DNA of 45,441 bases from a virus (IMGVR_UViG_3300008267_000272:1-45441), one strand, 5' to 3'. Positions 1 to 45,441 are shown, numbered from the stretch's first letter. Numbers and translations are program-made. Notes: a model not told the origin generated them from the letters alone.

Positions 1-68
1 ATGAGGCCGCTAGTAAGTTTGCATTTGACAGGGCGGAGGCAATGATGGCCGAGAGATCCAAGAGATGA
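1..68 (+). CDS. 3' end of a truncated phage hypothetical protein (...FAFDRAEAMMAERSKR*)
   Basis: Open frame from 3 to TGA 66-68, overlapping the next ATG (ATGA). Ends in an 'A(Y/F)xxA(D/E)AM(L/M)AER'-type tail common in small phage proteins. Confidence 0.55.
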   Translation, partial: EAASKFAFDRAEAMMAERSKR

Positions 69-592
69 ACACGGAAGACAAGCTGGCGTGGTGCGAAGAG
101 TTTGGGGAAGAGAAAGAAACAAACTTTCTGTTACAACGAAACTTTGCAGGGATAACCTTGTGGATAAACCCAGACAAGGTGAACAACAAATATGCAAACG
201 ATTTTGTTGCTCACTTCCCGTCTGACCTCAAGACTGTTAGAACCCCTCTGTTCATGGCTAATGAGATGTACGGGATAGATCCTCAATATGCTGTTACGTT
301 TAATGTCAAAGACGGAAAGCGTTACGCAGAGCTATATCCAAACATCATTGTTGTTTTTGATATTAGGTGGGAAGAACCCAAAAACCAGATGGATATCAAG
401 GGAAACCTTTACAGGGTAGAGCCGATGGAGCTAGTGGTGGCGGGGTTTTTAAAAGATATCAAGAACGCAATCTTGGCATCTGACACTCAGAAGATTGGAT
501 ATAAACGCAGAGTTAACGACACCCAAGGCAATGCCAAAGAAAGCTTTGTATTTGATGCCAGACACTTACAACAATTAAAGGAAACAACATGA
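65..592 (+). CDS. hypothetical protein, possible PD-(D/E)XK nuclease-like fold
   Basis: 175-aa ORF coupled by ATGA overlaps at both ends. E...D...DLK arrangement (ANDFVAHFPSDLKT) is suggestive only. Confidence 0.6.
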   Translation: MNTEDKLAWCEEFGEEKETNFLLQRNFAGITLWINPDKVNNKYANDFVAHFPSDLKTVRTPLFMANEMYGIDPQYAVTFNVKDGKRYAELYPNIIVVFDIRWEEPKNQMDIKGNLYRVEPMELVVAGFLKDIKNAILASDTQKIGYKRRVNDTQGNAKESFVFDARHLQQLKETT

Positions 593-768
593 ACGACATA
601 GACAACAAAATAATAACGTACCTAGAGCAGTTCAAGACTCAGGATAGAGCCGCTAAAGCCATGCTTGAGTTTGCCGCCAAAGAGATAAAACGCCTAGAGA
701 AAGACAAGGACTTTTGGTACAAGGCAGGATACGAGGCAGGACTAGAAGATCAGAAGGTTGTCTCTTGA
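589..768 (+). CDS. small hypothetical protein (59 aa, MNDIDNKII...GYEAGLEDQKVVS), not in the ORF track
   Basis: ATG 589 overlaps the upstream TGA, with SD-like AAGGAA before it. TGA 766-768 overlaps the TTG start of the next gene. Confidence 0.7.
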   Translation: MNDIDNKIITYLEQFKTQDRAAKAMLEFAAKEIKRLEKDKDFWYKAGYEAGLEDQKVVS

Positions 769-1034
769 ACAACAATCTAACGGCCAAGCAAAGGGAACAT
801 ATAGGTAAGGTTAAGAGCCTACCTTGTTCTGTTTGCGATGCGCCAGCTCCATCAGATGCACACCACATAGAGCAAGCACTACAGTATTGCGTAGTGGCTT
901 TGTGTAAAGACTGCCATCAGGGATCGACAATGGGGTGGCACGGCCAAAGGCGGATGTGGAAGATTAAGAAGATGAATGAGCTAGACGCTTTGAACGTAAC
1001 CATAGAGAGGCTAGTCAATGAACGTAATCAGTAG
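765..1034 (+). CDS. Ref/DUF968-like zinc-binding HNH-type nuclease
   Basis: CxxC...AHH...LCxxCH..GWHG pattern. Start moved from 714 to TTG 765 (TTGA overlap). Confidence 0.7.
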   Translation: MNNNLTAKQREHIGKVKSLPCSVCDAPAPSDAHHIEQALQYCVVALCKDCHQGSTMGWHGQRRMWKIKKMNELDALNVTIERLVNERNQ

Positions 1035-1755
1035 TTCCGCAGGGAACGACAGCTTGGCAATGATCCAGTTCTGTATAGAGAAAGAGATCCCCGACCTCCA
1101 TGTAGTGTTCTGCGACACGGGATGGTCTGCTCCGGGCTGGATGCAACGGGTGGAAAAGATACACGGCTATGCCGAGAAACATGGGATTAAGACCCATATT
1201 GTTAAGAGCATAGGCATGGAAGATTTAGTCAGGATGAAGAAGGGCTTTCCCGGAAACGCCCAACAGTTCTGCACCGCACACCTAAAGGGTGTTCCATTCC
1301 TTCAGTGGATAGACGAGGAAGACAAAGACTACGAGGCCGTTGTCATGGTGGGCAAGCGCAGGGTGGAGAGTGAGGCTAGAAAAGATACGCCTGAGTACAT
1401 CTACGACTCCGAGTATCACGGCGGTAGAACGCTCTGGCATCCGCTCTATCTACACACAGACGCTCAAAGGAATGAGCTAATTAATCGTGCTGGGTTTGAA
1501 CCGCTACCCCACAGATCTTTAGAGTGCAACCCTTGCGTGAACGCTAATCGTCAGGACTTCCTGAGACTAACGGCTGGGGAAATAGAAAGGGTTAACGACT
1601 TAGAGGTAGAGATAGGTAAGCCTATGTTCCGCCCCAAGCGCTTCAGCGCACTAGGTATCCACGGGGTTATTCAGTGGGCAAAGAACGGCAGGGATAGAGG
1701 AGACTTCTCAGAGGAAGACGCGCAGTGCGCCTCCCTCTTTGGTTGCGGCCTGTAG
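1018..1755 (+). CDS. phosphoadenosine phosphosulfate (PAPS) reductase family protein (PP-loop, Cys-rich)
   Basis: SSAGNDS PP-loop variant, VFCDTGW, QFCTAHLK, GKRRVESEAR, HRSLECNPCV, C-terminal C..CGL. Confidence 0.85.
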   Translation: MNVISSSAGNDSLAMIQFCIEKEIPDLHVVFCDTGWSAPGWMQRVEKIHGYAEKHGIKTHIVKSIGMEDLVRMKKGFPGNAQQFCTAHLKGVPFLQWIDEEDKDYEAVVMVGKRRVESEARKDTPEYIYDSEYHGGRTLWHPLYLHTDAQRNELINRAGFEPLPHRSLECNPCVNANRQDFLRLTAGEIERVNDLEVEIGKPMFRPKRFSALGIHGVIQWAKNGRDRGDFSEEDAQCASLFGCGL

Positions 1756-1769
1756 TGGTAACGTTACCA
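1756..1769. promoter_or_regulatory. perfect palindrome TGGTAACGTTACCA filling the whole gap between convergent early and late genes
   Basis: Seen directly. One of six exact copies of TGGWAACGTTWCCA. Confidence 0.75.
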
Positions 1770-4700
1770 TTACTGCTTCATTGACTTGCGGGAATCCTCT
1801 GCTTGTTGAGCCAACATAGAGATCAACTCTTTCATCCTGTCAATCTCTTCCCGCTTGGATGCACCATCCATGTTTGTATCGTTAGTAACCACAGAAATAT
1901 GTTGACGGATCTTGGCCATATTCTTAGCAGTCTTATCGTAGAACTTAGCCAAGGCGATCTTATCGCCCTTCTCCTCCAAGATCTGTCTGACTTTATCGGC
2001 ATCCCCGATCTCGGCGTAGTGACGCATATCTGCGAATGCTTGGCTGATCTCTTTATTGCTGTCGTAGAAGGCTGTAGCGTACTTAGATTGATTGGATGGC
2101 AGTGACTTCACCAGACCCACACTGAGCTTGTCTATCATCTTCGTATCAGGGTAAGAGCCATCTTTAAATGGCATGACTGCATAGTGTGAAGTTTCAGCAA
2201 TCGCACTACCCAGCCATCCAAAGTAAGCTTTGATAGCGTAGTCCATCTGCACAGGGGATAGACCCTCACCAGTAATGGAAGAGATTCCTCCGAGCAATTT
2301 GGCTAGTGGGCTAGTAGTATCCGCCGCCCGCTCTTGCTTAGACAATCTTTCCATGCCAGCAGATTCAATCGGCGCACCAGTGAACGAATCCTTGTTGGCA
2401 TATAGATCCACCAAAGGCTTGACAAACTGAGGTAGGTTGACCGCAAAGGTATCGGTAACCATACGACCCATAGACTGCTGGAACTGTTTACCCTCTGCGC
2501 CTTCATCAAAGATCTGTTCGGCTATGCGCTCGGCAATAGTTCCAAACGCACCAATCTCAAATGGTTTAGGCACACGCAAAGCGTATTCCATTCCGGGCAA
2601 CTTAAACCACCAGAAGTTATCACGATCCCACTCGTCACGCTTCTTGTACTCTTCATCATCTTTAAATGCAAAGTACAGGGCTAGAGATGCAAGGCACACG
2701 GCACTGGTAACAATGCTGAAGGATTCTGCTTTCTGCTTGTCTGTTTGCTCAATTGGTTTACCGGTGATGGTGTTGTAGAACACACGGCTAGTAGGCATGA
2801 TGCCGTCCCTGCCAAGCTTATACAAACCTTGCACACGGGCATTCAAGAACGGCACAACCTGACAGACCTGACGGAATGCCGGCCATGCCCCTGACATAGA
2901 GAAGTCAAGCAGGTCACGGGCGTAATAGGATGCCTCAAGATGAGACATTCCTTTATCCTTCATCTGGATATACAAAGCCATGCGGTTAGCGGATTCAGAC
3001 TTATTGCCCCATTCTTGGTATTTGTCCCAAGCCATCTGTAAACCCTTTTTGATTTTTTCTGGGGTATCCAAGATGTTCTCTGACTTAACTCCCTTGGACA
3101 CCAAGCGCTTAACCAGTTTAGCTTGATCACCCTCAACGTGAGTGCCAAATGTAAATACGCCACCGCCAGCTAGTGCGGATATATAAGCGGGACGATTACT
3201 AGCGCTTTCTTTCCATCCGTTAGCAATGTTGGTAAATGGATTCTTCTTCAGATCACTAACCGCCATAGCTTGTATAGAGTCACGGATCAAGTTTCTAACC
3301 TTAAAGGCAGGAGATATAGTGACACCAAATTGGAGCATATTCTTAAAGTCTCTGGCAACATCCAAGAACTTAGACTTTGGCCCCAGATATCCAATAGAAG
3401 AAATGGAATCTAAAAGCATGGGATCTAAGACGTTGTAGTAGGCGGGGCTACCATCTACCATGATCTTGATGTTCATCTTCCCAGACTTACCAGAGGCGGG
3501 CGTAGTCATCCAAGGTTCTATCTTGCCGTCCTTGTAAACCTCTGAGGATTCATAGATGTTTCCATCTTCATCTTTCTTACGGGTGATCACATTAACCAGA
3601 CCATCAACCATTACAAACTGTTGCTTGAGGTTTGGTTCTGCACCGCCCAAAGGAATGGCCGCATCTATCGTAGCCTTTGCCGCTTGCGCTTTCATGGATG
3701 CAGACAGGATGTGACTCCAGTTACGCAGAGTGTTTTCCATCAAGTCGGAGAAAGGACTCTCTCCACCCTTTAAAGCTTTAGAGAAGTGCTGGTTTGTCAG
3801 GCTAGATGCCGTCATCACCGCATCAATATCGCCGTCCTCCATCTCACGATAGAAAGGAATGTAGTTAATGTCGTTGACAAAACGCTCATACCCTATTGGG
3901 TTTTTCTTTAGGTCGGCTATCTTGTCTTCTAGCTCTTGGATCTGCTTTTCTTTTGCGTTATCAGATAAGTTTTCTTTGCTTTCAATAAAGCTAATCTGAT
4001 CTCGTATCCGCTCAATCATGTTGGCCGTTGAATCTATCAAGCCCATTTCAAGCGCAACCTTGAGGACGGACTCATTTATTTTTTGCATATCCTTACGGAC
4101 TTGCTCATAAAGTTGTTTGCGGGGCTTGCCATCCAAATCACCCTCAATGAGCTTGTCACGCTCGGCAACTAGCTTTGGCATTACATCTTTGCCATCTTTA
4201 TTGATAAACCTAGATCGCTTGTCAACAGGTAACTGTGATTCTCTGGTTAAAGCTTTCCACATATTAAAGCGGTCTACTTCATTGCCCAAAGGTTTCATAA
4301 TTTCAATCAAGCCCTTGGTATTGGGTTTAATGTTTAACGCGCCTCCGTCATTAAAGACTTCGCCGTGCATCATCAAACCTTCTAGCGCACCATCCACAGA
4401 CTTGGATAGGCGGGCTTTCATGTAGGCCTCTGGGCTGTATTCCCTGATGGTTCTAAACTGGTCAGCCATACCTTGCGCTAACTTTTTCCAGAAGTTATCA
4501 CGCAGACCATTGATGCGGTCAATGATGGTCTTCTTCTGTGGCGCATACACGGGATTAGCCGCATTCATAAAGTCATCAGGCACACCCTCAAAAGACTCAG
4601 GCTTTAAAGGAGGGCGCTTTTGCAAAGCAGTAGAAACCTTGGTCTTTATGTCATCAACCAAACTTCTATCAATCTCTTCTCTATCTACGCTGAATTCACC

Positions 4701-7700
4701 AGTGTTACTTATGGCAGATTTGATTTGCGTTGGATAGAAAGCAACCCAGTCATCCCTGTCAACGTTTCCATCCGTCATGCTGTTTCTGACAACCACCCCG
4801 TCATAGCCATTATCAATAAGGGCTTGTTTAAATTTTCCAACTGATGGATATGAATCCCTGTCATCTTGCAAATCTTCAAACCCTTCGTACTCCATTGGGT
4901 TTTGAATAGACAAGTGAACAAGCATTGTGTTGTCACCCTCTTTGCCCTCGGAGAAAGAAACAGCACCCTCTGCATTTCCCTCTTCATATTCTCGACCATA
5001 TAAAGATGGCGCAGTAAACCAAGAGCCTAACTTGCCCGTGTAGTTTGGATTGTTTGTTCTCTCTTTAATGTTCTGTCCAACATTAAATATGCCAAAGTTT
5101 TTATCTGTTGTATGGAATCCAACAAAAGGTTTTCCATTTCTGTTTACGGCTTTGCTTTCTCCAAACCACTTCTTAAACCGAGGATCAGAGTAGTAGTCTC
5201 TATCCTGATTAGCTTGTCTACTGAACTGGCGCGGTTCTGGAATGTTTTTGCGTTTGTAGAAATCTTCAATCAGTTTATTTTGAGCAACTATTGCATCATG
5301 CTCAGAGAGCTTGACAGCAGGAACATTCTTCTCGGCTTGCTCCCTATAGGCCATAGCTATGTTATAAATTACCGGCTCCGACAAACCCCCTAATGCTTTT
5401 TCAAACTGTGGATTTTCTTTTAGTAAGCGCACAGATTCATCCACTACAGCATTAAAACGCTTATTAGATTCTTCCTGCGCGTCTTTAATCCGCTGTTGTG
5501 ATTTTTTAAATTCTTCTGTTTTGCTTAATTCATCATATGCTTTAATTTGCATACGGTTGATTTCGTCTTGCGTAACGTATGGTTCGTTTCTTTCTTTAGA
5601 GTAAAGGAACTCTTCACGCTTGGCATACTTAACATTCTTAGCTAAGACAAAACGACCAACTTGCAATACTTCATCGGCAGAGACAACAGGTTGCTTAGTC
5701 TTTCTGTCGTAGAAATATGAATGGCGCAAAGGATCTAAGCTGACCTGTGACCACTCTGGATCGTTGAGCTTTTCTTTAACAGACTTGAAGATATCCTTTG
5801 GAGTCATGTTGACCCAGTTACCCTCAATGGTTTGTTGGGGAGCTTTTTGCCCTGCTTTACCAGCCACAGCTTGAGCAACATTGAAAGCCTTTTCTTCTGA
5901 ACGAATAGCAAACTCAACATTCTTTAAAGCACCAGCCGGTTTATAGCTAATGTTCTTTCCTTGGGTCGCGTTAGTGGCTGGCTTTCCTTCGTGGATAGAT
6001 ACAACGCTACCATTAATGCCATTCTTTTTACCCCACTCCAAAGCGGGTATATCCATTCTCAAGCCAACTCTCTTGCCCTCTGCAATTGGGGCGTTAACAA
6101 ACTTAGGATCTTTCTTCTGAGGTATTCTGTTAACCAGAATTTCTTCCATTAACTTTTCGTCAATTGGGCTTTCTAACTTATCCCCAAGAACCTCTGCAAT
6201 AGGTGCGTAGTAATCTACATACTCATCATATTGTTTCTTGGTAATGTTTCCAGCTTTGAGTTCTCTTGCGGCCAAAACAACTTGCTCGTTTCTTCCGGCA
6301 GGAATCTTAAAGTTAGCTGGCGCTGTCAGCACAGGTGGCTTGTTTGCTTTCTGCGGGGTGGCGGGCGTAGTGGGCGGCGCTGTCTTGGTCGCTGGAACTT
6401 TTGTTCCAAACTCAAATCCAGCGCTCTTAATCTTTTGTTGCAACTCACCTATTGGGGTGTTGAGTTCTGTATCCGTAATACGGGCAAGCTCTTCTAGAGC
6501 AGACTTGTACTTGGGTTCAATGTTTAATAGCTTGCGGAAAAATTCCACTAGCTTTGTCATGGCTGTCTCGCCCTTGCCAACATTAACTGTTGCCAACCAA
6601 TCTTGGAAGTCGTTTTCAGTTAAACCATAGGAAATTAGCTCAGAAACGTTTTGCAAATGAACTTGATCGGATGCTTTTGTGGCAAGGAAAGATGCTTTGT
6701 ATTTCAACAAGAAAGGACTTGGATTAGGAGAGTTCAACTCAATCCTTGCCGCTCTTCTGATTTTATTTAACAAAGGCGTAAGCTCTTGGAAGATAAGAGA
6801 AAGATCTTGGTTATCCATGTATTTGGATGCATACTTCCCTAGCGCATAGGTTTGCGGCTGGGTTGCGGCGTGTAGCAGTTCATGCAACAAGATGGAATAG
6901 GTTGTTCCAACGAGTGATTTACCACTTCTCTTGCTAATAACATCGTTGCCGTTGATCTTTACATCGGTACTTAGCTTATTGCCAGTCATCTTGAATACAG
7001 AAACGCCATAAGCGCCTTGCATTCCATCTTTGCCTTTTAAGACTTGGAAGGTAATTGGATAGCCAACGCTAACCATATCTTTAAGGCGATCACCAATTTT
7101 CTGAGCAATGTATTTGGCTACAGAGTTAGGCGCGTTATCTACCAACCAGTCACAGACTTGGCCAATATCCATCCCGTCAACTTCTTTTTCAATCTGCTGA
7201 CTAGACTTCTTGCTCTCAAAGATTCTTGATTCCTCTTGAGGCTTCTCTTCTTTGGGAGGCTCCTCTTGAGTAAATAGGTCGGGGCCGCCCTCTTCGCCCT
7301 TGAGAGTTTTAAAGATATCTTCTACTGGCAGTTTGGGTTTCTGTCCAAACATATCCTCACCAGCCTGAGACTGATCATAGGCGGCATCTGCCAAGTTACC
7401 AATCAACTCACCCATGCGTTTACCAGAGCGGGCATTGTCGGCAAACATACTAAGCACGGCCATTGTGTTGGGATCCATCCCAAGGTTGCCCTGTTTAACA
7501 ATGTCTTGTAGCTTGAGGCCGTTGCGCTTTGCATTAACTGCTAACTCAGCCGCCTCAATAATGTTCTTGCGAATGTCGTATTCACCAGCACCCTCTAACT
7601 TGGCAACACGGGATGCCGCTTTAGCCATTCCTTGGAGAATTAACTTGGCTTCTGGATCTGCCGCCTGTGCATACAGATCAATCAATGACTCACTGCCATA

Positions 7701-9659
7701 AGCCTTATAGAAGATGGCGTTGTTCAGTCGATCTATTGCCGTGGTGTTAGGCATTCCATTCTTGTCCATCAACTCGCCCTGCTCTTCTTTGGGCATACCA
7801 CGGACAAACTGGATCAAAGACTGGGTGTTAATGCTTCCATCTTCATTGAAAGAAAGGCCACCTAAATCAAAACGGTTTCCATCATTCTTTGCTGACTCAA
7901 CTGGGTTAAGTCTTAACTGACCCGCTACGTTAGAAACGTCCCCAATATCGGGCGTGATAAACGACTTGGGCATGATCCTGACTAGAACAGGCTTGCCCAT
8001 ATCCAATATAGCGCCTTGGTCAATACCATGCTGATTGTCATAAGACATGGCGGCTCTGTAGTCACCCGCCGTATCAAGACCATATGCCGCTTGCAATCCT
8101 GCAATACGACCATTACCAGCTACCGCACGGATGCCAGAAGTGGAAACGTTTCCATAGTCCTCATTAGTCCTGCCATCAGCAGTGTGTGATGTAAGCAACT
8201 GGTCAGCGTCAATGACAGCATATTGAACGGGTATTTTGCGTCCGTCAGATCCAGTAACAATATCTACCCTGCCCATTTGATTGGCTGGGATATCAATATC
8301 ACTGATAACCACGGGCGCACCAGAGCCTAGATCGGCAGAAGTCTTGAGCCTGTCGTAGTCAGGGTTAGAAGAAATGTTTTGCATCTGCTGAATAGATGCA
8401 GGGGTAGCACGATCACGGTTTTGCAAACGCTGGAACACATCTCCTGCACTATCGGGTAAACCCTGAGTGTAGTTTTGCAAGGCATCTAGGTCTTCTTGTG
8501 TAAGAGTGACCTTTGCCGTAGGTGCTTGAGGCGGTCTTACTGGTGGATTAATGTCAGGAACTTTGTCAACGGGAGGCTTGTTCTCTGGTAACTTTTGGTC
8601 AATGCTTGATGGCCTTTGAGCCAAACCAGAGACTCCGCCCATGCCAACACCGCCAACAGCGGCCATACCAGCCGCCTGACCTAAACCTTCGGTAAGGCTT
8701 TGCTCTGGGTTAACTTCACGCATAGCAAGGTTCTGACTGAACTTGCCACCAGTTTCTTCAACAACTTCACTAGCGGCCTCGCCTAATGCGCCTCTAGCTC
8801 CACCCATTAATTGCCCTGATTTTCCGGGAACGCCAGCAAATGTTTCTTCCAGTGTGCTTGCGCCGGGTAGCTTCTGAGCCAACAAGGAAATGATTGCACC
8901 AGATGCACCTGATGCACGGGCTAGATTCAATGCTTTCTGTGCGGCTTCTGCTTCTGGTACACCCCTATCTATCATTTCTTTATAGGTATTCTCATAAGCA
9001 CCAGCACCGATATCAGCACCCTGCTGTATAGCACCAGTACCTTTTGCCGCCGCTACACCTGCCGCACCAGCTTTTGCGGCAACAGCTTTCTTGGCGGCTA
9101 TCTCTGCGGCTTCTTTAGCCATACCACTAGAAACTAGGGCGGCGGCTTCTTTTGCGCTAAGACCTGCGGCAGTCAATGCGGCAGTACCACCACCAGAAAT
9201 CAAAGCAGGGATAAGCTGTGGAACTTGTTCCAACAAGAAACTAGCAAGCAGTGTTGGACTCTTAACTGTCTCAGCAAAAGCGGTGCCGAAGGCTGACAGT
9301 TGACCAGTCTTCTCTGCTTCTTGTATCTTCTTAGCCCTAGCCTCTTCCATAGCCTTGAGAGGATCAGACTTCATCTCTTCGCCATACTTCTGGATCTTTT
9401 CACCCAGACCTAAAGAGCCAGTCTTTTCAAAGTTACCAGTAGCCAAACCATATAGTTGGCCGGGCAGTTGAACTAAAGATCCAAGACCAGAAACCAAACT
9501 AGCAGGAACGTCCGTAGCCGCCTCACCCCATGTGCGATCTGTGCGCTTGGGTTCGCTCTTTTTTGTGTGCGTATATACAGCCCACTTCCAAGCCGTATTG
9601 GGATCGGGGGCATCTACTTCGTAGGTGACACCCTGTACGTCTACGTCATACTTTGCCAT
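1770..9659 (-). CDS. large polyvalent (probably virion-injected) protein with ddrB-like ParB, HExxH metallopeptidase-like, ADP-ribosyltransferase-like (ART-PolyVal) and C-terminal LPD38 domains
   Basis: LQNRDR...GAPVV...AVAGNGR (ParB-like, ~7700-8430); LLHELLH (~6870); FKKWFGESK...FHTT...GSWFT...GYDGVVV...QIKSA (~4690-5180); FWWFKLPG..RVPKPFEIG (LPD38, ~2000-2620). Confidence 0.8.
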   Translation of the reverse strand: MAKYDVDVQGVTYEVDAPDPNTAWKWAVYTHTKKSEPKRTDRTWGEAATDVPASLVSGLGSLVQLPGQLYGLATGNFEKTGSLGLGEKIQKYGEEMKSDPLKAMEEARAKKIQEAEKTGQLSAFGTAFAETVKSPTLLASFLLEQVPQLIPALISGGGTAALTAAGLSAKEAAALVSSGMAKEAAEIAAKKAVAAKAGAAGVAAAKGTGAIQQGADIGAGAYENTYKEMIDRGVPEAEAAQKALNLARASGASGAIISLLAQKLPGASTLEETFAGVPGKSGQLMGGARGALGEAASEVVEETGGKFSQNLAMREVNPEQSLTEGLGQAAGMAAVGGVGMGGVSGLAQRPSSIDQKLPENKPPVDKVPDINPPVRPPQAPTAKVTLTQEDLDALQNYTQGLPDSAGDVFQRLQNRDRATPASIQQMQNISSNPDYDRLKTSADLGSGAPVVISDIDIPANQMGRVDIVTGSDGRKIPVQYAVIDADQLLTSHTADGRTNEDYGNVSTSGIRAVAGNGRIAGLQAAYGLDTAGDYRAAMSYDNQHGIDQGAILDMGKPVLVRIMPKSFITPDIGDVSNVAGQLRLNPVESAKNDGNRFDLGGLSFNEDGSINTQSLIQFVRGMPKEEQGELMDKNGMPNTTAIDRLNNAIFYKAYGSESLIDLYAQAADPEAKLILQGMAKAASRVAKLEGAGEYDIRKNIIEAAELAVNAKRNGLKLQDIVKQGNLGMDPNTMAVLSMFADNARSGKRMGELIGNLADAAYDQSQAGEDMFGQKPKLPVEDIFKTLKGEEGGPDLFTQEEPPKEEKPQEESRIFESKKSSQQIEKEVDGMDIGQVCDWLVDNAPNSVAKYIAQKIGDRLKDMVSVGYPITFQVLKGKDGMQGAYGVSVFKMTGNKLSTDVKINGNDVISKRSGKSLVGTTYSILLHELLHAATQPQTYALGKYASKYMDNQDLSLIFQELTPLLNKIRRAARIELNSPNPSPFLLKYKASFLATKASDQVHLQNVSELISYGLTENDFQDWLATVNVGKGETAMTKLVEFFRKLLNIEPKYKSALEELARITDTELNTPIGELQQKIKSAGFEFGTKVPATKTAPPTTPATPQKANKPPVLTAPANFKIPAGRNEQVVLAARELKAGNITKKQYDEYVDYYAPIAEVLGDKLESPIDEKLMEEILVNRIPQKKDPKFVNAPIAEGKRVGLRMDIPALEWGKKNGINGSVVSIHEGKPATNATQGKNISYKPAGALKNVEFAIRSEEKAFNVAQAVAGKAGQKAPQQTIEGNWVNMTPKDIFKSVKEKLNDPEWSQVSLDPLRHSYFYDRKTKQPVVSADEVLQVGRFVLAKNVKYAKREEFLYSKERNEPYVTQDEINRMQIKAYDELSKTEEFKKSQQRIKDAQEESNKRFNAVVDESVRLLKENPQFEKALGGLSEPVIYNIAMAYREQAEKNVPAVKLSEHDAIVAQNKLIEDFYKRKNIPEPRQFSRQANQDRDYYSDPRFKKWFGESKAVNRNGKPFVGFHTTDKNFGIFNVGQNIKERTNNPNYTGKLGSWFTAPSLYGREYEEGNAEGAVSFSEGKEGDNTMLVHLSIQNPMEYEGFEDLQDDRDSYPSVGKFKQALIDNGYDGVVVRNSMTDGNVDRDDWVAFYPTQIKSAISNTGEFSVDREEIDRSLVDDIKTKVSTALQKRPPLKPESFEGVPDDFMNAANPVYAPQKKTIIDRINGLRDNFWKKLAQGMADQFRTIREYSPEAYMKARLSKSVDGALEGLMMHGEVFNDGGALNIKPNTKGLIEIMKPLGNEVDRFNMWKALTRESQLPVDKRSRFINKDGKDVMPKLVAERDKLIEGDLDGKPRKQLYEQVRKDMQKINESVLKVALEMGLIDSTANMIERIRDQISFIESKENLSDNAKEKQIQELEDKIADLKKNPIGYERFVNDINYIPFYREMEDGDIDAVMTASSLTNQHFSKALKGGESPFSDLMENTLRNWSHILSASMKAQAAKATIDAAIPLGGAEPNLKQQFVMVDGLVNVITRKKDEDGNIYESSEVYKDGKIEPWMTTPASGKSGKMNIKIMVDGSPAYYNVLDPMLLDSISSIGYLGPKSKFLDVARDFKNMLQFGVTISPAFKVRNLIRDSIQAMAVSDLKKNPFTNIANGWKESASNRPAYISALAGGGVFTFGTHVEGDQAKLVKRLVSKGVKSENILDTPEKIKKGLQMAWDKYQEWGNKSESANRMALYIQMKDKGMSHLEASYYARDLLDFSMSGAWPAFRQVCQVVPFLNARVQGLYKLGRDGIMPTSRVFYNTITGKPIEQTDKQKAESFSIVTSAVCLASLALYFAFKDDEEYKKRDEWDRDNFWWFKLPGMEYALRVPKPFEIGAFGTIAERIAEQIFDEGAEGKQFQQSMGRMVTDTFAVNLPQFVKPLVDLYANKDSFTGAPIESAGMERLSKQERAADTTSPLAKLLGGISSITGEGLSPVQMDYAIKAYFGWLGSAIAETSHYAVMPFKDGSYPDTKMIDKLSVGLVKSLPSNQSKYATAFYDSNKEISQAFADMRHYAEIGDADKVRQILEEKGDKIALAKFYDKTAKNMAKIRQHISVVTNDTNMDGASKREEIDRMKELISMLAQQAEDSRKSMKQ

Positions 9660-9661
9660 AT

Positions 9662-11182
9662 TTACGGCTTAACTCTGACTGAGCCGGGAGGAGGTTCACT
9701 TGGAATTTCATCGGATCTGGTAATTCCAAAAGTTTGTTCCAGAATATCAACCCTAGCTTGAGCCTTTCTCCTTTTCTCTGGATCAGGATCATTCTTGGCA
9801 GTGTTCTTATCTGGCAAGTATGTTGGATGATCAGCCGCAATTTTTAACCTCTTAATATCATTTGCTTCAGATGCACTTTGACCCTTACCAGCATACTTGT
9901 CAATATTGTATTGTTGAAATGCCTCAACTTCAGTTTTATCTTTGTTCTTAGGATCTGCCTTAAACATTCTGTAGTAATCGTCAAAGTCTTTCTTATTGTT
10001 AGTAGGCGCGTCTTGACGGAACCTCTCCAGAGCCATAGCAGAACCAGCCCTGATGCCTTCAAGTCGAACATCATGTTTGGCACGGATCTCAGCCAATTCT
10101 TTATCATTGGCAAGTCTACCTTTTGCAAGCTCAAGTTCATTGGCAAACCGAGCCTTCTCTCTCTCAAGCTCATTGCCAGCCCTCATTGCTTCTACAGCAA
10201 AGGTTCTGCCGGTAGTTCCTGCCTCTGTTCTTTGCTTCTCTAAAGATGCAATTCCTGTAGAGGCTAATCCAGAAGCCTCCGCTCTGCGCTTCTCTTCTAT
10301 GTCTGAAGTTAGTTTGTTTTCTTTTTCTAACTGCGCCAAGTCAGCCGTTCTCTCTGCGCTCTTTTGACCCAAATAAGCGGGGCCAGCACCACCCAAACTG
10401 CCTTGACGTATACCGCCAAGGACAGCCATCAAGCCTTCAATTCCTCTGTCGCCGGTGGCTTGTTTGTACATTTCACGCTGTCTGTCAACGCCTTGTTCAG
10501 CTTTTACCCCAGCAAGACCTTTGATGCCAGCAATCTCACGCATCTTCCTTTGATTTTCCATGATTGTTTCTGGAGACTGTACGTTTACAGATTCTCTAGC
10601 CGCCGCCATGAAAGCAGGATCTAGTTGGTTTGGAGGTGTAGGCTGTGCAACATTTCCGGGGGTGCTTTGTTGACCTTTAGCCGCCGCCAAGATCTCAGCC
10701 ATAACTCTGCGTTTTCTTTCTTCTGGTGTTTCCTCTGCGGCAGGAACATCGCTTCCTTCCGTGCCAGCAAAGGCAATAATTCCACCGCTTCCGTACTGGA
10801 AGAACTCAGAGCCAATAGGTAACTGAGCCATACCGCCGTCAGCAAACGTTTCTTGTGGTTGCTGTTCTGGCTGTGGAACTCCGGCAGGAACTGGCATAGG
10901 TTGTGACCTAGCCTGTTGCATCATCTGTTGTTGTGCTTGTTGCTGTTGTTGTGCTTGAAGAGCCATCAGTCCAGCCTTCTGCTCAATCTGATCTTTAACA
11001 GATGGCTGTGGGCCTTGTGCCGATTTCTGTTGCATCGCTGATCGCTCTTGCATCTTATTTTGACGCTCAATCTCCCCAAGAGCAATATAAGGGGGAACTT
11101 CTGGGTTAGCGCCATTAGCGTACTGCTTTAACAGCTCTAATGGATAACCCTTAATGTCGTTAGCGATCTGTACGATATTCAT
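9662..11182 (-). CDS. putative internal virion/ejection protein (Q-rich, coiled coil)
   Basis: 506-aa helical protein adjacent to the polyvalent protein. Carries FADGG and YGSGG motifs. Confidence 0.55.
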   Translation of the reverse strand: MNIVQIANDIKGYPLELLKQYANGANPEVPPYIALGEIERQNKMQERSAMQQKSAQGPQPSVKDQIEQKAGLMALQAQQQQQAQQQMMQQARSQPMPVPAGVPQPEQQPQETFADGGMAQLPIGSEFFQYGSGGIIAFAGTEGSDVPAAEETPEERKRRVMAEILAAAKGQQSTPGNVAQPTPPNQLDPAFMAAARESVNVQSPETIMENQRKMREIAGIKGLAGVKAEQGVDRQREMYKQATGDRGIEGLMAVLGGIRQGSLGGAGPAYLGQKSAERTADLAQLEKENKLTSDIEEKRRAEASGLASTGIASLEKQRTEAGTTGRTFAVEAMRAGNELEREKARFANELELAKGRLANDKELAEIRAKHDVRLEGIRAGSAMALERFRQDAPTNNKKDFDDYYRMFKADPKNKDKTEVEAFQQYNIDKYAGKGQSASEANDIKRLKIAADHPTYLPDKNTAKNDPDPEKRRKAQARVDILEQTFGITRSDEIPSEPPPGSVRVKP

Positions 11183-11193
11183 GTTTTACCCCG

Positions 11194-12972
11194 TTATGCT
11201 GGTTTGGTTTGACCCAAATTAGCCAATGATTGATATAGCGCCATCAAGCCTTGCACCTGACCAGCAAGCTGACTAAGTTGCGTCTGGTTGGTTGTACTGG
11301 CAGTAGTTGTAACTGGTAGACCTTGGAGCAAATCTTTTTGGTATTGAACCATCTTATAGGGAAAGTCCCTTTGCTCTTCAAACTGGGTTTTGTCTGCGGT
11401 AATGCCTTGTTGCTCAATGTCACGCTGAGTAGCACCGGCAGTTCCAAGGGCTTGTTGAACTTGTAGTTCGCGGTTTTTGTCGGCATTGAACTGACCTGTG
11501 GCCTTATCAAAAGCCGTGGCATAACCAGATCCAATTGCTTTGTTCTGTTCAGACAACAAGGCGCGTTGAGTTTCTGTATCCATCAAAGCCTGACGAGATC
11601 CGCCAAATGCCCCTGCTTGGGTAGCTTTGTTAGCGTTACCAAGTTGGGTGATCTGTGATTGACGGCGTAGTTCTTCTAACTGAGGATTGAGCGCCGCAGA
11701 AATATATGGGTTCATATAATTCTGTGCTTGGGTAGCATTGAACGTACTGTTGTCAGCCAAGTTAGACAGGCCGCTAAACTGTTTGGTTTGAAGTTCAGAT
11801 GCACCCGCAGTCAGTGGCCCCGTATAAGACTGATAAGGGGCGTTAGATAGTGCCGCGCCTTTGGACAAATAGTCAGAAACATATGGCCCCGCCCATGAGG
11901 ACAGAGAGCCTTCCGAAGAAGTGCCAAGGCTAGGGATGGCCGTAGATCCTGCGCTTGTTCCTGTTGTACCTACAGATCCCGTTGTGCCGCCCTCAACAAA
12001 TTTAGCAATACCACCAGAGGCATAACCAACTTGACCGCCGGGCATGAACTTGTCTGGGTTAATGCGCTTACCTTGCTGGGTTGTACCAGTCCGAGCCTTG
12101 CGGATACGAGCCATCATGTCGTAGAGTTTGTTTGCGCCAGCATCAGAATTACCATTGCCAAGGTGAGAAACCACATCAGCAGGGATTACAAACTCGCCAT
12201 GACTCAAAGCGGCTTTTTGTTTTCCATCTATGGAGGAAGGGATCTTGTCAGCCATTCCGTCTGTTGCACCTTGTAAGTAACGAGCCGTTCCACCCCTAGC
12301 CATGCCCTGCGCCTGTGGCACAGGCATCAAAGAGGACACCCCAGATGGTGGTAACGTTTCCATTGCTTGAGCTGGAGCAGTAACGGCAGGTGCCGGAGTA
12401 GGTGTATACCCTGATAATATGCCACTTGCTTGTTCGCCAACAGCAGTTCTGGCGGCGGCAACGTTTGCAGGATTGGCAAAGGCGGTATCTGTAAAGTACT
12501 GTCTACCCATGCTTCCGGGTCTGCGGTTTGGATCTTCATAGTTAACCCGCCCACGGACAGCTTGTAAGTCCATGGGGATAGTACCCTTATAGCCGGGGGT
12601 TTGCACCTTATCCGCACCAGTTACGGCCTTAATTCCAGCGGCGGCAGTAGCTAAAGCCGCCCAGTTGGTATTGCCTTTAGCGTCTGTAAAAGCACCTTTG
12701 AGTTGGCTATAAATCTTGTCAGTTATAGAAGAACCAGTAGGGGCTACGGGCTGTCCACGCAAAGAAGCAAACGTATCCTTTGTAATACCAGACTTGTCAG
12801 CATTGGTCATGGCATCGTATTGCGAACCCGTCAGAGAGTAATAATCATTAGTCTCTGGGTTTACGCCATACTTTGTGCCATCTGCCATCGTGTAAATAAT
12901 GTCACCAGCAATAGTCTCGGTCTTAACCGCTTGGTCTGCAATATATTGCACACCAGTTATTTCATAGCTCAT
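11194..12972 (-). CDS. putative internal virion/ejection protein with a 'DGxxDxIP...LSxGEFVIPADVVS' domain
   Basis: MARGG-...-LSHGEFVIPADVVSHLGNG, followed by YMNPY...AGAFGGSRQ typical of podovirus-like DNA-transfer proteins. Confidence 0.6.
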   Translation of the reverse strand: MSYEITGVQYIADQAVKTETIAGDIIYTMADGTKYGVNPETNDYYSLTGSQYDAMTNADKSGITKDTFASLRGQPVAPTGSSITDKIYSQLKGAFTDAKGNTNWAALATAAAGIKAVTGADKVQTPGYKGTIPMDLQAVRGRVNYEDPNRRPGSMGRQYFTDTAFANPANVAAARTAVGEQASGILSGYTPTPAPAVTAPAQAMETLPPSGVSSLMPVPQAQGMARGGTARYLQGATDGMADKIPSSIDGKQKAALSHGEFVIPADVVSHLGNGNSDAGANKLYDMMARIRKARTGTTQQGKRINPDKFMPGGQVGYASGGIAKFVEGGTTGSVGTTGTSAGSTAIPSLGTSSEGSLSSWAGPYVSDYLSKGAALSNAPYQSYTGPLTAGASELQTKQFSGLSNLADNSTFNATQAQNYMNPYISAALNPQLEELRRQSQITQLGNANKATQAGAFGGSRQALMDTETQRALLSEQNKAIGSGYATAFDKATGQFNADKNRELQVQQALGTAGATQRDIEQQGITADKTQFEEQRDFPYKMVQYQKDLLQGLPVTTTASTTNQTQLSQLAGQVQGLMALYQSLANLGQTKPA

Positions 12973-12974
12973 AT

Positions 12975-15461
12975 TTAACCTCTTCTGCGTAGAAGCCCCG
13001 GTAGGCCACGAATTGACCCTCCCGAAGCGATTTTAACCGTGCCGTCTTGTGTTTGTGTTGACTTTTTGTCTTGCTGTTCTTTAACCAATTTACTAAAGTA
13101 ATCAGTCTCCAAAGGCGCACCTAACTCAATAGGATTTGTAAACTCTGGAGATATACCAGAACCTACAACTTGGGGTTGTTGTATTTGCTGGTTGCCTTCT
13201 GATGCCAAAGCTTGTATCTGTGGAACTAGATTAGCTATCCCCATTTGGAGCTGTGCTTTGGTATTGTCAATTTGTTGTTGCGGTGTTTGTGTTGTATTGG
13301 TTGCCGCCGGCCTATTAATCATTGAACCTGTCGGCCCCCAAACAGTACCGACTTTACCCGTGTATGGCTTTGGAGTTGCTGGTTTTTGCCCAACAAAATT
13401 ACCATATTGATCAAACTTATTGCCAGATGGATCAGACCATACACCCTTGCTGTAACTCCATCCAGTCATGTTTTGAACGTCACCAGACTGGCTTAAATTC
13501 TCCCAAGGCTGGGCTTCCTGCTCTGTCAGAGTAGCGTTATATCCAATTGGCTTACCCTCTATGTCTAGCATTTTCCCATCTGGACTAACCCAGTAACCTT
13601 CTTTGGTTAACTGCCAATCCCCCATTCCCTGACCAGATGTTCCAAGGAATTGCCAAGGCTGAACTTCTTCCGTAGGGTCAAAACTAGCACCCTGCGACAT
13701 AGCTGTAATTAACCCAAGGTCTGTTTTGTCTACCTTGTTGTCTTGGTTAATGTCATAGGCAAGATCTACTGGGCGCTTACCAGCCACAATGTCTTTGATT
13801 CTTGTAATGTCAGACTCGGCTACATCCCTACCAGCAGTACCTGTGTAAGTCAGCCGTCCGTTAGCCCCCTCAATAGGCGTAGCACCCTTGAAAATATCCG
13901 TTACATCAGGAGCCATTGCAGAGGAATAGACCTGTTTACCGCCTTGGTAAATAGTCCCGTCCTGCCTGAGTTCCATTCCGTTATCAAAGTACAGAACACC
14001 AGCTTCCCCGTCTGGCTTGGAAATAGGCGCAATAGTTCCGTTCTTGATAGCGTCAAGAGTTATGTTTTGCGTAGTGGTTTCAGATACTTGCGTTGCGTAT
14101 CTAAGATCTGCGGCAGTGGCGGCATCAACTGCGGCTCTTTGTGCGTCAATAGTTTTCTGTAGCGCCTCAGAAGACTGGTAAAGTTTCCAAGCGGTAGAAC
14201 CTTCTTTGTTTGCATCCGTTGGCGCACCAAGGTTGTAATCATTCAAGATATCAACCTTACCCTTTAGCGTCCCAGCAGTAGCGGCAAGAGAGTTATTTTG
14301 TGTGTTGTACTTATCAATAACTGACTTGTTTTCTGTTTGTATTTTGTTGGCCTCAACAGCGGCATCATTTGCTATCTTTGCTTGCTTTTCAGCTTCTGCC
14401 CCAGCCGCATTCCTTGCATCAATACTTTGCCCTGTATTGTTATAGATAGCCATTTGCTTGTCATATTCAGTCTTGGCAGTATTAAATGCATCTGTATAGG
14501 GAGTAATCTTGTCAACGACTGGTTGCATTTCCTTGCTGTAGTTATCAAGATATGCTGTACGAGTAACATTAAATTCATCCACTTGTTTTTGAACTTCTTC
14601 TTTTTGTTTTGTCCAATCTTGGTAATGCGCGTCATATTCGTCTGCCTTTACTTTGGCAGAAGAAGTTAGATCTTGCACACTCTTATAGGCATCCTTGGCT
14701 TCTTTCGCAACCTTTGTTGCGCCCGTGTCTATTAGCGTATTTGCTATGTAGTTACCTATTACTGTAGAAGGATCTTTACCAGAAATTGCGGCGCTTATAC
14801 CAGTAGAAACGGTTGCATTTATGGTCTTCATCTGCTTGTCAGATAAGCCCCAATCCTTTTGTAAACCTAGTTCACTACTCAATGAGGTGACACCAGACGA
14901 TACAGAACCAGATGCAAAGCCATCTGCTATTGCTTGGTTAACGTCCTTACCCGTCAAACTAGCCCGAATGCCAGCAACAATAGATGTGTTTAATCCACTA
15001 GCTACGGCAGTTCCTATTGCTGGAGTAGTGGCTGAACCAATCTTTTCACCAATGCTTCGCGTAATATCCTTTGTTGTCATTGGCTTTTGTACTACTTCAC
15101 CAGTTTCTGGATCTATGGTATCGGTGCTTCCAATTTCCGCATATTCCAGCCCTTTGGTTACCGCCCATGAAATAGCGGCAGACTTCATCATGTCTTCTAC
15201 ATTACCGCCCCTTGATGCGGTAATAGCGGCGGAAGTAACAAACGGCGGTATACCCACAGACATACCTGCATATATGGCAATCGTTGGGAGAGGATCCCGA
15301 ATAATGTTATCTACTGTTTTGTTAATTGTCTGAAGAACAGTGGTAACAGCGCCGCTTACGCCGTTTAGTGTTTTTTGAACAACGTTACTAAGTGTGCTAC
15401 CAGCATCATCTAACGTTTTACCCGGATTTTTAACTATGTTTGCTACCCAATTCCACCCCAT
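12975..15461 (-). CDS. putative internal virion protein (hydrophobic N-terminus, coiled coil, dockerin/EF-hand-like loop)
   Basis: ORF track 12975..15491; ATG 15461 (MGWNW) preferred because it lies just after the upstream stop. Contains DINQDNKVDKTD. Confidence 0.55.
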   Translation of the reverse strand: MGWNWVANIVKNPGKTLDDAGSTLSNVVQKTLNGVSGAVTTVLQTINKTVDNIIRDPLPTIAIYAGMSVGIPPFVTSAAITASRGGNVEDMMKSAAISWAVTKGLEYAEIGSTDTIDPETGEVVQKPMTTKDITRSIGEKIGSATTPAIGTAVASGLNTSIVAGIRASLTGKDVNQAIADGFASGSVSSGVTSLSSELGLQKDWGLSDKQMKTINATVSTGISAAISGKDPSTVIGNYIANTLIDTGATKVAKEAKDAYKSVQDLTSSAKVKADEYDAHYQDWTKQKEEVQKQVDEFNVTRTAYLDNYSKEMQPVVDKITPYTDAFNTAKTEYDKQMAIYNNTGQSIDARNAAGAEAEKQAKIANDAAVEANKIQTENKSVIDKYNTQNNSLAATAGTLKGKVDILNDYNLGAPTDANKEGSTAWKLYQSSEALQKTIDAQRAAVDAATAADLRYATQVSETTTQNITLDAIKNGTIAPISKPDGEAGVLYFDNGMELRQDGTIYQGGKQVYSSAMAPDVTDIFKGATPIEGANGRLTYTGTAGRDVAESDITRIKDIVAGKRPVDLAYDINQDNKVDKTDLGLITAMSQGASFDPTEEVQPWQFLGTSGQGMGDWQLTKEGYWVSPDGKMLDIEGKPIGYNATLTEQEAQPWENLSQSGDVQNMTGWSYSKGVWSDPSGNKFDQYGNFVGQKPATPKPYTGKVGTVWGPTGSMINRPAATNTTQTPQQQIDNTKAQLQMGIANLVPQIQALASEGNQQIQQPQVVGSGISPEFTNPIELGAPLETDYFSKLVKEQQDKKSTQTQDGTVKIASGGSIRGLPGLLRRRG

Positions 15462-15462
15462 A

Positions 15463-15933
15463 TCAAGACCTTTGCTTTCCAAGAACAACAATAATCATGT
15501 CGCTCCTTGAAGAAAACTCTTTGCCTTCGTTTTGATACTTGTCAAAAGCTTGTTTGAAAGCGGAAGAAGTATTTGCATCTACTGGATACATCAAAATATC
15601 TGCCCCTATTTTGTAGGCAGACTCAAAGAATGTTGCTATGTTGCTAGGAAGATTGTTTAACGTATCCCCATTAAACATTCTTAGAACGCCAACCCTATCC
15701 TTAACTGGATGGATAACAAACAATGTATTGTTCTCTTGAATTCTAATTAATGATGGGTTCTGTATTTCCTGTACATAAGCTGTGTATAACAATCTTGCAG
15801 GAGATATTCCCTCACTCTTCTTAGACTGAGCTTTCATCTCATTGGCCGGCACTTTGTTTTGATGTGCGGCAACAACAAGAATATCTCCGGGCTGGAGTTT
15901 CTTTTTCTTGCTATCGACTAGTGTGACGTTCAT
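15463..15933 (-). CDS. hypothetical protein
   Basis: ATG 15933 overlaps the upstream TGA (ATGA). Confidence 0.6.
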   Translation of the reverse strand: MNVTLVDSKKKKLQPGDILVVAAHQNKVPANEMKAQSKKSEGISPARLLYTAYVQEIQNPSLIRIQENNTLFVIHPVKDRVGVLRMFNGDTLNNLPSNIATFFESAYKIGADILMYPVDANTSSAFKQAFDKYQNEGKEFSSRSDMIIVVLGKQRS

Positions 15934-16280
15934 CCGACTTTCCAATTTGTACCGTCTGAATAAACGGGGGTTTTAACCGAGCCACCCGTGGCAACAGTTG
16001 ATCCAAATACAGGAGCTAGGGCATCAGACACAAACGCTCTAGCCCCAATTCCAGATGTAGCGGCGCTTGGTAACGTTACCACCGTGTAAACGGTAAGAGC
16101 AGGAATTATCCCGCTGTCTGTATTTAGTTGGTCTAATATGCCCTGTATACGATTAAAGTACAAACGCAAAACATTATTAAACTGGTTTTGATATGCGTCA
16201 GAATAACCTTGTGTAGGCGATGGAAGCGCTGGAGCGGCAATCCTATTGAGATTAGACTCAGAGGTAACAATGAATGTCAT
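15930..16280 (-). CDS. small tail-associated protein
   Basis: APALPSP..Y..QNQFNNVLRLYFN N-terminus, and a C-terminal LPSA...GARAFVSDA...PVYSDGTNWKVG tail-fibre-like motif. Confidence 0.6.
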   Translation of the reverse strand: MTFIVTSESNLNRIAAPALPSPTQGYSDAYQNQFNNVLRLYFNRIQGILDQLNTDSGIIPALTVYTVVTLPSAATSGIGARAFVSDALAPVFGSTVATGGSVKTPVYSDGTNWKVG

Positions 16281-18382
16281 CGTCTGCCATCCTGTCTAAT
16301 ATCTAGACGAGGAGATCCTAGTTGCCAAGTAACTCCTGCGGCAGTAGACCTTACTTCCATAGCAATTTGACGGCCTCTTACCCTTGTATAAATCTGACCC
16401 GTAAACTCTTCAATTGGAAGAATTGCCGTACGTGTGATCGTGGCAGAAGCATCGCCACCTATGGACGCTGGGCTGTTATATCCAGAGCCTGAGTTTTGCA
16501 TAGGCTTTAAGTACATCGTTACTTGCGGGCTTGTTGCTGTAGATCCACGGAACGTAATATCTGGTACTACACGCCATATAAACCCAAATCTATCGCCGTC
16601 ATCAATGTCAAATTCAGCAGAAGTGATGTAAGCCTCAATAGGAGTTGTGGTCGCCGTAGCCTTATCATCTACACCAATTTCATGGTCAACAAGGTTGTAG
16701 TTGTAAGTGGCGGCTAGTGGATAATCTCTTAGACCAGAGTCAAGCCATGCGGTTCTAGCCATAGACCCGTAGTACCAGACACCAGTACCGCCTTTTCCAT
16801 CAGTCTCAAGGTAGTTGTAAACAACATAGCTGTCAACGCTGTTATCAACTGAATCATTTGAGCAATAAAACCACCAGATCTCATTAAAGCCTTCGTTTGT
16901 TCCAGATATAACTTGATCAAACTGAGATTTGTTAATGTTTTCAAATACAAACTGGCGCAAGTCACAAGAAAGGGTTTGTGTACGTCCATCGTATTTATAA
17001 AACTTATCCACACCCATCCAGTAGGCTACGCCGTTAGCGTATGAAACAGCGTTCTGACCAGCTATGGATATGTTGTCTCCCACCAGTTGAGAACCCCACA
17101 CAATAGGAGCGCCTACATATTGAAAAGAATAAAGTGATGAATCAGTCCATACCAATATCTCTTGGCGGGCTTGCATGGCCGTGATAATTTCAGACCCGTG
17201 AGATAAACGTATATCACCCGCCGTATTGGTGGCTGATGGAGTCCATTCAAGCGCAGACTCTTGGTTTGACCAGCGAATCTGCATTGGATCTTGGGTTGTT
17301 GAGCCAAGAGCATTACAGCCAAAAGCAAAAACATATCTACTTGTGTCTGAGACAAGAATAAAGTTTTGAATGATTGGGCAGTTAGAAGCGGAAGCAAAGG
17401 CCGTAATATCTATGCCATTTGGGGATATTGATTGAACCCCAGACTGACTTCCTGTCGTTGTTATCAAAGCTCCTGCTGGAGTTGTTGATAGATTGAAAGT
17501 CGTAAGTGACACATATCTTGTGTAGTAAGTTGTTCCAACCAATAATCCAGTAGGTAACGCGCCAGTTGTTTGAAACACAATTGCACTTAGGTCTGGCAAA
17601 ATTATGGTTGAGCTTACAACGCAAGGGCCTGCAATTGTCATAGTCACGATAGACGGCTGATACCCAATATTGGCATCCCAGTAATACAGCGGGCCGCCTT
17701 TTGGGCCATAGATTAAATCTTCACCAAAATTGCTTTGACTCCATAGACGCATGGCATCATTTGATGTGGTGCCTACACCCCATGTTCCACTACCCCAAGG
17801 GCCAGCGCCCCATCCAACCAAGGGGACAGCGTATGCTGGGCCAACATTTACTTGATATACAGCATAGACAGTGCCACCGCCTGTTGCGGTAGAAGAGGCT
17901 TGAGATGCGGCTGTGATTGTGTAAGTGGTAGCGCTTGCGTAAGTTAATTGGTACTCACCGGAAATGGTAATACCGCCAACAGCAGTAGCGCCCGTAAATG
18001 TTACAAAATCGCCGTTAATGTATCCACCAGTAGCGTCCGTTACAGTAACTGTAGTAGAGCCACTTTGTGTGGAAAATGGATTGGTTAACGTATGGACTGG
18101 TTGAGTTGGAGTTATATCGTAATAAGCACCGCCAGCACTAATATAAAACTTTAAGTTAGTGCCTACTCCAATTAGCTTTTGAGCGCCCAGAGTTACCCAT
18201 GTCCATAAAGAACGGCAAATTCCAAAAAATGTATTGCCAGAAATGCGTTGCCACCCACCAATTTTCTCAGGTGTGCCTTGGCGAAAGCGAATCTTGTCGC
18301 AGTCATACCAGCCGTTTTCACTGGTATATCTAGTGTTCTCCTTATTTACGCCGGGTCGGAGTAATAATTTTTTTAATGGCAT
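16277..18382 (-). CDS. tail tubular/nozzle (head-stabilisation-type) protein
   Basis: PGVNKE.T.Y..E.GW.DCDKIRFR.G.PEKIGGW N-terminus, IRWSNQE, EIWWFY, and C-terminal R.DIRQDGRR. Confidence 0.7.
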   Translation of the reverse strand: MPLKKLLLRPGVNKENTRYTSENGWYDCDKIRFRQGTPEKIGGWQRISGNTFFGICRSLWTWVTLGAQKLIGVGTNLKFYISAGGAYYDITPTQPVHTLTNPFSTQSGSTTVTVTDATGGYINGDFVTFTGATAVGGITISGEYQLTYASATTYTITAASQASSTATGGGTVYAVYQVNVGPAYAVPLVGWGAGPWGSGTWGVGTTSNDAMRLWSQSNFGEDLIYGPKGGPLYYWDANIGYQPSIVTMTIAGPCVVSSTIILPDLSAIVFQTTGALPTGLLVGTTYYTRYVSLTTFNLSTTPAGALITTTGSQSGVQSISPNGIDITAFASASNCPIIQNFILVSDTSRYVFAFGCNALGSTTQDPMQIRWSNQESALEWTPSATNTAGDIRLSHGSEIITAMQARQEILVWTDSSLYSFQYVGAPIVWGSQLVGDNISIAGQNAVSYANGVAYWMGVDKFYKYDGRTQTLSCDLRQFVFENINKSQFDQVISGTNEGFNEIWWFYCSNDSVDNSVDSYVVYNYLETDGKGGTGVWYYGSMARTAWLDSGLRDYPLAATYNYNLVDHEIGVDDKATATTTPIEAYITSAEFDIDDGDRFGFIWRVVPDITFRGSTATSPQVTMYLKPMQNSGSGYNSPASIGGDASATITRTAILPIEEFTGQIYTRVRGRQIAMEVRSTAAGVTWQLGSPRLDIRQDGRR

Positions 18383-18385
18383 CTT

Positions 18386-18862
18386 TTATCCTAAGAACAG
18401 GGCGCGTTCATCTTTTCTACGATTCTCTAGCCCTTTAAGTATTTTGCCACCCGCCTTGCAATACTTCAAGAGTTCTTCTGCCGCCCCCTCCATATCCCCG
18501 CGAAGAACCTTCTGACGGAGGGTTGAGCGCTGTAGTGTTCCCAAACCAACATTAAAGCTAAAAGAGATAAGAGCATCGTACTGACCCTGAGTGAGGGGAA
18601 CAGGACAGAACTGAACCACACCTCGCTCAAACCTAGCCAAATCTGCTTTAAGAATTCCATTGACTTCTTCCATACTAAACGTGCGGTTGTCTGCGTCTTT
18701 GAGGCCAAACCCATCACGCTCTTCTATCTTCATCTTGCCTTGCTCTGGGTATAAAACATGCCCCACCCCCACCGTCCACAGCTTGGCTGGGCAACGATAA
18801 GGCTTCTGACGCACTCCTTCATGGTGCGTGATCATCTTCAGAGCTTTGTCTGACAGGTTCAT
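18386..18862 (-). CDS. endolysin, glycoside hydrolase family 24 (phage lysozyme)
   Basis: HEGVRQKPYRCPAKLWTVGVGH (E-x8-C-x5-T), QYDALISFSFNVG, GL.NRR.DE..LF. Confidence 0.92.
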   Translation of the reverse strand: MNLSDKALKMITHHEGVRQKPYRCPAKLWTVGVGHVLYPEQGKMKIEERDGFGLKDADNRTFSMEEVNGILKADLARFERGVVQFCPVPLTQGQYDALISFSFNVGLGTLQRSTLRQKVLRGDMEGAAEELLKYCKAGGKILKGLENRRKDERALFLG

Positions 18863-19365
18863 TTCTTGCCAAAGGCTTGTGTGCCAAACCAGAACGACAC
18901 CACAGATGCCCAGATAATTTGTGTCTCGTTATCCCACAGCAGGTCTAACGCAACTTCAAATGGCACTTCCTTGTAGAAAGCAAACCAGAAACCAAATATT
19001 TCTACAAAGGCAAACAAGATGAACAGGCCATAAGTTATGGCAGGGCGCACCATAGCGCGGGCATTTACTACCCACTGGCTGGCTCCTTGACCAATAGCAA
19101 TGTCGTGGGCATACAGGGCTTGACGCTCTTGCATGGCAGTCTGTGCGTTGGTTACTTCAGCGTTAATCTGTATCTGCTCTGTCTGGATATGCTCAATCTT
19201 TTCTTGCGCTTCTAAGCCAGCCTTCTTCAAGGTCAACTCACGCTCAGTCTGCATCTGTGCCAAGGCTAGTTCATGCGACTTATCTGCACGGTCTTGGAAG
19301 AAGTCCATCAATTTGGGTAACCCGCCCATCAGGAAAGACAGTAGGGTTGAGAATAGTGTCATCAT
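18859..19365 (-). CDS. putative holin-like membrane protein
   Basis: Hydrophobic N-terminus, VRPAITY followed by TM helices, SFWFG C-terminus; adjacent to the lysozyme. Confidence 0.6.
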   Translation of the reverse strand: MMTLFSTLLSFLMGGLPKLMDFFQDRADKSHELALAQMQTERELTLKKAGLEAQEKIEHIQTEQIQINAEVTNAQTAMQERQALYAHDIAIGQGASQWVVNARAMVRPAITYGLFILFAFVEIFGFWFAFYKEVPFEVALDLLWDNETQIIWASVVSFWFGTQAFGKK

Positions 19366-19634
19366 TTTTTAACTCCCATTTTTTCACGTTCTTCAAGCAA
19401 CCTGACTTTGACTTGCAATTCGTTTATGTGGTTCATCAAATGCTCCTTCATCATGGCTCGTTTTTCCGCAGAGATTGGGCTGTCCGTTGGGACGCCCTCT
19501 TTGGTAATCAATGCAGGCATAGCGCCTTCGATTCGTGTTAAGCGTGTGGAGAAGTCGTTGACTTGACCCAAGAGCCATGCAAGGGAAGCCACAATAATGG
19601 GTATGACCGCTTTTAATACATCTGCCCAATTCAT
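19362..19634 (-). CDS. small membrane protein (N-terminal TM + coiled coil), lysis module
   Basis: 90 aa with ATGA overlaps at both ends. Confidence 0.6.
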   Translation of the reverse strand: MNWADVLKAVIPIIVASLAWLLGQVNDFSTRLTRIEGAMPALITKEGVPTDSPISAEKRAMMKEHLMNHINELQVKVRLLEEREKMGVKK

Positions 19635-19807
19635 TTTGATTCCTTTAATTCACGTTTTAATTTACGCAGTTCTTTTATCTCTTGTTTAAGTTGCGCTCGC
19701 ATGTATAGGGTTTCTACGTATGCCATCGAGGTAACTCCAACAATGATGCATACGGCCACTCCTATCAATATCCAGCAGATAAGTTTCGTAGTTGCCACAT
19801 CACCCAT
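19631..19807 (-). CDS. small membrane protein (58 aa, MGDVATTKLICWILIGVAVCIIVG...), not in the ORF track
   Basis: Fills the gap between neighbours. One TM helix plus a basic coiled coil; its TGA overlaps ATG 19634. Confidence 0.65.
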   Translation of the reverse strand: MGDVATTKLICWILIGVAVCIIVGVTSMAYVETLYMRAQLKQEIKELRKLKRELKESK

Positions 19808-20472
19808 CCAAAAAACATAGATATAAACACAACTGCGACCCCACTACTTACCAGCCCAATCAATTCAATCTCTTCTTGCTCCTGCTTCCACCTTGCCAAC
19901 CTAGTCCTGCGAATTGTTTCTGCCCTAGCCCATTCCTGTTCACGTTCAATCTTTTGGTGCATCTTGAGGAATCGGCTATACAAGTCCTTCAACTCAGGAG
20001 GGGCGTAGACCATTGCCTCCCTAGTCTGCTCCATCAACTTCTCCAATTGCAACTCAATCAATGCCCGCTCTATGGCTTTTTGACTGGTGTTTTGCGCTGG
20101 GTCATAGTTGGTTTTGCTTGTCTCTTCTAGTTCAAGGTAATGGTTGTTAATCTGTTGTTGCGTGTCAAAGAGGACTCCGAGGTTTGCCCCAATCTCGCTG
20201 ATGAGTTTGAGTTCAAGGGCTTCGTAAGATTGCTTCTTTGCGGCGGCTTTCTTTTGCGCCACAGGCTTTGCTTCTGACTTGGCTGGTTTACTAGCGAATA
20301 AACTAACGAACCAATCAAAAATGCCCTTGATTGCCTTGACATCGGAGATAACCCCCTCAACCGTCTTCTTTGCGCCCTCAAGCTCCATACGCCCCTCATG
20401 GAGCATAGAACATCCCTGCTTAATAAAGCCAACCGCAGTTTGGGCAATGAGGAGGGCAGAGAATGGGTCAAT
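19765..20472 (-). CDS. coiled-coil protein with C-terminal TM helix; probable ATT start
   Basis: Frame is open 22 codons upstream of ATG 20406, to ATT-GAC-CCA-TTC at 20472, 6 nt after the upstream stop. Confidence 0.6.
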   Translation of the reverse strand: MDPFSALLIAQTAVGFIKQGCSMLHEGRMELEGAKKTVEGVISDVKAIKGIFDWFVSLFASKPAKSEAKPVAQKKAAAKKQSYEALELKLISEIGANLGVLFDTQQQINNHYLELEETSKTNYDPAQNTSQKAIERALIELQLEKLMEQTREAMVYAPPELKDLYSRFLKMHQKIEREQEWARAETIRRTRLARWKQEQEEIELIGLVSSGVAVVFISMFFGWVMWQLRNLSAGY

Positions 20473-20478
20473 GGCTTA

Positions 20479-20847
20479 TTACGCTTGAACAGCGTCCCAA
20501 GATTGGTTAGCTTCATTCCAAGTAAATGGGCCGCCCGTTGTAGGCATAGCCACAGGGCAATCCCACAAGCAAGCGGTTTCGTTTAGCGTCCATGATGGAT
20601 ATGGCTGTGGAGGAATAAAAGCATCACGACCAGTGTCGTATGTATAGCCAACACCAGCGTAGTTCTTACGCAGTTGCTCACGACCGCTTGGGTTGCCATC
20701 TTGACCATAGTGAACACCGCCACGGGTGTTGTATGAGGTCTGTACCCAGTTTGCAGGATCACCCAAAGCGCCAGTAGAGATAAAGGCTTCTTCAGCCACC
20801 ACGACTTGTACTACAACGCCATTCTCGATTTTTGCAAAGTGTGCCAT
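20479..20847 (-). CDS. conserved phage tail-fibre-associated protein
   Basis: MAHFAKIENG...WVQTSYN...LRKNYAGVGYTYD..RDAFIPPQPYPSW, a family commonly found next to Gly-rich fibres. Confidence 0.7.
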   Translation of the reverse strand: MAHFAKIENGVVVQVVVAEEAFISTGALGDPANWVQTSYNTRGGVHYGQDGNPSGREQLRKNYAGVGYTYDTGRDAFIPPQPYPSWTLNETACLWDCPVAMPTTGGPFTWNEANQSWDAVQA

Positions 20848-21284
20848 TAGATTGATACTCCCAAGTTAATCTCTTTTAATTGTTCCACAGTAGTTACCGC
20901 TGTGATTGATGCCTTTGTTGCGGTACACCAAGCAATAACATTCGCACGATATGTTGCTACATCAGCAGGTATATCAATGCTTCTCTCTACCTTGCGTATG
21001 ACGTACCAGTCTGTTGGTATAAGCGTCATGTTTGTATTGTGATTGACTCTGGCAATCCATATTGACTTTAAGCCCTTGGCAATTAAGCGTTCTGTAGAGT
21101 CAACCATTGCAGGCTTACCGTCTACTGTGCCTAAAACCTTGACGTACATAGGGTTGCCGTCTTGGTCAGACTCTTCTTTGTCTTCCAAGGCTTTTGGAGT
21201 ACCTGTGTAAGAGCCGTCTTGGTTTTGTGTGACCCAGTAATACTGGTCATCAGGTCTGATTTCGTCTTGTCTGGTGAATGACAT
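20847..21284 (-). CDS. tail fibre assembly chaperone-like protein
   Basis: L.PTDWYVIRKVE...IPADVATYRA C-terminal motif. Confidence 0.6.
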   Translation of the reverse strand: MSFTRQDEIRPDDQYYWVTQNQDGSYTGTPKALEDKEESDQDGNPMYVKVLGTVDGKPAMVDSTERLIAKGLKSIWIARVNHNTNMTLIPTDWYVIRKVERSIDIPADVATYRANVIAWCTATKASITAVTTVEQLKEINLGVSI

Positions 21285-21300
21285 ATTGTTCCTTTATTAC

Positions 21301-22380
21301 TCAGCGGGCATTCGCAAATTTAAATGGGTTTTCGGCAAATGCCATATAGATGTATGTGCTACCACTTGCATTTCTTGATGCTGTGCTAGTTCTAATCTTA
21401 AACCCGTTAGATAAAAAGTCTGTTTCATAGACAACATTTGTTTCTGTTCCAAGGTCTAAATCTGCATAAAGTTGCTGGTTTGCTACGTTATATGTGTCTC
21501 TAGATGTGTCCATGATTACCCAATCATTACCCGCAGTAGTAGAACGCTTTGACATAAACCAACGAGGTCTAAATCCAAGATACACAAATGGGCCGTTAGG
21601 GTCACCATTGCCAGTATATGAACCAAAGGCTGAATACCCTGCTACTGCGGCAAAGCAGTAGGCTACTATAGTATCGCTTGCCGCACATGAAGCGCCAACA
21701 CCCATACCAATAACGCTTGGTGTAACTCCTGTTGAACCCCATACACTCGCAAAAGTAGATTGACCGCCTGTTGTATTAAGTTCAACATAATATGTAGTCC
21801 CCGGCGAACCGCTATTAAGTTGATTGTGCCAAGTAATCCAACTTGTAACCCTGCCACGAACTTTTGTAATAACCATACCCGGAGTTACACCTAACCCGTG
21901 ACCCGCAGAAAAATTTCCTGATGCTGGCGCAGTAAATGTCACCACGCTAAAGCCAGCAGTAGTGTTTGCACTTACCTGTGATGCGACAGAGCCATCATTA
22001 TTGGTTACGGCTGTACCACCCGCTTTCCATTGCCAGCCGACATAAGTTACTGTGCTTCCATTTGTTGAATAACCCACACCACTACTAGTTCCAACAGTAA
22101 ATCCAGTAGATGTAATTGCTGTAATTTCAGTAGCGTCCGTTACTTCTGCGGCAGTTCCAGCACCACCAGCGGCAGTTGTTGACAGTTGAAGAGTTATTCC
22201 GCGCACAGAATCAATCCAACTGTGGTTGCCAGCACTTCCACGGCTTTTAGTCCAAATTAAATCTGGTTGAAAAGCAACGCCATTTACTGCGTTATTAAGA
22301 GTTTGGCTTGCCCCAGTACCCGTATAAGTCGTAGCCGCAAACGCAGTACGACCATCAGGAATTGCATATGTTGTTGGCAT
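21301..22380 (-). CDS. tail fibre/receptor-binding accessory protein
   Basis: YTGTG..FQPDLIWTKSR, AGFSVVT, GYSAFGSYTGNG..GPFVYLGFRP, YIYMAFAENPFK. Confidence 0.7.
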   Translation of the reverse strand: MPTTYAIPDGRTAFAATTYTGTGASQTLNNAVNGVAFQPDLIWTKSRGSAGNHSWIDSVRGITLQLSTTAAGGAGTAAEVTDATEITAITSTGFTVGTSSGVGYSTNGSTVTYVGWQWKAGGTAVTNNDGSVASQVSANTTAGFSVVTFTAPASGNFSAGHGLGVTPGMVITKVRGRVTSWITWHNQLNSGSPGTTYYVELNTTGGQSTFASVWGSTGVTPSVIGMGVGASCAASDTIVAYCFAAVAGYSAFGSYTGNGDPNGPFVYLGFRPRWFMSKRSTTAGNDWVIMDTSRDTYNVANQQLYADLDLGTETNVVYETDFLSNGFKIRTSTASRNASGSTYIYMAFAENPFKFANAR

Positions 22381-22389
22381 TTCTATTCC

Positions 22390-25300
22390 TTATAGGTTAT
22401 AGGTGTTGAGGGCTACAAAGTTTGTAGGGGGTGTGTAGGAGAATGGGCGTTGACCGAAGTTAATGGCGGCACTCTGTGAAGAATTTTGAAAACATCCTAC
22501 GCCACCAAACAAAGTTTTAGTGCCTGCTGTGTAGGTAGTAATAGCCCCAGTTCTACTTGCCCCACTTGTAGGAACACCACTATTTATCCAAGTATTTGCG
22601 TTAGCAAAATATACTGCGCCATTATCACAATCAACTGCAACTCCAATTACAACTCCAGCAGAGTTCCATGTAGTAGTTGTAATGCTTACTGTGCCGTAAG
22701 TGTCTCCAGTTGACCTATACCCTGCAAATATAGAGCCTGATACATTTAAAGCACTTGTGTCCACTACATCTTCAACTAGGGCATAAGTAAAATTAGACCC
22801 AACACCAACTGCGGTAACTTCAAAATACCACTTTCCCGTAGTCATTCCAATAGTGGAGTAACTAGCCCCCACATTCGCACTATTTAAACCTGCTATTTTT
22901 AATGACGCATCAGACAATGTTGCAGATGACCCAACTGCCAATGGATTTAAAGTTGCATAGTTAGCCGCTGTCGCACTTGTCAGCGTAGGCACATCGGTCA
23001 TGCTGTCGTAGTTAACATTGTTAGGCGGTGTGCCTGAGTAAGCCGTTACATTTATTCCACTGCTTGTCCAGTTGTTTCCATTTGGACTAAAGTCATACCC
23101 TATTGTTGTTGTGTTCGTATTGTTGGTAAAAGGCAAATAGAAGCCGTTAGTACCATACGAACCACCATAGGTGATGGGTTGCCATACACCGTATGAGTTG
23201 GTTGTTCCAAAACTGGTTGGTGCTAACTGTTGACCATCGACAAAATTGATTTCGGTTAGGTAGCCGTCAAAGTAACGACCAGAAGGTGTCCAATTACGAA
23301 AACCAATAGCAGTTGCTTGTGCTGAGTTAATTCCGTATCCAGCGTTTAAAGTAAATCCAGAACCAGTTAATGTTTGCTGGACTCCATTGACATAAATTTT
23401 GCAACGATTTGCCGAAGTTGCTTGTGTGCTATCAAATGCCACAATAATGTGATACCAAGCAGATGGGTCACGGAATACAGCAGATGTTGTATTTGAATCT
23501 GCTGAATATGCGGTAACTGTAAATGTGTCAGCCGCATCAAAACCAAATTCAAGCCAAGTGGTATTTGATGTTCCAACATCTGATGAAAGTAAAACTTGAG
23601 CAGAACTTAAAGTACCACGCTTGACCCAACTACTCCATGTCCAAATTTTGTTGTTTGTTGGTGTAGTTAGTGTTTTGCTCAAATATGCTGTTGCACTTGC
23701 TTTGAAACGCAAAGAGTTGTTAACCAACTTGATTGGTGTCAGGTATCCGCTTGATGTGAATGTGTGAATGACATTACCACCAGAGATAGTCACAGTACCA
23801 CCAGCCATTAGCTGTGTAGCACCTGCGTAAGAGATGATTACAACGCCAGAGCCACCAGAGCCACCAGCACCTCCTGATACAGGGTAAGTACCACCGCCTC
23901 CGCCTCCGCCACCGCCAGTATTGGCTGTTCCTGATACACCTGCTACTGCGGCATTTGTACCGCCACCACCTCCGCCACCACTACCACCAGAGCCGGGTGA
24001 ACCGCCTGTCCAAGCGCCTCCTCCTCCGCCTCCAGCAACGTAATAAGTAGTAGATACAAGTTGACCAGTAGTTGAACCTGTAATGGGGTTAGCAACACCT
24101 ACACCACCATTTGAGCCATCAACAGTTATAGCATTTGCACCAACCGCTCCTGCACCGCCACCTCCAGCGCCACCGCCAGCAGAAACTGTAGTGTTGCCGC
24201 CTGCGTTACCTTGCCCAGATGTTCCTGTGCCGCCTGTCCATATCCCGTAACCAGCACCTCCTCCAGAACCTCCTGCTCCACCGTCGGATTGTTTGCCACC
24301 ATAACCACCGCCAACGGCAGATGTGGCATAAGCACTAAGGGATGAATTAGTTCCTTGTGTACCAACAGCATTTGAGGCAACCCCGCCACCAGCGCCAACA
24401 GTAACAACATAAATTGAATTGGAGTCAATGGTTAAACCAGAACCAGATAGCAGACCACCTGCTCCACCAGCACCTGTACCACCTGTTCCGCTTGTAGCGC
24501 TACCGCCACCTCCACCACCAGCAACAATCAAATAACTCGCTGTCAAAGAAGACAAAGGAGTCAATGTTCCTGATGTATTGAATGTATGAATAACATTAGC
24601 GCCACTTGTAGTGACTACTCCACCACCAAACTGTTGTGGGGCAGGGTATGAAATGATGACTATGCCTGAGCCGCCTTTGCCGCCATTATTTGCAGACGCG
24701 CCACCGCCACCGCCACCGCTATTGGCAGTCCCAGCATTACCTGAACCGCTACCAACTCCATTACCACCACCGCCAGCACCGCCAGTTCCTGCTGTTGAAC
24801 CAGAAGACCCACCTCCACCGCCACCAGCATAAGTTACAGACGAACCTGAAATAGATGATGCAGTTCCTGCACCGCCATTACCTGCGGCACTAGAATTTCC
24901 ATTTACACCAACAGCAGATGCACCGCCACCACCGCCAGCCGCACGATATGTAAGACTATTTGTTTCGCCACTACCGCCATTACTTCCTTGACTTGGACTT
25001 GTAGAAGGTGTATTTCCTGTTCCACCAGAACTTGTTACAGTTCCACCTGTTGCATTTGCCGCACCACCGCCTCCTGACCCGCCATTTCCACCTGTAACTT
25101 GACCAGTTGAATCATTAGCACTACCGCCTCCACCACCGCCTGTAGATGTAAGAGTAGTTATTCCTGTGCCACTTAAAACTGAATTTGAGCCTACAGTTCC
25201 TCTTAAAGAGGAATTAGTTGAGCCAGCACCACCCGCACCGACTGTTACTGCGTATGACTGAGTTGGGTTAAGAGAAGTTGTGCTTGTAAGTAAGCCACCA

Positions 25301-25437
25301 GCACCTCCACCACCGCCATAAGATGCACCGCCACCACCTCCACCAGCAACCACAAGGTAACTAGCAGTAACCGATTGCAGTCCTGTCCACCCAAAGGCGG
25401 CTAGTGCGGCGGCTCCAATCTTGGATAAACGAGGCAT
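22390..25437 (-). CDS. Gly-rich tail fibre/adhesin with two Gly-rich modules, a LamG/concanavalin-A-like domain and a SPRY-like domain
   Basis: 2x (YLVVAGGGGGG...GGSG.VIISY...VIHTF.TSG); NSLRF..WTWSSWVKRG..FRDPSAWYHII; TGKWYFEV...NFGQRPF. Confidence 0.75.
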   Translation of the reverse strand: MPRLSKIGAAALAAFGWTGLQSVTASYLVVAGGGGGGASYGGGGGAGGLLTSTTSLNPTQSYAVTVGAGGAGSTNSSLRGTVGSNSVLSGTGITTLTSTGGGGGGSANDSTGQVTGGNGGSGGGGAANATGGTVTSSGGTGNTPSTSPSQGSNGGSGETNSLTYRAAGGGGGASAVGVNGNSSAAGNGGAGTASSISGSSVTYAGGGGGGSSGSTAGTGGAGGGGNGVGSGSGNAGTANSGGGGGGASANNGGKGGSGIVIISYPAPQQFGGGVVTTSGANVIHTFNTSGTLTPLSSLTASYLIVAGGGGGGSATSGTGGTGAGGAGGLLSGSGLTIDSNSIYVVTVGAGGGVASNAVGTQGTNSSLSAYATSAVGGGYGGKQSDGGAGGSGGGAGYGIWTGGTGTSGQGNAGGNTTVSAGGGAGGGGAGAVGANAITVDGSNGGVGVANPITGSTTGQLVSTTYYVAGGGGGGAWTGGSPGSGGSGGGGGGGTNAAVAGVSGTANTGGGGGGGGGTYPVSGGAGGSGGSGVVIISYAGATQLMAGGTVTISGGNVIHTFTSSGYLTPIKLVNNSLRFKASATAYLSKTLTTPTNNKIWTWSSWVKRGTLSSAQVLLSSDVGTSNTTWLEFGFDAADTFTVTAYSADSNTTSAVFRDPSAWYHIIVAFDSTQATSANRCKIYVNGVQQTLTGSGFTLNAGYGINSAQATAIGFRNWTPSGRYFDGYLTEINFVDGQQLAPTSFGTTNSYGVWQPITYGGSYGTNGFYLPFTNNTNTTTIGYDFSPNGNNWTSSGINVTAYSGTPPNNVNYDSMTDVPTLTSATAANYATLNPLAVGSSATLSDASLKIAGLNSANVGASYSTIGMTTGKWYFEVTAVGVGSNFTYALVEDVVDTSALNVSGSIFAGYRSTGDTYGTVSITTTTWNSAGVVIGVAVDCDNGAVYFANANTWINSGVPTSGASRTGAITTYTAGTKTLFGGVGCFQNSSQSAAINFGQRPFSYTPPTNFVALNTYNL

Positions 25438-25446
25438 TAGTTATCC

Positions 25447-26766
25447 TTAAGCGAACTTGGTCTGAGAAGCCAACACGGTGTATGTTGGCGTATTGGCTGT
25501 TTTGATGATTACATAGGTGTAGCTATCAATTGAGCTTGCATTGCCAGAAGTCGGTGCTGTACCGCCTTGCCACTTAGGAGTGACAGTAGAACCATCTACT
25601 TGAACCACAGAGTTGTAGTAAGCAGTTGCTCCATTGGTCACCAAGAAAGTAACAGACAAAGACTCGCCTGTAGACATGATGGTACTCAACGGTGTACCGA
25701 TTGAACCTATGAAGTTAACTGTGAATTGACCACTAGCGTTAAGGGTGAAGTACAGGACAGACTGGGCCGTGACATCAAAAGTAATAGTTCCTGTTGCCGC
25801 AGTCGCAGAAATGGTTGCCGCTTCAAGAATGTTAGAAGTCTTTAAGTCAGCGTTTGATGAAGTACCAGCAAATGTCTGCAACCCCGTAAATGTATTTGCT
25901 ACGTTTACTACAGCAATGTTTGCTCCCGCCAAGGTACTAGCGCCTGTACCGCCGTTAGCAATAGGCAATGTTCCTGTTACACCTGTGGTCAAAGGTAGAC
26001 CTGTGACATTGGTTGCAGTACCGCTAGAAGGTGTACCCAATGCCCCTCCATTGACCACAAATGCACCTGCGGAGCCTGTATTCACCCCCAGAGCGGTAAC
26101 AACACCCGTGCCTGTGGTTGTGGTGCTTGGAGCCACGCCAGCCCCGCCACCGATGACTAGGGCGCTTGCGGCTAGTGCCGTGGACGATGCCAAAGTTCCA
26201 GAGGCGGTGTAAGCTAGAACACCACCAGATGTTCCTGCCGTAAGACCTGTACCGCCATTAGCAACAGCCAATGTGCCAGCAACAGTAACCGCGCCGCTTG
26301 TCGCTGTGGAAGGAGTCAGCCCAGTGGAGCCAAATGTGATTGTCGTAACACCGTCTGCAACAGATGTGGCAATCTTTACAAAGTCTGAACCATTCCAAGC
26401 GCAAAGAGCTTTTTCACCCGCTACGATTGTCACGCCTGTCGTTGGGCCAGCGCCTCGCAGAACAATTGACTGAGTACTCCCAGTTGCGTTGATAACAATG
26501 TATGCTTTACTTTGAGCTGGGGCGGTAATATTTCTGGTAACTGTTCCACTTGCTGTCCATAAGAGGATGGCTTCACGGGCAGTGTTTGCCGCTAGAGTCG
26601 TAGTGGTTAGTGTTACGTCAGCATCAGAACTAATGGTGGTTGTGCCAGCAATTGCCGAATCAACCAAAGAAGTAATACTGTTGTTTACAGTATCGCCCCA
26701 TGTTCCTGATAACTCTCCAGTAACAGGGAGCGCAAGACCTAAAAGGGATGTTGCCGCTGTTGTCAT
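25447..26766 (-). CDS. tail fibre protein
   Basis: GELSGTWG.TVN N-terminus, repeated L.(V/I)ANGGTG, C-terminal PKWQGGTAPT..NASSIDSY. Confidence 0.7.
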   Translation of the reverse strand: MTTAATSLLGLALPVTGELSGTWGDTVNNSITSLVDSAIAGTTTISSDADVTLTTTTLAANTAREAILLWTASGTVTRNITAPAQSKAYIVINATGSTQSIVLRGAGPTTGVTIVAGEKALCAWNGSDFVKIATSVADGVTTITFGSTGLTPSTATSGAVTVAGTLAVANGGTGLTAGTSGGVLAYTASGTLASSTALAASALVIGGGAGVAPSTTTTGTGVVTALGVNTGSAGAFVVNGGALGTPSSGTATNVTGLPLTTGVTGTLPIANGGTGASTLAGANIAVVNVANTFTGLQTFAGTSSNADLKTSNILEAATISATAATGTITFDVTAQSVLYFTLNASGQFTVNFIGSIGTPLSTIMSTGESLSVTFLVTNGATAYYNSVVQVDGSTVTPKWQGGTAPTSGNASSIDSYTYVIIKTANTPTYTVLASQTKFA

Positions 26767-26776
26767 ATGTTTAACC

Positions 26777-27439
26777 TCACGTTATTACTTCTGCCCAATT
26801 CGCTGTTTGAGAGTTGTTGATATTTTGCCAGTTTGCGCTCTGACTGTCATCAATTAACTTCCAATAAACAGCGATAACCGTTCCAACTTGTCCAGAAGCA
26901 GAATTGCCTGTGAGTGCAAAACTTCTACCCCCGATACCAATCGATCCAAGTACGCCACTTCCCGATACTCCAGATAACTGAATTTCTCTATCCGCCGTTA
27001 CCGACCCAACATACCCGTCTGCTGAATTAGGTAGCAATGGAACAACAACTTGTCCAAGAGATCCGTTTGCCATCACCCCCGCTAACTCAACGGAGACAGA
27101 TAACCCAACAGATCCAACCGCACCGCTTGCCTCTAAGCCAGTTAGAAACTTGCTTGCAATCAGCGTTCCTACATCACCAGAACCCAATACCCCAGTTAAG
27201 GCTACTTCAATAGTAGGAGTTGTTATTCCTACATAACCATTTGCCGAATCACCTAAATCTGCGGAAGACTGACTTGGGGTAACAGATCCAACAGAACCCG
27301 TTGCCGAATTACCCGCCAAAGCAACAGATATGTTGGGCGAAGCCGTTCCAACGGCCCCCGTGGCGGCTACCCCTGTTGCTTCAAGAGTGCCGCCCCAGCC
27401 GTCTGCGCCCCAAGTACTGTCGCCCCAGCCGAGAGACAC
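26777..27439 (-). CDS. G/S/V-rich repetitive structural (tail) protein
   Basis: WG.STWG..GWGG N-terminus and repeated L.G..A.G.VG motifs; GTG start. Confidence 0.6.
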   Translation of the reverse strand: MSLGWGDSTWGADGWGGTLEATGVAATGAVGTASPNISVALAGNSATGSVGSVTPSQSSADLGDSANGYVGITTPTIEVALTGVLGSGDVGTLIASKFLTGLEASGAVGSVGLSVSVELAGVMANGSLGQVVVPLLPNSADGYVGSVTADREIQLSGVSGSGVLGSIGIGGRSFALTGNSASGQVGTVIAVYWKLIDDSQSANWQNINNSQTANWAEVIT

Positions 27440-27448
27440 GAACTACCT

Positions 27449-27925
27449 TTAGGTAGTAGCCAACCGCAACAAAGCAGTGGATGTCGTGTTTGATGGCATC
27501 GTCAAGGTAAAAGTACCAGCGGTAATCGTTTGATCACCAAAGGTGTACACCGCAACAGCCTTGTTACTCTGGGTAGAGTTGTAAATCAACACTGCATTGA
27601 ATGCCGTGCTTAGTGTCACACTTGTGTATGTTATCGAGGCAGAAGGCGTAAAAAACGCCACACCCGCAGTTGCCGAACTATTTGTCGCAGTGGGAGGGGT
27701 TGCCGCCGTTACTGTTACACCGCCAGCAGAATACCCTGTACCAGAGACTTCTCCAGTAGCCGCATATGCCGTTGTTGCCGCGTTGTATGTAGCAGAAGAC
27801 AAATACAGCGCGGCTTTAAAGGTGTCTGCTGTAGTCACTGCTCGAATAGGTGCAGTACCAAAGTTATGGGTTGCCGTCAGGATTTCTCCCATAAAGGAGG
27901 TACACATTGATGATGTATTTGCCAT
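27449..27925 (-). CDS. structural protein (paralog of 28120..28539)
   Basis: TSF..E.....H.F...DTFKAALY...EVSGTGYSAGG...FTLTMP. Confidence 0.7.
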   Translation of the reverse strand: MANTSSMCTSFMGEILTATHNFGTAPIRAVTTADTFKAALYLSSATYNAATTAYAATGEVSGTGYSAGGVTVTAATPPTATNSSATAGVAFFTPSASITYTSVTLSTAFNAVLIYNSTQSNKAVAVYTFGDQTITAGTFTLTMPSNTTSTALLRLATT

Positions 27926-27934
27926 AGTAGTTCC

Positions 27935-28123
27935 TTAAAAATTACCAGTTTCGCCACCTACAGGCGGCATTTTCTTCAGAGTCACATGTACAGAACGATG
28001 AACAAGTTCACCCTCTAGCCAGTATTCTGTCCATGTGGTTGTTTCGTTATTGTTGTCAATGTCACCCTCTCGCTTTTCTAGCAAAGAGTCATCCATTTCG
28101 CCCTTGGTAGTTGTTACTATCAA
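27935..28123 (-). CDS. small conserved hypothetical protein
   Basis: 62 aa, TTKGEMDDSLLEKREG...EYWLEGELVHRSVHV; overlaps the upstream stop. Confidence 0.65.
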   Translation of the reverse strand: MIVTTTKGEMDDSLLEKREGDIDNNNETTTWTEYWLEGELVHRSVHVTLKKMPPVGGETGNF

Positions 28124-28539
28124 TTTGAACTCCTAATAAGCGCCGCTGTCGAAGTGTTGGCTGGCATAGTGATTGTAAATGTTGTAGTGGAAGTTTTGTC
28201 AGCACCAAAATCCAAAACAGCGATAGACTTGTTTCCCTGCGTTGCGTTATAAATTAACGCGCATCTTGCTGTGATTGCACCCGTCCAAGATATGTTTGGG
28301 AAGCCCACATACGCCGTATAACCAGAGCTACTCACCGTGATAGGAGTTAACACCGCGCCACCAGCTACATAAGTTCCAGTGGCGGCCACCTCATTCGTTG
28401 CAGAATACACAGTTGTATCAGCGTTTAAATCAACATTAGCTGTATACAAAGCTATCTTGATAACATCCGTAGATAGATCATGTATGCCTTGATACAGCTC
28501 TTTCTTAAAGCTTGTAGTCTGGGTTTGGACTATGCTCAT
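28120..28539 (-). CDS. structural protein (paralog of 27449..27925)
   Basis: TSFKKEL..GIHD...KIALY...ALIYN..QGNKSIAVLDFGADK. Confidence 0.7.
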   Translation of the reverse strand: MSIVQTQTTSFKKELYQGIHDLSTDVIKIALYTANVDLNADTTVYSATNEVAATGTYVAGGAVLTPITVSSSGYTAYVGFPNISWTGAITARCALIYNATQGNKSIAVLDFGADKTSTTTFTITMPANTSTAALIRSSN

Positions 28540-29189
28540 TGAACTTGTGTTCTCACTTGGCCATCACGATAAGCATCCATACGCTGTTTGCCATCACCCA
28601 AGTTCTTGAGCAGAGCAATAGACTGTAGATACATCTCGTTGTAAAACTTAACCAGATCTGGTTCACCCTTCATGTAACGAATGGCCTCAACCATAGTTCC
28701 ATTGAGAAGAGCGGAATCAAAGTTATCTCCTAGCCAAGTCTGGCTTGCGGTAACTATAGACTCAGGATAATAGTAATAGTGCAGTTCTGCTGTGTAACCA
28801 GCGTCTGGCGTTGGGCCAAGAATAAACGTCAATTCTTTTACATTGGCAGATTGAGGGCCAAAAATAGCGTAGTGCTTAGGTTTTCCTGTGTCCGTTGGAT
28901 TGGGATACGCATCTCTAATAAAGTTAACGTCTTTGTTTAACAGGTAAAGATAGTCGCCGCCAGCACTTGGGTATACAGCCAAAGAGTATGTAGACAAGAA
29001 ATCATCAGGCGCAGACAAATACTTGTTACCAGAAGTCAAAGTTCCAGTAACGTTCTTTCTCAGGTTAGAGATCTGCACCGTGTTATAGATGCGTTGCTCC
29101 GCCTGTTTAATCATAATGTCCATATCTACCGTGGGAAACGTGTTCTCACAGTAGTCTGAAACAGCAATGACTAATTCACTGTATGTCAT
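28536..29189 (-). CDS. head-tail adaptor / tail tubular-A-like protein
   Basis: MTYSEL...AEQRI...G.PKHYA...LGPTPD..Y..ELHY...TWL. Confidence 0.7.
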   Translation of the reverse strand: MTYSELVIAVSDYCENTFPTVDMDIMIKQAEQRIYNTVQISNLRKNVTGTLTSGNKYLSAPDDFLSTYSLAVYPSAGGDYLYLLNKDVNFIRDAYPNPTDTGKPKHYAIFGPQSANVKELTFILGPTPDAGYTAELHYYYYPESIVTASQTWLGDNFDSALLNGTMVEAIRYMKGEPDLVKFYNEMYLQSIALLKNLGDGKQRMDAYRDGQVRTQVQ

Positions 29190-29431
29190 GCCATTGGGCC
29201 TCTGGCCATAACGCCTTTAGTTGCCGCACCAGTACCACGAATTTTGATACCAGTAGTTTTAACTTCATCGTTAGAACCCAAGCTCACTCCGTCCATAGGA
29301 GTCCAATCCTTCTTGCGAGGGATAGGTGATTTGTCACGCATCTTCACACCAGCCTTACCATCCATCGTGTGTGGCTGGGCATAAACGCTGGCATCACCAA
29401 CTTCTTTACCCATTACTTTTTTGCTATACAT
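29186..29431 (-). CDS. small basic protein (C-terminal RGTGAATKG)
   Basis: 81 aa, coupled overlaps. Confidence 0.65.
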   Translation of the reverse strand: MYSKKVMGKEVGDASVYAQPHTMDGKAGVKMRDKSPIPRKKDWTPMDGVSLGSNDEVKTTGIKIRGTGAATKGVMARGPMA

Positions 29432-29622
29432 TATTTGCTCCTTGAAGACTTCATCTGGTTGGCAACTTTAGCCATACCACGGCCTAATGTACGCATTTGC
29501 ATATTGGTCTTTCCACCTTTAGCAAATTTAGTCATTGGCTTGCCGGGATGCATCTTCTTTTCATGCTTATGCACGGCACCAGCCATCATTTTCTTGTCTT
29601 GTTTTAAGTCAGCTTTGTCCAT
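29431..29622 (-). CDS. small basic protein (FAKGG motif)
   Basis: 63 aa, SD AGGAG upstream. Confidence 0.65.
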   Translation of the reverse strand: MDKADLKQDKKMMAGAVHKHEKKMHPGKPMTKFAKGGKTNMQMRTLGRGMAKVANQMKSSRSK

Positions 29623-29631
29623 CTTTCTCTC

Positions 29632-30048
29632 CTAAGTTACGCTTACCGTTACTGTACCAACACTTGTCGTTCCCACCAAGTTATTTGGCGTTAAATCTAC
29701 ATCAAAGTTACTTGATCCACCTACTGGATACCAGCCCCACTGAATGTCTCTAGAACCCCCCGTAGGGTAGCCACCAAAGGTATTGTTTGGATCAATCTGC
29801 AACCCATTTACACCAGCCGTTACATAAGTGGTATCTTTCCTTGGCTCTCTCAAAGCCTGTGGATCCTCTACTGGATACATACCCAATAGCAATTGAGGCT
29901 GATCTGGATCCCAGCACTCAGGACACACCCTCAATTCATATCGTTTGGTCTTAATAACCTCTGTTTTTAAATTCTTGAGTTTGTACTGCTGACCGCATCT
30001 ATCGCATTCAGCAATGGCAAATTTGCCAGAGGCGAATGTATTACCCAT
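29632..30048 (-). CDS. zinc-ribbon protein
   Basis: CDRCG...VCPECWDPDQPQ. Confidence 0.7.
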   Translation of the reverse strand: MGNTFASGKFAIAECDRCGQQYKLKNLKTEVIKTKRYELRVCPECWDPDQPQLLLGMYPVEDPQALREPRKDTTYVTAGVNGLQIDPNNTFGGYPTGGSRDIQWGWYPVGGSSNFDVDLTPNNLVGTTSVGTVTVSVT

Positions 30049-30983
30049 TAGGGCGTACTCCCACCAATGAACTGCTGTCTAGGAACAAAACGCAACGGGG
30101 CTTTTTCATGGTCTTCACCAGCCGCCAAATTAAACTGTTCATCGTATGCCTGTTTCAGCATATCCAAACGGCCTTGCAACTCAGGAACTTTCATGGCTAT
30201 GTAGTAAGCCAATCCTGAGACAACACAAGGCAAGAAACGGAAATTCATATCAGATATTTGGATACCAGAGCCGGCATCTTGAATCCTACGCATTCTGTAA
30301 TACACAAGCTGGTAGGTAGTAGAGTTATCTGGGGTCGGCCATACTGTTACCGCAGGTAGTTGGGGTACATACACAGCCGTTGCCGTTGTATGGGTAGCCG
30401 CCGTTGTATAAGACTGTCCACGGAATACATTACCTATCGTATTGCCGTCTATGTAGTTGTAATACATGATCTCAGAATCCAACTTAATGAACCCAGATCC
30501 AGCTAATCCAACAGTGGAAGTTAGCGTAATTGTTGTGGCATCAATGGTAACGTTTCCATTGGTAGCCAAAGTAGTCGGGCTAGTTTCTCCAGACAAACGC
30601 TGAATCCATATCTGGATTGGTCTAGCCTCAGTCAATTTATTAGGAATAGTGGCATAGGTAGAAACACTAATACGGCTGATTGTTAAGTCAGCTTGGGTGC
30701 TTGCAGAGTTAGCGCCTGTGCGAATTACATGATCTAGCAGATCAATAGTATCCAATGGCAAAGAATAAGTATTCAATCCGGGTGTTAGGTCAATCACACC
30801 CTGTTCAATCGTCCACATATTTAAACCACGGTTAGCCCACTCAATGGTCATTATGTTCATCGACCTACGAGCCGTTCTTAGATCGTAGCCTGTACGCATT
30901 TCTCGACCCGCACGTTCCCATGACTCCTCGGCTATCTCCGTGAAGTCCATGTTAAATGCGGTTGCGCCAGTGGTATATGCCAT
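30048..30983 (-). CDS. head-tail connector/adaptor-type structural protein
   Basis: EE..ERAG...GYDLRTARRS.N....EWANRGLNMWT, Y..IPNK, WPTPD, RFLPC.V.GLAYY. Confidence 0.7.
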   Translation of the reverse strand: MAYTTGATAFNMDFTEIAEESWERAGREMRTGYDLRTARRSMNIMTIEWANRGLNMWTIEQGVIDLTPGLNTYSLPLDTIDLLDHVIRTGANSASTQADLTISRISVSTYATIPNKLTEARPIQIWIQRLSGETSPTTLATNGNVTIDATTITLTSTVGLAGSGFIKLDSEIMYYNYIDGNTIGNVFRGQSYTTAATHTTATAVYVPQLPAVTVWPTPDNSTTYQLVYYRMRRIQDAGSGIQISDMNFRFLPCVVSGLAYYIAMKVPELQGRLDMLKQAYDEQFNLAAGEDHEKAPLRFVPRQQFIGGSTP

Positions 30984-31216
30984 TATCTAAATCCTGCTGT
31001 TTTCTTTGCTATACCCTTGGGTTGAGCCACAAACTGTTTGCCTGCCGCCTTACCCGCACGTTTTGCTTTGGTGGTTGCCGCATACTCTTGAGAGCTTAAA
31101 GACTTAATTGCCGCCTCTGGCAAATAACGTTCACCAGTTTTTGACGATGGCTTTCCCGACTTGGTACGCCATTTCTGGTCACCCCAGTTTTTAAGGGATT
31201 GCTGTGGTGCTTTCAA
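30983..31216 (-). CDS. small basic protein (DUF5872-like)
   Basis: QQSLK.W..QKWRTKSGKPSSKTGERYLPEAAIKSLS. Confidence 0.65.
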   Translation of the reverse strand: MKAPQQSLKNWGDQKWRTKSGKPSSKTGERYLPEAAIKSLSSQEYAATTKAKRAGKAAGKQFVAQPKGIAKKTAGFR

Positions 31217-31488
31217 TCTCTGTAACCCCCGCCTGCCGCCTTGTATTTTTTTGCTACAAGTTGCGCTTTACGGGCTGACCATTGACCCGCGCCCGTGCCT
31301 TGCGTAGCCGCCGCTTTTACTTGAGCAACAATTCTTTTGCGCATACTAGGCTTGGTATAGTTTCCAGCGGCATTAACCTTCCCGCCTTCGGCATATTGCG
31401 TGAAGTCAGTGTCATCCCGTCTAGCTTTACGCTTTCCAGTAGGCATCTTTGAGGGGTTTATATCCCCCATGCCACGGCTTGCTCTCAT
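31213..31488 (-). CDS. small basic protein (YAEGG; NYTKP...GQWSARKAQ)
   Basis: 91 aa, coupled overlaps. Confidence 0.65.
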   Translation of the reverse strand: MRASRGMGDINPSKMPTGKRKARRDDTDFTQYAEGGKVNAAGNYTKPSMRKRIVAQVKAAATQGTGAGQWSARKAQLVAKKYKAAGGGYRD

Positions 31489-31664
31489 TTAGTACCGCCT
31501 TTAGTTTTTTTCTTGGCTAAAAACAATTTATCAACCATTTCAATTCGTTGTGGCTTGGTTGTAACTTTGTTAATAATGCCCAGTCTTTTTGGTTTACTTG
31601 CACTATAAAACCCAGCCTTTTTTAAAGACTTAGCTACACTGCTATTAGGTTTTACGGTTGCCAT
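31485..31664 (-). CDS. small Lys-rich protein
   Basis: ATG 31664 (MATVKPN) directly after the upstream stop is preferred to the track start at 31715. Confidence 0.6.
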   Translation of the reverse strand: MATVKPNSSVAKSLKKAGFYSASKPKRLGIINKVTTKPQRIEMVDKLFLAKKKTKGGTK

Positions 31665-31665
31665 A

Positions 31666-31992
31666 TCAGCACATCTTTCCGCGAGTTTTACCTCGTTGAG
31701 CAATACCATCAGCACGTTTAGAGGCCATTCCGCCTGTTGCTAGAGGAATCATTTTCATGTCTGCCTCTGCTTTTTTGTTTGGCTTGTATGGCAAAGTCCG
31801 TGCGCCTTCTGGCATATCCTTGGTTGACTTTGAACCCATAAAGTCTTCCTTTTTTGCGGGAGATCTATCGGGCAAAGTCACAGCACCTTCTGGTGCATTT
31901 TTATCAATCCTAATACCACTACCCGCAACTGGCGGTTTATAGTCTTTATAGTAAGTGGGATCGTCTAAATGTTGGGGCGTAGCTTTTGGCAT
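31666..31992 (-). CDS. small protein with C-terminal RADGIAQRGKTRGKMC tag
   Basis: 108-aa ORF with the shared C-terminal motif. Confidence 0.7.
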   Translation of the reverse strand: MPKATPQHLDDPTYYKDYKPPVAGSGIRIDKNAPEGAVTLPDRSPAKKEDFMGSKSTKDMPEGARTLPYKPNKKAEADMKMIPLATGGMASKRADGIAQRGKTRGKMC

Positions 31993-32019
31993 ATTGAACC
32001 TTTTTAAATGATTGCTGAT

Positions 32020-32478
32020 TTAGCAATATTTCTTTGCCATTCCACCTTTGTTAAGCAGTTTTCCTTTGGTCTTGCCTTTAGACGCAATGCCATCAGCGCG
32101 AGAAGAAGCTGAACCACCCTTAGAGTAGGTCATGCCGCCACCCATCATTTTCTTTGCGGCAAATGCTGGAACTTTTTTTCCATCTTTCATCACCATAGGC
32201 ATACCGCCTTTTTTCATACCCATTGATCCAGCCATAGCAGTATCAGCCATAGGTGTAGGCTTCTTTATACCGACTTTAGCGGTACTCATACCGGCCTTCA
32301 TTACTGGTTTACCCATCTTAGTTGTAGCCATATCACCACCCTTTTTAAAAGTTTCGCCTTTACTGGCTTTGCTGAACTCTTTGGCAACCTTAACAGGAAC
32401 GCCAACCTTTTTTGCAAATGCGGGGTTATGAGCCGCCGCATCCATAAAACGCTTTTGCGCTAGAGACTTTGCTGGCAT
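32020..32478 (-). CDS. K/M/G-rich basic protein with five xxxGG repeats and an RADGIASKGKTKG tag
   Basis: 152-aa ORF. Confidence 0.7.
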   Translation of the reverse strand: MPAKSLAQKRFMDAAAHNPAFAKKVGVPVKVAKEFSKASKGETFKKGGDMATTKMGKPVMKAGMSTAKVGIKKPTPMADTAMAGSMGMKKGGMPMVMKDGKKVPAFAAKKMMGGGMTYSKGGSASSRADGIASKGKTKGKLLNKGGMAKKYC

Positions 32479-33102
32479 TTAGCACATCTTCCCGCGAGTC
32501 TTACCACGCTGGGCTATACCGTCACCACGGCTAGAGGCGCTGGAAACTTTTCCACCTTTTGCCAATTTGTCACGGGCGGCGGCTTGCTCTCGTTCTTTTT
32601 GACGGCTAACTGGTCTAGTAGATTCGTAGTTCTGTTTAGCTTTGGAAAGCAAATTACCAATAGAAGAACCTACATCACCAATAGCTTCAGCACCCGAAGA
32701 AGAGCGAATGCGTTCATTAATAGATCTGGTATCAGTTTTACCGCTACCTGATCTAGCGTCTGCAAGATTGCTTTCCATACTTTGTTTCATGCGCTCATTA
32801 GCTGACATTTTGGTCACATCAGCAGGAGCAGAAACAGGAGCTGGCGCACTTGTTTTAGTAACTTCGGCGGGAGCAGGAGGCGGCATAGGAGCGGCTGATT
32901 CTCCACGGCGGGTAAAACCACGTTCTTTATTTAAAAAGTCACGCAAACTTAAACCTGACTTGGCAAGTTCCTCCTTGGTAACAACACGTTGCTTTTTAGC
33001 GGATGGTGCTGGCGCATATTGACCAGTACCGCTAGAGCCACCGTAGTCTTTACTATCTACCATAGAGCCTTCTTCGCCCTCGTAACCCTTAACTTTTTTC
33101 AT
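32479..33102 (-). CDS. low-complexity protein with C-terminal RGDGIAQRGKTRGKMC tag
   Basis: 207-aa ORF. Confidence 0.7.
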   Translation of the reverse strand: MKKVKGYEGEEGSMVDSKDYGGSSGTGQYAPAPSAKKQRVVTKEELAKSGLSLRDFLNKERGFTRRGESAAPMPPPAPAEVTKTSAPAPVSAPADVTKMSANERMKQSMESNLADARSGSGKTDTRSINERIRSSSGAEAIGDVGSSIGNLLSKAKQNYESTRPVSRQKEREQAAARDKLAKGGKVSSASSRGDGIAQRGKTRGKMC

Positions 33103-33105
33103 TTT

Positions 33106-33366
33106 CTATCCCCTTTGCTGAATAAGTTGGTCAATTTTTGCTTCAAGGCGATTGAAGCGCTGGTCAATATGGTCAGTAATTCTTTGAATTTCTGCTTGAG
33201 TAACGTAATCACGGGCTACCTCCTCACGGGTTATGTTTAGTAGGCGTTCGACACGTTTGATGTCCTCGCCCATGTCTCTGACTTGGCCGAGTTTCTCTCG
33301 CATGAAGAAGCCAAATGCTCCCATTACGATAGACAAAACTGCCGACCAAATAAGGTGTGCATCCAT
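33106..33366 (-). CDS. small membrane protein (N-terminal TM + coiled coil)
   Basis: ATG 33366 overlaps the upstream TAA (TAATG). Contains LLNITREEVARDYVT...RLEAKID. Confidence 0.65.
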   Translation of the reverse strand: MDAHLIWSAVLSIVMGAFGFFMREKLGQVRDMGEDIKRVERLLNITREEVARDYVTQAEIQRITDHIDQRFNRLEAKIDQLIQQRG

Positions 33367-33677
33367 TAACAAATTCTTCCTTTAGTCTTGCCACGTTGGG
33401 CAATGCCATCTGCGGATTTAATGTATCCACCATCAGCGCAATTCCATGCTCTGAGGCTTTTATTAATCCTAGAGTTCGGGTCGTTCGCTGTTTTTGCGGA
33501 TGTCAATTTCTTTTTCATTCCACTCATCCTTGCACAGAAAGAGTCTCGCCTTGAGCCGCCCTCTGGTTGAGGCGGTTTCAAGTTGTGACCTTCTTTCTTC
33601 GCAGAGGCTCGGCCCTTGGCGTTTAAACCGCCCTTGGGGTTCTTGCCTTCCTTGCGTTGCCATGCGGGACTAGCCAT
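33366..33677 (-). CDS. DUF6321-like small basic protein with an added C-terminal SADGIAQRGKTKGRIC tag
   Basis: AWQRKEGKNPKGGLNAKGR...RRDSFCARM...SRINKSLRAWNC. Confidence 0.7.
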   Translation of the reverse strand: MASPAWQRKEGKNPKGGLNAKGRASAKKEGHNLKPPQPEGGSRRDSFCARMSGMKKKLTSAKTANDPNSRINKSLRAWNCADGGYIKSADGIAQRGKTKGRIC

Positions 33678-34413
33678 TTGCAACTTTCAACTGAGGCTTT
33701 GCGTGTTCTTTTAACAAAGGACGCAAAACATCTTTCTCAAAGTCGCGTGTAAATTCTTCTGTGCCAATATGTGGAAGACTAATCATTGGGTCTAAGTAAA
33801 TCTTAAATCCATCTTGTCTTGCTCTCAAACAGAAAGCATAGTCTTCACCAATGTATTGACCGTTAAGAATCATAAAGTCAAATAGTGCGTGTTCTGTTTC
33901 ACCATCACCATCACCAGCATATTGCCACTCTGGGTGTTTCTCAATCATGTGTTCTATTACATGGCGGCGGATAAGCATAAATCCTGTGGAAACACTTTCC
34001 ACTCTCATCAAACCATGATCATCAAACTCTAACTGACCATCTTTATCCAGATAGAAATCAAGGAAAAACTTAGCGTCTTTTGATCTGCGCGGATACGATC
34101 CAGCCACAACGTCCTTGTCTGATGACAAAGCCAATAAGCGAGTAACAGCATCTGTATTAATCACTACGTCAGCATCTACAAACAAGAAGTCTGTGCAATC
34201 TGATTCCATAAAGTTACGGACTAATTTGTTCCGTGCTTTAGTAATGATTGAACAGCCAGACATATGTACGAGGTTTAGTCGTACACCCATCTTGTCTAAC
34301 TTAGGCACAAGTTCAGCAATGGCAAAAGCAGTTCTGATGTTTACTTTGCCATCGTAACAAGGGATCGCAATCATTAACTTGCGACCAATCAAGTTAAAAC
34401 TTTTATCAGCCAT
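33670..34413 (-). CDS. GT-A fold glycosyltransferase-like protein
   Basis: IAIPCYDG, ARNKLV, FLFVDAD (DxD), TGFMLIRR, GEDYAFC. Confidence 0.8.
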   Translation of the reverse strand: MADKSFNLIGRKLMIAIPCYDGKVNIRTAFAIAELVPKLDKMGVRLNLVHMSGCSIITKARNKLVRNFMESDCTDFLFVDADVVINTDAVTRLLALSSDKDVVAGSYPRRSKDAKFFLDFYLDKDGQLEFDDHGLMRVESVSTGFMLIRRHVIEHMIEKHPEWQYAGDGDGETEHALFDFMILNGQYIGEDYAFCLRARQDGFKIYLDPMISLPHIGTEEFTRDFEKDVLRPLLKEHAKPQLKVANG

Positions 34414-34912
34414 AGTAGACATTGGAAGAAAGTAGATTGGACATACTCAAGTAGATGCCGTTTTTAACCACTATCCCTTCGCCGGGAATCAACGCAAAAT
34501 TACCAAACAAGTCAGAAGCGCCAGTGTCATAACTAGCAAGCCACAGAGATGCGTACAAAGCCGCCGTTCCAGCAACAACAGTTCCAGAGTTAATATCTGT
34601 AACCGTAAAAGTGTTTGCGGTTAAGCGTGTAATTACATAGTTGCCGTTTGTACCGGATGTTCCGCTTGCTGTTGCAAACGCAAGCCCAACTACATCTCCA
34701 GTAACTAGCCCGTGTGCGCTCTTAGTAACAGTGATAAGCGTAGCCGCTCTCTCGTATGTTGCTGAGACAGGTGCTGTAGTTGTGTCAAAAATGTCCAGTG
34801 TTCCAGCCGTAGCCGTACCAACCATAGAAACAGCTTTTAATCTATTTCTTCCCAGAACAACAAAACCAGAGTTGTTAAGGTGACCCGATTTAACGTCTGT
34901 TTGCATACCCAT
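34406..34912 (-). CDS. virion structural protein with a beta-rich 'AHGL.TGD.V' insertion domain
   Basis: MQTDVKS..., IPGEGI C-terminal motif. Confidence 0.6.
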   Translation of the reverse strand: MGMQTDVKSGHLNNSGFVVLGRNRLKAVSMVGTATAGTLDIFDTTTAPVSATYERAATLITVTKSAHGLVTGDVVGLAFATASGTSGTNGNYVITRLTANTFTVTDINSGTVVAGTAALYASLWLASYDTGASDLFGNFALIPGEGIVVKNGIYLSMSNLLSSNVYYG

Positions 34913-34962
34913 AATTAATCTCCTTGTTTAAACATAGGAGCCGAAGCCCCTGAGATTAATTA
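34912..34962 (-). promoter_or_regulatory. RNA structure: cUUCGg hairpin (34936-34951) enclosed by an 11-bp stem pairing the upstream stop region with the downstream SD/AUG
   Basis: + strand taattaatctc 34912-34922 and gagattaatta 34952-34962 are perfect reverse complements. Inner hairpin AGGGGC-UUCG-GCUCCU. Confidence 0.7.
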
Positions 34963-35457
34963 AGCTTGGCTTGGGTTAGCAGAGCCGTCTGAATCACGAA
35001 CAATGTACTCAACAGTAACAGTAATCGTGCCGGCAGTGGCATCAGCAGTAGCCGCTGTAAAAGTACCGTAAATGATCGCATCAGTTGTACCGATGCTGTC
35101 ATAAACACCAGAAGTAGCCGCCGCGATAGTAGCTGGAGAAGTTTGAACCGCTGTAGCGCCGGTATTGACCGAAGCCATATACAGGTTAGCTGTAGTGCCA
35201 TTACCGATAGTAACGCCGCAGTTAGTTGCGCCAGTCAAGGCAACATTAACTTCAAGGGCAAAGTTAAGAATTTTAGCGCCAGCAGGAAGCACAAACATTT
35301 GTTGTGCAACAGGGGTTGCCAAAATGACAGAAGCGGGGGCTGTGTAAGTCTGGGCAACTATAGTTGCGCCCATATTACGAATAGTGCCAGCAGTAGTGCC
35401 GGTGGTGTTTTTAACAGTACCCAACAACCAAGGGCCTAAATGACTTGCGAATCCCAT
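34960..35457 (-). CDS. putative capsid decoration/minor head protein
   Basis: A/T-rich beta protein two genes from the MCP (LPAGA.I...G.ITVTVEY). Confidence 0.6.
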   Translation of the reverse strand: MGFASHLGPWLLGTVKNTTGTTAGTIRNMGATIVAQTYTAPASVILATPVAQQMFVLPAGAKILNFALEVNVALTGATNCGVTIGNGTTANLYMASVNTGATAVQTSPATIAAATSGVYDSIGTTDAIIYGTFTAATADATAGTITVTVEYIVRDSDGSANPSQA

Positions 35458-35465
35458 AAGAATAT

Positions 35466-35535
35466 CTCCATGCGTTATGGCGTATCAATCTGCATGAGGT
35501 CAGCCGAGCCTGTTTGATACACCGATGATTCTCGG
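35466..35535 (-). ncRNA. structured cis-RNA downstream of the Mu gpT-like capsid gene; candidate Mu-gpT-DE motif
   Basis: Four complementary pairs (5, 10, 3 and 5 bp) forming interleaved pseudoknots. Location matches the published 'Mu-like gpT downstream element' context; not checked against the covariance model. Confidence 0.55.
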
Positions 35536-35559
35536 ATTGCTTAAATATACACTAAAACA

Positions 35560-35600
35560 GAAAAAAGAAAAGGGGGCTTGTGACCCCCTTCTCTATTTTT
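35560..35600 (-). terminator. Rho-independent terminator after the major capsid gene (potentially bidirectional)
   Basis: GAAGGGGGU-CACAA-GCCCCCUUU followed by UCUUUUUU; A-tract on the other side. Confidence 0.85.
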
Positions 35601-35603
35601 TTA

Positions 35604-36515
35604 TTAAGACGAACCGGGTGATCCGAAGATACCTAGTGGGTCTGATACGCCGAAGCTATAACGCTCACGGGCTTTGTAACGAACGTTACCAGTGTCGAAG
35701 TCTCCATCCATACTGTTTTGCAACGGAGTACGAACAAAGTGCTTCAGACCATTGGGTACGTCTGTACATAAGAACCAAGCATTGGTGTCGGTCAAATAGT
35801 GGTTAACTGTGTAACCCTCTGGAATTGAACCGTTGTTCTTCAATGCGTTGATATCGTTATCGGTAGTACCGACACGCAACTCAGTCTCTAAGAGGCGAGT
35901 AGCAACGAACATCAAAGCAGGTGGAACGACCAATTTTCTTGGTTTAGCCGCAATCAAGAGGCCGCGCTCGTCTGTCCAACCAGCGATTTGAATGACAGCA
36001 TTCTCAAGAGAAGTCTCATTCAAGTCAGCGCCAGTAGTAGGACGATTGCTGTTGGTGCCACCAGAGATCAATGGATGGGCAGTGCTACACAAGGTAACGC
36101 CGTCACCGTAAGTCACTGTAGTGGTGAACGCATTGTTCAACACATAAGCGGACTTGACCTGCTTGGTATAAGCCATAGCTCTAGCCAATGCTTTGGTATA
36201 GCGGCTAGACAACGAGTCATACAAGTTGTCTTCCACTGCTTCTTCAGTGATGGAGAAGCCCATTGCGATGGTTTCGTGGTTGTAACGAGCTGTCCATGCT
36301 TCTTGTGCATTGTCATAAGCGATGGCAGAGCCTTCGTTCTTGACTGGTGCGGCAGAGAAGCCTGACAGTTTTGTTTCCTCTTCGAAGCTACGCTCTGATG
36401 TCTCAGTTTCGTAGATTTCTTTATGCTCTTCGCCGTATTTGGCGTACTCAAGACCGAACAATGCGTTCAAGCCGGGGAGCAGTTCTTTGAGTAGTTGTGC
36501 GCGTGAAATTGCCAT
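35604..36515 (-). CDS. major capsid protein (HK97 fold, Mu gpT-like family)
   Basis: MAISRAQLLKELLPGLNALFG, S.RSFEEE, ITEEA.EDNLY, P.KLVVP, DFDTGN.RYKARERYSFG.SDP. Confidence 0.92.
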   Translation of the reverse strand: MAISRAQLLKELLPGLNALFGLEYAKYGEEHKEIYETETSERSFEEETKLSGFSAAPVKNEGSAIAYDNAQEAWTARYNHETIAMGFSITEEAVEDNLYDSLSSRYTKALARAMAYTKQVKSAYVLNNAFTTTVTYGDGVTLCSTAHPLISGGTNSNRPTTGADLNETSLENAVIQIAGWTDERGLLIAAKPRKLVVPPALMFVATRLLETELRVGTTDNDINALKNNGSIPEGYTVNHYLTDTNAWFLCTDVPNGLKHFVRTPLQNSMDGDFDTGNVRYKARERYSFGVSDPLGIFGSPGSS

Positions 36516-36525
36516 TTCTTACTCC

Positions 36526-37122
36526 TTAGACACCAGTGGTGTTGTTGTACTGGTGCGTGTTGATTTTCACCAACAGCTCGGTGTAAGTGTCAGCCGCAGT
36601 AGCGGTTTCTGGCACAACATCAATCACCCGAATTGGGATAGTGGCAGTAGTACCAGCACCCGTTAAAGTTACAGCATAGGCAGAATTACCGGTGGTAGTG
36701 CTACCAGCGTTAAGAACCAATGCCAAGTTAGTACCTACTACAGTACGGCCAGCAGAACTCATGGTAGTTCCAGAAGAAACAACAGCTACTTTAAAAAGAG
36801 CCATAGGATCATCAATAACATACGCATAAGCTGGGTTGGTGGCAGTGCTTACAGAAGCGGGAATATATTGGCTCTGAACGGTTTGGCCGCTAGAGTTTAC
36901 ATATTGACCGCCGACAACTACGCCGACAATTGTGCCGGAGTTGGTGGTGGTTGAAAGAACCAGATAACCGGTGCTGTCAATTTGAACCGTATCGCCGTTA
37001 AAAACGGCGGTGGCAAAAGAAGCGGCAACGGGAATCTGTCGAATAGCGCCAGCGTAAGGCATCCCGTCAATTCTATTGACAGGTTCTAAGCCATATGGCG
37101 CAGAGACAGTGGGGTAAGCCAT
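36526..37122 (-). CDS. putative capsid cement/decoration protein
   Basis: APYGL.PV...F.GD.V...VIDDP; immediately upstream of the MCP. Confidence 0.65.
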   Translation of the reverse strand: MAYPTVSAPYGLEPVNRIDGMPYAGAIRQIPVAASFATAVFNGDTVQIDSTGYLVLSTTTNSGTIVGVVVGGQYVNSSGQTVQSQYIPASVSTATNPAYAYVIDDPMALFKVAVVSSGTTMSSAGRTVVGTNLALVLNAGSTTTGNSAYAVTLTGAGTTATIPIRVIDVVPETATAADTYTELLVKINTHQYNNTTGV

Positions 37123-37142
37123 GTTTTAAAGCTCCAAAAAAA

Positions 37143-37601
37143 TTAAAGACCTTTTCCGAAAGTTACCTTGGTGCTACGTTCTTTAAACATAGGCATCCGA
37201 GGATCGCTCTCGCGCATATAAGTGTTATCCACAGAGGCCATCTGCGCTTCAGCTTGTCGCTGGAAATGCGCGTCACGGTCTTGCGTGAATTCCACTGGGG
37301 TTTTACAAAGCAACAAGCCACCGATCTCAATACTGTCAGGAAAGCGATTAGCTTGCCCGCTCATAAGAATGATCTCAGGATGCTCAGAAGCCTTTACAGG
37401 TTCCCAACCTTCGCGTAATTTTGAAGAAATGTTCATGGTGTCAGCCGAGCCGAGGGTACTCAATCGAATCCAACGAAACGCATACCCGTCCTCTGGATGA
37501 GGGTCGGGTAGAAGTTGGGGAGGCATCCATTTACGGGTACGCTCCGTTTGTGCGCGAACTTCTGTATCGCGGCTTGCTCTCGTTTGTTTGACTTCACTCA
37601 T
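37143..37601 (-). CDS. conserved head-module protein
   Basis: W.PP.LLP.P....GY.FRWIR...LREGWEPV...IGGLLLCK. Confidence 0.65.
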   Translation of the reverse strand: MSEVKQTRASRDTEVRAQTERTRKWMPPQLLPDPHPEDGYAFRWIRLSTLGSADTMNISSKLREGWEPVKASEHPEIILMSGQANRFPDSIEIGGLLLCKTPVEFTQDRDAHFQRQAEAQMASVDNTYMRESDPRMPMFKERSTKVTFGKGL

Positions 37602-38587
37602 GCTAAATTCCTCATTTGTTCCGCAACCTTACGGGCATAAAGTTCCAAAGGAACTCCCAACCGCTTGGCGATATTTACTTGGGTTTGAGATAGAACGACC
37701 TTTTTAGGGGAAGAACTTCTTGTTGCCGGTGCCACATTTGATTTCTGGCGCTTAACTTCCTTCTCAGGTTCGTCAGCGGGTTCGTCAGACTCAAAGTAAT
37801 CTGGGAACACTTGTCGCATACGGGCATTTACACGCTCGTAGTATTCGTCTGAACTTAGATCGACTCCCTGTTTAGCCAACTTAGCGTGAACGCCAAGTGC
37901 AAAGCTAGTCATTTCATCGTCATCGCCAAACCATTCGTTATTTTGCCTCCATTTTTGTGCCTTTTGATCGACATAAACTGGTGGCGCAGTAACTTGTTGC
38001 GTTTTTACCTCATTTTCCTGCTCCTGTAAAGGGGGTTGCCTAAAGTTTTCAACTCTTTCGGCCTTAATCTTCACAGAAGTGAGGTTTTCTTGGGCATTTA
38101 CCAGTGCTTCGCTATCACCAGACTCGTAAGCCTCACGATATTGACGCTTGGCCTGCTCTAATTCAGTGGCTAAGACCTTCTTAGACTGCTCAATATAGGC
38201 AGATTGACCCTGACTGAGTGAACCTTTGAGACTTTTGTTCTCATCAGCCATCAATTGGGCAACCCTTATAGCCTCTTCTCGCTCTCTGTCGGCCTGTTCC
38301 GCCTTGCGATTGGCTTCGTGATACCCTTTTTGGAGGTGTTGTAAACGTTTCCGAACCTTTTCGCCGTAGCTATTAAGCTCATCTTCGTCTAAATCCTTCG
38401 GAGCATCGTCCATTTTCTTGTGACGTTTGGATTCAGTGGGTGTATCGTCTACAACCTCTATCTCAGTATCAGGAGTTTCCTCCATTTCAATCTTGAGCTG
38501 GGGATCTGTATCAATAACTCTGCCACCTTTGCGTGGATTTTCCTTTTCATCGGGAAATTCAAACTCGGTTTTCTCTATTTCAGCCAT
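37598..38587 (-). CDS. capsid scaffolding protein
   Basis: Acidic coiled coil, W...N.WFG, C-terminal LS.TQV.IAKRLGVPLELYA; lies between portal and MCP. Confidence 0.75.
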   Translation of the reverse strand: MAEIEKTEFEFPDEKENPRKGGRVIDTDPQLKIEMEETPDTEIEVVDDTPTESKRHKKMDDAPKDLDEDELNSYGEKVRKRLQHLQKGYHEANRKAEQADREREEAIRVAQLMADENKSLKGSLSQGQSAYIEQSKKVLATELEQAKRQYREAYESGDSEALVNAQENLTSVKIKAERVENFRQPPLQEQENEVKTQQVTAPPVYVDQKAQKWRQNNEWFGDDDEMTSFALGVHAKLAKQGVDLSSDEYYERVNARMRQVFPDYFESDEPADEPEKEVKRQKSNVAPATRSSSPKKVVLSQTQVNIAKRLGVPLELYARKVAEQMRNLA

Positions 38588-38597
38588 TTTCTACTCC

Positions 38598-39005
38598 TTA
38601 TACACGGGTTATGCCGCGAGGATCTTGCACAACGGCTTCTACAGAGTCATCATTAATGATTCGGAACTCCTTGCCATGAATTTTGATGCGTGTTCCCGTA
38701 TTAGGACGTACCAAAACAAAATCTCCCTGCTTGCACGATGGCCCAGAGGGGAATCGTTTCTCGTCTTTAAAAGCATCAGGCCCCATCTTTGCCACAAAAA
38801 GCACTGGTGACAGTAACTCTTCATATTGCATGGTCTGACTTGCTTTTGCCAGTCCACTATCGTATTCCTCTTCAGCTTCTGGAAGAACGCACAGAAGATG
38901 ATAGGTAACAGGATCGGGAACTTGTCGTGCTTTTTCTTCAGCACTCTCAGGTAACACAGATATGTCTTTCGTATCCAACGATTGACTAATCAAAATCTCA
39001 GCCAT
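38598..39005 (-). CDS. groES: GroES/Cpn10-like co-chaperonin
   Basis: P..Y.LL...SGL...V..MGPDA...CK.GD.V......G......G.EFRIINDD.V.AV. Confidence 0.8.
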   Translation of the reverse strand: MAEILISQSLDTKDISVLPESAEEKARQVPDPVTYHLLCVLPEAEEEYDSGLAKASQTMQYEELLSPVLFVAKMGPDAFKDEKRFPSGPSCKQGDFVLVRPNTGTRIKIHGKEFRIINDDSVEAVVQDPRGITRV

Positions 39006-39030
39006 AATTTTCCTTATCGCAAAAGGCTAC

Positions 39031-39068
39031 AAAAAAACACACCAGTACGCCTCTGAAATACTGGGTGT
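39031..39068 (-). terminator. hairpin with U-tract upstream of the groES-like gene (terminator/attenuator candidate)
   Basis: ACACCCAGUA-loop-UACUGGUGU followed by GUUUUUUU. Confidence 0.5.
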
Positions 39069-39077
39069 AGGGGGAAA

Positions 39078-39281
39078 TTAATCTTGATCTTCAGAATCCC
39101 TTAAATTCTTACCCAGCTCTTTGATTTCCATCTGGGCGATCCTTAAACCTCGGATAGTTCCACACAGTTCTTTGTACTCTGCGTAGTCCTTTGCGGCTCC
39201 ATCATTCACAACCATCTGGTGTTGACCGATATGGTCTTCCAACTTGGCACTAAGAATTTCAAATATTTTGTATTCCATCAT
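39078..39281 (-). CDS. small conserved protein downstream of the portal
   Basis: G.AKDYAEYKELCGTIRGL. Confidence 0.7.
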   Translation of the reverse strand: MMEYKIFEILSAKLEDHIGQHQMVVNDGAAKDYAEYKELCGTIRGLRIAQMEIKELGKNLRDSEDQD

Positions 39282-40441
39282 TCTTTACCCTCTGGTTTCT
39301 GCTGTGCTTGCATAGCTTGCATTGCCATTTGCTGTTGCGCTTGCTGGTTTTGCATGGCCGCCTTTTGTTGCTCTTGTGCTATCTGCTGTTGGTGGACTTG
39401 ATCTCGCTGGATCATCTCCTGTATATGACGCTCCACAGCAATTGATGGATCTTCTGTTGGCTTTGCCTTTAGATCTAACTCTGCTTCTTTGATAGCAAGT
39501 TCGACCTGCTTTGCCGCAATATCCGCTTGCACCTTTTGCTCCTTGATGCCAACTTCTTTTGCCTTGATCTGCAATTCTTGTTGTTGCATCTGGATGATTG
39601 GATCCTGCGCTTGTTGCTGGGCTTGTTGCTGTTGGGCTTTTGCCATGTTTTCTTTGAGCAACTGAGCAGATCCCTGTGCAACCATTCTGGATAGTTGAAC
39701 TTCGATATCCTCTGGCAACTCTGCATCTGGTGGAGGCAAAGGAACACCGACTTGCTCTTCTACTTTTTGTCTGTAGTTGAACGCTAAGTGTTCTGCAATA
39801 TGCGCCATGATTGCCGCTTGCATTTGCTGTGCCATTGGGTTTTGACCAATGGTTGCCGCCATTAAAGGATCTTGCATAAAAGACTGGTGCGCCGTAATGT
39901 GCGCTTCGTGGTCTTGATAGATAAACGCCTTTGTTGGCTCTCCTTTTAAGAAAGCCATGTTCTCGCTTATAGGATCTCTTGGTTGCTGATCTCCCTTAAC
40001 AGGAACTAACTTATCAGCGTTTTTAATTCCTAGAACTTCAATCATCTGCCTATGTAGATTAGGCAAGTCATAGATTTGAGGCGCAGTCTGAGACAACTGA
40101 ATAACAGCCTGATACTGCATGATCCTCTGCGCCATAGTAGAGGAATTAGGATCTGACACGGGGATAACGTCCACCATGTCATAGTCTTCTTTTTTGGCTT
40201 TTCTGCTACCGCTCTCAGGATCGTATTCATACTCATCAGGCGTGTAGTCACGAATGATGTTTTTTAAGATCTTGAACTCTTGCTTCATTGAATAATGAAC
40301 ACGGGCTTGCACCGCACTCATTGTTTTCAACTGTCGCTCTAATAAAGCCAGCGTAGTTCCCACAGGAGAGTTAGCACTCATATCGCTGGCTTGGAACGTC
40401 AACATCTCTAAACTCTCCGGGGGCGATAGGCGTATCGTCAC
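39278..40441 (-). CDS. portal protein, C-terminal part (portal-like sequence begins at ~40387, SDMSANSPVGTT)
   Basis: PVGTTLALLE..MSAVQARVH, VDVIPVSDPN, QDHEAHI; Q-rich tail. Confidence 0.8.
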   Translation of the reverse strand: MTIRLSPPESLEMLTFQASDMSANSPVGTTLALLERQLKTMSAVQARVHYSMKQEFKILKNIIRDYTPDEYEYDPESGSRKAKKEDYDMVDVIPVSDPNSSTMAQRIMQYQAVIQLSQTAPQIYDLPNLHRQMIEVLGIKNADKLVPVKGDQQPRDPISENMAFLKGEPTKAFIYQDHEAHITAHQSFMQDPLMAATIGQNPMAQQMQAAIMAHIAEHLAFNYRQKVEEQVGVPLPPPDAELPEDIEVQLSRMVAQGSAQLLKENMAKAQQQQAQQQAQDPIIQMQQQELQIKAKEVGIKEQKVQADIAAKQVELAIKEAELDLKAKPTEDPSIAVERHIQEMIQRDQVHQQQIAQEQQKAAMQNQQAQQQMAMQAMQAQQKPEGKE

Positions 40442-41630
40442 CCTTAACTCTTAATCCTCTAGACTTCAATCCACCCGGCAAATTGGAAAGAGTTCCAGCA
40501 TCAATCAACTGACGTATCAGTGATGTACCAGCCCTAGCGTATCCGCCGATTAAATGTATATATCCAAATCCATAAGCACCAAAGCCCGGCACATAATCAT
40601 ACTGAACCATATGCTGGCGCTTTAATCTTAGATCGTCTTCCTCATCCCAGTTACGATAAACAGCTAGAACTTTTCCAGTGCCGGCATCTATGCTTACTAT
40701 ATAAGGTACAGCTATCTCATCCTCGTCTTCATAGCCGGGAATATCCAGATCAATCTGCACTTCATAGACCTGATATCTATCATCATCAGTTAAAGAGTAA
40801 CCCTGTTCTTCGGCCTTCTTTTTTTCTACGTCAGTATGAATAGCAACTGGTTCTCCAAGATCTACATCTCTGTAAAAGCCAGCGGCTTGTAGTTTACGGA
40901 TATCGTTCTTGGTCTTACGCATTACATGGGTAACACGCTCCGCCGTTCTAGCTCCACTAGATCCATAGGGGATGATCACATCCTCTGCTGGTATGTATAT
41001 AGAGGTCTGACGATTTAGCGATGGATCAAAGTAGACTTTCTTAAAAGCACTACCAGATAAGCCGAGGTTAAATAACATCCGCTCATGCTCTGGACGATAC
41101 TCAGGCATAGCCTCAGTTAACTGATAGTTCATATCAGTTCTAACCCGCTCGGCGGCATCTTCTTTTAATTTATTAATAGCTCCAATGATCTCAGTCTTCA
41201 CGGGGCCGTGAGAGGGGAAAGTCTCAATAATTGTTTCCGACTGAAACCTAACAGCGGCCTCTGTCAATATAGTTGAGAAAACACCACAGGCTCCGTTCCA
41301 AGGTTCTGTTCTCTCTTCATACTTCATGCCAAGGACTTCTAGTCCCTTGACTAACATCTCCACCCAGTCTTTACGCGAATTGATATCCGCCTCAACTAAC
41401 TCTACAACTTCGGATCCTAGTTTCTCTAATTCCCCTTCGTCCATAAACTCAGCCAAGTTTGAATCAAACTCTTCACCATCTTTAGATTCTGTCTCAGGCT
41501 CTATCTCAATCTCCAGCCCGCCCATTCCTATATGAACACTGTCTGGGTTTTCAATTTCAATCTCCAGATCAGGCTCAGTTAAAGATTCCAATCCTTGTGG
41601 TGCTTCGTACAAACTTTTAGCGATTGCCAT
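40371..41630 (-). CDS. portal protein, N-terminal part (frame lost after ...FRDVDVPS)
   Basis: FDSNLAE, PW.GACGV..L.EAAVRFQ, GSAFKKVYFD, GFG.YGFG..HLIGG, RQLIDAGTLSNLPGG. Confidence 0.85.
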   Translation of the reverse strand: MAIAKSLYEAPQGLESLTEPDLEIEIENPDSVHIGMGGLEIEIEPETESKDGEEFDSNLAEFMDEGELEKLGSEVVELVEADINSRKDWVEMLVKGLEVLGMKYEERTEPWNGACGVFSTILTEAAVRFQSETIIETFPSHGPVKTEIIGAINKLKEDAAERVRTDMNYQLTEAMPEYRPEHERMLFNLGLSGSAFKKVYFDPSLNRQTSIYIPAEDVIIPYGSSGARTAERVTHVMRKTKNDIRKLQAAGFYRDVDLGEPVAIHTDVEKKKAEEQGYSLTDDDRYQVYEVQIDLDIPGYEDEDEIAVPYIVSIDAGTGKVLAVYRNWDEEDDLRLKRQHMVQYDYVPGFGAYGFGYIHLIGGYARAGTSLIRQLIDAGTLSNLPGGLKSRGLRVKGDDTPIAPGEFRDVDVPSQRYEC

Positions 41631-41638
41631 ATGTATCC

Positions 41639-43129
41639 TTAATAATAAACTTGCTTACGTCTAAAGCTCTTTAGCTCTTCTCGCTCGTCACTTTCCAGAC
41701 GCAAAAACCCGCCCTGTCTGAATCTTATCAGCGCTTGGGTGCTTGAGTCCACCAAATCGTCATTCGGCGCATTAGGAAACGCCGCCATCTCTTCCACTAA
41801 TTCAGCCGCCCATCTAGTCTCTGGACACCATACTTTGCCAGATCTAAATAAATCAGATACAGAATTAATCCTCACAAACTTATCATTACCTCGGCTCGGA
41901 GTGTACTCAGAGACAACAATCCCCATCTGCCTCAACTCAAAGATCAAAGGAGATCCAGCCGCTTTAGCTTCAATTACAAAAGCATCAGGCTCCCACTCCA
42001 TATAGTTCTTATACGCTTTTTCCTTCAACTCAGGAAACTCCATCCTCTTCTTAAACGCATCCAACAAAATAATGTTTGCATCATTCTCGTTTTCGTTTAA
42101 ATAGAAAACCCCCCAAGTAGTACAGGCCGAGTAGTCACTTCTCTCATTCTTTGTAAAAGCGGTATCCCAACTCTGAATAATAAATTTACAAGAAGGCGGA
42201 TCCTCTTTCTCCCAGACCTTCCACCACTCCCTCTTAACAATAGCACCCTCTTCACCCGTAGGACTTTGCTGATACTGAGCATTCCACTTAGACGGAGGAA
42301 GTTCTTCCCTCAAAGCCTCCAACTGATCCAGCGGCCAAAACTCAGGCCATAAAGGTTTTCCACTCGGCATGATCGCAGGAAGTTCAATGATCTCCCACTC
42401 CTCACCCTTGTCCCTACCCAACGCATCTTTTATAACCCGACCCGTAAGATCCCTATCCCCCCAACGAGTCATCACAATAACAATAGATCCCCCCGGCTGA
42501 AGTCGCTGTCTTGGCCCCGATGTATACCACTCATATACCTTATCGTAAACAGACGGATCACTAGCCGCCAATGCCGCCTCTTGCTCTGAATGCGGATCGT
42601 CAATAATCAATAGATCAGCACCCTTTCCGGTAACAGTACCTCCTACACCAATAGCAAAATATTCTCCCCCTCCAGAGGTAGCCCACCTGCCAGCGGCCTT
42701 ACTATCCTGTCTGAGATTAACATTAGGAAATACTTTACTGTACTGTTCACTGCCAACCAAGTTCCTCACCTTACGTCCAAAGCCAACCGCGAGATCTGCC
42801 GTGTTAGAACACTGAATTACTTTCTTCTGTGGATACTTCCCCAAGAACCAGCTCGGTAATAGATAAGAAGCAAACTCCGACTTCGTGTGACGTGGCGGCA
42901 TATTAATAATTACCCGCTTAGTCTTCCCCTCCGCAATATCCTCAAACTTCTTAGCCATCAATGCATGGTGTCTCCCAGATATAAAACCCGGCCACATCTC
43001 CTTCACATAATCCAAAAACTTAACTTGAGCTTTCTCCCGCTTCACCGCGCCAGCGTACTCATTCACCTTCTCCAAAAAAGACTCATACTCCGCAGGATCA
43101 AGTTTCTCTATCAGTTCTTCTAACTTCAT
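41639..43129 (-). CDS. terL: terminase large subunit
   Basis: Walker A variant NMPPRHTKS, Walker B LLIIDDP, MTRW coupling motif, nuclease SWDTA...IEAKAAG...NDDLVDS. Confidence 0.95.
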   Translation of the reverse strand: MKLEELIEKLDPAEYESFLEKVNEYAGAVKREKAQVKFLDYVKEMWPGFISGRHHALMAKKFEDIAEGKTKRVIINMPPRHTKSEFASYLLPSWFLGKYPQKKVIQCSNTADLAVGFGRKVRNLVGSEQYSKVFPNVNLRQDSKAAGRWATSGGGEYFAIGVGGTVTGKGADLLIIDDPHSEQEAALAASDPSVYDKVYEWYTSGPRQRLQPGGSIVIVMTRWGDRDLTGRVIKDALGRDKGEEWEIIELPAIMPSGKPLWPEFWPLDQLEALREELPPSKWNAQYQQSPTGEEGAIVKREWWKVWEKEDPPSCKFIIQSWDTAFTKNERSDYSACTTWGVFYLNENENDANIILLDAFKKRMEFPELKEKAYKNYMEWEPDAFVIEAKAAGSPLIFELRQMGIVVSEYTPSRGNDKFVRINSVSDLFRSGKVWCPETRWAAELVEEMAAFPNAPNDDLVDSSTQALIRFRQGGFLRLESDEREELKSFRRKQVYY

Positions 43130-43133
43130 AGTC

Positions 43134-43475
43134 TTACTCTATATTCCTAAAATTAACATACACAGGCCGAATACTCCTCTTACCCTCTATCCTCTTCACC
43201 ACCCCTAGATCACACAACCTGTCCACAATCTTCTTCGTATTCGCTACGCTACTCTTACTCCTCTGATTACCAATATCCCTAAGAGTAGGACTAAACCCAT
43301 ACTTCTTCCACCACTCATCAATGATTAAAAATACCTCATTCTGTACTGGACTCATTTCCACTCCCATACATTCTTCAAAACTTAACTCCTTCATCTTAGG
43401 AGCCATGCCTCTATTTAATACTATTTTCTTCGACCAATGGAAACGTTTCCATTGCCCTCCCTCTAAAGTTTTCAA
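43134..43475 (-). CDS. LexA-type winged-HTH DNA-binding protein lacking the peptidase domain
   Basis: SPVQNEVF..I......GFSPTLRDIG...SS......V.RL...G...R..G.RSIR. True start may be ATG 43406. Confidence 0.75.
   Translation of the reverse strand: MKTLEGGQWKRFHWSKKIVLNRGMAPKMKELSFEECMGVEMSPVQNEVFLIIDEWWKKYGFSPTLRDIGNQRSKSSVANTKKIVDRLCDLGVVKRIEGKRSIRPVYVNFRNIE
43435..43454. promoter_or_regulatory. 20-bp perfect palindrome CAATGGAAACGTTTCCATTG (operator-like)
   Basis: Seen directly. Longest copy of the TGGWAACGTTWCCA motif, just upstream of ATG 43406 of the HTH gene. Confidence 0.7.
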
Positions 43476-43502
43476 AATATATACCCCCCTACCCCTTTTG
43501 TA

Positions 43503-44219
43503 TTATTTTTCATAGGGGGTGGGTTCGCTGTGAGAGGGGGGTGGGTCTTCCATACTGGAAAAATCATCGGATTGTTCGAGTGGAATAGTATGTTTAGGAA
43601 GTTCGGGAGTCCCATTTTTATTCGGGTTGGTGGGGGTCGGGTGGGGTTCGCTGTGGATGGAATCACTAGCTAACTCTGCCAGTAGTTCATTAGGGTCTAT
43701 GGTTTCTATGTCGGTAGCATTGCCATTAAACATTAAACGAATCTGTTTCAATAGTTCAGCCTTTGCGTTGTCGCTTGATCTAATGATTGTCGTTTCTCTT
43801 CTTTCGGTGAAGGCTGATACTTCGGTGACAGTTCCTAAAACCTTTGCGCTTGCTACCTTCGTTGCCTGTTTCGCTTCGGGGTCTATCAACACGCTGACAA
43901 GGGATTGAATGACTAATGCTCTTAAAGCCTCAGGTGTTCTATGTTTCTGCGCCTCTAATGCAAGGGAGAGGGCTTTTGTCTCCGCACTTATTCGGGGATC
44001 TCTGGCAAGCCTTGAACCCGCATCACCCGCAGTCTTAGCCTTTGCCTTGCTAGAGTAAACCTTCCTATAACTTCCCGCCTTTGTATTGCCCTTTGCCAAC
44101 TCTAGGGCGAATGTCTTTTGTTTATGGGTTAACTCTCTGGAAACGGCTTTACCTAATATATCTGCCATTGGGACTTGTTCTAATCCTTCCCTTATTTGCT
44201 TACGGGTTAATTTGTGCAT
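43503..44219 (-). CDS. terminase small subunit-like protein
   Basis: LTHKQKTFA..LA.G.TKA.SYR.VY...A.RL..DPRI HTH-like region upstream of terL. ATG 44219 preferred because it lies downstream of the promoter. Confidence 0.65.
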   Translation of the reverse strand: MHKLTRKQIREGLEQVPMADILGKAVSRELTHKQKTFALELAKGNTKAGSYRKVYSSKAKAKTAGDAGSRLARDPRISAETKALSLALEAQKHRTPEALRALVIQSLVSVLIDPEAKQATKVASAKVLGTVTEVSAFTERRETTIIRSSDNAKAELLKQIRLMFNGNATDIETIDPNELLAELASDSIHSEPHPTPTNPNKNGTPELPKHTIPLEQSDDFSSMEDPPPSHSEPTPYEK

Positions 44220-44252
44220 GGACTGGTTCGCTTCGCTGTTAGACACGGGCGC

Positions 44253-44281
44253 ATTGTAGGGTAACAAATAGGCAAAATCAA
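44253..44281 (-). promoter_or_regulatory. sigma70-type promoter for the leftward (late) operon
   Basis: TTGATT (44281-44276), 17-nt spacer, TACAAT (44258-44253). Confidence 0.6.
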
Positions 44282-44346
44282 TCGGTTATGCAAAGCCCAT
44301 AAAAATAATTGTGGCAAATAATGCGTTTTTTAATACTTTCGCTTAC

Positions 44347-44375
44347 TTGACAGGGTCAACCGATATATCGATACT
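44347..44375 (+). promoter_or_regulatory. strong sigma70 promoter for rightward (early) genes
   Basis: TTGACA (44347-44352), 17-nt spacer, GATACT (44370-44375). Confidence 0.8.
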
Positions 44376-44441
44376 TGCGTTGTAGGTGCTACATGACAGC
44401 ACAATGTAGCAGTTACATAAACCCCTAACGAAAGGCACAAC

Positions 44442-44756
44442 ATGAAAACGCAGACGATATTAAACAACCTCACACTAGCACAAGCCGAGGCGTGGAATGA
44501 GACAAGCGAAAAATTCTTATTTGTCGATTATGAAATTGTCTCGCAGTATGGAATCAGTCTAAACGCTTTACCGAATAACAATCTGCTAGAGGCTATCGAA
44601 GGCAAGTTAGAGAAACTTCTAAACAACAAAGCAATTCCCCTGACTTATGACGAATGGGAAGGGTTCGCCCGTTCTATGCAATGGGCGGAAGATTTGCCCC
44701 AATGGGATAAAGATCACGACAAAACGCCAACGCCCGTGACTTGGGTAACTATTTAA
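44442..44756 (+). CDS. hypothetical early protein
   Basis: 104 aa, SD GAAAGG, first gene after the promoter. Confidence 0.7.
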   Translation: MKTQTILNNLTLAQAEAWNETSEKFLFVDYEIVSQYGISLNALPNNNLLEAIEGKLEKLLNNKAIPLTYDEWEGFARSMQWAEDLPQWDKDHDKTPTPVTWVTI

Positions 44757-44766
44757 TGTATCAATT

Positions 44767-44788
44767 TAAGCCCCCCTTTGGGGGTTTA
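44767..44788 (+). terminator. GC-rich hairpin between early genes (weak terminator or processing site)
   Basis: UAAGCCCCC-CUUU-GGGGGUUUA; no long U-tract. Confidence 0.4.
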
Positions 44789-44821
44789 GGTGGAAACATT
44801 ACCAACCACGAAAGGCACAGC

Positions 44822-45028
44822 ATGAAAACATATTGCAAGCGAATACTGGCAAAAGCGCAAAAGGAACTAGACACAGCCCGACCCTTGGGTTATGTCTTAA
44901 CCAATGCGGAATACAAGCGCAGACTGTATTTGATCAACCATGATAAAGACCTAGCCCGCTTCGCTTTAGGGTTAGAGATAACGACAGCCGAGCCACTCGA
45001 AACCCTACAAGCGGAACTCTTCGCATGA
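44822..45028 (+). CDS. hypothetical early protein (68 aa)
   Basis: ATG 44822 has the same GAAAGGCACA SD cassette as 44442; the track start at 44741 is rejected. Confidence 0.7.
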   Translation: MKTYCKRILAKAQKELDTARPLGYVLTNAEYKRRLYLINHDKDLARFALGLEITTAEPLETLQAELFA

Positions 45029-45429
45029 TTTACCTAATCGCTTGCAGTAGCAAAAAAGGCACGACACCCACGCAAGCCCGTGACTTGTATCAGGGTCAAG
45101 CCTTCAAGTTTTCCCGCCAACTGGCAGAAAAGACAGGCGCAGATTATTGGATTCTTTCGGCAGAGCATGGTCTAGTTCACCCCGAAGAAAAGATCATGCC
45201 CTACAACACCTATTTAGGTGGAATGACTAAGGCACAGCGCACCACTTGGGCAATTAAAACAGCTCAACAAATCAAACGGGCGGGACTGACTGACAGCCCC
45301 GTCACTTTCCTAGCGGGTGGACTCTATGCCGAGCCACTAGCGCAAATATTCAACCACGCAATGCGCCCACTTGCGGGAATGGGAATCTGGCAACAACTCA
45401 GCTATCTAAAAACACAACTTGAAAGGTAA
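45025..45429 (+). CDS. DUF6884-like protein
   Basis: LIACSSKK....ARDLY.G..F...A......WILSAEHGLV.P...I.PYN..L...FLAG..Y....PL.GMGI.QQL. Confidence 0.75.
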   Translation: MIYLIACSSKKGTTPTQARDLYQGQAFKFSRQLAEKTGADYWILSAEHGLVHPEEKIMPYNTYLGGMTKAQRTTWAIKTAQQIKRAGLTDSPVTFLAGGLYAEPLAQIFNHAMRPLAGMGIWQQLSYLKTQLER

Positions 45430-45432
45430 ACC

Positions 45433-45441
45433 ATGAAAACA
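45433..45441 (+). CDS. start of a further early gene (MKT...), truncated by the window edge
   Basis: Third copy of the GAAAGG-N6-ATGAAAAC initiation cassette. Confidence 0.5.

Follow-up and report, generated by a model that had tools for sequence, protein, structure and literature searches.

The IncP-1 plasmid RK2 reportedly carries 12 KorB sites, going by the title of a cited reference. KorB and its OB operators on that plasmid (available part of PMC11790492) are among the closest described counterparts of the system considered here. Orphan ParB proteins occur on mobile elements, and the accessible part of a survey of them gives no DNA sites for phage orphans (PMC12704722). Noc is likewise an orphan ParB with dispersed sites (PMC7383237, in the portion available).

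The window, i.e. the whole stretch of viral DNA that was analysed (45,441 nt), is a fragment, 72% complete and without end repeats. It contains the 14-bp palindrome TGGWAACGTTWCCA in 6 exact and 4 one-mismatch copies, all of them at the coordinates given by a sequence-only reading of the same DNA. The features are as follows, with the strand given where one applies:

1756..1769, exact palindrome, taking up all of the DNA that separates two convergent stop codons
4757..38353, five two-mismatch copies (4757, 11628, 26535, 31353, 38340), about three expected by chance
6239..6252, one-mismatch copy within the polyvalent protein gene, identical in 4/5 aligned relatives
8141..8154, exact copy within the polyvalent protein gene
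8292..8465, minus strand, ddrB-like ParB domain of the polyvalent protein (aa 399-456), rejected as reader
12349..12362, exact copy within a 592-aa ejection-region gene
14176..14189, one-mismatch copy within an 838-aa gene
16068..16081, exact copy within a 116-aa gene, identical in 3/3 aligned relatives
30545..30558, exact copy, extending to CAATGG...CCATTG, within a 311-aa tail/adaptor gene
32541..32554, one-mismatch copy close to the 3' end of a 207-aa gene
43134..43475, minus strand, LexA-type HTH gene, rejected as reader
43438..43451, exact copy, extending to CAATGG...CCATTG, 5' end of the LexA-type HTH gene
44791..44804, one-mismatch copy, intergenic, ahead of an early-gene ribosome-binding site
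45441..45441, contig end and start of the missing 18.5-kb early/replication arm, by collinearity with G001
G001:29548-30333 (L145:9548-10333), minus strand, ParB-fold/HTH/coiled-coil gene, about 10 kb past the window end

With up to two mismatches allowed, the window holds 15 matches vs. 0.48 +/- 0.66 (maximum 2) in 100 dinucleotide shuffles. The palindrome count was also far above the codon-preserving control that the sequence-only reading had proposed: in 300 synonymous-codon shuffles, which keep every protein and leave two non-coding sites fixed, cumulative counts at 0, 1 and 2 mismatches were 1.08, 2.67 and 5.16 (maxima 2, 6 and 11), against 6, 10 and 15 observed. For the shufflable sites only, the observed and shuffled counts were 5 vs. 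0.08, 8 vs. 0.67 and 13 vs. 3.2, and at the 3-4 mismatch level there was no added excess over the synonymous-codon shuffles. The peptides YGNVST, METLP, VVTLP and NGNVTI and three different reading frames were found at the copies, as had been described, and so was the extended dyad at 30545 and 43438. A tandem-repeat or amino-acid artefact was rejected on this frame and peptide check together with the codon shuffles. The description of some copies as non-coding held for 1756-1769 and 44791, but for 43438 it depends on the start of the HTH gene: a start at ATG 43407 leaves the copy non-coding, a start at the in-frame TTG (43475) puts it within codons 9-13, and in several relatives the gene start lies upstream of the equivalent ATG.

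The claim that the constraint is on the DNA is supported by the finding that orthologous sites are 86% identical and their flanks 66%, and the motif is conserved in related phages. The 8141..8154 copy is perfect in 3/3 motif-bearing relatives and has 6 mismatches in the motif-less G003, while the one at 30545..30558 has at most 2 mismatches in 7/8 motif-bearing relatives and 7-8 in two relatives with other ParB recognition helices. Most relatives do not retain the two-mismatch copies at 11628, 26535 and 38340, which could be chance matches. The copy at 1756..1769, whose position is conserved across the family, lies where the middle transcript (PAPS-reductase-like) and the late one (polyvalent protein) converge. 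That at 43438..43451 stands at the head of the HTH-terminase-portal operon and is the family's most conserved site position, where the palindrome swaps across relatives in line with the ParB helix type. A consensus scan called no sigma-70 promoter at 43438, and no RNA datasets containing the window were listed.

Sites with at most one mismatch number 9-21 each in G000-G002, G031, G033, G035, G050 and G075; copy number among relatives ranges from 1 to 26, with 10-26 per genome in several lineages. A site lies beside the HTH gene in 20/20 mapped genomes covering that gene, a tally that is partly circular because six seeds were taken from that position. The divergent middle region or VRR-NUC gene has a site in 15/24 mapped genomes, the convergence point in 9/24, and parB (the ParB-fold gene listed above) has one in or adjoining it in 12/24; sites also occur in the parB linker and at the primase 5' end. 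Intergenic sites make up 19/140, against about 4.5% non-coding DNA, and 86% are intragenic. Spacing in the window's family is no more even than random (CV 0.73-1.46), and sites of the CHOED group are spaced more evenly than random (CV 0.43-0.51). A pure promoter-operator role would not require such an intragenic share and spacing. Only in high-copy lineages does the primase motif WKRYP become WKRYQ/H, a change that perfects a site. Low-copy relatives have retained sites at operon boundaries, and the window's lineage has multiplied sites into coding DNA.

The collinear genome G001 matches both window ends at 84-99% and fills the 18.5-kb gap with an arm in which parB stands ahead of helicase and primase. 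Four more sites lie in this arm (27975, 29821, 35031 and 40022, the last equivalent to window position 1756), one of them inside parB itself. The parB-helicase-primase order is constant in all family records holding these genes and also in MW202545. No parB was seen on the contig that makes up the window; four sequencing runs with the window also contain parB pieces, one of them a 1,481-nt contig spanning the gene, and the parB of this phage is likely encoded in the missing arm. A GTDB scan for the ParB family returned only two 3-kb contigs and no host.

The structure model of the G001 protein (pLDDT 84) has its best Foldseek matches in ParB, Noc and KorB (E 1e-7 to 1e-5), and the profile match is to PHROG 1033 (E 7e-21). 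Model, profiles and alignment place a ParB/Srx N-terminal fold before the HTH, and the modelled C-terminus is a 55-residue helix. PF02195 is precomputed on many homologs; a Pfam search of the G001 protein itself gave no match. Of the 7,988 clusters scored, 2,433 are homologs and make up the family. The Q-x-R motif of Box I and the GxxR motif of Box II are present, with Q14, R16, G54 and R57 invariant in 28 sequences and aligned to QPR and GERR of 4umk; D53 directly precedes G54. The canonical CTPase glutamate is missing from Box II, F55 standing at the place of E93 of M. xanthus ParB, and the E-N of Box III is not kept (A88-N89 for E126-N127, placed by motif position), so that nucleotide pocket residues are retained and the catalytic glutamate is not. 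According to the accessible text of PMC12704722, nucleotide preference of ParB-CTPase folds is unpredictable from sequence; absence of the catalytic glutamate locks M. xanthus ParB in the closed state (10.1101/2021.05.05.442810, available part). No N-terminal ParA-binding motif is present; in the alignment the proteins start directly with the nucleotide-binding fold and have nothing ahead of it. As a cognate ParA, PF13614 was found in 0/30 records (0/23 at >=90% completeness) and in 14/14 controls. The integrase domain PF00589 was found in 0/23 near-complete records and 1/30 overall, with serine integrases outside the search, and its sole bearer, G065, is another phage type. Of the functions entertained in the sequence-only reading, classical segregation is disfavoured by the absence of ParA, and a stoperator system by the absence of an integrase and by sites that are palindromic, not asymmetric. 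Protection by an injected protein does not fit a parB gene located in the replication operon and not among virion genes.

Among the 47 motif-found records, ParB is present in 11/17 with at least three sites vs. 6/30 with one or two. Of the six ParB-less records with at least three sites, four have neither helicase nor primase and another is an 18-kb piece of the late arm. Dispersed palindromes (at least four copies, span >=35%) were called in 17/33 ParB-positive records of at least 40 kb vs. 0/10 ParB-negative ones, a tally that leaves aside G000 and G031, in which the arm is missing, and the GC-rich G048, G062, G090, MT835519 and Pag-Yong1, where the null fails for de novo calls. In the other 16/33 ParB-positive genomes there are at most three dispersed copies; within these 33 records, genomes with the SPSF/SPTF and SNTL helices yielded no dispersed palindrome, and there was none in MW202898 (ParB homolog, 29%). 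G048 has three exact sites and the complete G041 two near-sites without a ParB of the G001 family. G029, which has only ParB in common with the query set, carries six sites, one of them in parB. G065, G046, G066, G107, G109 and G115-G118 entered as pattern counts or 20-kb loci only, and HTVC023P, DSL-LC04 and MW202545 were covered for their first 50 kb.

The palindrome also co-varies with the ParB helix. Arg120 goes with an outer TG in 14/14 lineage clusters and other residues with non-TG in 8/8, the clusters being not fully independent; in a column scan over 22 lineages, residue 120 ranked first of 2,537 columns for the outer TG. With Pro or Val at 131, position 4 is W in 282/286 half-sites, and with Thr131 it is C in 56/78; Thr131 arose in three separate clades of a quick tree with long branches. 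Residue 131 was second (tied) of 942 columns, on only four positive units, and for base 3 His130 did not reach the top ten columns. Both C and A occur at the sites of G086/G088 (Thr131), and G034 and G051 have AATATT-core variants. The helix SYTF pairs with TGAC, S[AG]E[FY] with TTGC/TCRC and TQPY with a 20-bp variant. A nearest-neighbour test of motif class did not favour the helix (33.3/39) over the helicase (35/39) and is uninformative because the majority class dominates. Association with a particular DNA-binding gene, which the sequence-only reading had put forward as a check, was thus found for the phage ParB, co-variation included. On this evidence the palindromes are very probably binding sites of the phage's own ParB-fold/HTH/coiled-coil protein. 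Site conservation, together with co-occurrence and co-variation with one phage DNA-binding gene, indicates that "parS-like sites of a phage protein" was the right class and that the likely reader is the last of the three candidates originally named, a gene beyond the window.

The other two candidates fare less well, and it is highly improbable that another phage protein (LexA-type HTH, a ribbon-helix-helix-like (RHH) 107-aa protein or the ddrB-ParB domain) recognises the palindromes and ParB only accompanies it. The 5' end of the HTH gene does carry a site, most ParB-positive genomes have HTH and RHH genes, and in the nearest-neighbour test helicase predicted motif class as well as the helix did. 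Nevertheless, HTH identity is unrelated to motif class: phages with different palindromes have HTH proteins that are 79-97% identical, and in phages that share a palindrome the proteins are 37-56% identical. The RHH protein was rejected in that no RHH column led the column scan, and no HTH column did so either; G029 has its six sites with ParB as the only shared protein. The ddrB-ParB domain was not found in the motif-rich G033, G035 and G050 and is present in the motif-poor G003, G083 and G085. The LexA-type HTH gene is likely a regulated gene. Sites for a host protein such as a LacI-family repressor, or a ParB that borrows host ParA or SMC to position phage DNA, appear improbable as well. 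The AACGTT dyad resembles LacI-family operators, and the sites of G048 and G041 occur without a G001-family ParB, but the palindrome arms track a phage-encoded helix and the phage ParB has no ParA-binding extension.

Our main reading, with a probability of roughly 0.6, is that the palindromes are read by a ParA-less, KorB-like regulator of the lytic transcription programme; given the protein-site assignment, a mainly transcriptional role has about two chances in three. A ParB dimer would read each half-site with Arg120, His130 and residue 131. Bound at the core operon-boundary sites (where the HTH-terminase operon begins, in the divergent control region of the middle genes, where middle and late transcripts converge, and at its own gene), it would time or damp transcription there, its own included. 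In lineages like the window's, 5-20 sites added by synonymous and even amino-acid change would extend ParB loading over the whole genome, perhaps as a nucleotide-gated sliding clamp. Long-range promoter repression as in KorB is a prediction that the site positions support.

The same protein and sites may instead serve a mainly physical role, which we regard as rather doubtful, with clamps every few kb that coat, bridge, tether or shield phage genomes, for instance by bridging via the long coiled coil, by forming a compartment of replicating genomes or by shielding them from host nucleases or silencing proteins. The mostly intragenic sites at 10-26 per genome in several lineages, a parB fixed in the replication operon, the C-terminal helix, the missing glutamate whose absence acts as a closed-state lock in M. 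xanthus ParB and the more even spacing in the CHOED group are all in line with it. However, in many relatives one to four sites, at operon boundaries, suffice, and spacing in the window's family is uneven. It is conceivable, though tentative, that in virulent phages of unrelated families a ParA-less ParB has turned into a long-lived, self-recognising DNA clamp that coats or condenses phage DNA as it replicates in the lytic cycle; this would, if true, be a phage chromosome-organising system whose sites are written genome-wide, even by protein-sequence change. Iterons inside lambda O are a parallel for an in-gene origin site. It is unlikely that ParB is a replication initiator or a helicase/primase loader with the in-gene site as origin mark: the kept parB-helicase-primase order and the sites in the parB linker and primase 5' end suit it, yet there are one or two sites and no iteron array, no AT-rich stretch adjoins the in-gene site, several relatives have no site in parB, and the CHOED homolog is among the first-entering genes, about 20 kb from the primase.

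Orphan ParB-fold proteins are common in phages, their targets mostly unknown, and a large family here gains a predicted site. The replicated residue-base switches between helix and palindrome form a natural specificity code, and the layout runs from a few operon-boundary sites to a set that some lineages multiplied tenfold into coding DNA. If the assignment is true, KorB-type long-range control or ParB-type DNA organisation enters lytic phage biology, and new orthogonal ParB/site pairs become available for DNA labelling. The cultured virulent phages CHOED, MQM1 and 1233 have a ParB homolog and 20-23 dispersed palindromes, which the genome papers compared do not mention, and make the system testable in culture. 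No description of dispersed sites of this kind in lytic phages was found in a search outside which most of the subscription literature fell.

Like mycobacteriophage stoperators, these would be many sites of one phage protein, genome-wide and inside genes; stoperators are asymmetric, bound by a monomeric immunity repressor and belong to temperate phages (PMC9283540, in part), whereas here palindromes occur in integrase-less phages. StrR regulators share the N-terminal ParB-like domain, tri-helical HTH and helical C-terminus, and the CHOED homolog is named after StrR in GenBank; unlike the phage protein, StrR acts on biosynthetic clusters (accessible part of PMC10886168). The linear prophage N15 (SopB) and pMF1 likewise have dispersed centromeres, inverted repeats that are scattered and in part lie inside genes, together with a protein of the ParB family. 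In the available text of PMC3235114 they represent ParA-dependent partition of plasmid prophages or plasmids, whereas ParA and integrase are absent in 23/23 near-complete genomes here. With ParB/parS and Noc/NBS the phage protein shares its fold and a specificity probably switched by few HTH residues (PMC7383237, in part); its site differs, its DNA-binding domain is shorter (a simple tri-helical HTH) and its replicon is a phage. It is unlike KorB in lacking IncC/ParA and the ParA-binding N-terminal extension, in having no identified KorA-like co-repressor (there was no dedicated KorA search), in belonging to a phage without sign of lysogeny, and in its DGFHR for GERR, long coiled-coil C-terminus and 1-26 copies. 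Like KorB, it combines a ParB fold, HTH, linker and C-terminal domain (structural match 8qa8/8qa9), and its palindromic sites, roughly twelve on a replicon of comparable length, lie both close to promoters and far from them.

All ten copies of the 14-bp palindrome listed by the sequence-only reading are present in the window, and five more were found at two mismatches, which brings the total to 15, where dinucleotide shuffles average 0.48. Codon-preserving shuffles, the control which that reading had proposed, yielded 0.08 exact coding copies vs. 5 observed; at one mismatch, 8 coding copies were observed vs. 0.67 when synonymous codons were shuffled with every protein kept. Where motif-bearing relatives can be aligned, identity is 86% over the ten sites (422/490 bases) vs. 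66% (688/1,050) over their flanks, and relatives with other types of ParB helix have 6-8 mismatches at the places orthologous to 8141, 30545 and 43438. The constraint acts on the DNA, as had been proposed.

The window is the entire contig, 72% complete and without end repeats. It covers the late arm of a ~62-kb podovirus, encoding terminase, an SU10-type portal, GroES, capsid and polyvalent protein; its capsid is 64% identical to that of Pelagibacter phage HTVC023P and 74% to that of Pag-Yong1/MinM2. The collinear relative G001 aligns with both window ends at 84-99% and spans the 18.5 kb that the window lacks. This arm encodes a Toprim primase and an SF2 helicase besides small early and recombination genes; immediately before the helicase gene lies parB, which codes for a 261-aa ParB-fold protein (below, ParB). 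Ten sites at no more than one mismatch occur in G001, one within parB and another at the 5' end of the primase gene. Pieces of parB are present in four public runs that also contain window DNA, in one of them as a single contig at ~95% identity, and the window's own strain presumably carries the gene.

Genes referred to in the text
G001:29548-30333, minus strand: parB
window 43134-43475, minus strand: LexA-type HTH gene
window 1018-1755: PAPS-reductase-like gene, end of the middle operon

The PAPS-reductase-like gene, which recurs in 4 further long records among those tested, may have a role in DNA modification. GCWGC, CCWGG and GGWCC are wholly missing from the window, CGWCG nearly so, and several six-base palindromes are likewise depleted, a pattern common only to the closest lineage; it points to strong restriction avoidance and could provide a host fingerprint. 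A translation-start motif, ACGAAAGGCACA-N-CATGAAAAC, stands ahead of successive early genes (window 44424-44444 and 44804-44825) and recurs at the contig end.

A structure model of ParB, built from an alignment of 28 homologs (pLDDT 84), predicts a ParB/Srx domain, a tri-helical HTH with helices at 119-126 and 130-141, and then a pair of long helices following a loose linker. Among solved structures, Foldseek ranks ParB, Noc and KorB highest against the model (E 1e-7 to 1e-5), and the protein matches PHROG 1033 at 7e-21. Residues Q14, R16, G54, R57 and N89 are invariant in the alignment, where no N-terminal ParA-binding extension was seen, and F55 stands in the place of E93, reported for M. 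xanthus ParB as the catalytic glutamate (10.1101/2021.05.05.442810). The nucleotide preference of ParB folds is, according to PMC12704722, not readable from sequence. ParA (PF13614) was detected in 0/30 records and a tyrosine integrase in 1/30, each in 0/23 of those at least 90% complete. Unrelated GC-rich or temperate phages also encode the ParB+HTH module, within longer ORFs of 355-567 aa; in G065 two exact sites flank it, one on either side.

ParB+HTH module in longer ORFs
G062:11488- and 52715-
G065:8613-9320
G090:15072-

Apart from G001 and G002, each of 24 relatives chosen by HTH or capsid similarity has at most one site. A scan of 15/64 parts of the collection with one motif form gave 47 searchable records, with ParB in 11/17 having at least three sites vs. 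6/30 having one or two (Fisher p 0.004, the records not being independent). Four of the six ParB-less records with at least three sites also lack helicase and primase and one is an 18-kb late-arm piece; the sixth, G048 (76% complete, three exact sites), stands as an exception. G048 (45.7 kb) and G041 (61 kb, two near sites) are unrelated to the window's phage family, and no ParB of that family's type was detected in either. A uniform de novo search of records of at least 40 kb for palindromes with at least four copies spanning at least 35% of the record found them in 17/33 ParB-positive vs. 0/10 ParB-negative records, a count that excludes five GC-rich records as well as the window and G031, neither of which has the arm. 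Of 12 simulated genomes, 11 produced no call and one a call of three copies. ParB-negative relatives have their own palindromes, confined to 3-18% of the genome, with the exception of a three-copy call in G041. In five of them a lineage-specific palindrome has 3-10 copies in one region, probably operators of another regulator, and several relatives carry repeat arrays at 110-300-bp spacing with short palindromes inside.

Clustered palindromes, ParB-negative relatives
G008:32841-40990
G014:18309-23618
G010:21863-25794
G011:2493-5385
G012:29958-31781

Repeat arrays with short palindromes
G003:28231-28687
G002:6709-7356
G005:53708-56954
G018:9689-10418

The sequence-only reading had suggested as reader of the site the LexA-type HTH protein, the ParB-like domain of the polyvalent protein or a gene outside the window. 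The HTH protein does not follow the palindrome, being 79-97% identical in seven phage pairs with different palindromes; it was rejected also on four pairs having the same palindrome, with 37-68% identity. The ParB-like domain fared no better, being detected in motif-poor G003, G083 and G085 and in none of motif-rich G033, G035 and G050. G029, with six sites including one within parB, has only ParB among 35 query proteins.

The AACGTT core is common to the helix types, and the palindrome arms vary with the ParB helix.

ParB helix and palindrome arm
DRE..SH[PV][FY]: TGGW
SHT[FY]: mostly TGGC
SYTF: TGAC
S[AG]E[FY]: TTGC/TCRC
DNE or DAE..SHPF: CAGW or CTGT
SAPL/SVTL/SPPF: CATA
TQPY: 20-bp palindrome, one copy right ahead of parB

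Across 55 records in 22 clusters, outer TG is present in 14/14 clusters with Arg120 and 0/8 without; among 2,537 columns taken from ten proteins, that of Arg120 comes out on top. Together with Arg120 and His130, Pro/Val131 goes with W in 282/286 half-sites and Thr131 with C in 56/78; in a quick tree excluding the HTH, Thr131 with TGGC falls in three clades, one nested within Pro131 relatives. Against a residue code count the column of residue 131, second (tied) of 942 from four positive units, and His130, outside the top ten columns for base 3 in the column scan. A nearest-neighbour test, with 35/39 for the helicase and 33.3/39 for the helix, gave the helix no advantage as predictor. Most relatives have WKRYP/R/A in the primase; WKRYQ or WKRYH, which completes a palindrome site, occurs in high-copy lineages only. 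The proposed ParB-palindrome pair is well supported.

Called sites were mapped in 24 genomes. A site lies right before the HTH gene or between it and terL in 20/20 genomes covering that gene, a tally that is partly circular because six seeds came from this position; further copies from these seeds are mostly at other operon boundaries. In 15 of the 24 genomes a site lies at the VRR-NUC gene or in the divergent stretch upstream of the PD-(D/E)XK operon; 12 have one in or adjoining parB and 9 at the middle/late convergence, window 1756. Genomes with one to four sites mainly keep boundary places; high-copy lineages add intragenic sites, with 19/140 sites intergenic and random spacing. We infer that ParB is a regulator with operators at operon boundaries, which would have come first, its sites extending over the genome secondarily. 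The main rival is a structural role, in which ParB would coat the DNA, bridge it via the coiled coil or shield it; this may be the purpose of the extra sites in high-copy lineages.

Of five GenBank matches to ParB, just one is from a cultured phage, the virulent Vibrio phage CHOED, which has a homolog (34% over 140-159 aa) and a 21-bp palindrome in 22 copies. A related palindrome is found 20 and 23 times in its Aeromonas relatives MQM1 and 1233, respectively; palindrome length is 21-22 bp across the three phages.

Cultured carriers
CHOED: KJ192399
MQM1: OQ628262
1233: OR359403

One copy lies 25-43 bp upstream of the ParB homolog start in MQM1 and 1233. Phage RNA polymerase promoters remain an alternative in the CHOED group, because spacing is more even than random and 16-19 copies have a gene start no more than 150 bp away. 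CHOED has a second motif in ten copies, possibly promoters, MQM1 has one palindrome site at the genome end, and the C-terminus of the group's ParB-like/HTH protein shows weak similarity to a DnaJ domain (E 1.6e-4 in MQM1). The CHOED announcement (PMC4110762) does not mention palindromes, and a term search of the MQM1 paper (PMC10410586) gave 0 hits each for palindrom, ParB and motif. Elsewhere, a 17-bp palindrome is present eight times in 50 kb of MW202545, including twice within parB, and no dispersed palindrome was seen in MW202898.

Our literature search turned up no lytic phage in which a ParB lacking ParA is accompanied by genome-wide palindromes. RK2, N15 and pMF1 are known to carry dispersed sites of the ParB family (PMC3235114), and temperate mycobacteriophages to carry stoperators (PMC9283540); StrR (PMC10886168) and HerB (PMC13370423, there without a consensus site) are ParB-like transcription regulators, and a few residues switch specificity between ParB and Noc (PMC7383237). 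The anatomy suggested for the phage ParB resembles that of KorB (PMC11790492).
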